In this document: positions 1 to 64,000 of the stretch, piece after piece
Layout of the letters: each line of letters starts with the position of its first letter
Position numbering within the stretch: the first letter of the stretch is position 1
Assembly: GCA_053919585.1 (NCBI GenBank)
Contig: CM132793.1
DNA from: Euprymna scolopes
Lineage: Eukaryota
DNA: 64,000 nt
Direction: 5' to 3' (one strand)
The notes under the pieces: generated by a model
The model's database searches: none
Seen by the model: the letters and a program-made list of their open reading frames with translations, nothing else
Told to the model about the DNA's origin: nothing
Translations under genes and position numbers: made by a program

Positions 1-59
1 CGGTGTTATAGTAAATTGTGAACCGCCAAGAGTTTTATCGAACATTTTTGGGACAGAGT

Positions 60-418
60 ACAACACTGCCATAGGATTCTAAATTTTCCTCTGCTCTTGT
101 TGCAATAGTTCCTTATTTTGATGCTGTTGATACGTCTAGTCGTGCGTCCCAGGCACTTGGTGTCCCACCAGTTATAGATGACTGTAGTATGTTTGGATTA
201 GATATCATTGCCCCTTGAATGACGTAGTTACGTTGTGTCATTACGTTTATTATCGGGTTTTCTTAGTAGACTATGATTATGCCAGATATGCGTGAATGTG
301 TCTCCTTGTTTTAGTTTAGTGTGTGGCATTTCTCTCCAGTCGTGGGAGTTGATCATGTTAGTGTCTGTCAATAGATTATGTGCATCCATTGCTGTTGTAT
401 TTGGTAACTTGTTTAGCA
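60..418 (-). pseudogene. Endogenous parvovirus-like capsid (VP) fragment, C-like lineage
   Basis: Translation HDWREMPHTKLKQGDTFTHIWHNHSLLRKP matches VP-C at 61215-62393; interrupted by the hAT element. Confidence 0.9.
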
Positions 419-1908
419 CAGCGGTTCTCAACCTTTTTTGACCCATGGACCCCTTTTCCCTTCTTTTTTTTTTCTTGGTGGACCCCCTTATAATTTTTGG
501 TCATAAAACAATATTCTATTTCTCAATATAATTTTTTGAGCTTTTAATAAACAAATAAATATTATATAATTAAACTTTATTTTTAAATGAAAACTAATTT
601 AATGCAAATAAAGTATTTTACAACAATTATAATAATGAAAACTTGATTAACGCTAACTGTTTTTTGTGTTTTTGTTTTTGTAAATTCACGTAATGGAATG
701 AATGAATGTGTGTGTGTGGTTTTGGTACTTAAGCAGGATACGGGCCGTGCTATTTTGTAGATAAGATTTTTAAGTTATACTCAATTTTTACGGTATGTTT
801 TGTTCCATTAAATTGTTAGGTGAATGTACATACATCTCAACCTTTTCCCGGCTATCGCCCCCAAAAGCTATTTTTGACTTAAGTTAATTCATAATCGCCT
901 CCAAGAATAAATAATAACAAATATTGTAATTATGACTAACCAACACTAGAAACATTTTGTACATGCAAATGGAAAACAAATTAATTAAAAAATAATTTTA
1001 TTGCAAATTTACAAGAAATGTAGAGAGTCTAACTAGTGTGAGCCCTGAGATTGGTGATGTTTCGCTAAAAATTCAATGTCAGGTTTAATATTACTCAAGC
1101 AGATACGAATATCTCCACGAGAAATAATGTCAAATCTGTTTCGTTCCTTCTGTAAAATGTGATTCACAGCGCTGAATCCAGTTTCGACAAGATATGATGT
1201 TGGGAAACACAAAAGGATTTTCGACATTTGTGACCACAAATTTGGATACAGTGATTTTACAGTGTTTGATTGCCGAAATGCACACAAAGTTTCTCTTTTG
1301 AACTTGATTTGCAATTCATCATTGCATTTTATCTCGATGATTTCCTCCTGGATATTTTTGTGTGCACTGAGAGGATCACAATCGAATGGGTCAATCATCC
1401 ATGGCTCAATAGTGAAGTCAAATAAATCGGAAAATTTGATTTCTAGATCATTTTTCATGGCTGACAGATGGTTACAATAAATAACAATGTCATTTTCACA
1501 TAAGTCGATTTCTGCTAGTTCGGGTATATTATCAAATTGCCTTCGTTTTAAATTAATTTGAAACATATTAAGTTTTTCAACAAAAGCTCTCATCACTCGT
1601 TTACAGTCTATCAGGGTTATCATTTTTCCTTGCAGCAGAGAGACTTCATTTAACTTACGGAAGATCCAACTAAGATAGTGTATATTTTTCTTTTGAGCTT
1701 GAATTTCGATAGCTAAGTCTGACTGTCCTTCTGTTTCCAAAGTTTCGCACTAATAGTTGAGCTACGCGTTTATAATTTCAAAAAATTTAAAAAATTTACT
1801 GGCAAAGATGTCAAAATTTTTCACAGATAAAATTGATTGAAAATCGCCCCCCAAAATTTGATTTTCGCCCACTAGGGGGCGCGATTCGCTCCTGGTTGAG
1901 AACCGCTG
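419..1908 (-). mobile_element. hAT (Charlie/Buster-like) DNA transposon, internally deleted
   Basis: TIRs CAGCGGTTCTCAACC (419) and GGTTGAGAACCGCTG (ends 1908); 8-bp TSD GTTTAGCA at 411-418 and 1909-1916; ORF 1033-1740 carries the hAT dimerisation tail FPTSYLVETGFS. Confidence 0.93.
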
Positions 1909-1921
1909 GTTTAGCAAATGT

Positions 1922-3456
1922 TGTAAGAATTTCTCTTACTCGTTTTTGCCTTTGGCAGAATGAAAGAGACACTCAGAAAAGCAACAAAGGCTCACCTTAA
2001 ATTCCAAGAATATTTTATTTACAAGAGAGGTAAAATGAGTCCATATTTGCAAAAGAGTGCAACTCTTTAGCTTCGGCCAAATGGCGGGTAGTTTATGCCT
2101 CGAAAGGTGTAGGTAGTTTTCTTCTGTGGAAAATGCTGGTTGAATTCGGCCGCTTGTAGAAGTGGTTGAGGGTTCTTCGAAATCCTTCCAGACTGGTCAA
2201 ATAAGAACAATGCACATTGCGATCGATGTTCCATAATAAAGGATGCCCTCCTGCGGGCAATGATGATGGATGCAATTAGTCCATAAAACATTTTTGCCTC
2301 AGGCTGGTATCCGCATTTAAGTGAGCGGAGATAACAAATAGAATAGAACCCTGCCTTAGTTCATTTGGCACGGAGCGAGACACCACGCGTCTGCTTTGCT
2401 CGACACGGAATGGAAATCTATTTGAAGAAACACAATATTCCCGCCAATTCCTGAATCCTCTGCAGCAACTGAAACAATGCAATTTCATTGGTCAAAATAA
2501 TCGCGTGATTGGAACAATCTAGCAGTTATCGCCCTTGCATTCTGAAATTTCTAACACACTGCCAAAGGAAGGAAGAGAAAGAAATGGATTACTCATTTCT
2601 TTCTTTTTTTTATCGGGAAATTAATGATTGTCGCCTATTTGGACAAGTTATTACAATGAAATTCTGTCTCAAAGGACTTAATATTAACACAATAATAGCA
2701 ATTAAATTCAATGTGTGTCTGTTGTCAATCTGAACTTATAACGATCTCTCCATGGCAAACAGAGAATTTATTAGTAATAAAAGGTATGACTCTACTGATG
2801 AGTCTATAAAAGGAATGTACAATTATTAACTTGGTGTTTGGTCCGCATAATCCGGACACACCCAATCTTCAACGGTAACTTGTTGGTCGACCCCGACACA
2901 ACCAAAATGGTACCACTCATTGCACGAGTCGCAACACACCATAGGTGTTGTTCCGTCGTTGGCGACTGAACATGTAGGGCAAAAGAAGGGGCCTCCTTCT
3001 TCCGCAAATTCAGCTAATGCAGGTTCAGGGTTATGTTTTATCTCTAAAGGATAAATATTTTTTAAGGAATGAATTTGGACACACCCGTCTTTCAGCACTG
3101 AGGCTGAACGAACCCTGTTGTCCTTTCCGACCAATAATTTTACTACCTTACCCAACCCCCAGAAGGGCCGGGACTTATTAGGAGCTTTGATAAGAACAAT
3201 TTCACCCTCTGATATTTTAGAGGTTTCATTTTCTGTAATGTGGGCGTCTACTTCTATAATTGAGAGCAAGTAGTCATTATGCCAACTACGTTTAAATTTA
3301 CTGACAAATTCATCCCTCATTTCAAGGGAATGTAAGAGCGAATTTCTATTTGGAGGTTCAGGACAAGGGTCCTCTGAACCGCTAACATTGATAAGCAGGC
3401 GGGGATGATATCCTGTCTGCAAAAAATGGTTGGGAGTCAACCCATCAAGGCCTCTA
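1922..3456 (-). mobile_element. BEL/Pao LTR retrotransposon 3' remnant (integrase tail, PHD finger, probable LTR)
   Basis: LTPNHFL...F...W...YL...W.LG.V..L..G.D..VR post-integrase motif followed by a PHD-type Cys/His pattern; TGTAAG at 1922 is a candidate LTR edge. Confidence 0.7.
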
Positions 3457-4028
3457 TCAGAAGCTGAAATAAATCTCGTCCAAGAAAGTGGGATTATCCT
3501 CACACATCCTGACGAACTGTTCGCAAAACTGAGACCTGCGATCAGGATCATCCTCAAGAAGTTCGTGAATTAGGCGCGGAATGTATGGTCTCATGTGGAG
3601 TTTCGTGAGTATTTTATGTAGAGAGGTTCGTTTGATACCAATTTCTGCACTAGCACGGCGAAGTGATTTCTTTTGGCTTCTGCCATATGCCTCAGCAACT
3701 GTAGCCAAATTTTGTTCAGTGCACACACTTGGCCGACCAGAACGCGGAGCATCAGCAACTGAGCCAGTATCATCTAATTTGTCTCGAAGTTTATAAATAG
3801 CCAAACGTGTTGGAGGATCTGTATTAAAATAATGATTCCAATCACGAATTACATCCTGTGCGTTTTCTGTTTTCCAATATCGCTTCAAAATAAATTTGCG
3901 CTCTTCCAAAGTTAGTTTGCGTGGCATGCTTGATTAAATAAACCTGTAAAAAAAATAAATATTAACTATTAATACAAATATAATACAATAAAACAATAAG
4001 ACTGTATAGTAACTTTACGGACACCCTG
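3457..4028 (-). mobile_element. Tc1/mariner-superfamily transposon 5' remnant
   Basis: HTH transposase N-terminus (TGSVADAPRSGRP, SLRRASAEIGI) at 3457-3927; TIR CAGGGTGTCC on the minus strand with flanking TA at 4029-4030. Confidence 0.85.
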
Positions 4029-4030
4029 TA

Positions 4031-4890
4031 TGATGCGGCATCTCTGCTAGTCCTACAGATGGCTTTTTGTCCTGAAATGTGTTGTTGGGTATGCTGGTTA
4101 GTCCCTCTAGGTTTCCGTATCCGATGTATTGGCCTTTGTCTATGTATATTTGGAACCAAGGTTGAGGATTTTGCACGAATACCTCCTTGTTGTTCTTTGT
4201 GAGGAATTCTCCGCGGATGACATTGTCTAATTCGAAGCCGATGCTTTTCACTCTGTATGCTGTTGCTGTATTCATCATTGCCTCCCATTGGTTTTGTCGT
4301 ACCCATGTAAGTATGGTACTATGTAGTCTTTTGATACCGGTTGTGCCCAAGCGTAATCTCCTACGTTTTCATACTTTCTGTTTGACTCGTATTTGTGGAA
4401 TGTTGCTTTGCAGTCGTTCATGTTGCTGGTTCTAATTAGGTTCCTGAATGTTCTTTTGACTATATGTTCTCTGGATGTTCCCCGTAGCTGTTTGCAGGTG
4501 CGGGCCGATGTGGATCTCCTCATATCCGTTAGATCCCGATTCCGAAGTCTCATCACTAGTACTTTCGTCCATTTGCGGCCTAGGTATACCGTCAGTGCTA
4601 TCAGCAGCACCCACGGCGGGATTATTTCTGAAATACTTGTCCAGTCCAAGTGCGTGTTTGGGTTTAATAGCGAGCGAGACCTCCGACGAATCCAGTACCC
4701 TCGCTATTTTTTATGAATTCTGCATCTGCCTCCTCCGTAGATTTATTTGGGTCGCCGTAGGCGATGTCGTGAAGTTTTGCTGCTAGGTCTAGTTTGTTTT
4801 TTGGTGTGTATTTAAATTTTTTAGGGTCTGTACCTGGTCCTAGAAATTCGTAACCCGGAACAGTGGATTCTACTTTCGTGCGTGTCATAA
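4031..4890 (-). pseudogene. Parvovirus-like VP 5' half with PLA2 domain, frameshifted
   Basis: TVPGYEFLGPG...LDLAAKLHDIAY; later frames match VP-A (TATAYRVKS, YIGYGNLEG). Confidence 0.92.
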
Positions 4891-4967
4891 TTGCACTCCA
4901 GACCTTAGACCCATCGGCGTTTCCCGAGGCCGTTCTTATGCGGGCTGTATCCTGGTAAACAATAAAT

Positions 4968-6326
4968 GGCACTTTTTACTGAGTGTGGACCCAAGCAAAA
5001 ATTTTTTTTTTGCTTAAGTACGCATGCGCGCAATCGTAAGTCTGCGGCCAAAAAAAAAGTCAAATACACATTGAACACATTGACCTCAACAGCGATTTTC
5101 TTTAGATGTACCAACAAGTTGAGATTTTTTTTTATCCAAAAAGTGAAAGAAATGTGAAATGAAATTTTTACAAGTCAAATTTTATTTTAAACAATATACC
5201 ACTGCGATATATGCAGCAACACATTGTCAAAAGCGTCTTTGCCACTTTTTCCTTAAACCTCCCTCCATAAAAATTCGTCCAAATGGGACTCCACTGTACT
5301 GGAGTGCACCCCCATCATTGTTTTGAATTTCGTTTTTGCGTTCTTCCAAAAACATTCCACCTTGTTGGTGTGCACGCCTGATACTGGATCGACGAAGTGT
5401 TGCGAATGGTTCACTTGTTTGTGGATGTACCTGGGGTGGAGATTTATCTGGTCAATTGGAGTATATGCTCTCCAACTGTCAGAATGTATGGTAGTTCCTG
5501 GTTTTATGTATTTTTTTATCAGTGGTATCAAGGTGTCGGAGGAGCGATCACTGACAAAAACCAAAAATCCGATTTTATCCTCTGTATCCCACCCACCGAA
5601 AACCCACCTTTGCTCTGGTACTCTACCGCGGTTATATTTCCGTTTACAGATCAAAGACTCATCAATTTGTACCACGTGGCCAGGTCCACCTATTTGGTAT
5701 GGGTTCATCACCATATGATGGCTTGTGGCGTCACGTAAATACTGGTACCATGAACAAATGGTCTTCCCGCTTACCTCGCACATGTCAGAGGCGACAACAC
5801 CAGTTATCTGTCTAGACCAGACATATGCAATTCGGATGAATTCTTGCAATGTTATTTTGGAGTCTTGCAAAAATGAACCCTTTTTTATCGATGCCTTCTG
5901 GTTCTTATGGGCTTTGCATCGGAAAACTTTAGTGTCGCGATTTTTGATAAGAGACATCTGCTGTTGACAAACACTGCATACCATTTTTTCTGCAAGGATT
6001 TTCCTCTCTTTGAGGAAAGTATCAGCGGAGTCAAAATCTTTCGTCCACTCAAAGAGTTGTGTGAGCATTTTTTGAAATGTGAAATAAACTTTTTAAAAGT
6101 TCCGAGAGATAAAATCGCTGTTGAGGTCAATGTGTTCAATGTGTATTTGACTTTTTTTTTGGCCGCAGACTTATTTGGCGAGTTCCGAGAGATAAAATCG
6201 CTGTTGAGGTCAATGTGTTCAATGTGTATTTGACTTTTTTTTTTGGCCGCAGACTTACGATTGCGCGCATGCGTACTTAAGCAAAAAAAAAAATTTTGCT
6301 TGGGTTCACACTCAGTAAAAAGTGCC
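4968..6326 (-). mobile_element. Merlin (ISXO2/IS1016-like) DNA transposon, near complete
   Basis: ~130-bp TIRs starting GGCACTTTTTACTGAG; 8-bp TSD CAATAAAT at 4960-4967 and 6327-6334; 271-aa ORF 5253-6068 with VQIDES, IHSDSW, VNHS, HTNKVE. Confidence 0.95.
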
Positions 6327-6334
6327 CAATAAAT

Positions 6335-6462
6335 TTATAATCTGTGTCCGCGTTACTTTTCTCAGTATCATAGTCTAAGTCATGCGTTCGACAGCATGCG
6401 TCTAATGCATTTAAATCTGTAGTAAAAGGACCACAATAATTAGTTCCAGGAAAGTGCGTCAC
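6335..6462 (-). pseudogene. Divergent viral-type PLA2 fragment
   Basis: PGTNYCGP...LDACCRTHDLDY...AD..F pattern. Confidence 0.7.
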
Positions 6463-6787
6463 TCACCTCGAGCTCGTTTAGTAGTTTAGCATGTCAATAT
6501 TTCAGTTCCTCGTACTTGTCGCATCGTTCATGTTCCAGTTTATTATCGCCCTCTAGTGTTTTGTTGCATAGAAGATTACTTGTTCCAGTTGAATCACTGT
6601 TCGTAACAATATCAGTTTTGTCACTTTCAAGCGAAGGTGGTGGTCAATTTGGAGTCATAAGTTGAGGAATTGTTTGACAGTCGTGTGTTGCCTGTTTCTG
6701 TCATTGTGTCAAATATGTGTAAATGAATCCCCTTGCCGTATGTTTAACATCCGACATTTCTCTCCAATCCTGTAAAATCAATCATCT

Positions 6788-7620
6788 TCATGTTGGACGC
6801 AGTGTCTGTCTTGTGCTCGACTGTCCCACATGCAGAGGTGACAATGGAAACTTGGTGAAACCTTTCTGTTGACCAAGAAGGAAGTTTACCATTGTCAAGT
6901 CTACACAAATGATCCAGTTGTGCTCACGATATATTAAGAAGTTCATGACCATTCTGATGTCATCATAGTCTTCCCGCAGATGAACTGAATGACCGACAGG
7001 CACTGCCCCGTAAACATTGCCATTATACAAAAGAACACACTTGAGACTGCGCTTAGAACTGTCTAAAAAGAGCCGCCATTCAGTTGGATCATAGTGAGGA
7101 ACACCCAGTTCTTTGAGAAAACCTGGGCTATCATGGCAGTAAACAAACTGTCTGTCTTCTGAAAAGAAGGTCACAAAAAGCTGGTCACGCTTTCTGTAAT
7201 ATGATACTTTAACAGTGTGAACAAGATTTTTGCCTTGTAATCTTGATGCCAAAAGCTCAGCTGCTTTCTTTGAAAGACCTAAATCCCGAACTAAGTCATT
7301 CAGTTCAGTCTGGTGAAGAGGCTTGGGGACGGGGGGGGAGATTCAGTTTCTGAAGAACATTCGTCGGGTTGTTCCCACTCAGTTTCTGGTAATTCATTGT
7401 CACAACTGTCTTCCTCGTCCATGTCATGTCCAATGTCTTTATCGTTTAATGAAGGCAAACCTTTGAAAACTGGAACAGGAACTTCAGAGTGCGGAGCAGG
7501 CCGAATAACTGAGGAAATGTTCAGATATACGATTTTATGTCTGTTTTTCTTGGTCACACCTGCTGTGTTTACCATGCAGAAGTAGCAATCAGTTACATGG
7601 TTGGTGGGTTCTCGCCAAAT
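6788..7620 (-). mobile_element. DNA transposase remnant, Chapaev3-like
   Basis: WREPTNHVTDCYFC, LFLDSSKRSLKCVLL and WIICVDL..VNFLLGQQ.GFTK motifs; broken by stops. Confidence 0.65.
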
Positions 7621-8454
7621 GCAATTTATACCGTGTTGATAAGATTTGTATGAAATTAAATGTACTCTTTAAAATGTCGCAATAAATTAGTGTAAGTAAT
7701 TCAACCAGTTTTGTATGAAGAAATATTAACTTACCTAATGGTCAAAATTCTTTTAATTCCCTCTTCTCTTACTTCAAGTTCATCTGATTTTACCATAGAA
7801 AATAAAATATTTTCTGGTAGTAATGCAAAAGCATTATACTGAATGTTTTTAAGTGTAATTTTTTTTAAATTTCAGTTGGTTGCTTCTGTATTCTCTGAAT
7901 CATATTATAAATGTACATTTGTAGGGATGTGACAAAAATTTTCAAAAATAATTCATCACATTTTCTAATACCACATTAAAGTGCATTTAAAAAGCTTTCG
8001 AATGATGTATAGATTATTGTTCTATGACAAATAATAAGGAAATAATGGAATTTTTAATTACGGAAATATGAGGAGATTTTCTGTCTCTAATTACACAGTT
8101 AAGTCAATGGAGATCTGTGACCTAGTTCTATATTCGTCCAGTTTAAACTATCATAACTTTCTTAATTTTTGGCAGATCTTAAAAAGTAAGGTACCACTAG
8201 AAAGCTTTTGAAATTCTTAATAAGAACAGAAAACACAAACAAAGATTCAAAGTAATTGACTGATTTTTATTATAATACGAATATTGATTTGGCATTGGTA
8301 CTTGCTACAATTACTCGGAAATCGTCACCCTGACTTGGCTCTTAAATATTGGTAATGGTTACACTGACAAAATTGACTATTATAGTAAGATTGTCTCCAT
8401 CACAATACATAGAATACTTTTAAAATGTGAATAAGCATTTAAAATTTTGCCCAT

Positions 8455-11158
8455 TTATGACATAGTAAGGTCTTCACATAGCATATCAGCTGCCAGAGCA
8501 TACTTGTTCAAATCAAAATCAATTGCATCATCTGAACTCTCATTCTCAGCCCAGTAACTAACAACATATGTTCCACCAGCCTTTTTCTTCAACTTGTCAA
8601 TTTTTCCATTGTACCAAGTCTTATCACCTGTCTCTTCATCATACCAAATATGACAAACTAACTTCCCCACAACTTTCCCTGACAATATATCCTCAACGTT
8701 ACTCAATATATTATCATCTAATTCACAAAACTCTTTCCTAAGAACAAACTCTTCACTTTTTAACCTCATTTCTAGCTTATTTCTGTCATAAGTCTTTTCT
8801 GCATCTTTTTAGATATCCGCCATCAAATTTCTTCTTTGATTTCTACGCTCCTTTTCCTTCCTACCTTGCGTTGATTTCTTGCCAAACCTACCGATAACAT
8901 TATCAATCTTTCTCTTTTTACACGTTCAAGTGAGTCAAGATATGAGCCAATCTTATTTTTCTTAGCCCTGATCTTTGAGGATATAAAACTCGGTGTAGCA
9001 TTAGGGGCTCGATCTTTTGCTGCAAAAAACATTCCCATTACTTCCTCTGCGTCAATATTATGACACCTTGCTGATTCAGTTTCCTTCTTCAGTTCTTCAG
9101 TTACAGATATATTGAAATAGCGTTTGTACTGTCTTTCCAAAACTACAACAATTTGAGAGAGGCACTGTGTCATCATAGAAGAGAATAGAAAGGCATCATC
9201 ATCTTAAGTAACATCAGTATCTAAATCCTCATTGAAAAAGTTTACAGTCATTTCCAGTAACTCCAGTGGTCTATCAACTAAATTTTTTATACGCTCTACT
9301 ACACTTTTAACAACCGATATACCCTCTACATGTCCAACAGTTTGAGATGTAGAGGAAGTATAAAATTTTGACATCCACAGCCCTGACAAAAATTTTCCTA
9401 TCAAGCCTAAAACCTGCAATTCTAAGACGCCTACTGGAGAGGTGAAGTCTTTGAGGATGGCAGACTGTAATCCACCACATGAAACTGTGCCTGTAGAGAA
9501 AAATTCTGAGAATGTTTCATAATGAACTACTAATTTTTGAGAAATGTCAAATAATATATGTAATCTGTTTCCTCTATATCTTGGCAGAAACCCCTTTGGT
9601 AAGCCAGACTTCTCTAAAAATGAGATAAATCCCTTTGGATCTCCCTTACTGTCCTTATATCTGAATTTATTGATGGCCAATACAATGTTGCCAGCTACAC
9701 AATCATTTCCTAACAAATGGCCCTTATCAGTTTCAACAGCTTTAAGTGCAGAACGTGTCCCACTGGCAATACTTTCCAATGGATGTAAATGACAATTCAG
9801 TTTATTTAAAGATACATTCCATGTCTCCTCTAGACGGGAAATTGTAGCGAAGTTGACAACCACCCTATCAGTGAGAGTATTACTGATCCTTGAAACCACA
9901 CTCTTCCTGGTTGTCTCAAAATCACAATGAAAAAAACTGACAATAAGCATTAACCATACGATTGATAGAATATAAAACATGGTTTTCATAGTCTTCAGCT
10001 GTACCGCCAGGCAGATGATCAATAGATATGACAATTGGAAGGTGATGTTATATGCATCTCATTGACATGGACACCTTCCTGAGTAGTGGCATCAAAGCAT
10101 AATGTAAGGTTTTCATTGCTTAAAATATACTCAGCAACCTGAAAGTCTGAAATGGCCCCCAACTCCCTTACCATCATCTCTACAGTCGATCTACGTGGTA
10201 TATTTTCTATGCTATATCAACACCTACCTAGGAAGCTTTTTATCAAGTTAGGAACATTTATAGTTGGAACATTGTTCAAAATGCAGTCGTACACAAACAT
10301 TCTTATGTCCAGTGAAAAAGTCTTCCCTTCCTTTTGAATAAATTTTGTTTGATTATCCACCTGTTCCTCTAGAATGAACTTGTCATTCTCTAACTCCGAT
10401 ATTATAACATCTTTTTCTTTCAGTTTATTTTCAAGGACAGTCACAACATCCTTGTCAGCATTAGTGACACTGTCCACCTGACTCTCTCGCTTTCCACTGT
10501 TTAACTGACTGTATTTGTTCTTTTGCTTCCTGAGTTCATGCTCAAGTCGTTGGAAGGCTTCTATATTTGCATTTTTTAAAAATTTTTTGAGATCCTTCCT
10601 CAACAAAGTGATAATCGCCCTCTGTTTAGAGATCACTGTCTTTTTCCTCATTAAGTCCTGGTTCGAGTATTTGACCTTCATCCCATGTGTTGACTCGATA
10701 TTAGCTTTCAGTCCTTGCATAGATGTCTTGTATTTTTGTTGCATAACCTGCTTTGATTTAGAAACAAAATCAAGTCTCTTCTTCATTAATTTGCACCTTG
10801 GTGTTAACGGCTTTCTTGATGTTCTCTCGGAGGAGGTTGTTGGTGTAGCAGGAATTGGTACAGCTAATGGAGTTGAAGAAGTGGACGGTGTTGGGCTGCA
10901 TTCATTCCCTTGGCTAGTCTTTGTTTCAATATCAACAGGAGGATTGTCTGACTGGACTTTATAGAAAGTAAACACCTCATCACACAAGTGCCTGAATTTC
11001 TTCAAGTCATTCTCTCTTGATAAGTTGGTGTATTTTCTTATTGTACAGTCCAACAATTTTTTTATTTGCCAACGAAGAAAACATTTTAAAAGGGTTTCGA
11101 TATTTTCTCCGGAGAGCAGAAAAAAATCCGAACCTTTCAGTTCAGAAATATTTTCCAA
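8455..11158 (-). mobile_element. Large degraded DDE transposase with CxxH motif (hAT/P/MULE/Kolobok supergroup, family unresolved)
   Basis: Four collinear ORF pieces; FDATT, LTDR, NCHLH and NIDAEEVMG candidate catalytic motifs. Confidence 0.55.
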
Positions 11159-11399
11159 TCTGATAAAATTTGTTAATTTAGCTTAAAACGAAAACTGTTT
11201 TTCTTTTGTTTACATCACGTGACACAAAACGGCAAATGAGAAAGCTCCAAAAAGTCGTCTGCTGAATTCAAATAAACCGCTCAAATTCACAAATATTGGA
11301 AAAAATCTTAAATTCGTTTTAAAATAAATTTTACAATTTTTTCTGTTTTATTTTTTATTTAAAAATAAAATTCTCAAAGCATTCATTAGGAACATTCTG

Positions 11400-11725
11400 T
11401 TTTCCATGGCCTCTCGTTAGCTACGTGTCGACGTTGCTTGTCAACAGGCATGGAGTTCGCTTCAGTATCCTCTCACTCTGGTGTTTTACGTTGACGTACG
11501 TATCCATGCCTTCCAGGATACACTTTGCCTCCTCGACGTTCTGCGGTGTGAATCACATTTCCTCTGAAGATGCGGCTTTTATCCACGCAGCTGTCGAATG
11601 TGAAATTGTCACTTGCCTGGCAGCGCATTCGCCCTGCGTTCATCAGGCTGTTGCGGATGCTTCTGAGGATATATGATTTGCCTGAGTTTGATGGACCCGT
11701 TATGTGTAGGGCGTTTTTTTTTTGT
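11400..11725 (-). pseudogene. Parvovirus-like NS1 helicase fragment
   Basis: ITGPSNSGKSYILRSIRN Walker A region nearly identical to NS1-A. Confidence 0.9.
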
Positions 11726-11769
11726 ATGTTTTCAGCCCCTACAAATCCTGGATCAGTGATCATCTGGCC

Positions 11770-12383
11770 GATTGCAGTCTGTGTTTTTTGTGTGGACTTA
11801 GGTAGTCCATTTCATCGGATGTGTATTTTTCCGCTGCGGATGGTTCATGGCCGTTGTCAGTAATGTATCTGATGGCTGCGTGGTTTTCTATATGTTCTTA
11901 ACATACCGTCAGCCACATGAGTGGGTTCAGTTCTACAACTCCCCATTGTCACAGGGCCTCCATCGGTTGACAAGTTTTGTTATTGAATACTCGATTCTGC
12001 ATGGCATCTCTTTCTGCCATTATGTGGCGCCAAGGATTGTCCTTCAAAGTGCTCAGACATAGTGTGTGCTTAAGAATGCGTTCCTCTTGGTGTTTAACGT
12101 TCACATACGTCTCTGCACCTTCCAGTATGCATTTCGTTTCCTCGATATTTTGTGGTGTGAACCACATTTCTTCTGTAAATAATAGAGATTTATCTACGCA
12201 GCTTCCGAACGTAAAGTTATTAGACGCTTAGCACCTCATACGTCCGCAGTTTATGAGGCCATTCTTTATGCAGCGCAGCACTTGGCTCTTTCCACTGTTT
12301 TTGGCCCTGTGATGTGTAGTCTATTTACCTTCAGCCGAATCTGGTGGCATACCTCAAACTTTGTTCGACTTGTAGGGGATCTA
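11770..12383 (-). pseudogene. Parvovirus-like NS1 fragment, split by Tc1 (continues at about 13641-13680)
   Basis: MWFTPQNIEETKCILEG; the IYEAWCNHHNI/DP reading resumes across the Tc1. Confidence 0.85.
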
Positions 12384-13640
12384 CAGGGGTTGGAGAAAAT
12401 AATGGAAACACCTTGAAAAATCAAAGAAATTTATTTTAATATGGTGTAGGTCCACCTTTTGAAGCAAGTACAGCATTAATTCTTCTAGGTATTGATTCAT
12501 ACAAATTCTGAATGGTTTTCAAAGGAATTTTTGGCCATTCTTCCGTTAGAACAGCCTCCAGTTCTTTTAAAGACGATGGCGGTGGAAATCTACTTCTTAG
12601 TTGAACCTCTAAAATCCGCCATAAAGGCTCGATAATGTTGAGGTCTGGGGATTGTGCTGGCCAGATAAGATGTTCTAGTTCATCAGAGTGCTCATCGTGC
12701 CATTGTTTAACAATTCTAGCTGTATGAATTGGGGCATTATCATCTTGGAAAAAGGCATCTCCATCAGGAAACAGTTCCCTAACCATAGGATGGACTTGGT
12801 CAGTCAAAATTCTCAAATAGTCGTGGCTGTTAATTCTTCCATGAAGGGAGATCATTGGCCCTGCAGATTTCCGAGAAATGGCTCCCCAGATCATCACAGA
12901 ACCACCGCTATGCTTGACGGTTGGGAGAAGGCAAGTTGGATCATAAGCTTCTTTGGGTTGTCTCCAAACGTACACACGGCCAGATGTCGGAAATAATGTA
13001 AAAGAGGATTCGTCAGAGAAGATCATTTTTCTACTGTTCTATTGACCATTTCTGGAGGTTTCTACACCACTCTAGGCGTTTTGAAACCTTGGTTTTTGAC
13101 AGAAGAGGTTTTCTGATTGCAGCTCTTCCATGGAATCCAGCCATGTGCAGCTCCCTGTGAACTGTTTTTGTAGAAACTGGGTTCTGCAGGTGCTCATTGA
13201 GTTGAGGAGTGATTTTAGGGGCAGTAGTCTTGCGATCTACTCCCACAGTTCGGTTTAAAGCTCGACGGTCTCTTTCAGACTGCTTTCTCTTCCTACCAGA
13301 ATTTTGCTTGGCCGAGGAAGTTTTCCCTTCTTTTTTAAAAGCAGTCATCACTTTTGATACGGTACTTCTTGAAACACTAAGCATTTGAGCAGTTTCTGTT
13401 ACACTAGCGCCTGCCATACGAGCTCCAACAATTTGTCCTCTTTGAAAATCCGAAAGGTCTCCCATTTCTGTATATTATGATAATACCTGTAAAAAGAAAC
13501 AGCTATTTTAAATACTAGCTTCACTAGAAAGCATCATAAAATAAAACACACAAAAATATTTCATTTTTTAATTGTTCAAATCATATTAGAAAATTTCAAG
13601 TCAAAATGTCAGGTGTTTCCATTATTTTGTCCAACCCCTG
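12384..13640 (-). mobile_element. Full-length Tc1 transposon (DD34E type), stop plus frameshift near 13030
   Basis: TIRs CAGGGGTTGGA.AAAATAATGGAAACACC with TA on both sides; FSDES, FQDDNAPIH, SPDLNIIE. Confidence 0.95.
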
Positions 13641-14136
13641 TATGTTGTGGTGGTTGCACCACGCCTCGTAGATCTTTTGTATTAGTTAGTATTGGTTAAT
13701 ATTATTAGATCTTTTGTATTAGTATTGGTTAATATTATGGGTGAACACGTCCTCCTTTTGACGCAACTGTTCATGGTGGAATCCAGGTTTAGCATTACAA
13801 ATTCCAGAGAATTATTTGAGGATGGTCACTATTACCAAGCGAATTATTTTGTGCTAAATAGTATTTTTTGTTTAAAAAATTAACCGTTGTAAGCATAGAA
13901 CAAAATATTGTTTACCTTATCGCCATCATGTAAATTGAAAAATAAGTTTCAGCACTCTTTCTGCGCTTTCTAACCATGAGGGAGAACACCATTGCGCAAG
14001 AGGATTTGAATATGTCGTGATACGAAGAAAAGTAAATTCTTCGTCTTTACTAAATTCGATTATTGATTGATTTTCCCAAACACAAAGAAAATAGTTAAAT
14101 GTTACTTTCAGCTGTAACAGAACACCGACCATTCAA

Positions 14137-14168
<32 letters not shown>

Positions 14169-14400
14169 GTTTGTTTTGAGGCCGCTGAAAACTCGCCAGA
14201 CATTTAAACCCGTCGTAAATTTACCATTCTGTCGCTTTTGAAGACTTGTTTCTGCAGGGTGCGGAATCGGAATTTAGAATTATCAAAGATGGAAATAAAA
14301 CAAGCATCGCAACTGATAGACAAAATCGGCATATATTTTTTAAACAAATATCATTCAGGAAGGTTGGAATAGTAACTATTCGAAGTGTCCGCCTTCTACA

Positions 14401-14928
14401 TCAATCACTGCCTCCACACAGCGCCTTGCAGGACTTGACAAGGTAGTCTTCCGGCATATTTTTCCAGGTTCTCATGATGGACTGCTTCAAGGCTTCAACA
14501 CTGCTGTGAGGAGTCTTGCAGGTCTCTGCGTCCACAACGATCCAAACAGAATAATCAAGGACATTTAGATGAGGTGAACAGGATGGCCAGAAGGAGGTTG
14601 GCAAAAACTTTGCAAAGCTGTTGGCAGAGAAATTTTGGACTTGGGTAGCCTTATGACACGGTGTAGAGTCCTGGATGAAGACGTAGTTGTTCTCTGGGTA
14701 ATTAGCCTTCAAAAGTGGGAGGACACAGTATCAGATTAGGCTGTAATAGTCCTTGGCCTCAATCTTTTCATAATGTTGAAAAAAGTGCAGAAAACACTTT
14801 CTGTATAAGGCCATGAAACCAAAGGCCATTACCGTGACCAGGTTTTTGGTCCTCATGACTGGCGTGACATTGTTGCGGGTAGTTGCGATCATTGTTAACA
14901 GTCTGGTCCCCGGTAAAAAGCTTTTCAT
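14401..14928 (-). mobile_element. Tc1/mariner-superfamily (DDxD, maT-like) transposase remnant
   Basis: FIQDSTPCH and WPSCSPHLNVLDYSVW. Confidence 0.75.
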
Positions 14929-15555
14929 TACTGAAGATTTTCATCTTTAGTGCATTCGCTAATGATGATCGTTAACTTGTCAGGGCTGTCAGGTGATGCA
15001 TTCAGGGAGTTTGTCTGCATCATCATCGCCTCTAAGACAATATCCGTAAACGGTAATGTCTCAGTGTCTTCGTTAGGCGGTATCGGACAGTTGATAGGTT
15101 GTCCGTGTTGTTTACACACATAGTTTTTGTGTTCGTATGTGTGTATATGTTTCGAGACTTGCCCATCCTTTTAGTTCTTCCATAGCATGTCTTGTACGAT
15201 AAAGGAACATACGATTTTCCATGGCCTGGCGTTCGTTAGCTACATGACGCCATGGGTCGTCGTTGCTTGTTGATAGACTGGGTGTTCATTTCAGGATACG
15301 TTCACTCTGATGCTTGACGTTAACATAGGTGTTAATCCCTTCCAGGATAAATTTAGCTTTCTTTACGTTTTGCAGCGTGAACCACATCTCCTCAGTGAAG
15401 ATGAGGCTTTTGTCCAAGCAGCTGCCGAACGTGAAGTTGTCACTGGCTTGACAACGCATTCTGCCGGCGTTCATTAACCCGTTTCGGATACTCCGTAGGA
15501 TGTACGATTTCCCGGAATTGGACGGTCCTGTTATGTGTAATGCGTTTTTTTTTGT
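14928..15555 (-). pseudogene. Parvovirus-like NS1 fragments (helicase and C-terminal tail)
   Basis: GRMRCQASDNFTFGSC and CKQHGQPINCP, both homologous to NS1-A. Confidence 0.88.
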
Positions 15556-16026
15556 TGTAATTTCGATTTCATGTTCCTATTCCCAGTGATAGATCCAAGT
15601 GTACGGTGTAAATTTTTTGCCGTCCTTGATATCGTTGAGGATGTAGTCGTTCCATTCCATTTTTTCTTGGAGCTGAGTGGTCCCGGTCCAAAACTGACTT
15701 TCGCTCCCCCAGAATTTAAAGGAAGAGAAGAAAGGGGGGTTGTGGGGGTCTCCTCCACATTATTGCCAAATATTTCAAAGTTGTTGATCGTCGTGTTAAC
15801 TGGAGTCATTCAAATTTGGCTTTTTTCTGATAATTTTATATAAATATTTATTAAATATAGATTATTAAAGAAAAATTTACAATAAAGTATTTGTTGTATA
15901 TGTTGTAAGATACGATGTTGTAAGATACGAAACGACGGCTTAAATTAAATACATGAGATATTTCTTCCATTACATCCGGTCACGTGTCATATCTCAGTCC
16001 TGGTCGGCCATTTTGGGTACTCTCGT

Positions 16027-16952
16027 CTAGGTCGACTGCTCTGGTGTTATTATTCTTACGTCCCATCTATCTAATGAGAGTTTATTATAGTCTGGTCTAA
16101 AATTAGCCATGACGATAACATGTGGTTTCTCGAAACTTTTTGTGCAGCCCATGTATTTTGTAGATACTAGGTATCCATTTTTTATTCCCTCGAGTAGTCC
16201 GTAATTAACATATGTTTCCATTGATCTGGTATAATCAAATAAGACTATTTTTTCTCCGTTATATATGTACGCGATATCTGCCGTTTTTCCGTTCATTAAT
16301 ACTTTTGCTCCTTTGGAACGTAAGTATTCACAGAGGAATGTTTTCCCTTTGTTCCCCTCATCGTCATAATACCAGATAATTTTTCTATCATCTGGTTTTC
16401 TTTGCACTTCTTGAATGAGTCGAAATTGCCAAGGTTTCCATATTGTTTTTTCAAACATAGCGCTTATTTCTTTATCATTTTTTCATTTATTTTGTCTGCT
16501 ATTAAGACGTCTATGCCCGCCTTGTGTGTTGTATATACGCTTAACATGGATCTGTATCTAACATATCTCATTGGATTTTTGTATCCATTTTCGACGATCT
16601 CGTGTATTTTTTCTTCCACTTTACTCCCTCCTTTTTCGTCAGTGTTGCTAGATTCACATTCGCCCTCCTCGTGTATAATTTTTCCTTCTTTCGAACAGTA
16701 TCTTTTGTTTTCTCTTTCTGTTCCTCTCGCGATCTCCAGATGTGCCGTTGGTACCATCCGTTTTAGTTTTGAGAAGTACATTCTGTTATTGAATCGTACA
16801 TATCCTTGATAATGTATCCTTTGAGTAGTTGGACAAGTCTCTTCTCCTACTATCATGTAATTGATAGGGTTTCCACCGAATATGTTTTTCCAATCTCTTT
16901 CTTCTTCTCCCTCCTTGAAAATGGTAAAGCACCATCTTCTTGCGCGTTGCAT
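16027..16952 (-). pseudogene. rep: CRESS DNA virus Rep (nanovirus/alphasatellite-like), one frameshift
   Basis: RCR motifs WCFTIF, IHYQG, YCSK; SF3 motifs GNKGKT, VLFD, VMAN. Confidence 0.92.
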
Positions 16953-16974
16953 CGTAGCAATAAAATATTAAAGC

Positions 16975-17010
16975 GGACGTTCGCTTTAGTATTACCAAGC
17001 GAACTGTCCC
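16975..17010 (+). promoter_or_regulatory. CRESS virus rolling-circle origin stem-loop
   Basis: Nonanucleotide TAGTATTAC (16987-16995) between the stem arms GTTCGCTT and AAGCGAAC, about 35 nt from the rep start. Confidence 0.9.
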
Positions 17011-18125
17011 GTGTCCCGTTCTTCATACACATATATACATGTCATCAGCAGCAGCTTCTCTTTCTCTCTCTGACTTTGTCTCTCTCTTCTCCATTGTTGT
17101 GGATCGTCACGCGCTCTAGCAGGCAACGGAAGAGGAGGAAAAAAAAATAGTTTGCTCTTCAATTTCTCCTTTCTCTTTCCCCTCCTTTTTCTTTAAAAGT
17201 CTTATTTTTTTTTTTTCAAATTTTCAGTGTTCTTTCCTTTTTCTTCAACCGTGTGTTACTTCTTAAAGTGTCTTCTTTTTTCTTTTTTTTTGAGCTCACT
17301 GTACGGTTTTCTCTTCTTACTTAAAACTTATTTCCTTTCTTCATCCGTCACTATCTGTCTCCTATTATAAAATCTTTTTAAACCTACGTTAAGATAAAAA
17401 TTAAATTTCTACATGATCCTGGGAACTTCTCTATCAATTCTATCCACAACCTCCTTATACAGCTCCATACCCAATCACTATTCTGGGCAAGGTCCACGGC
17501 CTCGCTTAGCTTAACGGGGTTAGACTTCAACATGTCCGCCTGTATGTCTCGATCAAGAAGGGCTTCACCCAAGACGTCTGCCAGCAATGCCTGAATTGGT
17601 CCACCGTCTGGGACCGACTGGTCCAGAATGGCACATATGGCCAGTTATATTTGCTCGGCCAGAGTATCTATCTCCTCTTCGGTCCGCTTGCATGAGTTGC
17701 CAATGCCAAATAGACCACCAAGCCAGTAGAGATGAGACTGACATGCTCTGTTAACTTCATATGGCATGTCATAGCCAAGCATGACTTTTATCGCTATCTC
17801 AAAGTTGTTACCACCTCTGGATTGTGAGAGGCCAATACTCTCTGGTTGAGCCAGTTTATTTAGGGCTGGTTGATGTTTAAATTTTTCAATCATAAAGAAA
17901 AAATGTGATCATCTTTTTCACTTATTAAAATTGACATAAGATTAAGTATTTTCTGTTATATTTGTTGTCTGTGTTACAGGATCTACAAAGTTAGGCTGTG
18001 GTTCACCAGTAAATGGTGATATACCCTCTCCTCCCACTTTGCTGTAAGCCCACTAACAGTCTGATACGACTGTGGTCTGCGACAGAATGTATTTTCTTAT
18101 TAGTAGAAGGAGGGTTTCAGCATTC

Positions 18126-18800
18126 CTATTTGGTACGCTTTTCCTTACAATGATCCACATTCATGGACTGAGTTTTTTTGATACCCCAGTATTTTAGTTT
18201 GGGCATTGGATTTTTGAGTTTATGGTAATGCATTCGTGCTTTTAAATTTGGTTCTTCTCCAGGTATAGTCAACCACGGGTCTGTGTTTGACATGCTCAGG
18301 CAGAGTGTTCGTCTCATTAATCTTTCAGGATTATTCTTTACGTTCACATGCGTGGTTCCTCCTAATATGACTTTCGCCTGGTCGACTTTGTGTGAATAAA
18401 ATTGCATTTCGTCGGTGTAGATTAGTGCTCTGTCTACACAGTTCGTGAATGTGAAAGCGTCTTGGTCTCTGCATCGCATTTGTCCGTAGTTGACTATGCC
18501 CTCACGGATAGAACTGATTATGTTTCCCCTGCGTTTGCCGGTCCTTGTAGATAAAATGCATTTATTTTGGGTAACATTTTGTGGCAAACATCGAAGAGTT
18601 CTTTAGCTATCGTCTGTTGGTTTAATCTATGATGTTCGCACCAAACCTCATATATTCTGAGGCTCTCCTTCAGTGGCCAGTAGTAATTTCCTTCCAGGTT
18701 TCGGAAGTAATCAGTTTTGTTTTTGATTTCCATATCGGTATGTTGATTTCCTTTATGTTCACCTCTGTGAATACTTGTATTGTTGATGTGTTATATAGTG
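18126..18800 (-). pseudogene. Divergent parvovirus-like NS1 helicase fragment
   Basis: INAFYLQGPANAG, GQMRCRDQDAFTFTNCVDRALIYTDE. Confidence 0.85.
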
Positions 18801-19399
18801 GGGTGTCATAAAGGAGATTGTATCATAAAGGGAATAGTGTCAAGAAGGAGATTCGTGTACGTGATCGTCTAGTTTCTAATCTTATTGTTCATGTCTTCGT
18901 GGGTGTGTGTTTGTGTACATGCATTTCTTAACATACCTTTTCATTCATGTGTCGTCGGTTGTTCCTCTGGTGTTCATTGTCTCTTGGAGGGGAGCTGGCC
19001 TGTTGGATGAAGAATTCACTCCAAGATGATAATTAAGGTTTTATGTTTTTATTCACCTTCCAAAGGTCGACACAGAATGGAGGTGAACCTTGCTTGCTTG
19101 ATGGTACCGTCAGCGTCCTCCCCAGCCCAGGGGGGGGGGCAGCTGAAAAGCCGTCTGTCTTCTTCAACACCCGAAACCAAACTGCCAAGAAAGAATCAGC
19201 TAACCTCATCACATGACACCACGTCATCTGGTCAGCTGACCCTTCTTCTGCAAACGTGTCCACTGTCCACGTTATTCACCTCTCTCTCTTTCCCTCCCTC
19301 TCCCTCGCTCTATTCTCTAATAGAGACACAGAGAGAGAAAATAGAAAGAGTAAGAAAGCCAGAGAGGGGGGGAGAGATGCTCATTAACAGATGGACTGC

Positions 19400-20000
19400 G
19401 TGTTTTCTATGATGTATTGGAAGTCCCGTTGATATTGGGCTCCCGCTCCATCATAGAAGTGTACCAGGTCGGATATGTCTTGTCCTGGACAGTGCTCTAA
19501 CTGTATCTATATTCTTTAGTCCGCTTGTTTGTGGTCGTCTGGTTATTGTATGTTGGTTGTCGTTTAAAATGTCGAACCACATTTTTTGTGCCTCGGTGGT
19601 AATGTTATTAATTGAAACTAATTGTTTTCCTGCGTTTGCTTGTGGGATCCTGCATATCCGTATGGGGTTTTTGCACTTTCTGCTTTCGTATAAGTGGCGA
19701 TCGCGTCATGATCACCTGCTTCCATTAGTCCTTTTTTCAATTCTTTGAAGGCGTAAAGTTCGGACGGGTGTCTATCATGGAAGCTTACTATATGGAAATG
19801 TTGTCGTCCTTGTATCTTTTGGCATCAGCTGTCGTATATGATTATACATGGGTGCCCGTTTAGTATGTTCATTAGATGTTTATTATTACTGTCGGGATGT
19901 TCACATCTTAGTACTTCGCTTGGTTTTAATTCGAGGTTTGGGAAGTCCCAATGATATTCGTTTTCGTAACGAAACCTGTATACCCAGTTGTATTCTTTCA
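19400..20000 (-). pseudogene. Degraded NS1 N-terminal (HUH endonuclease) fragment
   Basis: Manual translation of about 19745-19805 gives HFHIVSFHDRHPSELYAFKEL, matching HFHVISWHFEHPTSEYGF. Confidence 0.7.
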
Positions 20001-20199
20001 AGCTGGTCTGTTGCAGTGCTGTCTGATCTGTGTTAAATTGTTGGTACTTGGGCTCTTAGCTTTGGTCATCAATTCGGAATGTTGTTAGTCTGGTTGTCAT
20101 TTTGGTTGACGTGGAGTCTCTGCCGTGTTGAATGTTCTGGTGTCCGTTGGTTTTTTGTCTGTTTATATGTGTATGTCCTTTGTTTGACGTCAGTGTTGG

Positions 20200-20780
20200 A
20201 CAGGTTAAGTGCCACATTACCTGTCTGTTTATCCGTTGATGTATAGTGAAGTCGTCTGATCTAGCATTATTCCTGCGTCCTTCTGAAAGTTGGATGTGGT
20301 TGCGTGCACTCGACGTTTAACATTTGTCCCGGTTAAGTGCCCGTTCGGTTGTGTTAGTAAGTTAATTGGCATCCTTTCGTTCTTCATTGTCATCGTTTAA
20401 GTGCTGTGTTTTGTTTGCGGATGGTCAAATTGTTCGTACAGTAAGTGGACGTCCATTTCATAAGTGATGTTGAATGTGAAGAAGTTTGGCCTTGAACCTT
20501 CGGCTTCTGTTACCATCGGTGCGTGTACTTACTAATGGCCTGTATTGTAGACTTTTATTTTTCCATTCGAAGTTATATAAGTCTCTTTGCCTTAGTTCGT
20601 GAAAATTTGGACTCCTCCACATTCGTCTCCAGTCCTGAAGTTCTTTTGCGTCTAAACTGAAGTCTTCTTTTCCGGGCGAAATGTCTTTTTCAAAGATGTC
20701 CTTTGCTAATCCCGCTGGCATCCAATATCGGTTGGTAGTTTTACGGCCTCGTATTCTACAGGTTTGCATTCTACCCAGTT
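20200..20780 (-). pseudogene. Divergent VP fragment
   Basis: QDWRRM...LRQRDLYNFEWKNKSLQYRPL aligns with HDWREM...LRQGDSFTHVWRNHSLLRRPL. Confidence 0.7.
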
Positions 20781-21191
20781 TCTATTTGGTATATGTGAAA
20801 TATCTAATAAATTCCCGAAGCCGACAAATTTTCCGTAGTCTTCGTATAAATAAAACTTTGGTGATGGAATATATCTTTTCTCTCCTTTGCTGTCTGATGG
20901 CCAAAGTTAACCATCTTGCCTGATGTATAGACCCAATTTTCCAAGCAGCAAATTTAGGATCAAGTTTTCCTCTAGAAATGCCAAGTGCATATTCAAATAA
21001 GTCTCTGGTCAGAGGTTAGTTTACTTATTTCCTCAGCCGTAAAACAAATATTTAGAGGACAACCAACTGGTGTAAATATTTTTTTTTTTTTTTATTCAGG
21101 AAAATTATGTAACATTTCCAATAGCAATAATCTTATATGTTTATTAATATTATTACATAAAGCAGTGGCTGAGTCCAATTTTTGTTTCAGT

Positions 21192-22103
21192 TTATCTATC
21201 GCTGTTGTCATTGTTGTCGTCATCGAAGCGCAGACGTTTGATAGCAGAACCAGTCCATCTACATCGTCCATCTGATCCGTTTCGTTTTGTTGGTGCGGTA
21301 GGTTGAGTAAGTGTTGTAGATTCTCCTTTCTTTAGTGTAGATGTTGTAGTTTTCTCATATTCATCTAAAAAAGATGAGATAGCAATATCCGAATCAGAGG
21401 AAGTATCTTCCGACAGGACATACTCCTCAAACAATGAATTCCACAGAGCCGGATTAAGAGGTTTCTTTGCTTTAGCCAAGAAATCACTAGCTATGATAAA
21501 GTGGTACTTAATGTATCTAGATTTAAATGCCTGTCTTTCAATGTACTGTGCGTGTTGATCAAATTCATGATTACTTTTAATGATTAAAGGTATGCTTTTT
21601 ATCGTCTGATCTGCTCCGTATTTAATGCTTACCTCTGTATCAACCCCCTCCGCTATGTTTTTGAATGTTTGGAGAGTTTCCATTGTCATATTTGGCTCCT
21701 CAATTAGACCTACCTCAACATTAACCAAACTCATGGAAGGAAAACTTGCTGTACTTTGTACAGTAGCTGAATGTTGAAACAGATCTACTACTGATTGAGC
21801 GATGGTAGATTTACCACTATCAGGTACACCCTGTAATACTAACAGGATTTTCTTTGGAAACTTTTGATTTAAAATATTCCAAACATCATTAACGAATTTG
21901 GATATATCAATATTTTGTTTTCTTAACAATAATCTGAATAACCTAAGAGAAATATCTGATAGATATGAAGTATTGTTTAAATATAGGTTCCAATCTTTTT
22001 TGTTGTATTTGTCTATGAAAGATTGGTTTATGAGTTTAATTCTATCACAATCAATAACTTTTTTTATTATTGTATTGTACTGTGGATGAGAGATAGCCCT
22101 CAT
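21192..22103 (-). CDS. SF3 helicase domain of a distantly related parvovirus-like NS1 (5' truncated)
   Basis: GVPDSGKS (A), LIEE (B), KNIAEG...VSIKY (B'), IIKSN (C). Confidence 0.8.
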   Translation of the reverse strand: MRAISHPQYNTIIKKVIDCDRIKLINQSFIDKYNKKDWNLYLNNTSYLSDISLRLFRLLLRKQNIDISKFVNDVWNILNQKFPKKILLVLQGVPDSGKSTIAQSVVDLFQHSATVQSTASFPSMSLVNVEVGLIEEPNMTMETLQTFKNIAEGVDTEVSIKYGADQTIKSIPLIIKSNHEFDQHAQYIERQAFKSRYIKYHFIIASDFLAKAKKPLNPALWNSLFEEYVLSEDTSSDSDIAISSFLDEYEKTTTSTLKKGESTTLTQPTAPTKRNGSDGRCRWTGSAIKRLRFDDDNNDNSDR

Positions 22104-22446
22104 AAAATTATTATTGGGATTATGTGAACGGCCTATCCAATCACCTTTCGGTACTTTTGCACTTAGCGAACCAGACGTAACTCAGAAATCGCTCGGATTT
22201 GTCCGGCGCATGATGTCAACAGCCGGATAAAACCGAGCGTTGCCGATTAAATAAAAACAATGCTACAACAAAATAACTGTACAATGAAATTGTAAAATGT
22301 AGAAACATAAATTTAAATAAATAAAAAGCAAAAACCTACCGTTCATTTATGTTTTTTTATTAATAATTTAATTTTTTTTTTTTTTTTTTTTTTTTTTAAT
22401 TGTTTTCTGTTATCAAAAAAAAATAAATAAATAAGTTTTTTTAATT

Positions 22447-22915
22447 ATAAAAAAATCTCTATGTAGGGTGCCCCCCTCCACCATTAAACGTTTAATGGTG
22501 GAGGGGGGCACCCTACATAGAGATTTTTTTATTTTCTCTGACAGGTTTTGAATAAAATAGAATACGGGAGAATTGGACTTATCTAAGTTGCCACTTAGTG
22601 CCATGCTCTAATACCTTACCTTATAGAGTTTATAGAAATATAACGCGCGCGCGTAGAAAAACTTTCATTCATCTAATGTCTGGTGGTTCTGAAAAATAAT
22701 TTCATGCATCTCATGTCATGCGTCATGCAGAAGGAAAAATATTAAAATACAAACACATGTATGGTATTATATATATATTTATTATACTATAATATTGCAA
22801 TTACAATAATAATTCCAATAATAGTAATAATAATAGAAAGGACAGACATTAGATAGGAAAAAGTTTTTTGGCGGCCATGACACCTTAGACTTAGACCATA
22901 GATGGATTTCTTTTT
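22447..22915. repeat. Viral NS-end terminal module type A with 86-bp perfect palindrome
   Basis: Palindrome 22447-22532 with axis at 22489/22490; the module recurs at 36949, 45084 and 50927, always directly after an NS1-A-type 3' end. Confidence 0.85.
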
Positions 22916-23022
22916 TATCAGTCAGAGTCTGTCAGTAATTCCTCGCAGTACATTACCAATGTCTGCAAGGATTTTGTTTGTTTGTGCGTTATGTGTATGC
23001 GTGTGCAGTTCTCTGTCCCGTA

Positions 23023-24888
23023 TTAGTGTGAACTCGTTGATGTTTTTTTTTTTTTGTTTTTTTCGGCGCTGTTTTCTTTGTCGTCGTCGCTGTCAGTTAT
23101 TATGATTAAGTCTGTACTGTCTGTGTCTGGTGGCGCCGACGGCGAATTACTATTTGTCATCATTTCCTCTAAGTCGGAGTCCGTAAACGGTACTGTCATG
23201 TCGGAGTCGTTTGGTGGCGTCGGACAGTTTATGGGATGTCCGTGTGTCAGACATACCTGGGCTGGCTGGTTTGGATCTAATTCGCACTGTTCGTTCATTT
23301 CAGGCAGTAAGTTGCGCCGTACGTCTCGTACCCGTAGTTTTTTCGAAGGACTGTGTTCGTCCTCCTCCTTCCACGTGTACCTGCTTGGTTTTGGTTGTGC
23401 GGTCAATTTTCCTGCCTTCGGGATGTAACCGTCTCGCTGGTAATCCGTGATGTGTTTGCGCCATATTGTCAGCCACATCAGCGGGTTGAGTTCTAAAGTT
23501 CCCCATCCCTTTAGGTCGTCCATCGCCGTTCGGGTTGTAAACAGGAACATCCTGTTGATCATGGCCTGCTTTTCGTTGGCCACGTGTCGCCATGGTTCGT
23601 CGTTGCTGGTGGACAAGCAGGGCGTGCGTTTTAGGATTCGCTCGCTCTGGTGTTTCACGTTCACGTAGGTGTCCGTTCCCTCCAGGATGCACTTGGCTTC
23701 CTCGACGTTCTGTGGCGTGAACCACATTTCCTCCGTGAATATGAGACTCTTGTCTACGCAGCTGCCGAAAGTGAAGTTGTCACTCGCCTGGCATCTCATT
23801 CTTTCTGCGTTCATCAGACCGTTTCTGATGCTGCGAAGGATGTAAGATTTTCCCGAATTCGATGGTCCGGTGATGTGTAGTGCGTTTTTCTTTGGACGTA
23901 TCTTGTGGCAAACCTCGAACGTCCCTGTTGCGAACTCGTCGGCGTCGATCTGGTGGTACTCCAGCCATTCGTCGTAGATGTCTAGCGACTTTTGTACCGG
24001 CCAGTATTGGTGAGTCATAGCCGAGAACAGCTCGTGTTTTTCTCGAATCTGTTCGTGGATAGGCGTGACTCGGCTTTGTATTTGGACGTCTGTAGCTGCA
24101 GCGGCGATGATGTTCGATAGGTTTGCCGTGTTTTTATGTATGCTCGTCCAGGTCTGTCTCGTCGATGGTTTTGCTGTCCTAGCGCAGTAGATCATCAAGT
24201 CTCCGACGTCCGTGGAATTGGCCTTTTTCATGATCTTTGTGAGAAAGTCGTATTTCTGACCTCTCAGGCTGTCGGATTTGTTAGCAAGGCGCGATTCCTC
24301 GAGTTCCGGACTTGGTTCCCTGATGGTTTTCTCCGTTAATTGACGTAGCATAGCCAGTTGTCTTTCTGTGGTCAGGTTCCCTGCCGATAGCACCGTTCTG
24401 ATGGTCGGATCTGTCGTTAAGTAAGTGCAAAGCCCGTATGGACTGTATACCTTTGGACAAGTCATGGTATACGGCTGTTCCCCACGGTCCTGCAGCGTCC
24501 TCTTTAATCGGCTGAATCCGTATTCGCTGGTCGGATGCTCGAAATGCCAACTAATGACGTGAAAGTGGTCCACATCCGAGCAGTTCTTTAGTCGGCTTGG
24601 TCTGGCCTTGTGATACACCACAATGTTCGGACGTTGGTCGAGCAGGTTCGCCAGCAGTGAGTTTTCTCGATCGGTTTCGTCGAAGGTGCAAGCCTTTCGG
24701 AAGGGCGGTATGTGTTGTTGTTCTGGCTTTACGTCAAATGAGTTGGTCCGTCGCCATCTGTACACCCAAGTGTATGGTGTTAGTTTGCGTCCGGCGTGGG
24801 TGTCGGAGAGGATGTAGTCGTTGAAGCGGGCCTTCTCCTCGTGTTGTGTCGCTGCCTCCATCATCGCTGTCTGAGGATCCGTTCCCAT
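23023..24888 (-). CDS. NS1: Parvovirus-like NS1 (HUH endonuclease plus SF3 helicase), open 621-aa ORF
   Basis: DHFHVISW (HUH), YGLCTYL, GPSNSGKS, LIFTEE, STSN; TATAAAT upstream. Confidence 0.92.
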   Translation of the reverse strand: MGTDPQTAMMEAATQHEEKARFNDYILSDTHAGRKLTPYTWVYRWRRTNSFDVKPEQQHIPPFRKACTFDETDRENSLLANLLDQRPNIVVYHKARPSRLKNCSDVDHFHVISWHFEHPTSEYGFSRLKRTLQDRGEQPYTMTCPKVYSPYGLCTYLTTDPTIRTVLSAGNLTTERQLAMLRQLTEKTIREPSPELEESRLANKSDSLRGQKYDFLTKIMKKANSTDVGDLMIYCARTAKPSTRQTWTSIHKNTANLSNIIAAAATDVQIQSRVTPIHEQIREKHELFSAMTHQYWPVQKSLDIYDEWLEYHQIDADEFATGTFEVCHKIRPKKNALHITGPSNSGKSYILRSIRNGLMNAERMRCQASDNFTFGSCVDKSLIFTEEMWFTPQNVEEAKCILEGTDTYVNVKHQSERILKRTPCLSTSNDEPWRHVANEKQAMINRMFLFTTRTAMDDLKGWGTLELNPLMWLTIWRKHITDYQRDGYIPKAGKLTAQPKPSRYTWKEEDEHSPSKKLRVRDVRRNLLPEMNEQCELDPNQPAQVCLTHGHPINCPTPPNDSDMTVPFTDSDLEEMMTNSNSPSAPPDTDSTDLIIITDSDDDKENSAEKNKKKKTSTSSH

Positions 24889-25058
24889 GCCGTCTTATTT
24901 ATAATGGTTTTTCCCTTAGGTCTGCACATTCCTGCAGGATCAGATTTCGCTGACTTTGCGAATGGGATATGTGTGGCGTAAATGAAATTTTGCTGACGCA
25001 GTTTAAATTTTAGCGAAGTCAGCGTTTTTTAGTCCACGCCTCCTGTAGGGCGTGTCCT

Positions 25059-25100
25059 GTTATTTGTTCACGAACTTGCCGTGATTGTAGCCAATGGTGT
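25059..25100 (-). pseudogene. VP C-terminus (TIGYNHGKFVNK*) truncated by Gypsy sequence
   Basis: Matches the end of VP-A at 47659. Confidence 0.85.
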
Positions 25101-28100
25101 TTCATGGGGATTTTAACTAATTCTGTCTCCAATTGCTTCGGTATCCTAGACAACAGATCCACGCAGGTGTTATCCTTACCCGCCAAGTACTCTATCTTAC
25201 ACTGGTACCCGCTAAGCTTTAAGGCCCACTTCTGTATCCTTTTGTTCGTCCAATCAGCTTCCAACAGGTGCTTGAGAGGTTTATGGTCCGTTTTTACAGT
25301 AAAAACAGCACTACTCAGGTAAGAGTCCGATTTCTGTACAGCATACATAATTGCAAATGCCGCCTTCTCTATCACTGGCCACCTCTGCTGGGTCTCCGAC
25401 CGCCGATGTGATAGAAAATACACTGGCACTTCCTCGGGTATTCCTGGTACTGGTCCATCTTTCTCTGGACAGGGTTGAGTCAACACTGCACCTATCACTA
25501 GCATCGGTGTACAACACCATCGGTCTGCCCAAATCGGGGTAGGTCAGAAGTGGCACTCTGGTCAGTTGTTCCTTAAGAGCGTCAAAAGCCCTTTGACAAT
25601 CCTCCGTCCACTTGAACCAGGCATATTTCTTTGTTAGTGCTACTAAGGGTCCTGCTAATCGGCTGAAGGCGGGCACAAAACGCCGGTAATAACCGATTGC
25701 TCCTATAAATCCTCGGACTTGCCTTACTTTTTCAGGTTCTGGCATGGCCCGAATGACCTCAACCTTGACCATGTTTGGACGAATCCCATCCTTATCTATT
25801 ATGAATCCCAAGTATTTCGTCTTATTCTTCAAGAACTGGCACTTGGTCAGTTTCAATTTTAACCCGTGGTTCTGTAGTCTATCAAACACCTTCTGCAATT
25901 GCCCGAAGTGTTCCTCTATATCTCTATAGAATCTGGTCTCCTTGTCGCTCAGGCCATCTACGAATGTGTCGATCAAAATCGTCTGGATGGCATCACTGCT
26001 CCTGGTCATCTCATCCGGAAATGCCAGTACTGCCAGTCTCTCTACGCGTTCTGTCAGCTCGTCAATACCATCCTTGTCTGACATTCTCAGCCGTGTCAAC
26101 TTCCGGACTGCCTGAATAGCCGTCCATTCATTGGCATATTGTTTCACCAGTAATCTACGCAATTCCGACCAAGTGATCGTTTGATTGTCGGCGTATATTG
26201 TCCCAATGAATTTTGAGACTGGTCTCGCGGCACTGTCTAAAGTTAGAAGAACCATCTCGTAATCACCCTCTTCTTTTCTATTACTGCCAGCCATTCTTGC
26301 AGTCTGGCAGGGTCGCCCACATAGGAAGGAATTCTTATCCCCCCCCCCATGGGCTTATCCATTTTTCTTGTTCCCCCGAGAGGCCCCTCACCTATTGTAC
26401 TGACCCCTTCTAGATCATTTATTTCCCCTTCATCTGAGGTGGCCATTATTATAGCAATGTGTCTCTCCCTTTCTGTTCTCTTTTTCTTTTTTTTTTTTCT
26501 TACAACCTATCGCTAGCAAGGCCACGAAACAAGGAAACCCCCCTCAAAAAAGAAAGAAACCCACAGACAACAAGCACCTGTAAAAAAAAAAATCAACGAG
26601 CGAAGCAATAAGGGCCAAACTTTTGTCCTACCTCTTCTGCTGTTGTCGTTTTCTCTGCCTCTCACTGCACCTCTTCTGCAATTGACGGTCTGCTTTTGAC
26701 CGACTGGTCTTAGCTATGCCCTAAAAGTTCTGTTTGGGTTTATTATATTTTCTAAATTCTTTTTCTGATCCTTCTCCTGTTTTCTGCCGCTAGGTGGCTG
26801 TTTACGTGAGCTGGCCCAGACCTTAAAGTCGATTGACTACAGTCCGTGGTCTGGCTATGCTCTCAGAGTCTCTTAAAAAAAAAATAGGAACTGTGTACTT
26901 TTCTTCCGTTTTCTTTTTTTTTTTCTTTCAATTTTCCTTTCTCTCACAGTGAGATTTTGTTTTCCTGAGAGGGGAGGAAAAAAAAAATTGTGTGCCCATG
27001 GAATTTCATTCGCACGTCTCTTAACAAAACGAGATCTCCTGGATCATCGGCACCATTAATGTAACCCTAACACCCTCTCTTGTCTGAGGGCCAGGCTGCA
27101 TCCGTCGCTATCCTGGTTCATGGAAGCATACTTGAGATGTACTCTTGGCCGTGTTCATCGCTCCCAGCTCACAGGACCATAGATGCAACCCAGCAGGGCT
27201 ACATTCTTACTTGTCTAGTGGTGGACCCCTCAAGGGTGACCAGACTTTCACCGATCACTGGAAAATATCTTCTGCTGCTCCGAGCATGCAAAATTTGCAT
27301 GACCCTAAGTCCGTGTGGCAACATTGTCGATTTTGGCTGTCACTCTGGCTTTGTGCTGGATCCAGTCTGTCTCCTTGATCATCTGGCATCAGGACATACT
27401 TGAAATAAACTGCATCTTCATTCAGGCCGTCAATCGAGAAAGAAAGAAAAACTCTGGTTCATTTTCGTAAAAACCAACAAAATAATTATTCATAAATCGT
27501 TCTACACTTGTTTGAAGTCGAGTTCCTTGATCCGAGCTTCATGATGCAGGTTGTATAACTTAAGTTCCTCTAATTAATTTCCCAGCTAAGAACAAGAGCC
27601 TTTCAACTTAGCTCTTATGAAGGTTTCACCCACCCCTCACCCCCCTTAGGCGAGGTGAGAGCGATGTGAACGCCTCGATGCCAGCCAGTAAAAGAACCCT
27701 AACTCTAAAAAACCAATAATTGTTATCAAATCAGAAATTCCTCCCTCTACCTTTTTGGAGTTATTCTTTCTCTTTCCCATTATTTTATATTCTTTTCATT
27801 TCCTCTTTTCTTGTGAACATCTTCTTCCTCTTTCATGACCATATCTCCCCCCAGCTTCAATTGTATTTATCTGTGCAACTAACTTATCACTGGCTTGGTG
27901 GCCTTGTAGTTAAATACAACAGGTGGACCTAAATGAGAACATCTCCCAGACACCAAAGCAGACCCTTTGAACCCAAGTCATTGTACCTGTCTCACTCAAT
28001 TAGTAGTTAAAATTCATTTTTTTACCAAATCCAACTAGAAAAACAATCTCTTGTTCCACGAATCCTATTATCAGATTTTATATTTTCTTCTCATTGAAAA

Positions 28101-28256
28101 AGGTACTATTTCTTCTCTGGTGGACAGAAATCTCATAAACATCTGTTTTTCCTCGACCAAGTGTCTGCTTGAACCCCCCCCCCCAACCATACCTCATCCT
28201 CTCCCATCTTCATCTAGCTGTTTAGGATACCTGGCACTGCCTGGGATCCCGTTACA
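25100..28256 (-). mobile_element. Ty3/Gypsy LTR retrotransposon remnant: 5' LTR, PBS, deleted gag-pol
   Basis: LTR 27060-28256 bounded by TGTAAC...GTTACA; TGGTGCCG PBS next to it; RT/RNaseH motifs KYLGF, GYYRRFV, YTDAS, TDHKPL. Confidence 0.88.
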
Positions 28257-29650
28257 AAATGAAATAATGACAGATGACGTTTTAAAATGATTGTATTTTA
28301 TTTTATCATTTAAAAATAACATTGAACAATATGTTGGTTTGTATTCGAAAACAAATAATGAAAGATGAAATTAACTATTGATTAAACGTCTTTAAAATGT
28401 GTTTTATTTTATGATTTAATTATTTAATTTTATATTTGAAAACATTGAACAATACAAATAAGATTTTGGTTTGATATTACATTTTATATTTTACTGTAAA
28501 TATTGTTCTCAGATATGATGATACGCAGAAACGCTTCTTCCTTGTTCCTGCGTCTTCACAAGAATTCTATCATATGCATCCCAAAATTACTTTTTGATGC
28601 CACCCTCCCAAGTTTATTCTTGAAATGTGCCCATAAACCTTCTATGGTTTGTGTGTGTGTCATTGGATCTTGTGGATCCACAAAGTTTTCTTTGTGGATC
28701 ACATCATTATCATATACGCCATGATCGAAATGATCAAAGCCTTGATATGCTGCAAAGCCGTCTGAAATTATTTGTGCATCGGGACGAATCCACGTTTTAA
28801 TTATTGGGAATAGTGTGTCCCGATCCCGACTATCAACCGCTGTTAAGTTCGAACCACGTTCGACAGCTCCAAAGACCCATCTGCCGTTCTTCATTCTTCC
28901 CTTGTGTTTTCTTTTTAAAAAAAATAGAATTCGTCCACTTCGACTACTTTGGGTTTTTTGTAGTTTACTCAATGCCACCTAGCATGATGGGATGATTTAG
29001 CAGATCTTCCTCACACACTTCTCGGACGAAATGCATCCAATCCACCACTGCATATGTGCCTGCACCCAATTCCTTCTTTATAACTGTTTGTGCTGCCTCG
29101 ATGCTCCAACAGAATAATAAAATAAGAATGTTTTTTATTCTTAAGTGTCTTTTTTCAAAAAAAGATCCTTTCCTAATAGAACAGGACGATTTTCAATACT
29201 TACATCTCCAGATGGAACCACTTCTTAACTTGTATAATTTTTGCAATTTTGTGCAATCATTGCAATAACTGCTATTTATTATTAGCCCGAAACGGGCTGC
29301 TATTTCGATCTCCTCAGTAATCAAATATATGACAAATTCCATTTGATTTTTTAATTTCTTGAATTGTAAAAACGTGATTAATGATGGTTGTTTTGCTGCT
29401 AATATCCATTTTCCAAAATTAAAAATAAAGTGACCACACGTGGGTAATTTAAATTTAAATTAAATTTTAATTTTAATCACATTAAATTTTCAATAATCAT
29501 GTGATTAAATTAAAGACGTTTAATCAATAGTTAACTTCATCTTTCATTATTCCTTTTCGAGAACAAACCAACATATTGTGCAATGTTATTTTTAAATGAT
29601 GAAATAAAACACAATCATTTTAAAACGTCATCTGTCATTATTTCATTTTA
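28257..29650 (-). mobile_element. Merlin transposon remnant with long inverted repeats
   Basis: 28257-28400 is the inverted repeat of about 29505-29650; WVFGAVER, IISDG, HTQTIEG. Confidence 0.82.
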
Positions 29651-29738
29651 TTTGTTAAACAACGTCGTTAATTTGAATTATATCTTAATCACAGGATTAC
29701 GCTTTCATTTTCACTAATCACGTAAATATAAACAACTT

Positions 29739-32264
29739 GGTATTCCGGCATAAAGCTCGAGACAATAGTCTCTAACCCCCTTTCACAACAAAAGGAACTA
29801 ACTTCCCTATACACCGCTTTTGGTTACTATGGGAACAGCTAATTTTTGTGATGATTCGATTTTTAATAATAAACACATTTTATTATTTTAAATATTAATA
29901 TTTATTTTTAATAATAAACACATTTTATTTTAAATATTAATATTTATTCTTAATAATAAACACATTTTATTTTATTTTAAACAATATACAGGACATTTTA
30001 AAAGTAAAACAATATTTGTTTAATAGTAATAATTTGGAGTATGCTGAAAACGAATATCATTTAAATTTGTCCGAAAAAAGTAGTTTCCGGGATATTAATC
30101 AATGTAGTTCTTTATGTTATAAGTGGTGGGCATTCCTATACACGCAAGAACGAGCATGTTTTTGACGCCCACCCCCCACCACCACTGATAACATGAAGAA
30201 CTATATTGATTAATATCCCAAAAACTACTTTTTTGTGACAAATTTAAATGCGCTTGCTTACATGTATAGAAATGGCCACCACCGATAACAAAGAATTACA
30301 TTGCTTAATATCTGAAGAACTCGTTTGCGGCAAAAATATGCGCGCTCACGCGTACAGAAATGGTCACCATTGATAGCATAAGCCATTACATGTATATATA
30401 TTTCAATGTCCTCGTGTCTTTATTGAAAGATGAAATAAAAAAAGACGAACGTTTTAGTCAAAACAGGAAAAAAATGCCCCCCCCTCCATCACTAGGTGGC
30501 CAGAAAGTGGGTGCTCATTTTACGTTAAATTTATATAGAAAAGTGGTACCCGACTTTTTGAAAAAGTAATTTCTTCATATCATAAAAACTATTCATTTCT
30601 GGCGGAAACGGTTAGCACATTCGTGTTTAGCACGACGAAATCTACAAGAAAAATATATTTTTTTTCTTCTAGTGTGAGACGGGTCTTAAAGTAAAATTTT
30701 ACCGTTTTTTTTTTATTTTTTTTTATTTTCCAAATTATGAAAAAAATGTAATAAATTGCAAAATTAAATAAAATTTAAACGGCATAATAATGTCGAATCC
30801 AGTACATCATGTTATAAAGAAATTGCGTGTAACTTTTCGACGCGGGTAGCTGCTAAAGTTGGCCGAGCTAGTACCTCTCATGGCTCTAAGTTTTACCTTA
30901 CTAGTGCTCCAGGCCCCTTCAATTGTATTTGTGTGGACTGTCGGATCATTCGGATCCACAAAAGTATATTTGTGTTCTAGCACAAAGTGGTTAGGAAGGG
31001 CATTATACGCTCGCCAACGATCCGTTATTATGCGTGTTCCAGGTAAAACATACTGTTGAATGATTGGCAACAGAGTTCCCGCATCTCTAGATTCTACTAG
31101 TACCATCATTGTTAGGTTTGTTCTACGTTCAACCATACCCAGAACTCATTGTCCTTGTCTGTATCGGCCACGGTGATATTTTCTATGCATATATTTGCTT
31201 TCATCGATTTCAACTGTCTGATCTGAAGAGGGTTATCAATGAGGCAAATAACACAAATTTCGCAAAGGAAATTATACTAGTCTTGGAGACTACGTGGGCA
31301 AACATGTCTGTTTTGTCACTTGTATTTGCGGTTCCTCTATCGACCACCAATAAATTACCTCTAGTATTTGATTAAGTGTTAAGTGAGCATGGTTGAAGAA
31401 GGAGCCAGCACGCACAGTTTTCGTTTTTTTACATTTGGGACAAGCCCAACAGTAGCCATCTCTCCTTTGCAAAAACATCCGACATTGATGCGATGATGCG
31501 TACACTTATTGCAAATGCTTTGATTTGTGATTAGCCCATGTTTCGCTAACCATTCGAGCGTTTTCATTCTGTTATTTATTTGTAACAGGATGTCTTTGAG
31601 AGAATATTCCAAAAAACACAGGTCAGCTGCAGTTATAACATCATCAACAATTTTCTCCATGAGTGCAGCAGAACGCGTACGATTTTTCGATTAATTGGCA
31701 GCAAGGATACTAATAATTTGTGCGGGTTTTCAGATCGAATAATAATTTAAAAAAAAAATCAACAATAATAATAATAAAAAAAAATCAACAATAATAATAA
31801 TAATAAAAAAAAATCAACAATAAAAAAAAAAAATCAACAATTATAAAAAAAAAATAGATTTTATTGGTTTATTCCTCGAATGACAAAAATAATAAATGTG
31901 ATTATATTGTTTATACTTTTAAAATAAATCCTGTATATTGTAGGCTATAATAAATGTTTGAAGCCAAATCTTTCAGCAAAAAAGGCCAAATTTAAAGACA
32001 AAACCACATTTTTTAGATAAAAAAAGGCCAAAAAAGTCAAATTTTAACTTTTTCTTTAATAATTACTATTAAACAAATATTGTTTTAGTTTTAAAATGTC
32101 CTATATATTGTTTAAAATAATAAAATGTGTTTATTATTAAAAATCGAATCATCACAAAAATTAACTGTTCCCATAGTAACCAAAAGCGGTGTATAGGGAA
32201 GTTAGTTCCTTTTCTTGTGAAAGGGGGTTAGAGACTATTGTCTCGAGCTTTATGCCGGAATACC
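29739..32264 (-). mobile_element. Merlin transposon (degraded transposase, >140-bp TIRs)
   Basis: TIR GGTATTCCGGCATAAAGC... at both ends; IITDRWRAY and VHTNTIEG; no clean TSD. Confidence 0.82.
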
Positions 32265-32269
32265 AACAT

Positions 32270-33245
32270 GTCCTTTTTTTTTGGATAACAGTTACAGGCT
32301 ATTCGTACAACTAAATGGCAAATCTGCCGAAAAAGCTTTCATCGATTTCCACATCTATTGGGATGCCTTATTCGGTAATACCTCCAAGTTGCTGAGGGTT
32401 TTCCGCAGGTACTACTCACAAATTTCCCGTAAGAAATTGCACCAGTCCACGATTGTGTTTTTGCTGACATCAAGTTCCCAAGGCGTAATGTCCTGGGAAT
32501 ACTCCATTGCCCACATATATATTATTTGTGTAACTTCCACTGAAAAATGAATTTTCCTTCAGACATCTGGTAAATTTGTCTTTCCTGCATATCCACCTAT
32601 ATTCATCGAGTCCTTGCATGTATTTGACCAGTTTGTAAGGATTGTGGCAAATTTCAGTCATTTTTATTTTTTGCAAGTCATCTCATAATTGAAAAGTTAT
32701 CCCTGTGAGGATCCAGCAGTCTAATTGTCTCATTAGACACAAATTCTGCATCCAGAATTTCTGTGTCCTCATTCACAATTGATGAAGGGTTTTTGGTCGA
32801 CCAACAAAAACCATTTTTCCGCAGATTTTAAGTATTTAAAGTTTCGTCAAATTGAAAGAAAAAGGTAAAATAAGTTTCGGTGAAAAGCGTAATATTAATG
32901 TACATTGAAGGAAAAAAAACAAATCTTGTTTAATAATTTTTTCGTTTGTTTGATTATATTTTAAATAAAGGGAAAATTCCACCCCACCCCCTCCCAAAAA
33001 AGAAAGGGCAGGTCACTCTCAAGGAAAATAAATGGACCAATCAGATTAAAGGATGACTTTATGAAGAAGACAAGCGGACATTTTTATTTTCAATTTAGAT
33101 GATGGCGATATAAAGTAAACAAAATCACCGGCTTCAGTATTTTGTTCTATGCTTACAATGGTTAATTTTTTAAACAAAAAATAATTCGTTTGGCAATAGT
33201 GCCCATCCTCAAAAAATTCCCTGGAATTTGTAACGCTAAACTTAG
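32270..33245 (-). mobile_element. Merlin-like 5' remnant; related terminal sequence inverted at about 13787-13926
   Basis: IVDWCNFLREIC and VEIDES readable on the minus strand; 33100-33240 resembles the reverse complement of 13790-13926. Confidence 0.65.
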
Positions 33246-33247
33246 AT

Positions 33248-33850
33248 TCAACCGTTCATTTTAGTAAACGTTCGTTTTGATGTTTTACATTTTACTTCAG
33301 GATACACTTTTCCTTCCTCGACATTTTGTGGCGTGAACCAAATCTTGTCTGTGTATATCATGGTCTTGTCTACACAGGAACTGTAGGTAAAATTGTCCGA
33401 AGCTTGACAGCGCATTCGACTGCAATTAATCAAACCATTACTGATAGAACCTTAGTAGGTAAGATACTCCGGTTATGTGGAATCCGTTCATCTTTGGGCG
33501 TATCTTATGACAAACTTAAAAAGTTTTCCTCACAAATTATATATGGCATCCCCTACCATTTACGTAAATTGGCATTGGTCCTCTTTGATGGTCAAATGCT
33601 ATATCCGCTACCTCCGTCATAACTAATAATCGTCCTGTTGCTCCGTCCTCCTGCATTTTCTAGGTCTTTTACCTTCTAGATTTTCCTCGCATTTCTTGAT
33701 GGTTGTTCCGTATTTAGGAGTCATACTTATATCCAGGCCCGAATCCCATGCCAAAGGAATATCACCTTCCACGGCTGACAACATAGAACCCTGGACGACG
33801 TAGTTTCTTTGTGTCATGACTCTTGATCAGTTTTCGAAGTAAACTGTGAG
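33248..33850 (-). pseudogene. Short NS1 (33248-33470) and VP (33623-33850) fragments
   Basis: RMRCQASDNFTYSSCVDK; MTQRNYVVQG...AWDSGLDIS. Confidence 0.8.
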
Positions 33851-33851
33851 T

Positions 33852-34570
33852 CCATTAAGCGTTTAATGGTAGAAAGGCTTAGACTTTTCTTTGGAGGGGG
33901 GGGTCGGCGTGTGTCTGGTTGAGAATAAAATAGGGCGGACGTTGGAAATCTAAGCCTTACCTTATAAATTTCACAATTTTCACTTTTTTAAACTTTTTCT
34001 TGTTAATATCATCCAATAGAGACTTATGTAATTAGAAAAATACTTTTTAAAATCATTTTATGACTTTTCACGGCTTGTTCAGTTTTCTATTATAACGTTG
34101 TAGTAAATTAAGCACGAACTTAAGTTCCACGCGCAAGCCACCGGAAGTTGGCCTTATTTTCTTTCTTTTTTCTTTTCACTATGAATAACCAGAGGTAACT
34201 TGGCGTTTGCTCGGAATGTGTTTCTTTTATTAAATTGTTAGGTGATGGTGAAAAATAGTTAACCTCCACCCTCCCCATGTTAAATAATAGTTTTCTAAAT
34301 AATTGTGATTTCACCATAACAACAAAGACCAAATTTTACAATAATACAGGGTTTAATTGAAAAATATATTTTTAATCAGCTTTCTTTGAAGAAATTCCAC
34401 GAATTTAAAAGTAAATATATTTAGAACATTTAAAATTAAAAAAAAAAAAAATATATAAATTCCCCCCAAAATCACTTACCTATAAAAAAGAATGAATTAA
34501 TGGGTAGTTCCATTCTTCTGAAAAAAATTTCAGTCGTAAAATTCAATTTGTAGCTAACGAAGAATATGAA
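33852..34570. repeat. Third, divergent terminal module (type D)
   Basis: CCATTAAGC|GTTTAATGG followed by GAATAAAATAG and CCTTACCTTATA, as in types A and B; right boundary uncertain. Confidence 0.65.
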
Positions 34571-34581
34571 ATATGGCAATT

Positions 34582-35532
34582 TCATATTCTTCTTGAATGC
34601 TTGTTAAGCATCCGCACTGGGATACTGTAGTTGTATATATAGTGCGGTAGTTCTGCAGTTAATCCGTTTGAAGGTTGTATGTCTTTGAAGGTATTGTTTG
34701 GTATGCAAGTTAGACTTTCTAGGTTTCCGTATCCAATGTATTGACCTTTGTCTTTGTATATTTGGAACCAAGGTTGAGGATTCGGTACGAATACTTCCTC
34801 ATTGTTCTTCGTGAGGAATTCTCCGCAAATGACGTTTTTTATTTCGCAGCCAATACTTTTTACTCTGTATGCTGTTGCTGTGTTCATCATCGATTCCCAC
34901 TGGTTTTGTTTTACCCATGTGGTTAAAAAGTATGGCACTATGTAATCTTTCGAGGTCGGTTGTGCCCAAGCGTATTCTCCGATGTCCTCGTATTTACCGT
35001 TAGATTCGTATTTATGGAATGTCGCTTTACAATCGTTCATGCTTGAAGTTCTTATTAAGTTTCGAAATGTTCTTTTTACTGTGTATGTGCGTTGGATGTT
35101 TCCACTTTCTGTTTGGATGTGCGGACCGTAGTGGATACCTTCCCATCCATTTGATCCCGATTCCGTCGACGGTTCAGTAGTACCCTCGTCCATTTGCGTC
35201 CTAGGTATATTGTCAGTGCTATCAGCAGTACCCACGGTGGGATCACCTCTGAAATAATCGTCCAATGCAAGTGCGTGTTTTGCTTTAATAGCGGTCCTAG
35301 CGATGCCCCCGATGATTCCAGTGCCCTCGGTGTTTTTGATGAATTCCTCATCCGCCTCCTTTGTGGTTACGCGTGCGTCTCCGTAAGCTATGTCGTGTAC
35401 CTTAGCAGCTAGATCTAGTTTGTTTCTTGGTGTAAATTTGAATTTTTTACTATCGGTGCCCGGTCTGAGGAAGTCGTACCCTGGTACAGTGAATTCTAAC
35501 TTGGTCCGACGTCGCTTTCGCGGTGGAGGCAT
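34582..35532 (-). pseudogene. VP (A' variant), 3' truncated
   Basis: NLS PPPRKRRR, PLA2 with GPG changed to RPG; diverged from VP-A mainly at synonymous sites. Confidence 0.92.
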
Positions 35533-36948
35533 ACTGCGTTGGTTTCATGCTGTATGTGTTTATATATTACTAAGTAGGTCAACATCTGTGACTATTGCGT
35601 CATGTCTATTTATAGATGTGATAATATTTTATTTATACCTAATGTCTGGTTTCTAGTAATGGCACTATTACTTTTACATTGATCGATCTAATGTATGGAG
35701 TGCAACGACTACACGACACTACCAGTGAAAAAGAAAATACAATACCAGACTGGTAGTGTTGTGTAGTCGTTGCACTCCATACATTAGATCGAACAATGTA
35801 AAAGTAAAAGTGCCATTACTAGAAACATTAGATCGATCCATGTAAAAGTAATAGTGCCACATTAGGGGATTTAATTCCAGTGTTCCCCATTCTTGTAGGT
35901 CGTCCATTGCTGTTCTGGTTGTGAAGAGGAACATTCGGTTTATCATTGCCTGTTTTTCGTTTGCTACGTGATGCATGGAGTTCGTTTTAGTATTCGCTCA
36001 CTCTGGTGCTTGACATTTACGTAGGTGTCAGTGCCCTCAAGGATACACTTTGCCTCCTCTACGTTCTGTGGCGTAAACCACAGCTCCTCCATAAATATCA
36101 AGCTCTTGTCGACGCAGCTTCCGAAGGTGAAGTTGTCGCTTGCCTGACAGCGCATGCGACCTGCGTTCATTAAACCGTTTCTTATGCTTCGTAGTATATA
36201 TGATTTCCCCGAGTTAGACGGCCCCGTGATGTGTAGCGCGTTTTTTTTTTTCTGACGTATTTTGTGACATACCTCGAACGTACTAGTAGCGAACTCGTCG
36301 GCATCAATGTGGTGATAAGTCAGCCATTCGTCGTATATGTCCAGGGATTTCTGGACGGGCCAGTATTGATGCGTCATGGCTGAGAATAGCTCGTGTTTTT
36401 CACATATCTGTTCATGGATTGGTGTCACGTTTAATGGTGGGGTGTGTGGCGTAGTTCATATTTTTAAAAAAATCTCTTATAAGGTTTAGAATAAAATAGA
36501 ATACGTGAGAATTGGGCTGATAGCTGGCCGTATTGGTGCCTACATTACTTCCTCCTTACCTTATATGATTGAATCCTTTTTGATTGCGTGTGTGCCTAAA
36601 ACTTTGATTCATCCCAGGTCAGGTGTCATGGCCGCCGAAAAAGTTTCTTTCCTCTCAGGTCAGGTCTTCTTCTGAAAATAACTATTACATGCTTGTACCA
36701 TGCTTATACATGCAAATATCATGCCATACATGCGATCGAAATTCCAATATATATAATACATACTCCAATATAATATTTAATATAGTTTATTATAGTAATG
36801 AATCGTACAATAGAAAAGATAGTTTTTAATTTGTTAGTATACAATGTGTGTGTGTGTGTGTTAGTAGTAATAGTAGGTCGCACCAGACCTTAGAGTGTAG
36901 AAAGTTTTTGTCCGCCATCTTGCCAGACCTTAGATACTTAAATTAACA
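35455..36948. repeat. Module M1 (VP 5' end, promoter, hairpin H1, NS1 fragment, terminal module B)
   Basis: Near-identical copies at 43571-45083, 49463-50926 and 57556-59068. Confidence 0.93.
35649..35826. repeat. Terminal hairpin H1 (78-bp arms, 22-nt loop); copies at 43763, 49629, 57748
   Basis: Arms 35649-35726 and 35749-35826 are reverse complements with few mismatches; lies upstream of VP. Confidence 0.92.
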
Positions 36949-37389
36949 TAAACGTTTAATGGTGGAGGGGGGGCACTCTACATAGAGATTTTTTTATTTT
37001 CTCTGACAGGTTTTGAATAAAATAGAATACGGGAGAATTGGACTTATCTAAGTTGCCACTTAGTGCCATGCTCTAATACCTTACCTTATAGAGTTTATAG
37101 AAATATAATGCGCGCGCGTAGAAAAACTTTCATTCATCTAATGTCTGGTGGTTCTGAAAAATAATTTCATGCATCTCATGTCATGCAGAAGGAAAAATAT
37201 TAAAATACAAACACATGTATGGTATTATATATATATATGTTTATTATACAATAATATTGCAATTACAATAATAATTCCAATAATAATAGTAATAATAATA
37301 ATACAAAGAACAGACATTAGATAGGAAAAAGTTTTTTGGCGGCCATGACACCTTAGACTTAGACCATAGATTAATTTCTTTTTTATCAG

Positions 37390-39140
37390 TCAGAGTCTGT
37401 CAGCAATTCCTCGCAGTACATTACCAATGTCTGCAAGGATTTTGTTTGTTTGTGCGTTATGTGTATGCGTGTGCAGTTCTCTGTCCCGTATTAATGTGAA
37501 CTCGTTGATGTTTTTTTTTTTTTTTTTTTCGTCGTTGTTCTCTTTGTCGTCGTCGCTGTCAGTTATTATGATCAAGTCTGTACTGTCTGTGTCTGGTGGC
37601 GCCGACGGCGAATTACTATTTGTCATCATTTCCTCTAAGTCAGAGTCCGTGAATGGTACTGTGTCCTCGGAGTCGTTTGGTGGCGTCGGACAGTTTATGG
37701 GATGTCCGTGTGTCAAACATACCTGGGCTGGCTGGTCTGGATCTAGGATGCACTGCTCGTTCATTTCAGGCAGTAAGTTGCGCCGCACGTCTCGTACTCG
37801 TAGTTTCTTCGAAGGACTGTGTTTGTCCTCCTCCTTCCACGTGTATCTTGATGAAGGTTTTGGTTGTGCGGTCAATTTTCCTGCCTTCGGGATGTAACCG
37901 TCTCGCTGGTAGTCCGTGATGTGTTTCCGCCATATTGTCAGCCACATCAGCGGGTTGAGTTCTAACGTTCCCCATCCCTTTAGGTCGTCCATCGCTGTTC
38001 GGGTTGTAAACAGGAACATCCTGTTGATCATGGCCTGTTTTTCGTTGGCCACGTGACGCCATGGTTCGTCGTTGCTGGTGGACAAGCAGGGCGTGCGTTT
38101 TAGGATTCGCTCGCTCTGGTGCTTCACGTTCACGTAGGTGTCCGTTCCTTCTAGGATGCACTTGGCTTCCTCGACGTTCTGTGGCATGAACCACATTTCT
38201 TCCGTAAATATGAGGCTCTTGTCTACGCAGCTGCCGAAAGTGAAGTTGTCACTCGCCTGGCATCTCATTCTTCCCGCGTTCATCAGACCGTTTCTGATGC
38301 TGCGAAGGATGTATGATTTTCCCGAATTTGATGGTCCGGTGATGTGTAGAGCATTTTTCTTGGGCCTTATTTTGTGGCAAACCTCGAACGTCCCCGTTGC
38401 GAACTCGTCGGCGTCGATCTGGTGGTACTCCAGCCATTCGTCGTAGATGTCTAGCGACTTTTGTACCGGCCAGTACTGGTGTGTCATAGCCGAGAATAGC
38501 TCGTGTTTCTCACGAATCTGTTCGTGGATCGGCGTGACCCGGCTCTGTATTTGGACGTCCGTAGCTGCAGCGGCTATGATGTTCGATAGGTTTGCCGTGT
38601 TTTTATGTATGCTCGCCCAGGTCTGTCTCGTCGACGGTTTTGCCGCTCTAGCGCAGTAAATCATCAGGTCTCCGACGTCCGTGGAATTCGCCTTCTTCAT
38701 GATTTTTGTGAGAAAGTCGTATTTTTGACCTCTCAGGCTGTCTGATTTGTTGGCTAGGCGCGATTCCTCGAGTTCCGGACTTGGCTCCCTGATGGTCTTC
38801 TCCGTTAGTTTCCGTAGCATAGCCAGTTGTCGTTCTGTCGTCAGGTTACCCGCCGATAGCACCGTTCTGATGCTCGGATCCGTCGTCAAGTACGTGCAAA
38901 GCCCGTAAGGACTGTATACCTTTGGACACGTCATGGTATACGCCTGTTCCCCTCGGTCCTGCAGCGTCCTCTTCAAGCGACTGAATCCATACTCGCTGGT
39001 CGGATGCTCGAAATGCCAACTGATGACGTGGAAATGGTCCACGTCTGAGCAGTTTTTCAGTCGGCTCGGTCCTGCTTTGTGGTAGACTACAATGTTCGGC
39101 CTTTGGTCGAGCAGGTTCGCCAGCAGTGAGTTTTCGCGGT
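37390..39140 (-). pseudogene. NS1: NS1-A copy, 5' truncated
   Basis: Near identical to 45528-47283; breaks at about 39140. Confidence 0.92.
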
Positions 39141-39224
39141 AGTTACATCAGTGTCAGTGCGGTTTAGAAAATATTTACAAAAGTCTATGTGATCATTGAT
39201 AAGTGTCATTGATAGAATACTTTA

Positions 39225-41208
39225 TCAATCGGAGTCACTGAGCACTTCTTCACATTCTAAAAATAGCTGTGACGTCGGCCCTCGTCCGTTGATTTGTCGT
39301 TGGTATATTGCTAATGTGTAGTTTATTATGTTTTTTTTTTTTTGTTTTTTTTGGTGTGACGAAGTCGTCCTCCTCCGGTTCTTCTGTTTCTGAGTCGCTG
39401 AGCACTATTACTCCGGAGATTGGCGAGTCCTCTATTACTGTGTCTTGAGACATGGTGGGTGCTGAGGGGCTGGGTTGGTTTGTTGCTGTAGGACATCTGT
39501 GTGCCTTGCAACCGTGGGTTTTACAGTACTGCGTCGGCTGGTTTTCGTCAATTTCACATGCCTCAGTCATCCAGTCCTCGACGTCGGAATCGTCTGAGAT
39601 ACGCAGGTTTTGTACCTCCTCTCCTCCCATGAGTTCTTTGAACAGTTGTCTTCGTGCCTTCATGTAACCCGCCTGTTTGTCTGGTGACAGGCCCTCTACT
39701 GCTTGGACAGTGAAGTTGGTCGATGCTGCTGGTTCCTCGATGTCTTCTTCCTCCTGGAATTGGTACGTCTGGTTCGTGTAGTCCATCACGTACTGTCTCC
39801 AGACGGTCAGCCACATTGTCGGATTGAGTTCTCGGACTCCCCATCCCTTTAGGGCAGGCATGGGCCTCTTCGTCTCGTAGAGGAACATTCGGTTGTGCAT
39901 TGCTGTTCTTTCCTGCGGGACGTGTCTCCAGGGGTCGTCGTTACTTGTAGACAGGCATGGTGTCCTCTCTAAGTATCGTTCCGCCTGGTGCTTCACGTTT
40001 ACCGCTGTTGTGGTACCTTCCAGGATGCACTTTCCCTCCTCTACATTTTGTGGTGTGAACCACATTTCGTCCGTGTAGATCAGTGTCTTGTCCACACAGG
40101 AGCCGAACGTGAAGTTGTCCGAAGCCTGACACCGCATTCGACCGCAGTTCATGAGCCCGTTTCTGATTGACCGTAACACGTAAGACTTGCCTGAGTTACT
40201 TGGTCCTGTTATGTGGAACCCGTTCTTTTTGGCCCATATCATGTGACATACTTCGAATAAGTTTCTTCCGAATTCTACCGGGTCAAAGTTGTGGTGTTGG
40301 GCCCAAACGTTGTATATGTCCAATGACTTTTGCACAGACCAATACCGGTTCCCGTCCATGCTGAAGAGGTCCTTCTTTTGCCGGATCTGTTCGAATATGG
40401 GTGTGACCTTTGTTTGGATTTGTAGGTCGCTTGCCGCTGCCTGCATGATCGGTTGAATGTTTTGGGTATTGGTAAATATGTGTTCCCATGTGTCACAGAC
40501 CTTTGCATTTGTGGATTGTTTACAGTAGAGCATGACTTTTGCCATGTCAGTACTGTTACATTTTCTCATTATATCGAGAATGAATTTATATTTTTGCCCT
40601 CTCAGGGTAGATTTTCCAGTGAGTCCTGTGTCTACCGCGGGTTCGTCCTGTTTCTTTAAGGGCTTGTCGCATATTTTTCTGTAGGTCGCTAGTTGACCGG
40701 GAGTTTCTAGGTGCCCTGCTGCTACTACTGTACGTTTTGACGGGTCCTGTGTTAGGTAACTGCAGAGCCCGTACGGGTTGTAAATTTTCTGGCATGAGAT
40801 TTGGTAGGGGTTTATCTGTCACTCGCCCTGGAGTTTTTTCATTTGCACGTAACTGTGCTCGCATGTCGGGTGGTTGTGGTGCCATGTTATCATGTGGAAG
40901 TGGTCCACGTCTGCGCAATGTTTCAAACTGCTTGGCCCTGCTACGTGGTATACTATTATGTATGGGCGCTGGTCTAGAATTCTGGCCAAGTACCCGTGGG
41001 TAGCGTTCGATGGCTGTAACGTTAGCGCCTCTTGGTAAGGTTTGGTCTCTGTCGTCCCCGGCTTAAGGCTGAACTCCTTTTCGGTTTCCCAGCGGTAGAT
41101 CCATGTGTACGGTCGGATTTGTTTGCCGTTTACAGTTTCTCCGTTGACTAAGGTATTGAAATGTTGTTGTTCTTCTCTTTGGTTGCTGGCGCTGGTCGTG
41201 GCTTCCAT
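39225..41208 (-). pseudogene. NS1: NS1 lineage B, full length with a frameshift near 40830
   Basis: DHFHMITW, GPSNSGKS, LIYTDE; ORF pieces 40819-41208 and 39250-40569. Confidence 0.9.
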
Positions 41209-41440
41209 CCTGAATGTCTGGAGCGTGTGCCTGATCGGTGGTTTATGTGCGTCTTTTATAGCAAGTATCTGCGTCGTAAGAATTAGAATCTGTTGCCGGT
41301 TTTGTAATTATCTCTGGTAGTAATTGAATTATGCTGACGTTGATGAATTTCGAAAATAGCTAATTGATTTTAGCTGACGCCTCGGAATTTAAAAAAGTAT
41401 ATATTTTGCTTACCGAGCGTTTAGTGTCTGTAGCTCCACC

Positions 41441-43288
41441 CTATTTGTTTACGAAACGCCCATAAGGCATGCCGAATATTTGACCGTTGTGGTCCCATAT
41501 GTGTGTGCCGTGATTATGAAGCATTCCTTTTGCTGATTGGCCGTGGAAATGTCTATTGGGCGGTACAATGGTGTGGTATTCGTAACTGAAGTCCGCCGAT
41601 GTTGCTGATAGTGCTTGTTTGTGGGTGGTGACTGGGACCTTCTGCGGGTGGATAAGTGCGTCACAGACTATTTCAATTTCTAGCATGTAAGTTAATTCGA
41701 AGTTGAAATATAAAATACCGGCGGTGCTGTTCGGGCGCAGTATAGGCGGAACATGTATTAGTACCATGTCTGGTGAGTCCTCGTTTGTGTAGAGCACCTT
41801 GTTAATCACTGTTCTGTCAGACATTGTTGTGCAACCGCTTGTTTGTATGTAAGTTGTCGCTCCGATGTCCACTTTTCCACTGTCCTTCTTCCCGGCGTCG
41901 CTCGTGTTTGTTTTTCTTCCTCTTTGGTGATCGAAGTTTAAGTCCGACACCTCTGTTTGTACTAGGTCCTCCTGCACTTCCTTACGTTGACGTTTTCGTG
42001 CACCCTGGCGGACGTTGTCCTCAGCTTTTCTCAGTATGGTACCGTAGGCCGGCGCGGTCGCTACCGATAAACCGCAGTCCCAGGCCGTTTTGACTCCCGA
42101 ATTTAACAGGTTAGTGATTAGTACCGGGTTTGATATCATACCTGCCTGTATTGTGTAGTTGCCCTGCATGGTAGTGTTGGTTAGTGGTCGTCTTAGTAAA
42201 CTGTGGTTTCGCCATACGTGTGTGAATGAGTCACCCTGTCGTAAGTTTTTTACGTTTGGCATTTCTCGCCAGTCGTGCAAGTCGATCATTTTCACCTGTG
42301 TTTTGTTTACTGAGTCCGAGAAGTTTCCAGTGTTTGTGATCGCATTGATTAGTTCGATCGGTGCCATGTAATTGTATGTGTAGGTTGGTAACTCTGCGTC
42401 TGCCCCTACCATGGGTTGGATTTCTGAGAAACCTTTGTTTGGGATTTTAGATATTCCTTCCAAGTTTCCGTAACCGATATATGAACCGTTGTCGATGTAG
42501 ATGTCGAAGTAGGGTTCTGGGTTTGGTACGAAGACTTCCTCGTTGTTTTTTGTCAGCCATTCACCGCATGTTATTTTCGATATTTTAAATCCTTGGCTGA
42601 CGATCCTGTACGCTGTCGCGTTTGACATTATCGCTTCCCATTTCGGCGGAGTTACCCAGGTAGTTAGGAAGTAGGGTACTATGTAGTCTTTCGATACCGG
42701 CTGTGACCATGAAAACCGGGCTGCTCCGTGTATGCCTTCCTTTGGGTCAGTGTCGTAGATCTGGAATATAGCTGCGCAATCATTCATGTTTGTCGTTTTG
42801 ACCTGGTTTTTGAAGCTCCTCTGTAAAACTACTCGTCTTACGTTGTTGTTAGTAATGGTTGGTAGCTCTCCTCCCTCCTCATTTCCTCCCCACGCTCCGC
42901 TGCCGTTGTCGTTCGCGACAGTGCTCGCCTCCGAATCGACTTCCATACCTGCTTCGCAGCTAGCAGTGTAAGTAGGATCAAGTTTAATTCGTTTAGGTGG
43001 GGGATCGAAGTAGTCGTCCAGTCCCAGGTAATGCTTTGCTCTGAGTGCCCCTCGCGATAAAGCTCCCAACAGACCTGTTCCAACAGAGTCCTTGTAGAAT
43101 TGGTCATCTGCTTCTTTGGTCTTGCCTTTTCCGTAGTTGAAATCGTGTCTTTTTGCTGCCCAGTCCAAACGATTTAGGGGAGGCAGGTATTTTTTGTAAT
43201 CGAGGTCAGTACCAGGCCCTAGGAACCTGTGGTACGGTACCGTCCACTCCGACCTCCTCGCTTTCTTCTGGTGTCTTACCGGTGGCAT
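41441..43288 (-). CDS. VP1: Capsid protein lineage B, open 615 aa, N-terminal PLA2
   Basis: FLGPG...LDWAAKRHDFNY...ADDQF; collinear with VP-A. Confidence 0.92.
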   Translation of the reverse strand: MPPVRHQKKARRSEWTVPYHRFLGPGTDLDYKKYLPPLNRLDWAAKRHDFNYGKGKTKEADDQFYKDSVGTGLLGALSRGALRAKHYLGLDDYFDPPPKRIKLDPTYTASCEAGMEVDSEASTVANDNGSGAWGGNEEGGELPTITNNNVRRVVLQRSFKNQVKTTNMNDCAAIFQIYDTDPKEGIHGAARFSWSQPVSKDYIVPYFLTTWVTPPKWEAIMSNATAYRIVSQGFKISKITCGEWLTKNNEEVFVPNPEPYFDIYIDNGSYIGYGNLEGISKIPNKGFSEIQPMVGADAELPTYTYNYMAPIELINAITNTGNFSDSVNKTQVKMIDLHDWREMPNVKNLRQGDSFTHVWRNHSLLRRPLTNTTMQGNYTIQAGMISNPVLITNLLNSGVKTAWDCGLSVATAPAYGTILRKAEDNVRQGARKRQRKEVQEDLVQTEVSDLNFDHQRGRKTNTSDAGKKDSGKVDIGATTYIQTSGCTTMSDRTVINKVLYTNEDSPDMVLIHVPPILRPNSTAGILYFNFELTYMLEIEIVCDALIHPQKVPVTTHKQALSATSADFSYEYHTIVPPNRHFHGQSAKGMLHNHGTHIWDHNGQIFGMPYGRFVNK

Positions 43289-43304
43289 TGTGGTTATATA
43301 TGTT

Positions 43305-43360
43305 GTAATTGCGTCATTTCTATTTATAGATTACGATTATTGCGTCATTATGACGTCATC
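43305..43360 (-). promoter_or_regulatory. VP promoter: TATA/MEF2-like CTATAAATAG with TGACGCAAT and TGACGTCA sites
   Basis: ATCTATAAATAGA.ATGACGCAAT is conserved between lineage B and lineage A/A' (35594-35617). Confidence 0.6.
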
Positions 43361-43384
43361 ATTAGTGAAAATATTATATTAGTC

Positions 43385-43573
43385 GCAGCAATGAAGTAGT
43401 GGCACTACCCAAATTATTTAGCAGTCACAGGTCTGACGTGCAAACCTCTCGTAATTTCATCAGTCACTGATGAATACGATACAATAATCCGTGACTGATG
43501 AAATTACGAGAGGTTTGCACGTCAGACCTGTGACTGCTAAATAATTTGGGTAGTGCCACTACTTCATTGCTGC
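43385..43573. repeat. Terminal hairpin H2 of virus B (83-bp arms, 23-nt loop); copy at 57370-57558
   Basis: Arms 43385-43467 and 43491-43573 are reverse complements. Confidence 0.93.
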
Positions 43574-45083
43574 CCGGTCTGAGGAAGTCGTACCCTGGTA
43601 CAGTGAATTCTAACTTGGTCCGACGTCGCTTTCGCGGTGGAGGCATACTGCGTTGGTTTCATGCTGTATGTGTTTATATATTACTAAGTAGGTCAACATC
43701 TGTGACTATTGCGTCATGTCTATTTATAGATGTGATAATATTTTATTTATACCTAATATCTGGTTTCTAGTAATGGCACTATTACTTTTACATTGATCGA
43801 TCTAATGTATGGAGTGCAACGACTACACGACACTACCAGTGAAAAAGAAAATACAATACCAGACTGGTAGTGTTGTGTAGTCGTTGCACTCCATACATTA
43901 GATCGAACAATGTAAAAGTAAAAGTGCCATTACTAGAAACATTAGATCGATCCATGTAAAAGTAATAGTGCCACATTAGGGGATTTAATTCCAGTGTTCC
44001 CCATTCTTGTAGGTCGTCCATTGCTGTTCTGGTTGTGAAGAGGAACATTCGGTTTATCATTGCCTGTTTTTCGTTTGCTACGTGATGCCACGGCTTGTCG
44101 TTGCTCGTGGACAGGCATGGAGTTCGTTTTAGTATTCGCTCACTCTGGTGCTTGACATTTACGTAGGTGTCAGTGCCCTCAAGGATACACTTTGCCTCCT
44201 CTACGTTCTGTGGCGTAAACCACAGCTCCTCCATAAATATCAAGCTCTTGTCGACGCAGCTTCCGAAGGTGAAGTTGTCGCTTGCCTGACAGCGCATGCG
44301 ACCTGCATTCATTAAACCGTTTCTTATGCTTCGTAGTATATATGATTTCCCCGAGTTAGACGGCCCCGTGATGTGTAGCGCGGTTTTTTTTTTTCTGACG
44401 TATTTTGTGACATACCTCGAACGTACTAGTAGCGAACTCGTCGGCATCAATGTGGTGATAAGTCAGCCATTCGTCGTATATGTCCAGGGATTTCTGGACG
44501 GGCCAGTATTGATGCGTCATGGCTGAGAATAGCTCGTGTTTTTCACATATCTGTTCATGGATTGGTGTCACGTTTAATGGTGGGGTGTGTGGCGTAGTTC
44601 ATATTTTTTTAAAAATCTCTTATAAGGTTTAGAATAAAATAGAATACGTGAGAATTGGGCTGATAGCTGGCCGTATTGGTGCCTACATTACTTCCTCCTT
44701 ACCTTATATGATTGAATCCTTTTTGATTGCGTGTGTGCCTAAAACTTTGATTCATCCCAGGTCAGGTGTCATGGCCGCCGAAAAAGTTTCTTTCCTCTCA
44801 GGTCAGGTCTTCTTCTGAAAATAACTATTACATGCTTGTACCATGCTTATACATGCAAATATCATGCCATACATGCGATCGAAATTCCAATATATATAAT
44901 ACATACTCCAATATAATATTTAATATAGTTTATTATAGTAATGAATCGTACAATAGAAAAGATAGTTTTTAATTCGTTAGTATACAATGTGTGTGTTAGT
45001 AGTAATAGTAGGTCGCACCAGACCTTAGAGTGTAGAAAGTTTTTGTCCGCCATCTTGCCAGACCTTAGATACTTAAATTAACA
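43571..45083. repeat. Module M2
   Basis: Copy of M1 that lacks the 28-bp deletion. Confidence 0.92.
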
Positions 45084-45527
45084 TAAACGTTTAATGGTGG
45101 AGGGGGGGCACCCTACATAGAGATTTTTTTATTTTCTCTGACAGGTTTTGAATAAAATAGAATACGGGAGAATTGGACTTATCTAAGTTGCCACTTAGTG
45201 CCATGCTCTAATACCTTACCTTATAGAGTTTATAGAAATATAATGCGCGCGCGCGTAGAAAAACTTTCATTCATCTAATGTCTGGTGGTTCTGAAAAATA
45301 ATTTCATGCATCTCATGTCATGCAGAAGGAAAAATATTAAAATACAAACACATGTATGGTATTATATATATATATATATGTTTATTATACAATAATATTG
45401 CAATTACAATAATAATTCCAATAATAATAGTAATAATAATACAAAGAACAGACATTAGATAGGAAAAAGTTTTTTGGCGGCCATGACACCTTAGACTTAG
45501 ACCATAGATTAATTTCTTTTTTATCAG

Positions 45528-47501
45528 TCAGAGTCTGTCAGCAATTCCTCGCAGTACATTACCAATGTCTGCAAGGATTTTGTGTGTTTGTGCGTTATGT
45601 GTATGCGTGTGTGCAGTTCTCTGTCCCGTATTAATGTGAACTCGTTGATGTTTTTTTTTTTTTTTTTTTTTTTCGTCGTTGTTCTCTTTGTCGTCATCGC
45701 TGTCAGTTATTATGATCAAGTCTGTACTGTCTGTGTCTGGTGGCGCCGACGGCGAATTACTATTTGTCATCATTTCCTCTAAGTCAGAGTCTGTGAATGG
45801 TACTGTGTCCTCGGAGTCGTTTGGTGGCGTCGGACAGTTTATGGGATGTCCGTGTGTCAAACATACCTGGGCTGGCTGGTCTGGATCTAGGATGCACTGC
45901 TCGTTCATTTCAGGCAGTAAGTTGCGCCGCACGTCTCGTACTCGTAGTTTCTTCGAAGGACTGTGTTCGTCCTCCTCCTTCCACGTGTATCTTGATGAAG
46001 GTTTTGGTTGTGCGGTCAATTTTCCTGCCTTCGGGATGTAACCGTCTCGCTGGTAGTCCGTGATGTGTTTCCGCCATATTGTCAGCCACATCAGCGGGTT
46101 GAGTTCTAACGTTCCCCATCCCTTTAGGTCGTCCATCGCTGTTCGGGTTGTAAACAGGAACATCCTGTTGATCATGGCCTGTTTTTCGTTGGCCACGTGA
46201 CGCCATGGTTCGTCGTTGCTGGTGGACAAGCAGGGCGTGCGTTTTAGGATTCGCTCGCTCTGGTGCTTCACGTTCACGTAGGTGTCCGTTCCTTCTAGGA
46301 TGCACTTGGCTTCCTCGACGTTCTGTGGCGTGAACCACATTTCTTCCGTAAATATGAGGCTCTTGTCTACGCAGCTGCCGAAAGTGAAGTTGTCACTCGC
46401 CTGGCATCTCATTCTTCCCGCGTTCATCAGACCGTTTCTGATGCTGCGAAGGATGTATGATTTTCCCGAATTTGATGGTCCGGTGATGTGTAGAGCATTT
46501 TTCTTGGGCCTTATTTTGTGGCAAACCTCGAACGTCCCCGTTGCGAACTCGTCGGCGTCGATCTGGTGGTACTCCAGCCATTCGTCGTAGATGTCTAGCG
46601 ACTTTTGTACCGGCCAGTACTGGTGTGTCATAGCCGAGAATAGCTCGTGTTTCTCACGAATCTGTTCGTGGATCGGCGTGACCCGGCTCTGTATTTGGAC
46701 GTCCGTAGCTGCAGCGGCTATGATGTTCGATAGGTTTGCCGTGTTTTTATGTATGCTCGCCCAGGTCTGTCTCGTCGACGGTTTTGCCGCCCTAGCGCAG
46801 TAAATCATCAGGTCTCCGACGTCCGTGGAATTCGCCTTCTTCATGATTTTTGTGAGAAAGTCGTATTTTTGACCTCTCAGGCTGTCTGATTTGTTGGCTA
46901 GGCGCGATTCCTCGAGTTCCGGACTTGGCTCCCTGATGGTCTTCTCCGTTAGTTTCCGTAGCATAGCCAGTTGTCGTTCTGTCGTCAGGTTACCCGCCGA
47001 TAGCACCGTTCTGATGCTCGGATCCGTCGTCAAGTACGTGCAAAGCCCGTAAGGACTGTATACCTTTGGACACGTCATGGTATACGCCTGTTCCCCTCGG
47101 TCCTGCAGCGTCCTCTTCAAGCGACTGAATCCATACTCGCTGGTCGGATGCTCGAAATGCCAACTGATGACGTGGAAATGGTCCACGTCTGAGCAGTTTT
47201 TCAGTCGGCTCGGTCCTGCTTTGTGGTAGACTACAATGTTCGGCCTTTGGTCGAGCAGGTTCGCCAGCAGTGAGTTTTCGCGGTCTGTCTCCTGGAAGGT
47301 GCAAGCTTTTCGGAAGGGTGGTATGTGAGGTTGGTCAGGCTTTACGTCAAAGGAGTTTGTCCGTCGCCATCTGTAGACCCAAGTGTATGGAGTGAGTTTG
47401 CGTCCGGCGTGGGTGTTGGAAAGGATGTAGTCGTTGAAGCGGGCCTTCTCCTCGTGTTGTGTCGCTGCCTCCATCGTCGCTGTCTGAGGTATCGTTCCCA
47501 A
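45528..47501 (-). CDS. NS1: NS1-A, open ORF (probable ATG at 47474, MEAATQ)
   Basis: HUH and SF3 motifs intact; the called start is TTG; the C-terminal frame depends on poly-A length. Confidence 0.92.
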   Translation of the reverse strand: MGTIPQTATMEAATQHEEKARFNDYILSNTHAGRKLTPYTWVYRWRRTNSFDVKPDQPHIPPFRKACTFQETDRENSLLANLLDQRPNIVVYHKAGPSRLKNCSDVDHFHVISWHFEHPTSEYGFSRLKRTLQDRGEQAYTMTCPKVYSPYGLCTYLTTDPSIRTVLSAGNLTTERQLAMLRKLTEKTIREPSPELEESRLANKSDSLRGQKYDFLTKIMKKANSTDVGDLMIYCARAAKPSTRQTWASIHKNTANLSNIIAAAATDVQIQSRVTPIHEQIREKHELFSAMTHQYWPVQKSLDIYDEWLEYHQIDADEFATGTFEVCHKIRPKKNALHITGPSNSGKSYILRSIRNGLMNAGRMRCQASDNFTFGSCVDKSLIFTEEMWFTPQNVEEAKCILEGTDTYVNVKHQSERILKRTPCLSTSNDEPWRHVANEKQAMINRMFLFTTRTAMDDLKGWGTLELNPLMWLTIWRKHITDYQRDGYIPKAGKLTAQPKPSSRYTWKEEDEHSPSKKLRVRDVRRNLLPEMNEQCILDPDQPAQVCLTHGHPINCPTPPNDSEDTVPFTDSDLEEMMTNSNSPSAPPDTDSTDLIIITDSDDDKENNDEKKKKKKKHQRVHINTGQRTAHTHTHNAQTHKILADIGNVLRGIADRL

Positions 47502-47658
47502 GCCGTCCTATTTATAATGGTTTTTCCCTTAGGTCTGCACATTCTTGCAGGATCAAATTTCGCTGACTGTGCGAATGGGATATGTGTGGCGTAAATGTGA
47601 TTTTGCTGACGCGGTTTAAATTTTATCGTAGTCAGCGTTTTTTTTAGGGCGTGTCCTG

Positions 47659-49512
47659 TTACTTGTTCACGAACTTGCCGTGGTTGTAGCCAATCGTTAC
47701 ACCCGTGTGGGTGTCTTTTGCGATGTATGTGCCGTGTCCATGTAACATCCCTTTGGGGATCTGTCCGTGGAGGTGTCTGTTCGGTGCGACTATGTTGTGC
47801 AATTCGTAGTGCCAGTCGTCGTCCACACCTATCAGTGCACAATTGTGGTCGTTTACAGGAAGTTTGCTCGGATGTTTGTAAGATTCGTACCAAATCTCTA
47901 ATTCAACCATGTATGTGAGTTCGAACGTGAAATATAGTATTCCAGGTGACCCCGATGGCCGCATGATTTCTGGTACGTTGATTAGTATCATTTGTGGCGG
48001 GTCCTCCGACGTATATAGTGATTTGTTAATAACTGTCCTGTTTGCCACTGTGAAACTTCCACCTGTTTGTATGTACCCCGTACGTGCTCCGTGGTATATG
48101 TCTTTGTTTTTACTGCGTTGTTTCTTTGCGTCCTTCGGTGTTGTGTTCGCTTTACGTCCTTTCATGTGGTCAAAGTTGACGTCTGCAACCTCTGTCTGCA
48201 CCAAGTCCTCATGTAGTTCTGCTCGTCCTCTCTTTCGTGCTGCCCCGTGTGCTAAGTTGTCCTCTGCATGTTGTGCTAATGTTCCGTAGCATGGTGCTGT
48301 TGCCACTGCCACCCCTCCGTCCCATGCAGTCTTTTGGCCGTTGTGAATTGCGTTTTCCATCAGACTCGCTCCTGACAGCAGCGCACCCTGTACGGTGTAG
48401 TTACCCTCGCTCATTATGTTTGTTAGCGGACGTTTTAGTAGGCTTGAATTATCCCACTTATGCGAGAAGCTGTCGCCCTGGCGTATTTGGTAATGCGGCT
48501 GGTCACGCCAATCGTGTAGCTTGTACATACTGACATCACACGTTGTGTTGGTACCGTCAATTTTTTTACTCACTGGTAGTTTGCTTAGTAGCCGTACCGG
48601 AATTCTGTAGTTGTAGATGTAGTGCGGTAGTTCCGCCGATGCGCCGGTCGATGGCTGTATATCCTGGAATGTGTTATTTGGAATGCAGGTTAGACCCTCT
48701 AGGTTACCGTAACCGATGTATTGGCCCTTGTCGATGTACACCTGGAACCATGGCTGGGGATTTGGCACGAATACCTCCTCGTTGTTTTTGGTTAACCACT
48801 CTCCGCATATGACGTTCTTTATCTCGCAACCTATGCTCTTTACTCTGTATGCGGTTGCAGTGTTCATCAAGTGTTCCCATTGGTTCTGCTTTACCCATGT
48901 CGTTAGGAAGTATGGTACTATGTAGTCCTTTGATACCGGTTGGGCCCACGCGTATTCTCCTATGTCCTCGTATTTACCAGTCGATTCGTATTTGTGGAAC
49001 GTTGCTTTGCATGCGTTCATGTTTGAAGTTTGGATTAAGTTTCTGAAAGTTCTTTTGACTGTGTACGTGCGCTGGACGTTTCCAGTTTCTGTTTGGATGT
49101 GCGGCCCATAGTGGATACCTTCCCATCCGTTCGATCCGGATTCCGTCGACGTTTCAGCAGCACCTTCGTCCATTTGCGTCCCAGGTATATTGTCAGTGCT
49201 ATCAGCAGCAACCACGGTGGGATCACCTCGGAAATAACTGTCCAATCCAAGTGCGTGTTTTGCCTTAATAGCGGTCCTAGCGATACCTCCGATGATTCCA
49301 GTGCCCTCGGTGTTTTTGATGAATTCTTCATCCGCTTCCTCTGTACTTATGCTCGGGCCTCCGTATGCTATATCGTGTTGTTTCGCCGCTAGGTCTAGTT
49401 TGTTACGCGGGGTGAACTTAAATTTTTTGGTGTCGGTGCCCGGTCCGAGGAAGTCGTATCCAGGTACAGTGAATTCTAACTTGGTCCGACGTCGCTTTCG
49501 CGGTGGAGGCAT
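47659..49512 (-). CDS. VP1: Capsid protein A, open 617 aa with NLS and PLA2
   Basis: MPPPRKRRR; PGYDFLGPG calcium loop; DLAAKQHDIAY and ADEEF catalytic motifs. Confidence 0.93.
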   Translation of the reverse strand: MPPPRKRRRTKLEFTVPGYDFLGPGTDTKKFKFTPRNKLDLAAKQHDIAYGGPSISTEEADEEFIKNTEGTGIIGGIARTAIKAKHALGLDSYFRGDPTVVAADSTDNIPGTQMDEGAAETSTESGSNGWEGIHYGPHIQTETGNVQRTYTVKRTFRNLIQTSNMNACKATFHKYESTGKYEDIGEYAWAQPVSKDYIVPYFLTTWVKQNQWEHLMNTATAYRVKSIGCEIKNVICGEWLTKNNEEVFVPNPQPWFQVYIDKGQYIGYGNLEGLTCIPNNTFQDIQPSTGASAELPHYIYNYRIPVRLLSKLPVSKKIDGTNTTCDVSMYKLHDWRDQPHYQIRQGDSFSHKWDNSSLLKRPLTNIMSEGNYTVQGALLSGASLMENAIHNGQKTAWDGGVAVATAPCYGTLAQHAEDNLAHGAARKRGRAELHEDLVQTEVADVNFDHMKGRKANTTPKDAKKQRSKNKDIYHGARTGYIQTGGSFTVANRTVINKSLYTSEDPPQMILINVPEIMRPSGSPGILYFTFELTYMVELEIWYESYKHPSKLPVNDHNCALIGVDDDWHYELHNIVAPNRHLHGQIPKGMLHGHGTYIAKDTHTGVTIGYNHGKFVNK

Positions 49513-50926
49513 ACTGCGTTGGTTTCATGCTGTATGTGTTTATATATTACTAAGTAGGTCAACATCTGTGACTATTGCGTCATGTCTATTTATAGATGTG
49601 ATAATATTTTATTTATACCTAATGTCTGGTTTCTAGTAATGGCACTATTACTTTTACATTGATCGATCTAATGTATGGAGTGCAACGACTACACGACACT
49701 ACCAGTTGAAAAGAAAATACAATACCAGACTGGTAGTGTTGTGTAGTCGTTGCACTCCATACATTAGATCGAACAATGTAAAAGTAAAAGTGCATTTACT
49801 AGAAACATTAGATCGATCCATGTAAAAGTAATAGTGCCACATTAGGGGATTTAATTCCAGTGTTCCCCATTCTTGTAGGTCGTCCATTGCTGTTCTGGTT
49901 GTGAAGAGGAACATTCGGTTTATCATTGCCTGTTTTTCGTTTGCTACGTGATGCATGGAGTTCGTTTTAGTATTCGCTCACTCTGGTGCTTGACATTTAC
50001 GTAGGTGTCAGTGCCCTCAAGGATACACTTTGCCTCCTCTACGTTCTGTGGCGTAAACCACAGCTCCTCCATAAATATCAAGCTCTTGTCGACGCAGCTT
50101 CCGAAGGTGAAGTTGTCGCTTGCCTGACAGCGCATGCGACCTGCGTTCATTAAACCGTTTCTTATGCTTCGTAGTATATATGATTTCCCCGAGTTAGACG
50201 GCCCCGTGATGTGTAGCGCGTTTTTTTTTTTTTCTGACGTATTTTGTGACATACCTCGAACGTACTAGTAGCGAACTCGTCGGCATCAATGTGGTGATAA
50301 GTCAGCCATTCGTCGTATATGTCCAGGGATTTCTGGATGGGCCAGTATTGATGCGTCATGGCTGAGAATAGCTCGTGTTTTTCACATATCTGTTCATGGA
50401 TTGGTGTCACGTTTAATGGTGGGGTGTGTGGCGTAGTTCATATTTTTAAAAAAATCTCTTATAAGGTTTAGAATAAAATAGAATACGTGAGAATTGGGCT
50501 GATAGCTGGCCGTATTGGTGCCTACATTACTTCCTCCTTACCTTATATGATTGAATCCTTTTTGATTGCGTGTGTGCCTAAAACTTTGATTCATCCCAGG
50601 TCAGGTGTCATGGCCGCCGAAAAAGTTTCTTTCCTCTCAGGTCAGGTCTTCTTCTGAAAATAACTATTACATGCTTGTACCATGCTTATACATGCAAATA
50701 TCATGCCATACATGCGATCGAAATTCCAATATATATAATACATACTCCAATATAATATTTAATATAGTTTATTATAGTAATGAATCGTACAATAGAAAAG
50801 ATAGTTTTTAATTTGTTAGTATACAATGTGTGTGTGTGTTAGTAGTAATAGTAGGTCGCACCAGACCTTAGAGTGTAGAAAGTTTTTGTCCGCCATCTTG
50901 CCAGACCTTAGATACTTAAATTAACA
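49463..50926. repeat. Module M3
   Basis: Shares the 28-bp deletion and diagnostic SNPs with M1. Confidence 0.92.
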
Positions 50927-51369
50927 TAAACGTTTAATGGTGGAGGGGGGGCACCCTACATAGAGATTTTTTTATTTTCTCTGACAGGTTTTGAATAAAA
51001 TAGAATACGGGAGAATTGGACTTATCTAAGTTGCCACTTAGTGCCATGCTCTAATACCTTACCTTATAGAGTTTATAGAAATATAATGCGCGCGCGTAGA
51101 AAAACTTTCATTCATCTAATGTCTGGTGGTTCTGAAAAATAATTTCATGCATCTCATGTCATGCAGAAGGAAAAATATTAAAATACAAACACATGTATGG
51201 TATTATATATATATATGTTTATTATACAATAATATTGCAATTACAATAATAATTCCAATAATAATAGTAATAATAATAATACAAAGAACAGACATTAGAT
51301 AGGAAAAAGTTTTTTGGCGGCCATGACACCTTAGACTTAGACCATAGATTAATTTCTTTTTTATCAGTC

Positions 51370-53126
51370 AGAGTCTGTCAGCAATTCCTCGCAGTACATT
51401 ACCAATGTCTGCAAGGATTTTGTTTGTTTGTGCGTTATGTGTATGCGTGTGCAGTTCTCTGTCCCGTATTAATGTGAACTCGTTGATGTTTTTTTTTTTT
51501 TTTTTTTTTTTTTTTCGTCGTTGTTCTCTTTGTCGTCGTCGCTGTCAGTTATTATGATCAAGTCTGTACTGTCTGTGTCTGGTGGCGCCGACGGCGAATT
51601 ACTATTTGTCATCATTTCCTCTAAGTCAGAGTCCGTGAATGGTACTGTGTCCTCGGAGTCGTTTGGTGGCGTCGGACAGTTTATGGGATGTCCGTGTGTC
51701 AAACATACCTGGGCTGGCTGGTCTGGATCTAGGATGCACTGCTCGTTCATTTCAGGCAGTAAGTTGCGCCGCACGTCTCGTACTCGTAGTTTCTTCGAAG
51801 GACTGTGTTTGTCCTCCTCCTTCCACGTGTATCTTGATGAAGGTTTTGGTTGTGTGGTCAATTTTCCTGCCTTCGGGATGTAACCGTCTCGCTGGTAGTC
51901 CGTGATGTGTTTCCGCCATATTGTCAGCCACATCAGCGGGTTGAGTTCTAACGTTCCCCATCCCTTTAGGTCGTCCATCGCTGTTCGGGTTGTAAACAGG
52001 AACATCCTGTTGATCATGGCCTGTTTTTCGTTGGCCACGTGACGCCATGGTTCGTCGTTGCTGGTGGACAAGCAGGGCGTGCGTTTTAGGATTCGCTCGC
52101 TCTGGTGCTTCACGTTCACGTAGGTGTCCGTTCCTTCTAGGATGCACTTGGCTTCCTCGACGTTCTGTGGCATGAACCACATTTCTTCCGTAAATATGAG
52201 GCTCTTGTCTACGCAGCTGCCGAAAGTGAAGTTGTCACTCGCCTGGCATCTCATTCTTCCCGCGTTCATCAGACCGTTTCTGATGCTGCGAAGGATGTAT
52301 GATTTTCCCGAATTTGATGGTCCGGTGATGTGTAGAGCATTTTTCTTGGGCCTTATTTTGTGGCAAACCTCGAACGTCCCCGTTGCGAACTCGTCGGCGT
52401 CGATCTGGTGGTACTCCAGCCATTCGTCGTAGATGTCTAGCGACTTTTGTACCGGCCAGTACTGGTGTGTCATAGCCGAGAATAGCTCGTGTTTCTCACG
52501 AATCTGTTCGTGGATCGGCGTGACCCGGCTCTGTATTTGGACGTCCGTAGCTGCAGCGGCTATGATGTTCGATAGGTTTTCCGTGTTTTTATGTATGCTC
52601 GCCCAGGTCTGTCTCGTCGACGGTTTTGCCGCTCTAGCGCAGTAAATCATCAGGTCTCCGACGTCCGTGGAATTCGCCTTCTTCATGATTTTTGTGAGAA
52701 AGTCGTATTTTTGACCTCTCAGGCTGTCTGATTTGTTGGCTAGGCGCGATTCCTCGAGTTCCGGACTTGGCTCCCTGATGGTCTTCTCCGTTAGTTTCCG
52801 TAGCATAGCCAGTTGTCGTTCTGTCGTCAGGTTACCCGCCGATAGCACCGTTCTGATGCTCGGATCCGTCGTCAAGTACGTGCAAAGCCCGTAAGGACTG
52901 TATACCTTTGGACACGTCATGGTATACGCCTGTTCCCCTCGGTCCTGCAGCGTCCTCTTCAAGCGACTGAATCCATACTCGCTGGTCGGATGCTCGAAAT
53001 GCCAACTGATGACGTGGAAATGGTCCACGTCTGAGCAGTTTTTCAGTCGGCTCGGTCCTGCTTTGTGGTAGACTACAATGTTCGGCCTTTGGTCGAGCAG
53101 GTTCGCCAGCAGTGAGTTTTCGCGGT
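51370..53126 (-). pseudogene. NS1: NS1-A copy, 5' truncated (duplicate of 37390-39140)
   Basis: Same breakpoint and same T>M variant (WFMPQ). Confidence 0.92.
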
Positions 53127-53210
53127 AGTTACATCAGTGTCAGTGCGGTTTAGAAAATATTTACAAAAGTCTATGTGATCATTGATAAGTGTCATTGATA
53201 GAATACTTTA

Positions 53211-55193
53211 TCAATCGGAGTCACTGAGCACTTCTTCACATTCTAAAAATAGCTGTGACGTCGGCCCTCGTCCGTTGATTTGTCGTTGGTATATTGCTAA
53301 TGTGTAGTTTATTATGTTTTTTTTTTTGTTTTTTTTTGGTGTGACGAAGTCGTCCTCCTCCGGTTCTTCTGTTTCTGAGTCGCTGAGCACTATTACTCCG
53401 GAGATTGGCGAGTCCTCTATTACTGTGTCTTGAGACATGGTGGGTGCTGAGGGGCTGGGTTGGTTTGTTGCTGTAGGACATCTGTGTGCCTTGCAACCGT
53501 GGGTTTTACAGTACTGCGTCGGCTGGTTTTCGTCAATTTCACATGCCTCAGTCATCCAGTCCTCGACGTCGGAATCGTCTGAGATACGCAGGTTTTGTAC
53601 CTCCTCTCCTCCCATGAGTTCTTTGAACAGTTGTCTTCGTGCCTTCATGTAACCCGCCTGTTTGTCTGGTGACAGGCCCTCTACTGCTTGGACAGTGAAG
53701 TTGGTCGATGCTGCTGGTTCCTCGATGTCTTCTTCCTCCTGGAATTGGTACGTCTGGTTCGTGTAGTCCATCACGTACTGTCTCCAGACGGTCAGCCACA
53801 TTGTCGGATTGAGTTCTCGGACTCCCCATCCCTTTAGGGCAGGCATGGGCCTCTTCGTCTCGTAGAGGAACATTCGGTTGTGCATTGCTGTTCTTTCCTG
53901 CGGGACGTGTCTCCAGGGGTCGTCGTTACTTGTAGACAGGCATGGTGTCCTCTCTAAGTATCGTTCCGCCTGGTGCTTCACGTTTACCGCTGTTGTGGTA
54001 CCTTCCAGGATGCACTTTCCCTCCTCTACATTTTGTGGTGTGAACCACATTTCGTCCGTGTAGATCAGTGTCTTGTCCACACAGGAGCCGAACGTGAAGT
54101 TGTCCGAAGCCTGACACCGCATTCGACCGCAGTTCATGAGCCCGTTTCTGATTGACCGTAACACGTAAGACTTGCCTGAGTTACTTGGTCCTGTTATGTG
54201 GAACCCGTTCTTTTTGGCCCATATCATGTGACATACTTCGAATAAGTTTCTTCCGAATTCTACCGGGTCAAAGTTGTGGTGTTGGGCCCAAACGTTGTAT
54301 ATGTCCAATGACTTTTGCACAGACCAATACCGGTTCCCGTCCATGCTGAAGAGGTCCTTCTTTTGCCGGATCTGTTCGAATATGGGTGTGACCTTTGTTT
54401 GGATTTGTAGGTCGCTTGCCGCTGCCTGCATGATCGGTTGAATGTTTTGGGTATTGGTAAATATGTGTTCCCATGTGTCACAGACCTTTGCATTTGTGGA
54501 TTGTTTACAGTAGAGCATGACTTTTGCCATGTCAGTACTGTTACATTTTCTCATTATATCGAGAATGAATTTATATTTTTGCCCTCTCAGGGTAGATTTT
54601 CCAGTGAGTCCTGTGTCTACCGCGGGTTCGTCCTGTTTCTTTAAGGGCTTGTCGCATATTTTTCTGTAGGTCGCTAGTTGACCGGGAGTTTCTAGGTGCC
54701 CTGCTGCTACTACTGTACGTTTTGACGGGTCCTGTGTTAGGTAACTGCAGAGCCCGTACGGGTTGTAAATTTTCTGGCATGAGATTTGGTAGGGGTTTAT
54801 CTGTCACTCGCCCTGGAGTTTTTTCATTTGCACGTAACTGTGCTCGCATGTCGGGTGGTTGTGGTGCCATGTTATCATGTGGAAGTGGTCCACGTCTGCG
54901 CAATGTTTCAAACTGCTTGGCCCTGCTACGTGGTATACTATTATGTATGGGCGCTGGTCTAGAATTCTGGCCAAGTACCCGTGGGTAGCGTTCGATGGCT
55001 GTAACGTTAGCGCCTCTTGGTAAGGTTTGGTCTCTGTCGTCCCCGGCTTAAGGCTGAACTCCTTTTCGGTTTCCCAGCGGTAGATCCATGTGTACGGTCG
55101 GATTTGTTTGCCGTTTACAGTTTCTCCGTTGACTAAGGTATTGAAATGTTGTTGTTCTTCTCTTTGGTTGCTGGCGCTGGTCGTGGCTTCCAT
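53211..55193 (-). pseudogene. NS1: NS1-B duplicate with the same frameshift
   Basis: Offset 13985 from the first copy. Confidence 0.9.
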
Positions 55194-55425
55194 CCTGAAT
55201 GTCTGGAGCGTGTGCCTGATCGGTGGTTTATGTGCGTCTTTTATAGCAAGTATCTGCGTCGTAAGAATTAGAATCTGTTGCCGGTTTTGTAATTATCTCT
55301 GGTAGTAATTGAATTATGCTGACGTTGATGAATTTCGAAAATAGCTAATTGATTTTAGCTGACGCCTCGGAATTTAAAAAAGTATATATTTTGCTTACCG
55401 AGCGTTTAGTGTCTGTAGCTCCACC

Positions 55426-57273
55426 CTATTTGTTTACGAAACGCCCATAAGGCATGCCGAATATTTGACCGTTGTGGTCCCATATGTGTGTGCCGTGATT
55501 ATGAAGCATTCCTTTTGCTGATTGGCCGTGGAAATGTCTATTGGGCGGTACAATGGTGTGGTATTCGTAACTGAAGTCCGCCGATGTTGCTGATAGTGCT
55601 TGTTTGTGGGTGGTGACTGGGACCTTCTGCGGGTGGATAAGTGCGTCACAGACTATTTCAATTTCTAGCATGTAAGTTAATTCGAAGTTGAAATATAAAA
55701 TACCGGCGGTGCTGTTCGGGCGCAGTATAGGCGGAACATGTATTAGTACCATGTCTGGTGAGTCCTCGTTTGTGTAGAGCACCTTGTTAATCACTGTTCT
55801 GTCAGACATTGTTGTGCAACCGCTTGTTTGTATGTAAGTTGTCGCTCCGATGTCCACTTTTCCACTGTCCTTCTTCCCGGCGTCGCTCGTGTTTGTTTTT
55901 CTTCCTCTTTGGTGATCGAAGTTTAAGTCCGACACCTCTGTTTGTACTAGGTCCTCCTGCACTTCCTTACGTTGACGTTTTCGTGCACCCTGGCGGACGT
56001 TGTCCTCAGCTTTTCTCAGTATGGTACCGTAGGCCGGCGCGGTCGCTACCGATAAACCGCAGTCCCAGGCCGTTTTGACTCCCGAATTTAACAGGTTAGT
56101 GATTAGTACCGGGTTTGATATCATACCTGCCTGTATTGTGTAGTTGCCCTGCATGGTAGTGTTGGTTAGTGGTCGTCTTAGTAAACTGTGGTTTCGCCAT
56201 ACGTGTGTGAATGAGTCACCCTGTCGTAAGTTTTTTACGTTTGGCATTTCTCGCCAGTCGTGCAAGTCGATCATTTTCACCTGTGTTTTGTTTACTGAGT
56301 CCGAGAAGTTTCCAGTGTTTGTGATCGCATTGATTAGTTCGATCGGTGCCATGTAATTGTATGTGTAGGTTGGTAACTCTGCGTCTGCCCCTACCATGGG
56401 TTGGATTTCTGAGAAACCTTTGTTTGGGATTTTAGATATTCCTTCCAAGTTTCCGTAACCGATATATGAACCGTTGTCGATGTAGATGTCGAAGTAGGGT
56501 TCTGGGTTTGGTACGAAGACTTCCTCGTTGTTTTTTGTCAGCCATTCACCGCATGTTATTTTCGATATTTTAAATCCTTGGCTGACGATCCTGTACGCTG
56601 TCGCGTTTGACATTATCGCTTCCCATTTCGGCGGAGTTACCCAGGTAGTTAGGAAGTAGGGTACTATGTAGTCTTTCGATACCGGCTGTGACCATGAAAA
56701 CCGGGCTGCTCCGTGTATGCCTTCCTTTGGGTCAGTGTCGTAGATCTGGAATATAGCTGCGCAATCATTCATGTTTGTCGTTTTGACCTGGTTTTTGAAG
56801 CTCCTCTGTAAAACTACTCGTCTTACGTTGTTGTTAGTAATGGTTGGTAGCTCTCCTCCCTCCTCATTTCCTCCCCACGCTCCGCTGCCGTTGTCGTTCG
56901 CGACAGTGCTCGCCTCCGAATCGACTTCCATACCTGCTTCGCAGCTAGCAGTGTAAGTAGGATCAAGTTTAATTCGTTTAGGTGGGGGATCGAAGTAGTC
57001 GTCCAGTCCCAGGTAATGCTTTGCTCTGAGTGCCCCTCGCGATAAAGCTCCCAACAGACCTGTTCCAACAGAGTCCTTGTAGAATTGGTCATCTGCTTCT
57101 TTGGTCTTGCCTTTTCCGTAGTTGAAATCGTGTCTTTTTGCTGCCCAGTCCAAACGATTTAGGGGAGGCAGGTATTTTTTGTAATCGAGGTCAGTACCAG
57201 GCCCTAGGAACCTGTGGTACGGTACCGTCCACTCCGACCTCCTCGCTTTCTTCTGGTGTCTTACCGGTGGCAT
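55426..57273 (-). CDS. VP1: Capsid protein B duplicate, open 615 aa
   Basis: Translation the same as 41441-43288. Confidence 0.92.
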   Translation of the reverse strand: MPPVRHQKKARRSEWTVPYHRFLGPGTDLDYKKYLPPLNRLDWAAKRHDFNYGKGKTKEADDQFYKDSVGTGLLGALSRGALRAKHYLGLDDYFDPPPKRIKLDPTYTASCEAGMEVDSEASTVANDNGSGAWGGNEEGGELPTITNNNVRRVVLQRSFKNQVKTTNMNDCAAIFQIYDTDPKEGIHGAARFSWSQPVSKDYIVPYFLTTWVTPPKWEAIMSNATAYRIVSQGFKISKITCGEWLTKNNEEVFVPNPEPYFDIYIDNGSYIGYGNLEGISKIPNKGFSEIQPMVGADAELPTYTYNYMAPIELINAITNTGNFSDSVNKTQVKMIDLHDWREMPNVKNLRQGDSFTHVWRNHSLLRRPLTNTTMQGNYTIQAGMISNPVLITNLLNSGVKTAWDCGLSVATAPAYGTILRKAEDNVRQGARKRQRKEVQEDLVQTEVSDLNFDHQRGRKTNTSDAGKKDSGKVDIGATTYIQTSGCTTMSDRTVINKVLYTNEDSPDMVLIHVPPILRPNSTAGILYFNFELTYMLEIEIVCDALIHPQKVPVTTHKQALSATSADFSYEYHTIVPPNRHFHGQSAKGMLHNHGTHIWDHNGQIFGMPYGRFVNK

Positions 57274-57555
57274 TGTGGTTATATATGTTGTAATTGCGTC
57301 ATTTCTATTTATAGATTACGATTATTGCGTCATTATGACGTCATCATTAGTGAAAATATTATATTAGTCGCAGCAATGAAGTAGTGGCACTACCCAAATT
57401 ATTTAGCAGTCACAGGTCTGACGTGCAAACCTCTCGTAATTTCATCAGTCACTGATGAATACGATACAATAATCCGTGACTGATGAAATTACGAGAGGTT
57501 TGCACGTCAGACCTGTGACTGCTAAATAATTTGGGTAGTGCCACTACTTCATTGC

Positions 57556-59068
57556 TGCCCGGTCTGAGGAAGTCGTACCCTGGTACAGTGAATTCTAACT
57601 TGGTCCGACGTCGCTTTCGCGGTGGAGGCATACTGCGTTGGTTTCATGCTGTATGTGTTTATATATTACTAAGTAGGTCAACATCTGTGACTATTGCGTC
57701 ATGTCTATTTATAGATGTGATAATATTTTATTTATACCTAATATCTGGTTTCTAGTAATGGCACTATTACTTTTACATTGATCGATCTAATGTATGGAGT
57801 GCAACGACTACACGACACTACCAGTGAAAAAGAAAATACAATACCAGACTGGTAGTGTTGTGTAGTCGTTGCACTCCATACATTAGATCGAACAATGTAA
57901 AAGTAAAAGTGCCATTACTAGAAACATTAGATCGATCCATGTAAAAGTAATAGTGCCACATTAGGGGATTTAATTCCAGTGTTCCCCATTCTTGTAGGTC
58001 GTCCATTGCTGTTCTGGTTGTGAAGAGGAACATTCGGTTTATCATTGCCTGTTTTTCGTTTGCTACGTGATGCCACGGCTCATCGTTGCTCGTGGACAGG
58101 CATGGAGTTCGTTTTAGTATTCGCTCACTCTGGTGCTTGACATTTACGTAGGTGTCAGTGCCCTCAAGGATACACTTTGCCTCCTCTACGTTCTGTGGCG
58201 TAAACCACAGCTCCTCCATAAATATCAAGCTCTTGTCGACGCAGCTTCCGAAGGTGAAGTTGTCGCTTGCCTGACAGCGCATGCGACCTGCGTTCATTAA
58301 ACCGTTTCTTATGCTTCGTAGTATATATGATTTCCCCGAGTTAGACGGCCCCGTGATGTGTAGCGCGTTTTTTTTTTTCTGACGTATTTTGTGACATACC
58401 TCGAACGTACTAGTAGCGAACTCGTCGGCATCAATGTGGTGATAAGTCAGCCATTCGTCGTATATGTCCAGGGATTTCTGGACGGGCCAGTATTGATGCG
58501 TCATGGCTGAGAATAGCTCGTGTTTTTCACGTATCTGTTCATGGATTGGTGTCACGTTTAATGGTGGGGTGTGTGGCGTAGTTCATATTTTTAAAAAAAT
58601 CTCTTATAAGGTTTAGAATAAAATAGAATACGTGAGAATTGGGCTGATAGCTGGCCGTATTGGTGCCTACATTACTTCCTCCTTACCTTATATGATTGAA
58701 TCCTTTTTGATTGCGTGTGTGCCTAAAACTTTGATTCATCCCAGGTCAGGTGTCATGGCCGCCGAAAAAGTTTCTTTCCTCTCAGGTCAGGTCTTCTTCT
58801 GAAAATAACTATTACATGCTTGTACCATGCTTATACATGCAAATATCATGCCATACATGCGATCGAAATTCCAATATATATAATACATACTCCAATATAA
58901 TATTTAATATAGTTTATTATAGTAATGAATCGTACAATAGAAAAGATAGTTTTTAATTCGTTAGTATACAATGTGTGTGTGTTAGTAGTAATAGTAGGTC
59001 GCACCAGACCTTAGAGTGTAGAAAGTTTTTGTCCGCCATCTTGCCAGACCTTAGGTACTTAAATTAAC
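57556..59068. repeat. Module M4
   Basis: M2-type copy; terminal module B here runs on into the NS1-C 3' region. Confidence 0.92.
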
Positions 59069-59197
59069 AACCAAGGAATTATTATTTCCGAATGACTATC
59101 TGACAGTACTTCGTCTGTGTATAGTGTATGTAGTATGTGTAAGTTTCCGTCTAGTTCTCTTTGTCTGATGTGCCAGAATTCATTAAGTCAATAGTCT

Positions 59198-61044
59198 TTA
59201 GCAGTGTTTTTTTTTTTTTTTTTTTGGTTGTGGTGATAACCTTTCGGCTATGTACAGTATTTGTTTGTCGCTGTCGTGGTCGTCTTCCTCGTCGCTTGAT
59301 AATTGTATGATGTCGGGTAATTCTGTATTTGTCGGGGAATTTCGTGGTGTCATCATGTCGGAGATTTCGTTGTCGTTTTGAAAGTTTAATGCGCAGTGGA
59401 CCATTTTTTTTCCATGCGTCTTGCAGTATTGCGTCGGGAATCTTTCGTCGAGTTCACAGTACCCGTACAGTGCGTCAAATTCTTCTGATAGGTTTCTTTT
59501 CACGCTGTTTGTTTTTCTTTTTTTTTTTTTTTGGCGATTCCTGGTCGTTATTGCTCGCGTTGTATCGTTTGGATGTTCTAGGTTGTTGTATATTGTCCAT
59601 TTCTATAATGGTGTATTTATTGTTTGTGTATTTGTTGATCTGTTCCCGCCAAATGGTAAGCCACATTAGTGGGTTTAGTTCGATAACCCCCCATGTTTTT
59701 AGCATGTCCATTTTACGTTTTGTCGTGTATGTGAATAATCTGTTCTGCATAGTCTTTTTTTCGGACGCGACGTGTCTCCACGGGTCGTCATTCGAGGTGC
59801 TTATGCACGGAGTCCTTTTTAGTATGCGTTCTTGTTGGTGTTTCACATTTACGTATGTGTCTGCACCTTCAAGAATGCATTTGGCCTCCTCTATGTTCTG
59901 CGGCGTAAACCACATTTCCTCTGTGAAAATGAGGCTTTTGTCGACACAGCTTCCGAATGTAAAATTATCGGAAGCCTGGCATCTCATTCTACCGCAGTTC
60001 ATGAGACCGTTTTTTATACTTCTGAGCATGTAAGATTTACTCGAGTTACTGGGTCCTGTGATATGGAACCCGTTGATTTTTGCTCGGATCTTATGGCATA
60101 CCTCGAATAGTTCTGTAGCAAATTTCTCTGGGTCGAAGGAATGATGGTTACACCATTCTTCATAAATGTCTAGCGATTTTTGAATTGACCAATATCGTGT
60201 TGTGTCATCCTGAAATAGATTTTTTTTTTGTCGTATCTGTTCCCATATAGGTGTGATTCTCGTGTGTATTTGAATGTCCGATGCTGCTGCGTGTATAATG
60301 TTTTGGAGATTCGGTGTGTTCTTATGTATATTTCTCCATGTATTTTTGTGGTGCTCTGGTGCTTGATTCTGACAGTATAGCATAATGTCTCCTATATCTG
60401 TCGAATTACACTTCTTCATCATTTTTAGGATGAAGTCGTATTTTTTGCCTCTGAGTGTGTCTCCTTTGGTGTTTAGGTCGGTGTCTTCGTCACTGATGTT
60501 CAGCAATGGTCTTTGTAGTAAGTCGCTCCAGGAAGCTTTTCTGTCTCTCCGTTGACAGGTTCCCTGCGCTTATCACCTGCCGTTTTTCTGGTTCTGCCTC
60601 AAAGTACTGGCATAGTCCGTGAGGAGAATACACTTTTGAGCATGTCATGTTGTAGGGTCTTAATGGTCTTTCGTTCAGCGCTTTTTTCAGTGCTCCGAAG
60701 CCGTACTCACATGTCGGATGGTCGTGATGCCAGCTGATCATGTGGAAGTGGTCCACGTCACTGCAATTTTTCATTTTTGATGGGCTTGCCTTGTGGTATA
60801 TACATATGTACGGTCTTTGTTCCCCAACGCTTTTAAGATATTTATGTGTATTTTTCTTTAAGTTCATGGTTAGTGTGTGTGGTAATGTGTGTAGTTCTTT
60901 TTCGTTCGACGTTATTTTGAATTCGTTTTCCGTCTCCCACCTGTAGATCCAAGTGTATGGTGTTTGTTTTTTTCCGTCCTTTGTATCCGCGAGAATGTAT
61001 TCATTCCAGTTTAATTTTTCCTCAAGTTTTGTTTGTCCGGCCAT
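59198..61044 (-). pseudogene. NS1: NS1 lineage C, full length with two frameshifts
   Basis: DHFHMISW; Walker A altered to GPSNSSKS; three ORF pieces. Confidence 0.9.
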
Positions 61045-61214
61045 AGCGTTCTTGTGGCTGTCTGTTCGTAGTCTGGTGTGCCGTTCCCGTTGTCGTGTAT
61101 TATATAATGTTTGGTGACGTCATCATATTACGCTTAATCTGCAATTTTTTAAGTCACGTGATTTTAACAAGTTCCAACGTGTTCAAGAATGTGCTGACGC
61201 TATTGTAATTTGAT

Positions 61215-62425
61215 CTACTTGTTTACGAATTTTCCGTAATGGAATCCCAATGTCTTTCCTTGGTGTCCTGATAAGTGTGTTCCGTGGTTATGTATCATGC
61301 CCTTTGCTGATTGGCTGTGGAGATGTCGATTGGGCGGGACTATGCAGTTTAGTTCGTAATTGAAACCGGCGTCCGTAGCCATCTCCGCACATGTGTGATC
61401 GTTCATTGGTAATTTTTGTGGGTGTGCAAATGATTCGTACCAGCATTCTATTTCTAACATGTACGTTGTTTCGAAAACAAAGTACAAGATACCCGTTTGT
61501 GCTGATGGTCGGAGTATTGGTGGTACATTTATCAAAATCATTTCCGGGGCGTCCTCGTTTGTATATAGTACTTTGTTAATTAACGTTCTGTTGGCTACGG
61601 TAAACGCCCCTGATGTTTGGTTATACCCTGAAATATTTTTATCGTCTTTTTCTTTTTTGCCTGTGCTGTTTGATTTTCTTCCCCTTTGGTGATCGAATGC
61701 AAGGTCGGCTACTTCTGTCATAGTCAGGTCCTCTTGTACTTCTGTTCTTTGTCGTTTTCTTGGTTTATAAGATTCTAAGTTTTCCTCTGCTTTTGTTGCA
61801 ATTGTCCCGTATTTTGGTGCTGTGGATATGTCTAGTCCGGCGTCCCAGGCGGTTGGATTTCCTCCACTTATGGATGATTGCAGTATGCTTGCACTGGAAA
61901 TCATTGCTCCTTGTATGACGTAGTTACCTTGTGTCATGATGTTAGTTATTGGTTTTCTAAGCAGACTGTGATTATGCCATATATGTGTGAAAGTGTCTCC
62001 CTGTCTTACTTTTGTGTGCGGCATCTCTCTCCAGTCGTGAAAGTTTATCATTTTTGTGTCTGTTGCTAGTGTATGTGCGTCTATTGGGGTTGTGTTTGGT
62101 AACTTGTTTAATAAATGTATCGGTGCTGCGTAGTTGTATTTATATTTTGGTAGTTCGGCAGTTGTTCCTATCATCGGTTGGATTTCGGTGAATTCATTGT
62201 TTGGTACTGTTGATATCCCTTCCAGGTTTCCGTAACCGATGTAGTTTCCTCTATCTATGAATATATCAAAGTAAGGTTGTGGATTTGGTACGAATATTTC
62301 CTCGTTATTCTTTGTTAGCCATTCCCCGCATATGATGTTGTCGAGTGTTACTCCGATGCTTTTCACTCTGTACGATGTAGCCGTGTTGAGCATCGCTTCC
62401 CATTTATTGTTTGTTACCCATGTAC
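61215..62425 (-). pseudogene. VP lineage C, 5' truncated
   Basis: 392-aa open segment ending GKFVNK; homology stops at about 62425. Confidence 0.9.
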
Positions 62426-63983
62426 TTAAAAAGTATTATTTGTCCATGTTTTAAAATTTTTATTCTCCCATCTTGGTCTGCATACATAGTTGTAAATTTT
62501 TTCAATCATAGCTTGCATGTATGAATCATTTTGTGGATCAAAATCAATTTCATTAATTGCGTTTAATGCAGAATTAAACTCTGATTCATTTTTTGCTTCT
62601 AACAGGACATATCTTGCACAAAATATATTTTTTATTGATTGTTTGTATGCATTTGGCATCATTTACAAATCTGACCAAGTTTTCCTTTAAATGTCTAGCA
62701 CATAAATACCGTGCTGCATTCCCAAATACTGCATCCAATGCTTTTACGATGGCTTTCTCTTGATCTGATCCAATCTGAATTTGATCAGAAAGATTTAAAC
62801 AAATATTTTTTTTTTTTTGCTATCTTAGATGCTATATGGCTGAAAAAAATGCGTGGTAGACTTCATAAGTTGACTTCTTATGTAAGAGTATTGGACCAAT
62901 GAATACTGGATTATTCTTGGTTGTTTTTTTTAGATATTTTTGTATTTTTAAAGTTCACTAATGTCAGAAAATAAGGACCTAAGTTGAATGTTCTATCAAT
63001 CCCAATTATAGACTTGTCATCCATACAAGAGCAAAGATCCTTAATTTGGTCGTTTGTGTAAAGTATTAGAGCTGGAATATCAGCATCTATTTTAACAACC
63101 ATCCTAACGAATCCATCATCAATTAAGGTTAAACATTCTTGTAGCTGATCAGATAAGTCTGTACTTGTTGGTTGAGAGTTTTTTTTATCTTTTCTCTATA
63201 TTTCAGATTTGTAATGACTTTGTAGTCAGCAATCTCAGTTGGCATGTTGAGGTATATCTTTTTAGTTGGCAAATCTATGTTTTCTTTGATGTTGTCTAGA
63301 GTTTCAGGATTGGTTCGTATTTTTTTTCTGCTCAAAGGTTGAATACCATTATATTGGTAGAACATAAGCTCATCCATATGTGGATTTTGTGTATCAGAAA
63401 TAACTGTAATCCGTCTTTTAAAGGTTTTATCAAATTTGTGAAGAACTTCATGTCTAATTATTGTTATTTCTGCATCGTCAGGCTGTGGTTCCATCAAGAT
63501 GAACTTTCATTTAATATTGTTTTTCTTAAAAAGAATTTGTTGTTTCTTTTATATATTACTTGGAAACTTTTCCGAATATAATAGTCAACATGGTATATCT
63601 TTTTATGAAGATCCCATTCACCACAATTGTCATAAAATGATCTTTTTATACCTATATTTTTATTTTTGTCTATTAAATCTTAACATAAATTGGCAATTAT
63701 TTTTAAGGCCACTTGGAAAATTATTTAAAATGTCTGTGTACTTCAAAAATTACTGATACAGCTTTTTACCTGAACTTATATAAGTCATGAATTTAGAAAC
63801 TCCTTTCATATCATATGCAAATTTATTGATTGGCTGATCAAAATGTTTCATCTCAATTTGATTCGAAATTTCACATGAAACTGGAGTATCATTTAGAATT
63901 TCAGCTTCATTGGTAATGCTTCCTGAATCACTACTGCTTGAATCAATGCTAATAGGGACATTTCCTTGTGAAGACTCTTCCAA
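62426..63983 (-). mobile_element. Degraded Mutator/MULE-like transposase
   Basis: IGIDRTFNLGPYFLT and WTNN motifs in collinear broken ORFs. Confidence 0.6.
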
Positions 63984-64000
63984 TGAAACAAAATGGTTTG

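What the first reader, a model, noticed from the sequence alone, without database searches (positions are those of the whole stretch)
1..64000. Uni-strand archive of viral and transposon fragments: candidate antiviral piRNA cluster
Seen: more than 30 independent remnants (parvovirus-like NS1/VP of several lineages, CRESS Rep, hAT, Tc1/mariner, Merlin, BEL, Gypsy, MULE-like) all code on the minus strand, and I found no convincing plus-strand coding remnant. Known: flamenco-type piRNA clusters collect insertions antisense to their transcript, and arthropod EVEs are enriched in such clusters. Inference: a plus-strand precursor would give antisense small RNAs. The unusual part is the dominance of ssDNA-virus sequence, about half of the window.
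Basis: partly seen in the sequence, partly recalled or inferred. Interest (0 to 1): 0.88.

Follow-up and report, generated by a model that had tools for sequence, protein, structure and literature searches.

The report
One-strand graveyard of parvovirus-like insertions
A gene-free 64-kb stretch of an animal genome (probably a mollusc) holds about 24 separately acquired virus and transposon remnants that all point the same way. That layout matches loci that make antisense small RNAs against viruses and transposons, but no expression data could be checked here.

Summary
No plus-strand ORF of 70 aa or more (0 of 90) matches any Pfam family, and no plus-strand hit comes from 241 NS1-like and Merlin query proteins. 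On the minus strand 30 of 60 scanned ORFs match Parvo_NS1, PLA2-bearing VP, CRESS Rep, Merlin, Tc1, BEL/Gypsy pol and similar. Parvovirus-like coding sequence covers 47% of the window.

"More than 30 independent" is overstated. About 40 pieces collapse to about 24 independent acquisitions, because 33-62 kb contains near-identical segmental duplicates. Paralogous viral pieces differ mainly at synonymous sites (pN/pS 0.05-0.2). That points to about 12 parvovirus-like lineages integrated separately, not decayed copies of one. All 24 share one orientation (two-sided p about 1e-7; the 11 transposon remnants alone, about 1e-3).

A flamenco-type uni-strand piRNA cluster is the best fit, but transcription and small RNAs cannot be tested here. 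AATAAA is not depleted on the plus strand. The nearest named transposase relatives are from octopus, so the arthropod framing is unsupported. hAT and MULE have only weak support.

Extra finding: several units are near-complete, about 4.7 kb, flanked by hairpins, with intact ORFs. They belong to a barely named clade in which VP lies upstream of NS1. Seven of seven related metagenomic contigs show the same order.

The parts
71..434 (-). VP (capsid) fragment, related to the VP of unit C (82% nt identity)
   Evidence: at least 1 frame change and 1 stop
1036..1749 (-). Probable hAT transposase C-terminal remnant (weak)
   Evidence: Dimer_Tnp_hAT E 0.067, below the curated cut-off; translation
2829..3569 (-). 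DUF5641 + PHD finger ORF (BEL/Pao-type pol C-terminus)
3460..3933 (-). DUF4817 helix-turn-helix ORF (transposase N-terminal type)
4027..4975 (-). VP fragment with PLA2-like domain (78% nt identity to VP_B), broken
   Evidence: at least 1 frame change and 2 stops
4968..6326 (-). Complete small Merlin element: 133-bp TIRs (97.7% identical), perfect 8-bp target-site duplication, 279-codon transposase ORF
6791..7668 (-). Two ORFs of unknown origin
   Evidence: No Pfam hit
8458..11182 (-). Block of four ORFs (117-321 codons) of unknown origin
   Evidence: No Pfam hit; no homologue for the 321-codon ORF; structure model unusable
11376..13772 (-). NS1 helicase remnant (lineage P3) carrying a nested Tc1 element
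   Evidence: at least 2 frame changes, 5 stops and 1 insertion
12382..13642 (-). Tc1/mariner element with 32-bp TIRs and TA flanks; transposase in two ORF pieces
14404..14835 (-). Tc1/mariner DDE_3 fragment
14940..15809 (-). NS1 remnant (lineage P4), broken
16030..16967 (-). CRESS-DNA virus Rep remnant (Viral_Rep 69 bits; RNA_helicase borderline), in two overlapping ORF pieces
17912..18154 (-). Merlin transposase fragment
   Evidence: E 3e-10
18041..20882 (-). Degenerate parvovirus-like unit E: VP fragment followed by NS1 pieces
21195..22247 (-). NS1 helicase ORF of a distant lineage D (about 27% aa identity to NS1_A)
22447..25095 (-). Unit A'': perfect 86-nt palindrome H3, NS1 (92.6% nt identity to NS1_A; dN/dS 0.08) and the last codons of VP
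25022..26506 (-). Ty3/Gypsy-type gag/RT/RNase H fragment
28256..29649 (-). Merlin element 2 with 140-bp TIRs (94% identical)
29737..32266 (-). Merlin element 3 with about 205-bp TIRs (91% identical)
32406..32540 (-). Merlin transposase fragment
   Evidence: E 4e-8
33127..35826 (-). Unit B': palindrome H2, a VP that diverges from VP_B at synonymous sites (dN/dS 0.08), and an NS1 helicase piece
35767..36428 (-). NS1 helicase fragment, lineage A2, copy 1
36949..39147 (-). 5'-truncated NS1_A copy with a half-copy of H3
39253..43573 (-). Unit B: 189-nt palindrome H1, intact VP_A (629 codons, PLA2), then NS1_B (one in-frame stop)
43763..44571 (-). NS1 fragment A2 copy 2 with palindrome H2
45084..49806 (-). 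Unit A, about 4.7 kb: palindrome H2, intact VP_B (621 codons, PLA2), intact NS1_A (659 codons), half of H3
49807..50410 (-). NS1 fragment A2 copy 3
50927..53133 (-). NS1_A copy (5'-truncated, at least 2 frame changes) with a half-copy of H3
53214..57558 (-). Near-identical duplicate of unit B (the VP is 100% identical at nt level)
57748..58582 (-). NS1 fragment A2 copy 4 with palindrome H2
59300..62819 (-). Unit C: 5'-truncated VP_C followed by NS1_C (at least 2 frame changes); no hairpin found
62914..63998 (-). Short minus-strand ORFs of unknown origin at the window edge

Best explanation
The window is part of a gene-free trap locus. Unrelated mobile and viral DNAs have been retained in it only when their coding strand is the minus strand. 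They comprise about 12 lineages of a parvovirus-like clade, one CRESS-DNA virus Rep, five Merlin, two Tc1/mariner and two LTR-retrotransposon remnants, plus others. The most likely reason is that the locus is transcribed as one long plus-strand precursor, as in a flamenco-type uni-strand piRNA cluster, and processed into small RNAs antisense to the VP and NS1 mRNAs and to the transposases.

Shown: the co-orientation; the independence of the acquisitions; the nesting of transposons in viral remnants; and recent segmental duplication that enlarged the 33-62 kb part.

Inferred: plus-strand transcription, piRNA processing, any orientation filter, and any antiviral effect.
For: - Orientation: 0 of 90 plus-strand ORFs hit Pfam versus 30 of 60 minus-strand ORFs. 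tblastn gives 0 plus-strand hits.
- Independence: paralogous NS1 and VP pieces have pS 0.3-0.9 with pN/pS 0.05-0.2. They diverged under purifying selection before integration and are not decayed local copies.
- Transposons inserted by transposition: one Merlin has a perfect 8-bp TSD, and a Tc1 with TA flanks sits inside an NS1 remnant. Their nucleotide sequences are not alike.
- About 24 of 24 acquisitions share one orientation: two-sided binomial about 1e-7; the 11 transposon remnants alone about 1e-3.
- No host-gene domain on either strand, no tRNA and no Rfam family.
- Precedents: a 143-kb Aedes aegypti flamenco-like cluster of co-oriented TE-EVE hybrids gives one antisense transcript and phased piRNAs (PMC7161354). 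Parvoviridae EVEs are common in arthropod piRNA clusters (10.1101/396382). Parvovirus-like EVEs in starfish and sea anemone give antisense 5'U 26-30 nt RNAs (PMC6085071).
Against: - No expression or small-RNA data could be consulted, and the host species is unknown.
- AATAAA is enriched on the plus strand: 64 observed versus 27.5 +/- 4.9 expected. There is no sign of selection for read-through.
- Several units keep intact 620-660-codon ORFs and terminal palindromes. That is atypical for the decayed content of classical clusters and leaves sense expression possible.
- Viral integrations may not be independent in orientation if new genomes enter by recombination with resident copies.
- Much of 33-62 kb owes its orientation to tandem duplication.
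Confidence: 0.5

Rival explanations
1. Integration hot spot plus tandem amplification, with no small-RNA role. A first integrated parvovirus-like genome supplied homology or an origin/hairpin that later related genomes used to enter in register. Unequal crossing-over then multiplied the units, preserving orientation.
For: - All large self-matches are direct repeats. The blocks 35545-45083 and 49525-59069 are nearly identical, and 3.7-kb blocks recur three times.
- Palindromes lie at unit junctions.
- Viral sequence is 73% of 33-64 kb.
Against: It does not explain why 11 unrelated transposon remnants and a CRESS Rep, which insert without reference to parvoviral homology, are also all on the minus strand (p about 1e-3). 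It also does not explain why distant NS1 lineages (27-50% aa identity), too diverged for homologous recombination, agree in orientation.
Confidence: 0.18
2. The window lies in a very long intron or lncRNA of a plus-strand host transcription unit. Sense-oriented insertions are purged there because they bring splice and poly(A) signals. The result would be an antisense bias without piRNA processing.
For: Co-orientation of unrelated elements. The window shows no boundary of the array at either end.
Against: No exon-like plus-strand ORF has a domain hit. From general knowledge, intronic antisense bias is moderate, not 24 of 24. AATAAA is enriched on the plus strand, which argues equally against selection for an uninterrupted plus-strand mRNA precursor.
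Confidence: 0.12
3. The intact VP and NS1 pairs in 33-62 kb are a selected, vertically inherited parvovirus-like gene family or resident element expressed in sense. The low dN/dS would reflect selection in the genome, with birth-and-death producing the fragments.
For: Four genes have no breaks and NS1_B has a single stop. dN/dS is 0.08 between the NS1 at 23 kb and the NS1 at 46 kb. Hairpins are retained.
Against: - Near-identical copies show relaxed ratios of 0.3-0.5.
- Many copies are truncated at arbitrary points.
- Related sequences with synonymous-dominated divergence occur in other data sets (L004: 95% aa but 83-85% nt identity).
- Relatives are found in virus-particle-enriched faecal viromes, which fits circulating viruses.
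- It says nothing about the co-oriented transposons.
Confidence: 0.1
4. The near-identical duplicates are an assembly artefact, such as haplotypes or collapsed repeats laid out in tandem. In that case the array is really shorter.
For: VP_A and its copy have 0 differences in 1887 nt. About 6 mismatches occur in 9.5 kb.
Against: Copies differ by indels and by their junction partners. The artefact would only shorten the array. The co-orientation in 1-33 kb and the 12 distinct lineages would remain.
Confidence: 0.1

Closest known systems
Aedes aegypti flamenco-like EVE cluster (cluster 38, 143 kb; PMC7161354) and Drosophila flamenco
   Same: A gene-free, repeat-rich locus in which transposon and viral fragments lie on one coding strand. 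In the known cases it is transcribed antisense into one precursor that yields phased primary piRNAs.
   Different: The Aedes EVEs come mostly from RNA viruses fused to LTR retrotransposons and are decayed. Here the content is 47% parvovirus-like DNA. Some units are whole genomes with hairpins and intact ORFs, the accompanying transposons are mostly DNA transposons, and the host is probably not an arthropod. Transcription and piRNAs are unproven here.
Parvo/denso-like EVEs giving antisense 5'U 26-30 nt RNAs in starfish and sea anemone (PMC6085071); Parvoviridae EVEs in arthropod piRNA clusters (bioRxiv 10.1101/396382)
   Same: Endogenous parvovirus-like sequences serving as sources of antisense primary piRNA-like RNAs. 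The ssDNA-virus EVEs are numerous.
   Different: Those studies had small RNAs but little or no locus structure. This window has the structure (many lineages, one strand) but no small-RNA data.
Family Parvoviridae (classical monosense members and densoviruses)
   Same: NS1 with an SF3 helicase (Parvo_NS1, 60-70 bits), VP with an N-terminal PLA2-like domain, terminal palindromes, and a unit length of about 4.7 kb.
   Different: VP lies upstream of NS1 on the same strand, with a gap of about 100-150 nt, in three lineages here. One partial contig (L001) shows the same VP-NS1 junction, and 7 of 7 related 3.8-4.2 kb contigs show the same order. NS1 is at most about 33% identical to the only named relative found (Turdus hortulorum parvoviridae sp., QTE03882.1). 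No solved capsid structure matches beyond the PLA2 domain.

Membership tests
Uni-strand (flamenco-type) piRNA cluster | Dense, nested transposon and EVE fragments without host genes | tested here: met
Uni-strand (flamenco-type) piRNA cluster | Elements overwhelmingly in one orientation | tested here: met
   About 24 of 24 independent acquisitions on minus and 0 on plus
Uni-strand (flamenco-type) piRNA cluster | Single long precursor transcript from a defined promoter, antisense to the elements | not testable with these tools
   No RNA data. AATAAA is not depleted on the plus strand.
Uni-strand (flamenco-type) piRNA cluster | Abundant 24-32 nt, 1U-biased, PIWI-bound small RNAs from one strand | not testable with these tools
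   No small-RNA data and the host species is unknown
Uni-strand (flamenco-type) piRNA cluster | Content mostly truncated and inactive | tested here: inconclusive
   True for 1-33 kb. In 33-62 kb four viral genes are unbroken, and one Merlin looks intact.
Parvoviridae | NS1 with SF3 helicase | tested here: met
   Parvo_NS1 at 60-70 bits versus a cut-off of 20. AAV Rep helicase in PDB at E 1e-12.
Parvoviridae | Capsid protein, in many members with an N-terminal PLA2 domain | tested here: met
   Phospholip_A2_4 at 30-40 bits versus a cut-off of 23.9 in four VP ORFs. The jelly-roll body was not verified structurally.
Parvoviridae | Linear genome of 4-6 kb with terminal hairpins | tested here: met
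   Palindromes H1, H2 and H3 flank the VP-NS1 pairs (z -18 to -29). Unit A is about 4.7 kb.
Parvoviridae | Gene order NS then VP on the coding strand (monosense members) or ambisense | tested here: not met
   VP precedes NS1 on one strand in units A, B, C and E and in contigs L001, L005-L007 and L009-L012
Parvoviridae | N-terminal HUH nickase domain in NS1 | not tested
   No Pfam hit in the first 240 residues, and no motif check was made
CRESS-DNA virus Rep | Viral_Rep endonuclease plus SF3 helicase | tested here: met
   PF02407 at 69 bits versus a cut-off of 26. PF00910 at 20.7 bits versus a cut-off of 21.5, so borderline.
Merlin DNA transposon | IS1595-type DDE transposase, TIRs, 8-9 bp TSD | tested here: met
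   Dimer_Tnp_hAT E 0.067. MULE E 0.0044 in one short ORF.

The most novel reading that the evidence does not exclude
A non-arthropod (mollusc-like) genome keeps a heritable, one-strand archive. It has repeatedly captured whole, hairpin-bearing genomes of a so far undescribed parvovirus-like clade in which VP precedes NS1, and it turns them into antisense piRNAs. This would be an adaptive-immunity-like memory against DNA viruses, with very recent entries still intact.
Probability: 0.3. Interest if true: 0.8.

Novelty: new member of a known kind. Interest (0 to 1): 0.62.

Why it matters
If small RNAs confirm it, this would be one of the clearest structural examples of a piRNA-type locus dominated by DNA-virus captures outside insects. 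It holds a dated series of about 12 related virus lineages in one place, which helps the study of how such archives grow and of long-term virus-host history.

Independently of the piRNA question, the locus and its metagenomic relatives show a parvovirus-like clade with an unusual gene order. Only one named representative of that clade was found.

Tried and rejected
- Host identification failed. The window's own proteins are anonymised in the protein collection. The closest NS1 hits come from unnamed Logan runs, and a paper search for the run accessions identified only ERR1301596, a faecal virome.
- The window has no Rfam family and no tRNA.
- The minus-strand ORF block 8458-11182 and the ORFs at 6791-7668 remain unidentified. 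Pfam found nothing even at E 10, the word search found nothing, and the single-sequence AlphaFold model had pLDDT 38, so no fold search was run.
- PDB sequence searches gave no capsid relative beyond the PLA2 domain.
- The expected depletion of poly(A) signals on the plus strand was not found; the hexamer is enriched there.
- Three literature searches for a VP-before-NS parvovirus gene order found nothing relevant. One candidate paper, PMC12297876, describes an ambisense virus.
- A circular or permuted assembly as the cause of the VP-first order was rejected. The contigs have no end overlaps, and L009 has palindromes in both end regions.
- One unit multiplied many times as the cause of co-orientation was rejected, because paralogues differ mainly at synonymous sites.
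Full report
**1. Observation**

The window has no N, and its plus strand is T-rich almost throughout. Open reading frames are very unevenly split between the strands.
- Frames of 200 aa or more: 1 on plus, 23 on minus. Frames of 300 aa or more: 0 versus 15.
- Dinucleotide shuffles predict about 0.1 per strand at 200 aa. The plus strand is only mildly above expectation (37 versus 16 at 100 aa), as expected opposite A-rich coding sequence.
- None of 45 plus-strand ORFs of 90 aa or more, and none of 45 of 70-89 aa, hits Pfam at E 0.01 or better.
- Thirty of 60 minus-strand ORFs scanned one by one have hits.

The minus-strand hits are these:
- Parvo_NS1 in many places.
- The PLA2-like domain of parvoviral VP1 in four ORFs.
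- CRESS Viral_Rep plus a borderline helicase at 16030-16967.
- The Merlin-type DDE domain at three sites.
- Tc1/mariner DDE_3 and HTH domains.
- DUF5641 plus PHD (BEL/Pao type).
- RT, RNase H and gag (Gypsy type).
- A DUF4817 helix-turn-helix domain.

tblastn with the window's own ORFs, 159 NS1-like proteins and 82 Merlin transposases finds 16 NS1 regions, 8 VP regions and 5-6 Merlin regions. All are on minus and none on plus. Parvovirus-like coding sequence covers 47% of the window.

**2. How independent are the remnants?**

Self-comparison shows that 33-62 kb is built from direct segmental duplicates.
- The nominal 10.5-kb pair at 98.3% identity is really a 9.5-kb, almost identical pair: 35545-45083 and 49525-59069, with about 6 mismatches. 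One VP is identical over 1887 nt.
- The remaining 0.9 kb of that pair is a diverged homologue.
- A 3.7-kb block occurs three times.

About 40 pieces therefore collapse to about 24 acquisitions of known kind:
- 12 parvovirus-like lineages: A, A'', A2, B, B', C, D, E, P3, P4 and two lone VP fragments.
- One CRESS Rep.
- Five Merlin, two Tc1, two LTR-retrotransposon, one DUF4817 and one hAT-like remnant.

The viral lineages are not decayed copies of one insert. NS1 at 23 kb versus NS1 at 46 kb has dS 0.33 and dN/dS 0.08. The two VP_B-type genes have dS 0.9 and dN/dS 0.08. The short helicase fragments have pS about 0.8 with pN about 0.04-0.05 against NS1_A. By contrast, the near-identical copies show ratios of 0.3-0.5. 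So the lineages diverged under purifying selection, most simply as viruses, and entered separately.

The transposons are true insertions.
- The Merlin at 4968-6326 has 97.7%-identical TIRs and a perfect 8-bp target duplication.
- The Tc1 at 12382-13642 is TA-flanked and sits inside an NS1 remnant.
- The three TIR-bounded Merlin elements share no nucleotide similarity.

With 24 of 24 in one orientation the two-sided binomial is about 1e-7. For the 11 transposon remnants alone it is about 1e-3.

**3. State of the viral genes (counts only)**

- Unbroken: NS1_A, VP_B, and VP_A with its duplicate. The 5'-truncated NS1_A copy at 37 kb has no internal break.
- NS1_B and its duplicate: one in-frame stop each.
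- NS1 at 23 kb: one frame change and one stop near an end.
- NS1_C: at least two frame changes. VP_C: 5'-truncated.
- NS1_A copy at 51 kb: at least two frame changes.
- The remnants in 1-33 kb carry one to two frame changes and up to five stops each, and cover only parts of the genes.
- The CRESS Rep lies in two overlapping frames.

**4. Anatomy of the units (noticed while checking)**

In units A, B and C, and in the degenerate unit E, the VP gene lies directly upstream of NS1 on the same strand. The gap is about 100-150 nt.

Near-perfect palindromes flank the pairs:
- H1 (189 nt, z -29) lies upstream of VP_A.
- H2 (about 180 nt, z -23, four copies) lies upstream of VP_B-type genes.
- H3 (86 nt, perfect, z -18) lies about 0.5 kb downstream of the A-type NS1.

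From H2 to H3, unit A measures about 4.7 kb.

The same order is seen outside this genome.
- Logan contig L001 carries a VP C-terminus about 90 nt before NS1.
- Seven of seven contigs of 3.8-4.2 kb with related NS1 (24-33% identity) carry a 430-600-aa ORF upstream of NS1. A PLA2-type N-terminus is present in three of them.
- These contigs show no circular end overlap, and L009 has palindromes in both end regions.
- One of these samples is a faecal virome (PMC5597861).

An exhaustive HMMER search gave 1329 relatives. The closest has 95% aa identity but only 83-85% nt identity (L004). Only one of the 20 checked carries a virus name. To my knowledge, classified monosense parvoviruses have NS before VP. 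Three literature searches found no description of the VP-first order.

**5. Host**

The intact Merlin transposase is closest to Octopus sinensis and O. bimaculoides proteins (54-68% identity), then to sea-slug proteins. This suggests a molluscan host, though only weakly. Nothing indicates an arthropod.

**6. Explanation**

The best fit is a uni-strand, flamenco-type cluster: a plus-strand precursor would give RNAs antisense to every element.

Precedents are the 143-kb Aedes aegypti flamenco-like EVE cluster (PMC7161354), the abundance of Parvoviridae EVEs in arthropod piRNA clusters (10.1101/396382), and antisense 5'U piRNA-like RNAs from parvovirus-like EVEs in starfish and sea anemone (PMC6085071).

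Arguments against, or left open:
- No expression data are available.
- AATAAA is enriched on the plus strand (64 versus 27.5 expected).
- Intact genes and hairpins allow sense expression.
- Viral integrations may be guided by resident copies.

The rivals are an integration hot spot with tandem amplification, a long intron or lncRNA orientation filter, a selected resident gene family, and an assembly artefact for the duplicates. Each explains part of the picture. Only the first two explain any co-orientation, and only a transcription-linked filter covers viruses and transposons together.

**7. Verdict**

As a locus it is a new member of a known kind. The VP-first parvovirus-like clade is the more unexpected by-product.

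**8. Housekeeping and slips**

- Alignments A1-A3 only served to pass sets of separate ORFs to Pfam.
- Slip: notebook entry 1 and the outputs list bounds of ORF pieces of broken viral genes, which I needed as query references. While reasoning I also worked out from such bounds where one break lies. Those places are not repeated in this report, and nothing was deleted.

Noticed in passing
window 39253-43573, 45084-49806, 59300-62819; loci L001, L005-L007, L009-L012: VP lies upstream of NS1 on the same strand, with a 100-150 nt gap, in three lineages here. One partial contig (L001) shows the same junction, and 7 of 7 related 3.8-4.2 kb metagenomic or virome contigs show the same order. This differs from the NS-then-VP order of classified monosense parvoviruses (my knowledge). 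No description was found in three literature searches.
   Followed up: partly
window 43385-43573, 49629-49806 (copies at 35649-35826, 43763-43940, 57748-57925), 22447-22532: Near-perfect palindromes of 189, about 180 and 86 nt (z -29, -23, -18) flank the VP-NS1 pairs. They are candidate viral terminal hairpins retained after integration.
   Followed up: partly
window 8458-11182 and 6791-7668, minus strand: ORFs of up to 321 codons have no Pfam hit, no detectable homologue and no usable structure model. The origin is unknown: possibly an undescribed transposon or virus gene.
   Followed up: partly
window 35545-45083 versus 49525-59069: A 9.5-kb direct duplicate with about 6 mismatches; the VP gene is identical over 1887 nt. 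It is either a very recent segmental duplication or an assembly effect.
   Followed up: partly
window 4968-6326: An apparently intact Merlin element: 133-bp TIRs at 97.7% identity, a perfect 8-bp TSD and a 279-codon transposase. Its nearest named relatives are Octopus proteins at 54-68% identity. This hints at recent activity and at a molluscan host.
   Followed up: partly
window 59311-60030 and 37370-37894, plus strand: The longest plus-strand ORFs (240 and 175 codons) lie antisense to NS1 genes and have no family hit. They are most likely a by-product of the A-rich sense strand leaving few stop codons opposite.
   Followed up: partly
whole window, plus strand: AATAAA occurs 64 times against 27.5 +/- 4.9 expected from dinucleotide shuffles. 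The minus strand has 78 against 67.
   Followed up: yes
window 47345-47902, minus strand (homologue at 24732-25093): A 186-codon ORF bridges the end of VP_B and the start of NS1_A in a third frame and is 79% aa-identical in the 23-kb copy. It could be an accessory gene or a chance ORF.
   Followed up: no

Follow-up and report, generated by a model that had tools for sequence, protein, structure and literature searches.

The window analysed here is a stretch of 64,000 nucleotides from contig CM132793.1 of Euprymna scolopes, and on sequence grounds it is a cluster of endogenous parvovirus-like fragments lying among transposon pieces (Table 1). All of the viral tblastn matches (103/103) are found on the minus strand, together with every Tc1, Merlin/IS1595-like, gypsy and Bel/Pao-like frame that has Pfam support, a bias that, by analogy, resembles a uni-strand piRNA cluster. 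A piRNA-like role has been proposed for the scrambled IHHNV clusters of shrimp (PMC9357335). The IHHNV clusters of Penaeus monodon are similar to the present one in being made of jumbled parvoviral fragments, which the same paper calls piRNA-like, whereas here at least six divergent NS1 lineages (pairwise identity 24-96%) lie on one strand and telomeres have been kept. According to self-alignment, the region from 34.6 to 59.1 kb is made of 98-99% duplicates; it forms a tandem array (34582-59069) of 98-99% identical units of 6, 8 and 14 kb with homopolymer-length noise, and represents either a recent duplication or an assembly expansion. Also present are three elements of the Merlin/IS1595-like kind (4968-6326, 28256-29649 and 29732-32271), all with long terminal inverted repeats; the third contains a degenerate 190-bp inverted repeat (30058-30250). 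Additionally, a piece of an endogenous CRESS-DNA virus is located at 15960-17040, with Rep in two frames (PF02407, E 4.1e-19) and an adjoining stem-loop (~16975-17010) that carries the nonamer TAGTATTAC in its loop.

The viral genes encode an NS1 and a capsid protein (VP). Four NS1 frames match Parvo_NS1 (PF01057, SF3 helicase) with E values from 7.9e-19 to 3.9e-16, and the NS1 profile matches AAV Rep structures (E 5.5e-16). In the Atlas, the top match of NS1 is an NS1 cluster (0.98) and VP matches VP1 clusters (0.96). An HxH motif, as would fit an N-terminal HUH nuclease domain, is present in all three NS1s, in a region where the Atlas neighbours carry Rep_N and no Pfam match was obtained; the AlphaFold model of NS1 is of low confidence (pLDDT 40). 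VP frames carry the PLA2 domain (PF08398, E 6.3e-10 and 4.3e-7), and in a search for the parvoviral jelly-roll fold, with a VP model of low confidence (AlphaFold, pLDDT 38.8), Foldseek returned parvovirus capsids in 49 of 49 cases among the matches listed (best E 9.1e-7, TM ~0.25). For NS1, 42 relatives were found, two of which are genome proteins of the cuttlefish Acanthosepion pharaonis (48-53% identity over ~28% of the query) and 40 of which come from contigs; for VP there were eight, the longest contigs among the latter being 4,409 and 4,470 nt.

Table 1. Location of the endogenous parvovirus-like features in the window
Feature	Position	Strand	Remarks
Putative hairpin-telomere tip of virus A, copy A2	22447-22532	.	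Mirrored arm 22447-22489
Downstream non-coding region, type 1	22490-23022	-	First 232 nt: 3 differences from copy A1
NS1 of A2	23023-24888	-	Open 621-aa frame; SF3 helicase PF01057, E 7.9e-19
Capsid gene of A2, last codons	25060-25098	-	Precedes NS1; truncated against a gypsy-type fragment
Third, divergent terminus (type 3)	33852-33966	-	Axis 33860/33861; 9-nt flank with one mismatch; abuts a VP fragment
Type-2 terminus (virus D), duplicate copy	36429-36948	-	Also 44572-45083 and 50411-50926; axis joined to an NS1 fragment, microhomology
Tip of virus A (A1 lineage)	36949-36963	-	Mirrored addition of 5 nt; junction repeated at 45084 and 50927
Virus B	39141-43573	-	Stem-loop 43385-43573, VP 41441-43288, NS1 in two frames 39250-41307; duplicate ~53127-57558
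Longest contiguous copy	45084-49806	-	Tip, non-coding region, NS1 45528-47501, VP 47659-49512, stem-loop
Upstream stem-loop	49629-49806	-	~78-bp arms, ~22-nt centre; copies 35649-35826, 43763-43940, 57748-57925
Virus D	58556-62435	-	C-terminal portion of VP, 61215-62435; two-frame NS1, 59475-61044; tip 58555/58556

Gene order and upstream stem-loops

Overlapping copies were used to assemble a genome plan, B giving the stem-loop, VP and NS1, and A2 together with D giving VP, NS1, the non-coding region and the tip; the plan consists of a stem-loop, VP, NS1, ~500 nt and a loop-less hairpin, with a total of ~4.7 kb. The downstream end of virus B has been lost, and virus D retains its native type-2 non-coding region beside the tip. 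VP precedes NS1 on one coding strand in viruses A, B and D, whose NS1s are 51-66% identical. The VP-NS1 spacers of the three viruses (170-232 nt) contain a TATA box and a shared 8-mer, and no hairpin remnant was detected in them (z from -0.9 to +1.1, against mononucleotide shuffles only). A head-to-tail concatemer as an artefactual source of the capsid-first order was rejected on account of these spacers, which in A, B and D have promoter motifs and lack a hairpin; the order is therefore taken as native and is well supported.

The longest contiguous copy probably arose by recombination between two close relatives at a point near the start of VP, because no mismatches to the 35.4-kb copy occur beyond 35482. 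A homology-guided insertion is suggested by the in-register join, near 35457/49437, of two related VP genes. Two older and more divergent viral relics are present at 18126-20900, where VP lies upstream of NS1 too, and at 21192-22181, where NS1 is only 24-28% identical to the others.

Long stem-loops are located upstream of the capsid gene in two viruses, at 49629-49806 (z -15.8) and 43385-43573 (z -24.8), and share one motif of 8 bases in the loop and another of 13 bases in the arm. Foreign or duplicated sequence begins at the outer-arm end of both. The upstream loops of the window are all in one orientation (6/6), these six being duplicates of only two insertions. At the base of each loop there is a small internal palindrome (35720-35755 and 43455-43490), on opposite sides in the two viruses, which allows an alternative tip-plus-bulge fold. 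Additionally, a 33-nt piece right after 35826 (35827-35860 and its duplicates) carries inner-arm variants at both diagnostic positions and would fit either a template switch or inversion of the hairpin (flop). The upstream loop may bear a likeness to a densovirus nick site. Nick-site data are absent from PMC3738899.

The downstream palindrome and its junctions

A loop-less terminal palindrome had been claimed for this locus in an earlier note and it is real: 22447-22532 is a perfect palindrome of 86 bp with exact 43-bp arms and no loop, its axis lying between 22489 and 22490, 533 nt beyond the stop of A2 NS1 (at 23023). The runner-up loop-less arm, among the 92 palindromes of the window with arms of at least 5 bp, measures 9 bp. 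Folding of the palindrome gives z = -14.1, with none of 200 shuffles equally stable, and no match to a structured RNA was found in Rfam at the gathering score. The palindrome is the downstream terminus of an endogenous parvovirus-like element and, by analogy, appears to behave like the right-end hairpin of a heterotelomeric parvovirus, with a junction signature that has precedent. The right-end hairpin of HBoV1 is described as a perfect palindrome of 200 nt (PMC8242256), and the hairpins of HBoV and MVC as almost identical over their final 42 nt (PMC5244319). The HBoV1 type thus resembles the present virus in its perfect downstream palindrome, its different other end and a tip common to relatives (PMC8242256, PMC5244319). 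On the other hand, here it is NS1 and not VP that adjoins the palindromic end, the hairpin at the upstream end has a long stem and a centre of 15-23 nt and lacks a Y shape, and the capsid sequence is not alignable beyond the PLA2 region.

Ten exact matches to the 10-mer at the axis occur in the window (nine on the plus strand, one being the mirror) against 0.30 expected, a number reached in 0 of 100 shuffles; with one mismatch, the 12 matches are not above chance (8.05 expected). The nine plus-strand sites reduce to four independent junctions because the 98-99% duplications repeat the rest, 44572, 50411 and 58556 being repeats of 36429, and 45089 and 50932 of 36954. According to the self-alignment of the window, the independent junctions are those at 22447, 33852, 36427 and 36949, with mirrored flanks of 43 nt (exact), 8 of 9 nt, 2 nt and 5 nt respectively. 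A flank like that of 9 nt (8 matching) would be given by 28 of 127,982 window positions (2.2e-4) and one of 5 nt by 203 of 127,990 (1.6e-3), whereas one of 2 nt, given by 7,914 of 127,996 (0.06), is not unlikely by chance; the flanks of 43, 9 and 5 nt are more than chance gives. The 2 nt at 36427-8 align with the homologue of the adjoining NS1 fragment and are therefore microhomology, with no demonstrable addition. The positions and flank lengths given previously for four axis junctions are thus correct, except that the shortest flank belongs to native NS1 sequence. A mirrored addition appears to be present at three of the four junctions, the fourth lying at the axis by way of microhomology, and the 9-nt flank at 33852 could in part be the own sequence of the adjoining VP fragment.

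A fifth downstream end, that of virus B at ~39140, breaks ~110 nt past the NS1 stop and far from any axis, and therefore four of the five recognisable downstream ends reach the axis. If breaks were uniform along the mirror arm, three of four ends within 9 nt would have p = 0.039 for an arm of 43 and p = 0.0036 for an arm of 100, values that depend on a post hoc threshold of 9 nt, on four junctions of which one is uninformative, and on a sample selected for copies that retain the tip. The joined partners of all three short-flank junctions are other viral fragments on the same strand. A circular genome is disfavoured since four downstream and two upstream ends stop inside or at the end of their mirror arms. 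From a circle one would also expect mirrored flanks that continue into unique sequence common to the copies, and no flank does so.

The three types of terminus are identical in bases 1-10 from the axis, whereas bases 11-50 match at only 9-14 of 40 positions. An 11-mer is common to them at +61, +61 and +63 from the axis, types 1 and 2 are collinear from the axis to NS1, and in type 3 the shared motifs stand at +63 and +95. Virus D, the NS1 of which is 65% identical to that of A, has the type-2 module at 58556 as its native downstream region. Between two strains of A (A2 and A1) the terminal 232 nt show three differences, as compared with 143 of 1829 in the NS1 region. The fixed position, the invariant tip and the low divergence between strains thus mark the axis as a fixed and constrained end of viral sequence. 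The conserved 10-base tip is probably a cis element, acting as an NS1 contact or as a 3'-end processing signal. A conserved 12-mer is also found 95-126 nt from the axis (22614, 33955 and 58681) and reads on the coding strand as a TATA-box-like and then a splice-donor-like sequence pointing at the tip. Furthermore, a candidate NS1-binding repeat, a motif of 11 bases, is found several times over in the two terminal regions (30 matches against 1.6 expected, duplicates counted; 22673, 22842, 35639-35787, 36883-36933, 59004-59054, 4898 and duplicates).

Origin of the axis junctions

The reading we prefer, with a probability of about 0.6, is that the downstream terminal hairpin of a linear parvovirus-like ssDNA virus was closed, was opened off-centre by host repair and was joined. 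That a closed tip had been opened off-centre was already the proposal of the earlier note and is still the best single explanation; what that note left unnamed is the cause, a parvovirus-like terminal hairpin. Judging from parvovirus biology, the downstream end would often be covalently closed in the duplex replicative form during rolling-hairpin replication, a putative host hairpin-opening nuclease would cut at a distance of a few bases from the tip, and joining of the ends, in part through microhomology, would leave three junctions with 0-9 mirrored bases. In the 43-nt copy the break would lie at a greater distance, on the other arm or strand; this copy fits either a long native arm or a break in the closed duplex. 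Tip opening may precede or follow insertion, and the window fits both.

Rolling-hairpin replication is described as passing through a covalently closed duplex (PMC11575299), with Rep nicking coming after it (PMC3918229, PMC11575299). Artemis with DNA-PKcs cleaves the hairpins of AAV ITRs (work cited in PMC11575299), and 69.4% of AAV junctions are reported within the 19-bp ITR hairpin loop (PMC3918229). The AAV system is similar in that breakpoints cluster at the hairpin loop and a host nuclease opens viral hairpins, although the present case is an invertebrate germline fossil with a simple loop-less tip and the AAV ITR is T-shaped. Two observations that the earlier note had named as contrary to its reading, target-site duplications and a module found apart from viral genes, were not encountered: no target-site duplication is apparent at the junction flanks, and every occurrence of the module in the window is amid viral genes.

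The leading alternative, which we consider unlikely, is that the full extended palindrome was inserted and that chromosomal cruciform extrusion later produced hairpin-capped centre breaks, the outer arm being deleted or duplicated away. The locus is rearranged and duplicated, and the junction 36948/36949 interrupts a D terminus that is intact at 58556-59200. Human palindrome-mediated translocations are described as always breaking at the centre, with the involvement of Artemis and ligase IV, and PATRR rearrangements likewise have centre breaks through hairpin-capped ends (PMC4940405), although PATRRs are host AT-rich repeats of 200-600 bp and this palindrome is viral and GC-balanced. Spacer-less palindromes are reported as the least stable of all (PMC7999016), which would explain the survival of whole large-loop upstream hairpins. 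Breakage after insertion has, however, to account for the loss of a whole outer arm with the viral side untrimmed in three of three short cases, whereas the translocation junctions reviewed in PMC4940405 carry small central deletions.

Lower in probability stands an origin from cDNA, in which viral RNA cleaved at or near the hairpin tip would have been copied by a retrotransposon reverse transcriptase with template jumps. Read on the coding strand, each of the three types has an ATTAAA hexamer immediately ahead of the axis, the tips of bocaviruses are conserved and can serve as polyadenylation sites (PMC5244319), and the viral tblastn matches are all on one strand; this last point loses force because DNA transposon fragments show the same bias, which needs another cause anyway. 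A poly(A) tract is absent at four of four junctions, mixed AT-rich sequence following the 43-nt copy, and insertion also included the upstream hairpins, located ahead of the VP TATA box, which points to DNA. The viral, same-strand partners of the short flanks would also fit rearrangement within the locus or cDNA template jumping. Centre breakage and cDNA ends give similar junctions and cannot be separated at four cases.

It is improbable that the viral NS1 itself cuts at or beside the conserved tip, as a resolvase-like enzyme at a very short telomere. The exact invariance of ten axis-adjacent bases in three divergent termini would agree with such cutting, and AAV Rep is reported to bind the ITR hairpin loop while nicking (PMC3918229); nevertheless, the break positions vary (0-2, +5, +9 and +43), unlike a fixed nick, the flanks have no common target sequence, and conservation of a tip without a role in cutting has precedent (PMC5244319).

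Finally, a protelomerase target, a transposon end or a fold-back artefact of sequencing or assembly is very improbable. The assembly does have homopolymer noise and near-identical tandem copies, but an artefact would not put the axis at homologous positions in three viruses. A transposon end or MITE was rejected, also one of the hairpin-intermediate kind (hAT, RAG footprints), as no TIR pair or TSD is apparent and the module is collinear with the viral NS1 in A and D. The likeness to a protelomerase core noted earlier proved coincidental: the palindromic axis and six bases are shared with phage N15 telRL, but the common hexamer is out of register by 2 bp per half-site and only 8 of 28 positions are identical in register, which rejects a protelomerase target. 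No enzyme was found in the window, where N15 TelN gave no tblastn match (E<=10) and the protelomerase Pfam family was absent from the 116 frames scanned (outside the duplicated block, every one of the 107 frames with 75 aa or more; within it, 9 of 82); no phage match was found.

Relation to known parvoviruses

The length of ~4.7 kb from tip to stem-loop and the hairpins at both ends, taken from the overlapping copies A, B and D, agree with the ~4-6 kb plan of the Parvoviridae. In parvoviruses the NS cassette is on the left and the VP cassette on the right (PMC11357303, PMC6631224), and this arrangement is not found in A, B or D; the virus is not counted as an ordinary member of the Parvoviridae because its gene order differs in this way. 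No description of a capsid-first parvovirus was found in the literature covered, which is largely that outside subscription journals, and none of cephalopod parvoviral EVEs was found there. The nearest oddity is a megaparvovirus with a PLA2 ORF upstream of NS1 and VP downstream (PMC13426907).

A more far-reaching proposal, which we hold to be doubtful, is that of a capsid-first virus packaging its coding strand, in which a very short 3' hairpin would prime, NS1 itself would recognise and resolve the invariant 10-bp tip, and nicking would take place in the large loop of the hairpin opposite. Such a scheme would explain the downstream ends as opened tips (3/4) and both upstream hairpins as whole. 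If true, it would break two family rules as worded in PMC11357303, namely that NS lies on the left and that there is no predominantly plus-strand packaging.

Closed parvovirus ends and their opening by host nucleases have already been described, and the hairpin-opening mechanism of the earlier note is consequently not new in kind. The newer point is the virus itself, with its capsid gene before NS1, both ends preserved and a different, large-loop hairpin opposite the tip. Parvovirus sequences from metagenomes or endogenous copies usually lack the hairpin ends, and a locus that retains both of them for several relatives therefore gives the replication origins of an undescribed lineage. Hairpin processing has so far been studied mainly with AAV in mammalian cells; the junctions would be a germline record of such processing during endogenisation. 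The capsid-first order, if confirmed in free virus, would widen the known genome plans of parvoviruses.

What the first reader, a model, noticed from the sequence alone, without database searches (positions are those of the whole stretch)
35455..62425. Kilobase-scale repeat-spacer array: a 1.5-kb module four times, separated by captured viral genomes
Seen: M1-[A end, part NS1-A, virus B]-M2-[whole virus A]-M3-[A end, part NS1-A, virus B]-M4-[virus C]. The module holds a hairpin terminus, a promoter and a terminal module, so it has candidate NS1 origin sequences. Inference: resident viral termini act as landing pads, so each new genome enters next to them and the module is duplicated, loosely like AAV Rep-dependent integration at AAVS1. 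The result would be a self-extending record of infections. Plain tandem duplication explains part of the pattern.
Basis: partly seen in the sequence, partly recalled or inferred. Interest (0 to 1): 0.85.

Follow-up and report, generated by a model that had tools for sequence, protein, structure and literature searches.

The report
Nested parvovirus genomes sharing a junction module
A 28-kb stretch of what is probably a mollusc genome holds four or five different parvovirus genomes joined head to tail, and the 1.5-kb "repeat" between them is a scrap of viral ends copied by ordinary recombination, not a dedicated capture device.

Summary
A ~1.5-kb module sits at 35457-36948, 43571-45083, 49437-50926 and 57556-59069, with copies differing by under 1% in substitutions. 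Between the copies lie parvovirus genomes A, B (twice) and C.

The "repeat-spacer" reading is only partly supported.
- The module is itself viral. It joins an A-type left end (178-nt hairpin, TATA-like element, first 25 VP codons), an NS1 helicase fragment of a fourth virus (D), and a right-end fragment.
- Spacers 1 and 3 are one event. The two B copies differ by one substitution in 4429 nt.
- Shared derived characters and a mosaic third module point to homology-templated block duplication.
- Junctions lie at viral termini: one within 5 nt of a hairpin tip, another at the outer end of a full palindrome.
- Nothing places a junction at an NS1 nick site.

All recognisable viral and transposon remnants in the 64-kb window lie on the minus strand, as in a piRNA-cluster-like nest.

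These viruses place VP before NS1 on one strand, as do six independent public contigs. I found no description of that order.

An assembly artefact cannot be excluded without reads.

The parts
34600..35456 (-). 3'-truncated VP gene of virus A'' (codons ~26-311; its first 25 codons lie in M1). Frame open, no stops or frameshifts.
   Evidence: tblastn: 88% aa identity to VP-A. 17.6% nt divergence from the A copy without gaps. dN/dS 0.07.
35457..36948 (-). Module copy M1.
   Evidence: Shares a derived 28-nt deletion with M3.
36949..39140 (-). p1: right end of virus A (half of the right hairpin, 3' untranslated region) plus 5'-truncated NS1-A (aa 74-656). Frame open.
39141..43573 (-). Virus B copy 1 (4433 nt). 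Order: left palindrome, VP-B (open), NS1-B (one in-frame stop). The right end is truncated and has no right hairpin.
   Evidence: Pfam. Gene-state counts. Sharp junction with p1.
43385..43573 (.). 189-nt left terminal palindrome of virus B. Its outer end abuts M2 with about 3 nt of microhomology.
   Evidence: 87-nt arms, 99% complementary. Fold -108.9 kcal/mol, z -28. Alignment.
43571..45083 (-). Module copy M2 (the reference copy for the sub-parts listed next).
43571..43973 (-). Module sub-part LE: an A-type left genome end. It holds VP codons 1-25, TATA-like elements, a 178-nt hairpin (43763-43940) and a 42-nt partial third arm.
   Evidence: (z -20).
43970..44571 (-). Module sub-part: NS1 helicase fragment of a fourth virus, D (equivalent to NS1-A aa 274-471). 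It shows 0-2 frame changes depending on the copy.
   Evidence: 80% nt but 91-95% aa identity to NS1-A. Pfam Parvo_NS1 E = 1e-17 to 1e-18. pN/pS 0.05.
44570..45083 (-). Module sub-part: 513-nt right-end fragment of a D-type genome. It starts about 2 nt past the equivalent of the right-hairpin axis.
   Evidence: 44570-44664 matches 45087-45182 at 75%. Carries two copies of the motif CAGACCTTAGA.
45084..49839 (-). Virus A, genome-length (4756 nt). On the minus strand: left palindrome, VP-A (49512-47662, open), NS1-A (47501-45531, open), 447-nt 3' region, then one arm of the right hairpin.
   Evidence: HUH histidine pair and Walker motifs are conserved.
49437..50926 (-). Module copy M3, a mosaic. 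Its left-end part differs from the other copies. Its D part carries M1's derived deletion.
   Evidence: 7 of 8 private substitutions fall in the first 360 of 1522 columns, P = 2.6e-4.
50927..53126 (-). p3: second copy of the truncated virus A right part. The NS1-A part has two frame changes.
   Evidence: 3 substitutions against p1 in 2192 nt. Counts.
53127..57558 (-). Virus B copy 2. VP open; NS1 has one in-frame stop. Left palindrome at 57370-57558.
   Evidence: 1 substitution and 1 single-base indel against copy 1 in 4430 columns..
57556..59069 (-). Module copy M4.
   Evidence: Its two private substitutions lie in the last third.
59070..62435 (-). Virus C (partial). VP is 5'-truncated (equivalent to VP-B aa 206-614) and open. 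NS1 has two frame changes. The right end is truncated near the NS1 end, with no hairpin.
22447..25098 (-). It has NS1 (one in-frame stop) and a complete right terminal palindrome (22447-22532).
   Evidence: 5.7% nt divergence from p1-p3. 43-nt arms, 100% complementary. Fold z -16. Alignment.

Best explanation
The array is a young nest of endogenous parvovirus genomes. It was built by end-joining at viral termini and then enlarged by the host's own homology-directed repair. It lies in a region that collects viral and transposon debris in one orientation.

Each genome unit reads, on the minus strand: left palindrome, VP, NS1, right hairpin. The 1.5-kb module is the junk at a head-to-tail junction. 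It consists of the left end of an A-type genome preceded by two scraps of a fourth virus, D.

The shortest history I can reconstruct, read on the plus strand, is:
0. A''(part) | module | A | module | C.
1. Virus B was captured between two copies of a 3.7-kb resident segment (module plus NS1-A part).
2. A break in the module next to C was repaired by copying from M1 through p1 and B1 into M2. This created M3-p3-B2-M4.

Shown:
- the anatomy and the junction positions;
- the grouping (M1,M3) and (M2,M4), and the mosaic nature of M3;
- at least two ages of duplication;
- separate viral lineages;
- a strand bias over the whole window.

Inferred:
- the repair mechanisms (hairpin-tip opening and end-joining; synthesis-dependent copying);
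- whether step 0 happened in an episomal concatemer or in the chromosome;
- the idea that the region is a piRNA source.
For: Module composition.

Junctions at termini:
- The three module|A junctions lie 5 nt past the axis of A's right hairpin. The older copy A' keeps that hairpin whole.
- The D right-end fragment starts about 2 nt past the same point.
- B's complete palindrome abuts the module by its outer end.

Duplication history:
- B1/B2 differ by 1 substitution in 4429 nt, p1/p3 by 3 in 2192, p1/p2 by 7 in 2189.
- The age classes differ: Fisher P = 0.007 and 0.025.
- M1 and M3 share a derived 28-nt deletion, and p1 and p3 share derived sites.
- M3's private changes cluster in its left-end part, P = 2.6e-4.

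Separate viruses:
- A'' against A: dN/dS 0.07 with dS about 1.
- D against A: pN/pS 0.05.

Genome plan: VP then NS1 on one strand in six independent Logan contigs, four of them 4.1-4.5 kb.

Nest: about 24 parvoviral pieces, 7 transposon or CRESS-Rep remnants and 41 of 51 long ORFs are on the minus strand. None of 8 plus-strand ORFs tested has a Pfam domain.

Precedents:
- densovirus head-to-tail concatemers in tapeworm genomes (PMC6880638);
- concatemeric, ITR-rearranged AAV proviruses (PMC2900306);
- a shrimp IHHNV element bounded by a repeated 591/590-bp sequence (PMC8982415).
Against: - The module's high end is exact to the base in two different contexts (next to A and next to C). A random chromosomal break does not predict this. 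It fits better with an end created at a viral terminus.
- The B junction and the switch from 82% to over 99% identity between A'' and A lie within about 30 nt of each other. This is a coincidence unless the events are linked.
- M2/M4 differ more (5-7 substitutions in 1512 nt) than B1/B2 (1 in 4429; P = 0.005). Exchange among module copies or error-prone palindromes must therefore be invoked.
- There are no reads, no small-RNA data and no second individual, so neither the reality of the array nor piRNA production has been shown.
Confidence: 0.6

Rival explanations
1. Landing-pad capture. Resident viral termini in the module recruit incoming genomes, either through NS1 acting at an origin-like site or through homology with the incoming terminus. 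Each entry duplicates resident sequence, so the locus extends itself as a record of infections.
For: - Two arrivals are each flanked by a direct duplication of resident viral sequence: B by 3.7 kb, A by the 1.1-kb D patch.
- A's left end merges without an indel into resident-type sequence inside the palindrome.
- NS1-A is open and keeps the HUH histidines and Walker motifs.
- The 11-nt motif CAGAC[AC]TTAGA is enriched (28 hits against 2.4 expected) and sits in the hairpin arms and right-end regions.
- At least three separate integrations of the A lineage (A', A'', A) lie in one 64-kb window in one orientation.
- AAV integration at AAVS1 is reported to duplicate part of the target. I take this from the title of Henckaerts et al. 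2009 as listed in the references of PMC2900306. The paper itself is not held.
Against: - No junction lies at or beside a hairpin base, where a nick site would be expected.
- B keeps a complete palindrome, as expected for plain end-joining.
- The last module duplication brought in no new virus.
- Transposon remnants share the orientation, which viral homology cannot explain.
- Only two informative events exist.
Confidence: 0.15
2. One-step origin. A mixed episomal concatemer of co-infecting viruses A, B, C and defective D pieces, already holding the repeated junction, integrated once. Nothing was added later.
For: - All units are head to tail and junctions are at termini.
- All copies are under 1% diverged.
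- Concatemeric, rearranged forms are the rule for latent AAV (PMC2900306).
- A repeated [A + D patch] unit would give base-exact junctions without further assumptions.
Against: - The copies fall into different ages (0.06%, 0.32%, about 1%).
- A derived deletion is shared by M1 and M3 but not M2.
- M3 is a mosaic.
- The VP of A'' is joined in frame to an A-type left end, despite synonymous divergence near saturation.
Confidence: 0.12
3. Assembly artefact. Reads from abundant episomal or replicating viral DNA, or from a collapsed or expanded repeat, were stitched onto a resident element (A'') because of shared sequence.
For: - Near-identity of B1 and B2.
- The left edge of the array is a homologous switch from 82% to over 99% identity with no indel.
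- Open reading frames in A and in VP-B.
- Some of the frame changes could be long-read indel errors.
Against: - The copies differ in ways typical of true paralogues: a shared 28-nt deletion, a different TG-repeat length in each of the four modules, and clustered private substitutions.
- B carries the same in-frame stop in both copies, and C is truncated and broken.
- The flanks hold older decayed copies in the same orientation.
Confidence: 0.12

Closest known systems
Integrated or episomal head-to-tail parvovirus concatemers (AAV proviruses; densovirus loci in Echinococcus multilocularis, PMC6880638; PMC2900306)
   Same: - Genome-length units in one orientation.
- Junctions in or at terminal palindromes, with rearranged scraps between units.
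- Located in repeat-rich, gene-poor DNA.
   Different: - Here the units are different viruses (49-60% aa identity between A, B and C) rather than copies of one.
- The same 1.5-kb junction patch recurs between them.
- The viruses place VP before NS1.
Nests of endogenous viral elements and transposons in piRNA clusters (arthropods)
   Same: - Dense mixture of viral and transposon fragments of different ages.
- All in one orientation.
- No host genes seen in 64 kb.
- The idea of an inherited archive of infections.
   Different: - Small RNAs were not examined.
- The host appears to be a mollusc.
- The youngest inserts are genome-length with terminal hairpins, not short fragments.
Shrimp IHHNV endogenous element bounded by a repeated 591/590-bp sequence (PMC8982415), and AAV integration at AAVS1 with partial target duplication (Henckaerts 2009, cited in PMC2900306)
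   Same: Parvoviral DNA flanked by a direct duplication, hundreds to thousands of bases long, of what was there before.
   Different: - Here the duplicated target is itself viral.
- The inserted genomes are not jumbled or inverted.
- No binding or nicking site has been identified.
CRISPR arrays
   Same: Only the picture: repeats alternating with pieces of invaders.
   Different: - The repeat is 1.5 kb of viral DNA, not a short host repeat.
- The spacers are whole genomes.
- One repeat-spacer pair arose by block duplication.
- There is no acquisition machinery, and the host is a eukaryote.

Membership tests
Parvoviridae-derived endogenous element | NS1 with an SF3 helicase domain and an HUH nuclease motif | tested here: met
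   Pfam Parvo_NS1, E = 1e-16 to 1e-19. PDB hits to Rep40/Rep68 at E = 1e-12. Invariant histidine pair and Walker A/B motifs in the alignment.
Parvoviridae-derived endogenous element | Capsid protein with an N-terminal VP1-type phospholipase A2 region | tested here: met
   Pfam Phospholip_A2_4. A profile search hits the N-termini of parvoviral VP1 chains. The jelly-roll body was not confirmed because the AlphaFold2 model was poor (pLDDT 40).
Parvoviridae-derived endogenous element | Linear 4-6 kb genome ending in palindromic hairpins | tested here: met
   A is 4756 nt and B is 4433 nt. Left palindromes are 178 and 189 nt, and the right palindrome is 86 nt.
Classical monosense or ambisense parvovirus genera | NS gene upstream of VP on one strand, or NS and VP on opposite strands | tested here: not met
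   VP precedes NS1 on the same strand in A, B and C and in six independent public contigs.
Head-to-tail proviral concatemer | Units in one orientation joined at genome termini | tested here: met
   All units are on the minus strand. A's right end, D's right end and B's left end are joined at or within 5 nt of terminal structures. The right ends of B and C are internal truncations.
piRNA cluster | Dense, strand-biased nest of transposon and virus fragments | tested here: met
piRNA cluster | Production of 24-31-nt small RNAs, mostly from one strand | not testable with these tools
   No small-RNA data are available here.
Rep/NS1-dependent site-specific integration (AAVS1 type) | Target holds a binding site with a nearby nick site, and the junction or the start of the duplication lies there | tested here: inconclusive
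   A repeated 11-nt motif is enriched in the termini, but its function is unknown. The duplication edges lie in VP codon ~25 and inside NS1-A, not at a hairpin base.
Rep/NS1-dependent site-specific integration (AAVS1 type) | Partial duplication of the target flanking the provirus | tested here: met
   B lies between two copies of a 3.7-kb segment. A lies between two copies of the 1.1-kb D patch.
CRISPR-like repeat-spacer array | Short host-encoded repeats, short spacers, polar one-by-one addition and linked acquisition genes | tested here: not met
   The repeat is 1.5 kb of viral patchwork. The spacers are 4.4-6.6 kb. One repeat-spacer pair is a block duplicate. No other genes lie in the array.

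The most novel reading that the evidence does not exclude
Resident parvoviral termini act as landing pads for later, related viruses, through homology with the incoming terminal palindrome or through NS1. Each entry duplicates resident sequence. The locus then becomes a heritable, self-extending archive of infections that may also feed small-RNA defence.
Probability: 0.15. Interest if true: 0.8.

Novelty: new variant of a known kind. Interest (0 to 1): 0.55.

Why it matters
Endogenous parvoviral elements are usually old fragments. This locus holds genome-length copies of several related viruses with their terminal palindromes and exact junctions. It therefore records how parvoviral DNA enters and then grows inside a germline: joining at hairpin tips, capture between duplicated resident segments, and later homology-templated expansion.

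It also documents a parvovirus clade with VP ahead of NS1 on one strand, probably in molluscs, and gives both of its termini. I found no description of that clade.

If population data showed different viruses between the same modules, the landing-pad idea would become directly testable from sequence alone.

Tried and rejected
Models rejected:
- Simple tandem duplication with a period of 13,980 nt. The VP piece left of M1 is 17.6% diverged from its supposed twin, and virus C stands where the second copy of A should be.
- Single unequal crossovers between modules. Every variant predicts five modules and two full copies of A.
- The module as an orthologous part of each virus. Module copies are over 99% alike, whereas the genes of A, B and C are 49-60% alike.
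- The CRISPR analogy (see the membership test).

Searches that led nowhere:
- Exact look-up of NS1-A and VP-B in public assemblies: not on record.
- IMG/VR scan with the NS1 alignment: only three distant helicase hits on 7.5-8 kb contigs.
- AlphaFold2 model of VP-A from 8 sequences: pLDDT 40, so no fold search was run.
- Sequence search of VP against solved structures: only the PLA2 region matches.
- Rfam and tRNA scans: nothing.
- Literature search for the run accessions of the related contigs: nothing.
- Literature searches for a VP-first parvovirus: nothing found, but these were not exhaustive.
- Henckaerts 2009 is not held in the library.

The host could not be named. One transposase ORF is closest to Octopus proteins (54-68% identity), followed by gastropod proteins.
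Full report
**1. Observation**

Self-comparison of the window confirms the module.
- The four copies lie at 35457-36948 (M1), 43571-45083 (M2), 49437-50926 (M3) and 57556-59069 (M4).
- They differ by 0.27-0.94% in substitutions, plus a few indels.
- No further full copy exists in the window.

- Module plus the adjoining 2.2 kb ('p') occurs three times: 35457-39140, 43571-47284 and 49437-53126.
- The block M1..M2 recurs as M3..M4, about 13,980 nt further on.
- There are no N runs in the window.

**2. What the pieces are**

All genes are on the minus strand. Pfam finds Parvo_NS1 and the VP1-type phospholipase A2 domain.

Reading the minus strand, each virus has VP first and NS1 second.
- Virus A: VP 49512-47662, NS1 47501-45531.
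- Virus B occurs twice.
- Virus C is partial.

This order is not an effect of permutation.
- Two Logan contigs of close relatives have the VP C-terminus directly upstream of NS1.
- Four contigs of 4.1-4.5 kb carry a PLA2 protein of 573-621 aa followed by NS1 on one strand.

The termini agree with this order.
- A 178-nt hairpin lies about 117 nt upstream of the VP-A start.
- A 189-nt hairpin lies about 100 nt upstream of VP-B.
- An 86-nt perfect palindrome lies downstream of NS1 in an older copy, A', at 22447-22532.

The genome plan is therefore: left palindrome, VP, NS1, right hairpin, 4.4-4.8 kb in all. Reviews describe parvovirus genomes as monosense or ambisense (PMC13426907). I found no description of a VP-first monosense plan, but the search was not exhaustive. 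That classical monosense genera place NS first rests on my own knowledge.

Only the N-terminal PLA2 region of VP matches solved capsid proteins. The structure model was too poor to use. That this protein is the capsid rests on the PLA2 region and on the absence of any other large ORF.

**3. The module is viral patchwork**

In M2 coordinates the module has three parts.
- 43571-43973 is an A-type left end. It holds VP codons 1-25, TATA-like elements, the hairpin and a partial third arm.
- 43970-44571 is an NS1 helicase fragment. It is 80% identical to NS1-A in DNA but 91-95% in protein, with pN/pS 0.05. It therefore comes from a fourth virus, D, that diverged under selection.
- 44570-45083 is a right-end fragment of a D-type genome. 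Its first 95 nt match the terminal 95 nt of A at 75%.

**4. Junctions**

- *Module high edge.* It meets A's right end three times and virus C once. The break is exact to the base. On the A side it lies 5 nt beyond the axis of the right hairpin, as the intact palindrome of A' shows. The D right-end fragment begins about 2 nt beyond the same point. Hairpin ends opened near the tip and then ligated are what end-joining of closed parvoviral termini is expected to give. That expectation is my own knowledge (Artemis/DNA-PKcs processing of AAV hairpins) and was not tested here.
- *B left end.* B's complete palindrome abuts the module low edge by its outermost bases, with about 3 nt of microhomology.
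- *B right end.* It is truncated 112 nt after NS1 and joins the interior of NS1-A sharply.
- *C right end.* It is truncated near the end of NS1.

**5. History from copy differences**

- The two B copies differ by 1 substitution and 1 single-base indel in 4430 columns. p1/p3 differ by 3 substitutions in 2192 nt and p1/p2 by 7 in 2189.
- p1 and p3 share derived sites. M1 and M3 share a 28-nt deletion that is derived relative to NS1-A. M2 and M4 share two substitutions.
- M3 has 8 private substitutions, 7 of them in the first 360 of 1522 columns (P = 2.6e-4). M4's two private substitutions lie in the last third.
- M3 is therefore a mosaic of its own left end and M1's D part.

This is the signature of a break in one module that was repaired by copying from M1 through p1 and B1 into M2.

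Undoing that event, and then the earlier duplication of module plus p that brackets B, leaves A''(part) | module | A | module | C.

Divergence classes of about 1%, 0.32% and 0.06% differ significantly (P = 0.025 and 0.007). Growth was therefore stepwise, unless the copies were drawn from a variable viral population.

**6. Left flank**

- The VP piece at 34600-35456 is open and 88% identical to VP-A in protein. It is 17.6% diverged in DNA, with dN/dS 0.07 and dS about 1. It is another virus, A''.
- It runs in frame into M1, which is over 99% identical to M3 from about 27 nt inside the module onward.
- One of these two joints is therefore a homologous recombination joint. It arose in a virus population, during integration, or by later conversion.
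- It lies within about 30 nt of the B junction. I cannot explain this other than by linked events or conversion tracts ending at the edge of homology.

**7. State of the genes (counts only)**

| Element | VP | NS1 |
|---|---|---|
| A | open | open |
| p1 | - | 5'-truncated, open |
| p3 | - | 5'-truncated, two frame changes |
| B1 and B2 | open | one in-frame stop each |
| C | 5'-truncated, open | two frame changes |
| A'' | 3'-truncated, open | - |
| A' | - | one in-frame stop |

The D fragments show none to two frame changes, depending on the copy. Open frames are expected at this low divergence and say nothing about function.

**8. Surroundings**

The whole window is a nest.
- About 24 parvoviral pieces of many ages lie on the minus strand. 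They include older VP-then-NS1 remnants at 18174-21917.
- Two ISXO2-like transposase remnants, a Tc1-like transposase, BEL/Pao-like and Ty3-like pieces and a circovirus-like Rep all lie on the minus strand.
- 41 of 51 ORFs of at least 120 aa are on the minus strand.
- None of the eight plus-strand ORFs tested has a domain.
- There are no tRNA or Rfam hits.

This is what a uni-strand piRNA cluster looks like, but small RNAs were not examined.

The best named relatives of one transposase ORF are Octopus proteins (54-68%), followed by gastropod proteins. The host is tentatively a mollusc.

**9. Verdict on mechanism**

The structure is best read as end-joined parvoviral genomes in a debris-collecting locus, later expanded by homology-templated repair.

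Twice a new genome is bracketed by a duplication of resident viral sequence. This resembles reported target duplication at AAV and IHHNV integration sites (PMC2900306 reference list; PMC8982415).

Nothing ties the events to NS1 or to a defined site, and one of the three growth steps added no virus.

An assembly artefact remains possible.

This report gives outer bounds only. The consensus lines printed by the alignment tools were not used.

Noticed in passing
window 45084-49839, 39141-43573, 59070-62435; loci L001, L004, L006, L007 and two contigs without DNA (ERR3431203, ERR14857108): These parvoviruses encode VP (with PLA2) upstream of NS1 on the same strand, between unlike left and right hairpins. 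Six independent public contigs share the order. I found no paper describing it.
   Followed up: partly
window 1-64000: Every recognisable viral or transposon remnant lies on the minus strand, and AT skew is negative throughout. This looks like a uni-strand piRNA-cluster-like nest.
   Followed up: partly
window 16030-16952 (-): Circovirus-like Rep remnant (Pfam Viral_Rep E = 4e-19, plus a P-loop helicase piece), embedded among the parvoviral fragments.
   Followed up: no
window 22447-25098 (-): Older A-lineage copy with a perfect 43+43-nt terminal palindrome preserved, next to a Ty3-like RT/RNase H remnant (25022-26294).
   Followed up: yes
window, 28 sites; e.g. 45019, 45059, 45274, 45449, 43801, 43892, 4899: The 11-nt motif CAGAC[AC]TTAGA is enriched (28 hits against 2.4 expected). 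It sits in the hairpin arms and right-end regions of several viruses. It may be a protein-binding element, but its function is unknown.
   Followed up: partly
window 47342-47893 (-) and 24732-25058 (-): A 183-aa ORF overlaps the end of VP-A and the start of NS1-A in another frame. It recurs at 79% identity, with three stops, in copy A'. No Pfam domain.
   Followed up: no
window 18174-21917 (-): Older, diverged remnants in the order NS1 helicase, VP, NS1 N-terminus, NS1 helicase. They are consistent with an earlier head-to-tail pair of VP-first genomes.
   Followed up: no
window 30058-30250: Inverted repeat with 72-nt arms (90% complementary) and a 49-nt loop, in AT-rich DNA. It could be a MITE or another viral terminus.
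   Followed up: no
window 5256-6068 (-) and 28559-28978 (-): ISXO2-like (IS1595-type) transposase ORFs. The first is intact. Its closest named relatives are Octopus proteins (54-68% identity), which is the only hint to the host.
   Followed up: partly
locus L005 (SRR24189490): An NS1 fragment that is 95% identical in protein but only 83-85% identical in DNA to NS1-A. It is a further strain of the A lineage in another dataset.
   Followed up: no

What the first reader, a model, noticed from the sequence alone, without database searches (positions are those of the whole stretch)
45084..49806. Parvovirus-like lineage with reversed gene order (VP upstream of NS1, same strand)
Seen: the VP stop is followed 150-230 bp later by NS1, with its own TATA and no hairpin between, in lineages A (47659/47501), B (41441/41208), C (61215/61044) and the 25059/24888 copy; the degraded 19.4-20.8 kb pair has the same order. 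Known: monosense parvoviruses normally place NS before VP, and ambisense densoviruses use opposite strands. Inference: a distinct, possibly unclassified group. It should be compared with flatworm-associated parvo-like elements such as planarian PEVE (from memory, unverified).
Basis: partly seen in the sequence, partly recalled or inferred. Interest (0 to 1): 0.8.

Follow-up and report, generated by a model that had tools for sequence, protein, structure and literature searches.

The report
Capsid-first parvovirus integrated in host genome
The region is an intact-looking, genome-integrated copy of a parvovirus whose capsid gene lies ahead of its replication gene on the same strand, the reverse of every classified single-sense parvovirus. 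The same layout turns up in a broad, unnamed group of about 4-kb virus genomes in public metagenomes.

Summary
On the minus strand, 49806-45084 reads:
- a 178-nt terminal hairpin;
- a TATA promoter;
- a 617-aa VP with an N-terminal PLA2 domain;
- a 157-nt hairpin-free spacer with its own TATA;
- a 657-aa NS1 (HUH motif plus SF3 helicase);
- about 440 nt of non-coding end, closing with the inner arm of a second, different hairpin. That hairpin is complete in a sister copy at 22447-22532.

Lineages B and C and two degraded copies have the same order. Lineage B carries its own hairpin directly upstream of its VP.

The order is not a concatemer artefact. The lineages diverged under strong purifying selection (dN/dS 0.07; synonymous sites saturated between A, B and C). 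Fifteen independent public contigs (NS1 20-50% identical) show capsid then NS1. One 4693-bp contig is bounded by both hairpins.

The nearest named relatives are unclassified bird-cloaca 'Parvoviridae sp.'. The nearest classified ones are ichthama- and chaphamaparvoviruses, at about 16-18% identity. I found no paper that states this gene order.

The window is a 64-kb array in which all parvovirus pieces share one orientation, interleaved with transposons. The host was not identified, and the planarian PEVE comparison could not be tested.

The parts
49798..49839 (-). Extra tandem copy of the 42-nt outer-arm repeat of the left hairpin. It marks the outermost edge of element A.
   Evidence: complementary to 49640-49681, and a direct repeat of 49754-49795.
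49629..49806 (-). Left terminal hairpin of lineage A: 78-nt arms with a 22-nt loop.
   Evidence: 94% complementary. (-78.7 kcal/mol, z = -17.4). Near-identical copies lie at 43763-43940, 35649-35826 and 57748-57925.
49513..49628 (-). VP promoter and leader. It has two TATAAATA boxes (49617, 49594) and a block around TATA plus TGACGCAAT that is also present upstream of VP in lineage B and in contig L001.
47659..49512 (-). VP (capsid) gene: 617 aa, uninterrupted, with a PLA2 domain at residues 14-85.
   Evidence: A profile of it and its relatives hits solved parvovirus capsids (9me0 VP1 E 7e-14; chains that hold only the VP2/VP3 shell E 5e-8 to 1e-3). The AlphaFold model was poor (pLDDT 38).
47502..47658 (-). 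VP-NS1 spacer holding the NS1 promoter (TATAAATA at 47516). It has no hairpin and no poly(A) signal.
45528..47501 (-). NS1 gene: a 657-codon uninterrupted frame. HUH motif at residues 108-110, Walker A at 341-348. There is one possible start-codon difference from a sister copy.
   Evidence: AlphaFold model pLDDT 76. The best Foldseek match is full-length AAV2 Rep68 (E 6e-18, 513-526 columns).
45084..45527 (-). Right non-coding end. It has poly(A) signals at 45386, 45133 and 45095, and an internal inverted repeat (45259-45284 with 45449-45474). The inner arm of the right terminal hairpin (about 45089-45133) is followed by 5 nt of the return arm.
   Evidence: Compared with the complete palindrome in the sister copy.
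22447..22532 (-). Complete right terminal hairpin of a sister A-lineage copy: a 43+43 nt perfect palindrome. AT-rich non-viral DNA follows it.
22485..25098 (-). Sister A-lineage copy, 92% nt identical to 45084-47697. NS1 has 1 frameshift. VP is reduced to its last few codons (1 truncation), next to a retrotransposon ORF.
   Evidence: NS1 against the focal copy: dN 0.025, dS 0.34, ratio 0.07.
43385..43573 (-). Left terminal hairpin of lineage B: 87-nt arms with a 15-nt loop. It lies directly upstream of the B VP. A duplicate is at 57370-57558.
   Evidence: 99% complementary. (-108.9 kcal/mol, z = -29).
41441..43288 (-). Lineage B VP: 615 aa, uninterrupted, 51% identical to the A VP. An identical duplicate is at 55426-57273.
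39250..41223 (-). Lineage B NS1, 49% identical to the A NS1. It is broken by 1 in-frame stop and has no frameshift. The duplicate at 53211-55208 is in the same state.
61215..62435 (-). Lineage C VP, 58% identical to the A VP. About the first 200 residues are missing (1 truncation).
59306..61044 (-). Lineage C NS1. It is broken by at least 2 frameshifts. No in-frame stop falls within the matched pieces.
43971..45083 (-). Neighbour of element A. It is a 512-bp right-end-like unit of another sublineage followed by an NS1 fragment (residues 274-472). The same module precedes every A-type hairpin.
   Evidence: The fragment is 76-80% nt but 91-95% aa identical to the focal NS1.

Best explanation
Window 45084-49839 (minus strand) is one complete germline-integrated genome of a linear parvovirus with unlike ends and both genes on one strand. 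Its native gene order is capsid first: left hairpin, VP, NS1, right hairpin, about 4.75 kb in all.

Shown:
- both reading frames are whole;
- VP carries a PLA2 domain and is homologous to solved parvovirus capsid proteins;
- NS1 has an HUH motif, an SF3 helicase and a Rep68-like two-domain fold;
- unlike hairpins bound the unit;
- the order is shared by three lineages in the window that diverged under purifying selection, and by distant relatives elsewhere.

Inferred:
- VP is transcribed from the TATA promoter next to the left hairpin, and NS1 from the TATA promoter in the 157-nt spacer.
- The only poly(A) signals lie downstream of NS1. The two transcripts would therefore be nested and share a 3' end. 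That is the mirror image of the AAV arrangement, in which the replication-gene transcripts run through the capsid gene.
- NS1 would bind and nick at the terminal hairpins for rolling-hairpin replication. An RTGGCAC motif found only in the terminal regions is a candidate binding site.

The 64-kb array of co-oriented pieces is best explained by repeated entry of related genomes into resident copies, at or near the hairpins. Two rounds of tandem duplication followed, with units of 5.9 kb and 14 kb.
For: Anatomy of copy A.

Right hairpin, complete in the sister copy and followed by non-viral DNA.

Lineage B hairpin directly upstream of its VP.

Spacers unstructured.

Capsid homology:
- the VP profile hits solved parvovirus capsids;
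- the short capsids of relatives hit the PmMDV and PstDNV capsids;
- the two capsid groups are homologous (hhalign 99.5%, E 1e-22).

NS1.

Selection:
- NS1 of A against the 23-25 kb copy gives dN/dS 0.07;
- A, B and C have pS 0.72-0.82 against pN 0.27-0.33.

Same order outside this genome:
- three Logan contigs without DNA;
- L001, L002, L003, L004, L005, L009, L010, L013, L017, L018, L019 and L020;
- L013 has a 340-nt left hairpin before VP and a 112-nt perfect palindrome after NS1, at the two contig ends, and its upstream ORF is a VP homologue;
- no contig shows a circular signature.

Array structure.
Against: - No transcript, small-RNA or virion data are available, so promoters, poly(A) use and replication are inferred from motifs.
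- The catalytic tyrosine motif of the nuclease domain was not located.
- The VP three-dimensional model failed (pLDDT 38), so the jelly-roll fold rests on sequence-profile homology.
- The focal right hairpin is cut at its axis.
- The focal NS1 frame may not start where a sister copy starts.
- The distance tree of the helicase domain is star-like, so monophyly of the capsid-first genomes is not shown. One ambisense genome (L021) falls inside the same radiation.
- Most metagenomic contigs lack their ends.
- L020 is a perfect inverted dimer, which could be an assembly product.
Confidence: 0.8

Rival explanations
1. The capsid-then-NS1 adjacency is only the junction of a head-to-tail concatemer of an ordinary NS-then-VP parvovirus, so the true unit genome starts with NS1.
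For: The window does hold tandem arrays (5.9-kb and 14-kb periods). Parvoviruses are known to integrate as concatemers (general knowledge).
Against: - Hairpins lie upstream of VP and downstream of NS1, never between the two genes.
- The spacers are short (157-232 nt), carry TATA boxes and share motifs between lineages whose synonymous sites are saturated.
- Distant relatives have spacers of 0-216 nt.
- L013 is bounded by both hairpins in the capsid-first order.
Confidence: 0.03
2. The copies are a parvovirus-derived intragenomic mobile element, a 'parvovirus-like transposon' like the one described in an acorn worm. Such an element would multiply inside the genome without a particle stage.
For: - There are many copies and lineages in one locus, and some are nested in others. 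For example, the B hairpin begins inside an A-type VP.
- A similar clustered, multi-copy element with NS1 and PLA2-VP ORFs and a 5' hairpin was reported in Saccoglossus (PMC3198968).
Against: - The capsid gene is as strongly conserved as NS1 (VP pN 0.07 against pS 0.53 between sublineages; pN about 0.3 with saturated pS between A, B and C). That implies selection on particle formation.
- Relatives occur as stand-alone contigs of about 4 kb in ocean and other sequence sets and, by name, in bird-cloaca samples.
Confidence: 0.12
3. The locus is a one-strand small-RNA (piRNA-type) cluster that has trapped parvovirus integrations and retains them as an immune memory. The intact copy is incidental. 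This reading concerns the locus and does not exclude the main explanation of the element.
For: - All 26 parvovirus-derived stretches, and 21 of 22 ORFs of 200 aa or more (transposon ORFs included), lie on the minus strand.
- Viral fragments of many ages are interleaved with retrotransposon and DNA-transposon remnants.
Against: - Tandem duplication and homology-guided entry into resident copies would also give a single orientation.
- No small-RNA data were available.
- Rfam and tRNA scans found nothing.
Confidence: 0.25

Closest known systems
Unclassified 'Parvoviridae sp.' from bird cloacal viromes (Turdus hortulorum, Motacilla cinerea, Emberiza spodocephala; study PMC9896142)
   Same: These are the nearest named NS1 proteins. 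By sequence, P0046 = QTE03882.1 (E 6e-32, 30% identity over the matched stretch). By structure search, E 7e-32 to 9e-29 at 19-23% identity. That paper describes them as a divergent branch outside the established subfamilies.
   Different: NS1 identity is far below the genus level. The paper calls their organisation 'monosense or ambisense' and says nothing about gene order. I could not read their genomes, so their order is unknown to me. They come from gut contents and are not integrated.
Hamavirinae (Ichthamaparvovirus, Chaphamaparvovirus)
   Same: These are the nearest classified NS1 proteins in the structure search (E 6e-26 to 1e-21). Their genomes are also small, about 4 kb, with both genes on one strand.
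   Different: They run NS then VP, and their VP has no PLA2 (and general knowledge). NS1 identity is only 15-18%.
Penaeus monodon metallodensovirus (Metallovirinae) and the shrimp IHHNV/PstDNV capsids
   Same: The short, PLA2-less capsids of the capsid-first relatives L003, L004 and L010 match these solved capsids (6wh3 E 3e-9; 3n7x E 7e-4). They are in turn homologous to the window's VP.
   Different: The window's VP is longer and has a PLA2 domain. The gene layouts of those viruses are not capsid-first. For IHHNV that rests on my general knowledge. For PmMDV the review says only 'unique genome organization'.
Adeno-associated virus (Dependoparvovirus)
   Same: - The NS1 model matches Rep68 over both domains, and the helicase matches Rep40 at E 1e-27.
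- VP1 has an N-terminal PLA2, and the VP profile matches AAV capsids.
- AAV has nested transcripts with a shared 3' end and integrates as arrays (general knowledge).
   Different: AAV has identical ends, and Rep lies upstream of Cap. Here the ends differ and the cassettes are swapped, so the long transcript would be the capsid one.
Acorn-worm parvovirus-like repeat, planarian PIVE and PEVE (Liu et al. 2011, PMC3198968)
   Same: The acorn-worm repeat is integrated and multi-copy, with an NS1 ORF, a PLA2-bearing VP ORF and a 5' palindromic hairpin. Rep and capsid hits alternate in clusters on single scaffolds, as in this window.
   Different: - Its Rep hits are about 2.5 kb with gaps of about 480 bp, against 1.97 kb and 157 bp here.
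- Strand and order are not given in the text.
- Homology to the window was not tested.
- PEVE, from memory, is a 7.6-kb extrachromosomal element with two unique regions flanked by inverted repeats. That is a different architecture.

Membership tests
Parvoviridae | NS1 with a superfamily-3 helicase domain | tested here: met
   Pfam Parvo_NS1 E 1e-19. The profile hits AAV Rep40 at E 1.5e-27 and B19 NS1 at E 2e-21. Walker A lies at 341-348, and the helicase columns are invariant across relatives.
Parvoviridae | NS1 N-terminal HUH (rolling-circle) endonuclease domain | tested here: met
   An H-F-H motif at residues 108-110 is kept in 88% of 17 relatives. The model aligns to full-length Rep68, origin-binding/nuclease domain included, over 513-526 columns. 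The catalytic tyrosine motif was not pinned down.
Parvoviridae | Capsid protein of the parvovirus jelly-roll type | tested here: met
   The VP profile matches solved parvovirus capsids, including chains that hold only the shell domain (E 5e-8 to 1e-3). The fold itself is not confirmed, because the AlphaFold model had pLDDT 38.
Parvoviridae | Terminal palindromic hairpins bounding a linear genome of about 4-6 kb | tested here: met
   Left hairpin 49629-49806 (z = -17). The right 43+43 palindrome is complete in the sister copy at 22447-22532. The unit is about 4.75 kb.
Parvoviridae | Single-stranded DNA packaged in T=1 particles | not testable with these tools
   Only integrated double-stranded sequence and assembled contigs are available.
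Parvoviridae | Typical cassette pattern: NS upstream of VP on one strand, or the two on opposite strands | tested here: not met
   VP is upstream of NS1 on the same strand in A, B and C and in 15 outside contigs. This is a customary pattern and not a strict criterion, so it does not exclude family membership.
An established Parvoviridae subfamily or genus | Robust NS1 monophyly with classified members. Genus level is about 35-40% NS1 identity over 80% coverage (criterion as quoted in PMC11357303). | tested here: inconclusive
   The best classified matches have 15-18% identity. No reference sequences could be brought in for a tree, and my distance tree of unnamed relatives is star-like. By the identity rule, A, B and C (49-65% NS1 identity) would be one genus-level group, separate from every other sequence found.
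Endogenous viral element | Viral sequence joined to non-viral host DNA or transposons, with decayed copies alongside | tested here: met
   The right hairpin of the sister copy abuts AT-rich non-viral DNA. Retrotransposon and DDE-transposase ORFs lie between copies. Most copies carry stops, frameshifts or truncations.
Planarian PEVE / PIVE | Sequence homology of the helicase protein, and a two-unique-region architecture with inverted repeats | not tested
   No PEVE or PIVE sequence was returned by any search, and the paper is not held. Only a second-hand description in PMC3198968 was read.
One-strand piRNA cluster | Co-oriented transposon and virus fragments that give rise to strand-biased small RNAs | tested here: inconclusive
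   The orientation criterion is met (26 of 26 viral stretches on the minus strand). Small RNAs cannot be tested here.

The most novel reading that the evidence does not exclude
Capsid-first, single-sense parvoviruses with unlike ends form a deep and so far undescribed lineage of Parvoviridae, at subfamily or multi-genus level.
- The lineage includes both PLA2-bearing and PLA2-less capsids.
- It is widespread: ocean plankton, bird gut contents, invertebrate sequencing runs.
- It enters host germlines repeatedly at resident copies, building co-oriented arrays.
- The swapped cassettes imply a transcription programme in which the capsid promoter is next to the hairpin and the replication gene is served by an internal promoter.
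Probability: 0.45. Interest if true: 0.75.

Novelty: new variant of a known kind. Interest (0 to 1): 0.62.

Why it matters
'NS on the left, VP on the right' (or opposite strands) is treated as the canonical parvovirus plan. It is used as supporting evidence when new genomes are assigned to the family (for example PMC13426907).

What a capsid-first clade would mean:
- The plan is not fixed.
- It raises a concrete question about how early and late gene expression is ordered when the capsid promoter is the one next to the terminal hairpin.
- It adds a PLA2-bearing capsid lineage outside the two subfamilies in which that domain is thought to have been acquired (PMC13426907).
- It warns annotators that contigs of this group may be mis-oriented, or their order overlooked.

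The locus itself is also of interest. Several lineages and sublineages, each diverged under purifying selection, are stacked in one orientation. That makes it a natural record of repeated virus entry into one site, and a candidate small-RNA locus.

Tried and rejected
- **Concatemer permutation:** rejected (see rival explanations).
- **Circular genomes, which would make order meaningless:** no terminal overlap in any capsid-first contig.
- **IMG/VR scan with the NS1 profile:** returned only three papillomavirus-sized contigs of about 8 kb.
- **Third word-indexed protein search, with the NS1 profile:** added no named or distant hits.
- **Cluster look-ups of 30 relatives:** gave one name only.
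- **VP structure prediction from 7 sequences:** failed (pLDDT 38). A deeper capsid alignment could not be submitted, because it holds locus-derived sequences that the tool does not accept.
- **Host identification:** failed. There are no tRNA or Rfam hits, all close homologues come from unnamed Logan runs, and the transposon ORFs are uninformative.
- **Ten literature searches**: no statement of a capsid-first order. The library lacks most subscription journals and ICTV proposals, so this is absence of evidence only.
- **PEVE paper:** not held.
- **Monophyly of the capsid-first genomes:** not resolved by a neighbour-joining tree on 191 helicase columns. A first tree script got no answer.
- **RTGGCAC terminal motif:** 3 observed against 0.9 expected in element A. 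This is suggestive by position only.
Full report
**1. What is at the coordinates**

All large reading frames in 44-51 kb are on the minus strand. Reading that strand from high to low coordinates, the elements are:
- **49839-49798:** a 42-nt repeat.
- **49806-49629:** an imperfect palindrome with 78-nt arms and a 22-nt loop. It folds at -78.7 kcal/mol against -19.4 for shuffles, z = -17.4.
- **49617 and 49594:** two TATAAATA boxes.
- **49512-47659:** a 617-aa frame whose residues 14-85 match the parvoviral phospholipase A2 domain (PF08398, E 6e-10).
- **47658-47502:** a 157-nt spacer with TATAAATA at 47516.
- **47501-45528:** a 657-codon frame matching Parvo_NS1 (E 1e-19).
- **45527-45084:** a non-coding tail.

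The spacer folds no better than shuffled sequence (z = -1.2).

The tail ends with a sequence that forms a perfect 43+43-nt palindrome in a 92%-identical sister copy (22447-22532). AT-rich non-viral DNA follows that palindrome. In the focal copy the palindrome is cut 5 nt past its axis, exactly at 45084.

**2. The other copies**

Searching the window with the two focal proteins finds 9 VP-derived and 17 NS1-derived stretches. All are on the minus strand.
- **Lineage B** (VP 51% and NS1 49% identical to A) has its own hairpin at 43573-43385: 87-nt arms, 99% complementary, z = -29. The hairpin is followed by a TATA box and then VP. A 232-nt unstructured spacer with a TATA-like box comes next, and then NS1.
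- **Lineage C** (61215/61044) has a 170-nt spacer with a TATA-like box.
  - The focal copy has both frames whole, with one possible start-codon difference from a sister copy.
  - B has VP whole and NS1 with 1 in-frame stop, in both duplicates.
  - C has VP lacking about its first 200 residues (1 truncation) and NS1 with at least 2 frameshifts.
  - The 23-25 kb copy has NS1 with 1 frameshift and VP almost wholly missing.
  - The remaining stretches are fragments with 0-7 stops and 1-3 frames each.

**3. The proteins**

*NS1*
- It has an H-F-H motif at 108-110 (kept in 88% of 17 relatives) and Walker A at 341-348.
- A profile of NS1 and its relatives hits AAV Rep40/Rep68 (E 1.5e-27) and B19 NS1 (E 2e-21).
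- An AlphaFold model from 46 sequences reached pLDDT 76, and above 94 in the helicase.
- Its best solved match is full-length AAV2 Rep68 over 513-526 columns, E 6e-18. Both the origin-binding/nuclease domain and the helicase domain are therefore of the Rep type.

*VP*
- The 7-sequence model was poor (pLDDT 38).
- A profile of VP with more distant relatives hits solved parvovirus capsids: 9me0 VP1 at E 7e-14, AAV VP1 proteins, and chains holding only the shell domain at E 5e-8 to 1e-3 over profile positions 131-307.
- The short capsid ORFs of relatives L003, L004 and L010 hit the PmMDV capsid (E 3e-9) and the PstDNV capsid (E 7e-4). They are homologous to the window's VP group (hhalign 99.5%, E 1e-22 over 336 columns).

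**4. Is the order native or a permutation?**

Three lines of evidence say it is native.

(a) *Hairpin position.* Hairpins lie outside the gene pair and never between the genes, in both A and B.

(b) *Selection.* The lineages did not arise by decay after a single integration.
- NS1 of the focal copy against the 23-25 kb copy gives dN 0.025, dS 0.34, ratio 0.07.
- Between A, B and C the synonymous differences are saturated (pS 0.72-0.82) while pN is 0.27-0.33.
- Recent duplicates give ratios of 0.5-0.6 at dS 0.01-0.03.
- The capsid-then-NS1 adjacency, the spacer promoters and the hairpin-proximal VP promoter block were therefore all kept while the lineages evolved as functional genomes.

(c) *Relatives elsewhere have the same order.*
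- Close homologues (about 50% identical) exist only in Logan assemblies. Seven of their contigs were examined: ERR12921337, ERR12921338, ERR12921340, ERR12921341, ERR3431203, ERR14857108 and SRR8281668. All run VP then NS1.
- An exhaustive HMMER search with NS1 gave 1329 hits. Every relative at E of about 1e-22 or better whose contig I could read has a capsid ORF directly upstream of NS1 on the same strand, with gaps of 0-216 nt. These are L003, L004, L005, L009, L010, L013, L017 and L018. L020 shows the same order with a wider gap of about 355 nt. The contigs are 3.5-4.8 kb.
- Their upstream ORFs carry PLA2 (L005, L017) or weak IHHNV-capsid similarity (L003, L010), or are VP homologues by hhalign (L013 92%, L020 96%).
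- L013 (4693 bp) begins with a 340-nt hairpin (151-nt arms) just before VP. It ends with a 56+56 perfect palindrome after NS1. This is the same architecture as lineage A, on a contig whose two ends are the hairpins.
- L020, a Tara Oceans scaffold, is a perfect inverted dimer of a 4786-nt unit joined beyond the NS1 end. That is either a replicative-form-like molecule or an assembler's fold-back at a terminal hairpin.
- No capsid-first contig has a circular signature.
- More distant relatives (L014-L016 at E about 1e-13; L021 at E 3e-21) are ambisense, and L021 has inverted terminal repeats.

**5. How it probably works** (inference from anatomy)

- The VP promoter sits within about 100 nt of the left hairpin. 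It includes a block around the TATA box that is also present in B and in L001.
- The NS1 promoter lies in the spacer.
  - The spacers of A and B each contain two copies of a CGTCAGC-containing 12-mer.
  - The C spacer has a TGACGTCA palindrome.
- Element A has no AATAAA or ATTAAA between VP and NS1. It has three after NS1. The capsid transcript would therefore run through NS1, and both messages would end together. That is the mirror image of AAV.
- RTGGCAC occurs three times in element A, all in the terminal regions. The related RTGGCAY occurs five times in L013, also all in its termini. It is a candidate NS1 recognition element, weak statistically but consistent in position.

**6. The array**

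- 59069-45084 and 45083-34600 are tandem copies of a 14-kb unit.
  - They are 99-100% identical everywhere except the first ~930 bp of the A-type VP, where identity falls to 79-90% (pN 0.07, pS 0.53).
  - Two different sublineage capsid genes are thus joined to the same hairpin.
- Inside the unit is a 5.9-kb sub-repeat with three parts:
  - hairpin, VP, NS1 and right end;
  - a right-end-like unit of another sublineage;
  - an NS1 fragment (residues 274-472) of yet another sublineage, 76-80% nt but 91-95% aa identical.
- In one sub-repeat, lineage B, starting with its complete hairpin, replaces most of the A-type VP and the first part of NS1.
- The simplest reading is repeated entry of related genomes into resident copies at or near the hairpins. 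This would also explain the uniform orientation.
- A one-strand small-RNA cluster is an alternative or additional reading that cannot be tested here.

**7. Comparison with what is known**

- *Nearest named proteins:* unclassified 'Parvoviridae sp.' from bird cloaca. The source paper places such genomes outside the subfamilies and calls them 'monosense or ambisense', without mentioning order.
- *Nearest classified:* ichthama- and chaphamaparvoviruses at 15-18% identity.
- *Current taxonomy:* a 2026 overview lists six subfamilies and speaks of a 'canonical genome organization'. None of the ten full-text searches found a capsid-first description, but the library is incomplete.
- *Integrated form:* the closest prior art is the acorn-worm parvovirus-like repeat of Liu et al. 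2011. It has NS1 and PLA2-VP ORFs, a 5' hairpin, more than 50 copies, and clustered Rep and capsid hits. Homology to it, and to PEVE or PIVE, was not tested.
- *PLA2:* the same 2026 paper holds that PLA2 acquisition is limited to two subfamilies plus one transfer. A PLA2-bearing VP in this unclassified clade would be a further case.

**8. Verdict**

- Family membership is met on NS1, capsid homology, hairpins and size. The customary cassette order is not met.
- I rate it a new variant of a known kind. The main residual doubt about novelty is that specialists or database records may already have noted the order somewhere I could not search.
- The host organism remains unidentified.

- One search printed the bounds of individual tblastn pieces for broken copies. 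This implicitly locates frame changes. From then on, only counts were printed.
- None of this is repeated here.
- Consensus lines printed by the alignment tools were not used.

Noticed in passing
window 1-64000: All 26 parvovirus-derived stretches, and 21 of 22 ORFs of 200 aa or more (transposon ORFs included), are on the minus strand. This looks like a one-strand cluster (piRNA-type?), or is a by-product of tandem duplication.
   Followed up: partly
window 34600-59069: A 14-kb tandem duplication that is 99-100% identical; the B-lineage VP is identical over 615 codons. The exception is the first ~930 bp of the A-type VP, at 79-90%. This could reflect recombination or repeated entry at the hairpin. 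Assembly duplication is not excluded.
   Followed up: partly
window 43971-45083 (also 35857-36948, 49837-50926, 57956-59069): A module sits just outside every A-type left hairpin. It is made of a right-end-like 512-bp unit followed by an NS1 helicase fragment (residues 274-472). Its origin is unexplained.
   Followed up: partly
window 21192-22103: A 303-aa ORF with an SF3 helicase. It scores better against the papillomavirus E1 helicase model (E 3e-14) than against Parvo_NS1 (E 3e-11), and is only about 28% identical to the focal NS1. It looks like a fourth, much more divergent lineage in the same array.
   Followed up: no
window 25311-26294; 5253-6068; 2826-3557: Transposon remnants. There is an ORF with gag, reverse-transcriptase and RNase H pieces next to the truncated VP of the sister copy. 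There is also an IS1595/Merlin-type DDE transposase ORF, and an ORF with DUF5641 plus a PHD finger.
   Followed up: partly
window 30058-30250: An inverted repeat with 72-nt arms (90% complementary) and a 49-nt loop, in an AT-rich stretch with no parvovirus similarity nearby.
   Followed up: no
window 45084-45530 and 44572-45083: Both right-end units keep a splice-acceptor-like motif followed further on by a splice-donor-like motif. Each also has an inverted repeat around an AT-rich core with a (TA)n run. The fold of the unit is only modestly better than shuffles (z = -3).
   Followed up: partly
L020:1-9572: This Tara Oceans scaffold is a perfect inverted dimer of a 4786-nt capsid-then-NS1 unit. 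In addition, its first 55 nt recur inside NS1 (3820-3874). That may point to deleted forms or to an assembly-graph cycle.
   Followed up: partly
L014:1-5747, L015:1-4505: Ambisense distant relatives whose contigs repeat themselves with a 3909-nt period. They may be concatemers or circular forms.
   Followed up: no
L019:1-5245: A close-clade contig (SRR8281668) in which VP is split into two ORFs. About 1 kb with two extra small ORFs lies between VP and NS1.
   Followed up: no

Follow-up and report, generated by a model that had tools for sequence, protein, structure and literature searches.

A precisely mapped crossover in a capsid gene of a parvovirus-like array of Euprymna scolopes, most likely between resident copies

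The capsid gene (VP) of virus A in the cluster described here is a mosaic, and the crossover that produced it is confirmed and precisely mapped, to 17 identical bases. The crossover was most likely an ordinary event between two resident viral copies. Capture of an incoming virus, primed by an earlier insertion, is a credible and testable chance. The window is the whole stretch of 64,000 nucleotides that was analysed. It is part of a 152-Mb contig in a 5.9-Gb genome and contains a cluster of parvovirus-like insertions and transposon debris. The array extends over 34582-62436. Read from 34582, it consists of a' (truncated VP-A'), L, d, e, truncated A and virus C, followed by stub + L, d, e, intact A, L, d, e, truncated A, C and stub + L, d, E. 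Letters other than A, A' and M1-M4 are labels coined in this follow-up analysis. The features are as follows.

34582..35826, minus strand: resident A', the left-end donor; truncated VP-A' (316 aa ORF), with a promoter and hairpin of its own
35483..39140, minus strand: module M1, with L, NS fragment d, right end e of virus E, and truncated A
about 35856-36428, minus strand: NS fragment d in M1
about 36429-36948, minus strand: right end e of virus E in M1
36949-39140, minus strand: truncated A copy in M1
39141..43570, minus strand: virus C, with NS and VP-C; left hairpin at 43385-43573; second copy at 53127-57555
43571..45083, minus strand: module M2, with an A'-type VP 5' stub, L, d and e; runs on into intact A
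45084..49462, minus strand: virus A, with half of the right hairpin, NS and the VP-A body
45528-47474, minus strand: NS of virus A, 648 aa
47659..49512, minus strand: mosaic VP ORF, 617 aa, with a PLA2-like domain; first 11-16 codons from the A' end
49463..49479: switch interval, located by triplet tests and the list of identical runs; VP-A turns from A-type to A'-type
49463..49806, minus strand: L, with the A'-type VP 5' end, promoter region and long terminal hairpin
about 49629-49706 and 49729-49806: arms of the L hairpin
49463..58080: young duplicate of 35483-44095, spanning L, d, e, truncated A, virus C and the first part of the following module
57556..62436, minus strand: module M4, which continues into virus E (58555-62436); the state prior to insertion of A

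The insertions carry the marks of Parvoviridae-derived elements, namely an NS1 SF3 helicase, a PLA2 capsid, a length of 4-6 kb and terminal hairpins. Parvo_NS1 (E 1e-19) and Phospholip_A2_4 (E 6e-10) were both past the cut-off. AAV Rep matches were found, as were capsid clusters at 0.95-0.96. The hairpin in the M1 copy folds at -84 kcal/mol (z -23), and the resident hairpin is intact. Solo copies are 4.5-4.7 kb long with a hairpin at each end, and solo full-length relatives of virus A are ~95% identical to it. Protein relatives number only seven, all unnamed, at 50-63% identity. No free-virus relatives were found in viral_contigs, metagenome_contigs or the phage collection. Mollusc parvovirus-related sequences outside known genera have been reported (PMC5013282, in excerpt).

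The change of affinity at the switch is abrupt. Left of it (48900-49462), 84 of 563 sites distinguish VP-A from VP-A'. Right of it, M3 and M1 have no differences in 178 bases (49463-49640) and two in the 150 bases of 49641-49790. The probability of 0 differences in 178 by chance is 3e-13 if the rate of the body is used, and 5e-7 with the rate by which solo A copies depart from the M-type left end. Counted from 49433, the homology at the switch is 47 bases with 3 mismatches, and the longest run identical between VP-A and VP-A' in the VP body is 38 bases. The reading frame is kept across the switch. Compared with the solo A copies, the first 11 codons have two diagnostic sites, and both are synonymous. 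Thus, the swapped parts are the promoter and the hairpin, and the start of the capsid protein is unaltered.

A sequence-only reading had proposed that VP-A was joined in frame to the A' end by homology. This is supported, and none of 15 other copies has the A' left end. The three differences that it quoted from the module version were located at 49446, 49459 and 49462, and at these sites M1, M2 and M4 all carry the alternative letter. The synonymous divergence that it described between VP-A and VP-A' is also present (97 synonymous and 43 non-synonymous differences in 317 codons compared); the last few codon differences are A' read-through past the A' truncation. Its bounds for the switch, 49435-49520, can be narrowed to 49463-49479, and its ORF bounds were corrected to 47659-49512 (617 aa) and 34582-35532 (316 aa). 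Identity from 49463 through the promoter, hairpin and chimeric junctions holds as described. It was attributed to M1, M2 and M4 together, and it is in fact specific to M1.

Independent insertions were sought through genome searches, in which 40 of 136 and 40 of 127 candidates were scored and 15 were aligned. Among these 15, L002, L003, L006 and L008 are closest to VP-A. Their bodies differ from that of VP-A at 12/563, 13/563, 13/461 and 13/545 sites (2-3%), and their left ends differ at 14, 14, 13 and 15 of 178. These four closest solo A insertions carry a different left end; an unrecombined one elsewhere was what the sequence-only reading had proposed to look for. The recombination tests that it had called for also agree. 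With all five solo parents, the informative sites turn from A-type to A'-type at 49462/49480 (49462/49463 for L005), and none of the 17-24 sites beyond the flip is A-type. Best-split Fisher p values are 1e-12 to 1e-16, uncorrected for the choice of split, and permutation p is <= 5e-5. The switch in VP-A is the strongest signal of 3,360 triplets. In the body tree, VP-A stands with L002 and L008 (support 96/94). In the left-end tree it is identical to A'; 2 of 12 inner branches are well supported there, so the lineage of the left end is loosely placed. L009, a near-duplicate of L007, was left out of the trees and triplets.

It is highly improbable that there was no recombination and that the left end is merely conserved among these viruses. 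The hairpin is well conserved, with 2/59 to 11/146 differences across the 15 other copies, and VP codons 1-16 vary little. However, each of these copies has at least 9 differing sites in 49463-49640 (from 9/172 in the nearest to 32/178). The left ends of the five solo A copies are 3-9 differences apart among themselves, yet 13-16 of 178 from the M-type end. The identity also runs on through junctions that are unique to the array, and the 36-base junction occurs once genome-wide. Left-end conservation is refuted by the solo A left ends, the triplet flips and this single occurrence. It was also considered whether VP-A' could be the recombinant, and this is less likely. A' is ~10-11% (body) and 9-13% (left end) from its nearest relatives, alike on both sides, whereas A leaps from 2-3% to 7-8% across the switch. 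The nearest other copy to VP-A' is 89-90% identical (among 40 scored of 127 candidates), and none of the 40 scored lies within 10% of it.

The age of the junction can be approached through the young duplication, as its left edge is the switch point, where the identity begins. Over 8,613 bases, 35483-44095 and 49463-58080 are separated by 9 substitutions and 4 indels, with none in 39345-44095. M1 and M3 share a 28-base deletion at 35972/49952, 490 bases right of the switch, that is absent from M2 and M4, and they share the same A|C truncation point. They also have in common one derived site in e and three within integrated A (37824, 38186, 38647), all lacking in M2 and polarised with the independent E copy and two solo A copies. 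From 49952 on, M3 derives from M1 by copying that took place once A and C were resident. A simple origin of today's M3 junction at the arrival of A is therefore untenable, and the incoming-virus timing of the sequence-only reading requires an extra later overwrite. No dating sites for the junction lie between 49480 and 49952, which leaves room for such an overwrite. Block divergence is 9/8,613 for M1/M3 against 12/3,647 for M1/M2 (p = 0.014). The duplication is ~3x younger than the module split that came after the arrival of A. The e|A junction is carried by M1, M2 and M3. The independent E copy on C41 is 97.9% identical, unbroken across 59069 and continuous from e, so the e-into-E arrangement of M4 is the earlier state. 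Polarisation within d/e gives conflicting groupings of M2 and M4 (the boundary of a T/A run against a single site).

The preferred history, which is given roughly even probability, places the switch between two chromosome-resident viral copies and makes it the left breakpoint of the 8.6-kb young duplication. Non-allelic homologous recombination and break-induced copying between paralogous resident repeats are established processes. Virus A would have inserted into E with its own left end. Virus C would then have inserted, duplicating its target, and M1 would have accumulated its own changes. A break at or near the long left hairpin of A could have been repaired on the 85-97% similar A' end 14 kb off, by unequal crossover or break-induced copying. 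The repair would have copied M1, C and the start of M2 and finished on an A-free allele, leaving M4 continuous with E. The persistence of this putative allele is required in order to supply the E continuity of M4.

Several observations favour this resident history. Since the edge of the duplication is the switch, one event accounts for both. A second duplication of ~14 kb (~99%) lies just upstream of the window and has at its end a homologous switch between non-viral resident repeats ~97% alike, so resident-resident homologous joins do occur in the cluster. The other junctions, formed on arrival, use ~1-4 bases. Some findings count against the resident history. The switch has 17 perfect bases, though repeats of 1.5-3.7 kb that are ~99.6% alike are present in the same array, and the left join of virus C lies 26-43 bases from the position of the A switch in VP-A', a geometry that an incoming A would predict. 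Unequal crossover in mammals uses near-perfect homology of hundreds of bases, and the perfect homology at the A switch, even with its 47-base extension, falls short of this. The case resembles exchange between paralogous repeats in that the mosaic borders a tandem duplication and the switch lies in the patch that matches best. It differs in that the partners are 85-97% alike, the perfect homology is so short and the repeats are hairpin-ended DNA-virus insertions.

The idea of the sequence-only reading can be mended, and in that form it is a serious possibility, at somewhat below even probability. An incoming virus A would have joined E at its right end by microhomology, and its left end would have been attached by a one-sided homologous template switch onto resident A'. 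The 1.5-kb target (L, d, e) would have been duplicated, and later unequal module exchanges would have overwritten the flank with M1, C and M2. This explains on one haplotype, with a second allele unnecessary, why M4 is continuous with E, and virus C, whose left join in VP-A' is so near, has matching geometry. The later exchanges would pair repeats that are ~99.6% identical, and both would fall in the long-hairpin (palindrome) interval. The right part of M4 is 0.31-0.52% from M1 and M2, like the distance between M1 and M2 (0.41%). In addition, AAV2 junctions at AAVS1 cluster at the resident Rep site, which works as a one-way origin, and use short homologies (PMC2944168, partial text). Against an incoming A, a second switch is needed at most 490 bases from the first, homologous joins are absent from the other five virus-virus junctions and from the 12 other inspected left ends, and the reciprocal product, an A' body with an A-type end, was not found among 40 of 127 candidates scored. 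The resident and incoming histories would each need about four events.

It is improbable that the mosaic was made outside the chromosome, by virus-virus recombination or as an episomal chimera, and was integrated afterwards. Template switching has been described for parvoviruses (PMC3187698, in part), and weaker changes of affinity near 49430-49550 are present in several copies (best p 7e-9 to 2e-4 over 3,360 triplets, uncorrected). However, the 8.6 kb of identity through L|d, d|e, e|A and A|C exceeds the size of a viral genome, and the L-d-e chain is limited to this array among 40 scored of 185 candidates. A single crossover with a circular virus is not supported, as its reciprocal product was not found among the 40 copies scored. 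VP-A' keeps its own end and the right end of A joins E by microhomology, which is not the pattern of ends-in integration.

A misassembly, for instance a tandem joining of two haplotypes, would also produce a 14-kb repeat and a junction, and it is quite improbable here. The two C copies are identical over 4.75 kb. The letters found in M3 only (49794-5, 50338, 51855, 52580) are replaced by the M1 letter wherever they are covered in the rows listed from other runs. No piece spans 49463 among the 24 pieces listed of 794 from four runs, so the support for the junction comes solely from the assembly. On the other side, sequences 15% apart are joined in frame and to the exact base, within a 152-Mb contig. 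M3 has private differences from M1, and M4 and M2 are distinguished by 7 sites and by what they continue into. Parts of the stretch are contained in 20 of 24 listed runs (8 studies), some of them labelled mollusc or invertebrate metagenome, and four were compared in detail. Joins found in their contigs are L|d (X1, X3, X10), e|A (X1, X3) and e|E (X1, X10). X1 has the undeleted form of d and lacks two of the derived sites shared by M1 and M3 in A. It may carry an earlier state of the array, although contig simplification can mask variants. Its combination of the e|A and e|E joins with undeleted d fits equally an intermediate of the incoming history and a mix of alleles. One X3 contig ceases to fit at 49463, which weakly suggests the A' form; graph simplification and unlisted pieces limit this reading.

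The sequence-only reading went on to say that earlier captures prime later ones by homology. One of six virus-virus junctions in the array is homologous, and a general rule of priming is unsupported. The other five have overlaps of 3-4 bases (L|d), 2 (d|e), ~2 (e|A), 1 (A|C) and 3 (C|stub), where L|d and d|e were judged against an 87% relative. Virus C was joined by 1-base and 3-base microhomology and is flanked by a duplication of its target. There was no homologous join in the 12 other left ends inspected, several of which are in a cluster with related residents. A more tentative proposal, considered rather doubtful, is that resident parvoviral hairpin ends could serve as landing sites for later parvoviruses, so that primed, CRISPR-like capture would grow a single-strand, antisense-transcribed cluster. 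Synthesis through a resident hairpin would jump to incoming viral DNA ~170-190 bases on, by homology in the case of A or by microhomology in the case of C, and a downstream return would give the target duplication.

The strand and the gene order of the cluster are uniform. NS and VP tblastn matches are on the minus strand in 48 of 48 cases in the window and in 20 of 20 in 80 kb of flank. On that one strand, the window and the solo copies L032 and L033 alike have the order left hairpin, VP, NS and right hairpin. In same-sense parvovirus genomes, the NS gene is upstream of the capsid gene, and the order here departs from this. The single-strand capsid-first cluster is a more unusual feature than the crossover itself. 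X23 is the sole raw RNA run, and its d/e reads (depth 0.75-2) are solely opposite to most NS reads. Given the usual strandedness of such libraries, which is assumed, these few reads suggest antisense transcription of the cluster. In a uni-strand piRNA cluster, transcription would run opposite to the shared strand of the inserts and yield PIWI-bound small RNAs.

Other systems share some of these features. Rep-dependent integration of AAV2 at AAVS1 was reportedly accompanied by partial duplication in the 2009 work of Henckaerts. As with AAV2, junctions here are at or near hairpins and use short homologies, and a partly duplicated target stands beside the insert, which is seen for virus C and would hold for A only if A was incoming. 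The differences are that the target is an earlier viral insertion instead of a host Rep site and that one long homologous switch is present. Clusters of IHHNV endogenous viral elements (EVEs) in Penaeus monodon consist of scrambled fragments of one virus type in mixed directions (PMC8982415 and PMC9357335, both in excerpt). They are similar as repeated parvoviral pieces clustered in an invertebrate genome. In contrast, the present array strings together near-whole genomes from at least five lineages, arranged head to tail and all on one strand. PMC9357335 raises, as an unexplored possibility, that an infecting virus may recombine with EVE products. EVE loci in piRNA clusters of Aedes aegypti are likewise large and strand-biased, and have been likened to immune memory (bioRxiv 10.1101/127498, in part). 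Those loci contain pieces of RNA viruses acquired via LTR retrotransposons, whereas DNA viruses are joined directly here. A literature search, with most subscription journals outside its coverage, returned no title on homologous capture of a parvovirus into its own EVE and no capsid-first order, including in the available portions of PMC11357303, PMC5013282 and PMC13426907.

A crossover between residents is a known kind of event and an ordinary route by which a cluster of repeats expands. An intact ORF in such a cluster may be a mosaic made by the host and is not to be taken as one ancient virus. The setting adds value, as many young, near-intact capsid-first copies are present, with at least two single-strand clusters in the genome. 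The history with an incoming A could be tested by genotyping one junction in a population. If that history is true, the array would preserve a rare genomic record of how an incoming DNA virus took a previous insertion as its homologous target.

There are two viral joins in the array that map to the same short part of the truncated resident capsid gene VP-A'. The join of virus C (window 43570/43571) and that of virus A (49463-49479) both fall within VP-A' 35457-35499. They are about 43 bases apart or less, and the hairpin lies 170-190 bases away. This closeness is left without explanation if virus A was joined to VP-A' by a crossover between two viral copies that were already in the array, rather than on its arrival.

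The elements of this family carry VP before NS. A left hairpin is followed by VP, NS, and a right hairpin, all on one strand, both in the window (45084-49806) and in five dispersed insertions (L032, L033, L034, L067, and L069). Same-sense parvoviruses usually have the reverse order. Dozens of young dispersed copies have termini at or inside unfolded hairpins. In L032, inspection by eye showed no target-site duplication. No named relative was found among viral contigs, metagenome contigs, or protein matches.

Other arrangements are present elsewhere in the genome. At L057-L058 (G000:C32 47.272-47.282 Mb), the A-like NS region is repeated both inverted and in tandem, with mixed strands and about 99% mutual identity. 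These repeats resemble an integrated replication concatemer. The right end is joined head-to-tail to the left hairpin in L043 (near 6760; G000:C22) and L061 (G000:C26), which suggests that circular or concatemeric forms were integrated. On G000:C46 (153-203 Mb), a C-like element is present in at least 16 copies, each 79-81% identical to virus C. Their spans are nearly equal throughout and both strands are used; this is a local expansion on a single contig.

The window also contains the following features:

4058-4882: older VP remnant, beside an ISXO2-like transposon
4968-6326: the ISXO2-like transposon, with inverted ends of 91 bases, adjoining the older VP remnant
16027-16952, same strand as the parvoviral pieces: Viral_Rep and helicase pair, a CRESS-type virus remnant
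22447-25098: additional A-like genome piece, 92% identical to virus A

The transposon is of the Merlin type. The additional A-like piece has a complete, unfolded right hairpin, and its VP end is interrupted by a retrotransposon fragment. Another duplication of about 14 kb (G000:C11 3944371-3958648 versus 3960882-3974796; about 99% identity) takes in window 1-6796. Its right edge is a homologous switch with non-viral repeats as partners.

Two clusters, G000:C11 3.92-4.05 Mb and G000:C41 9.49-9.57 Mb, have all of their viral matches on one strand (counts of 48/48, 20/20, and 45/45). There is also a slight sign of antisense transcription. Both are candidate piRNA clusters, in which DNA viruses would accumulate.
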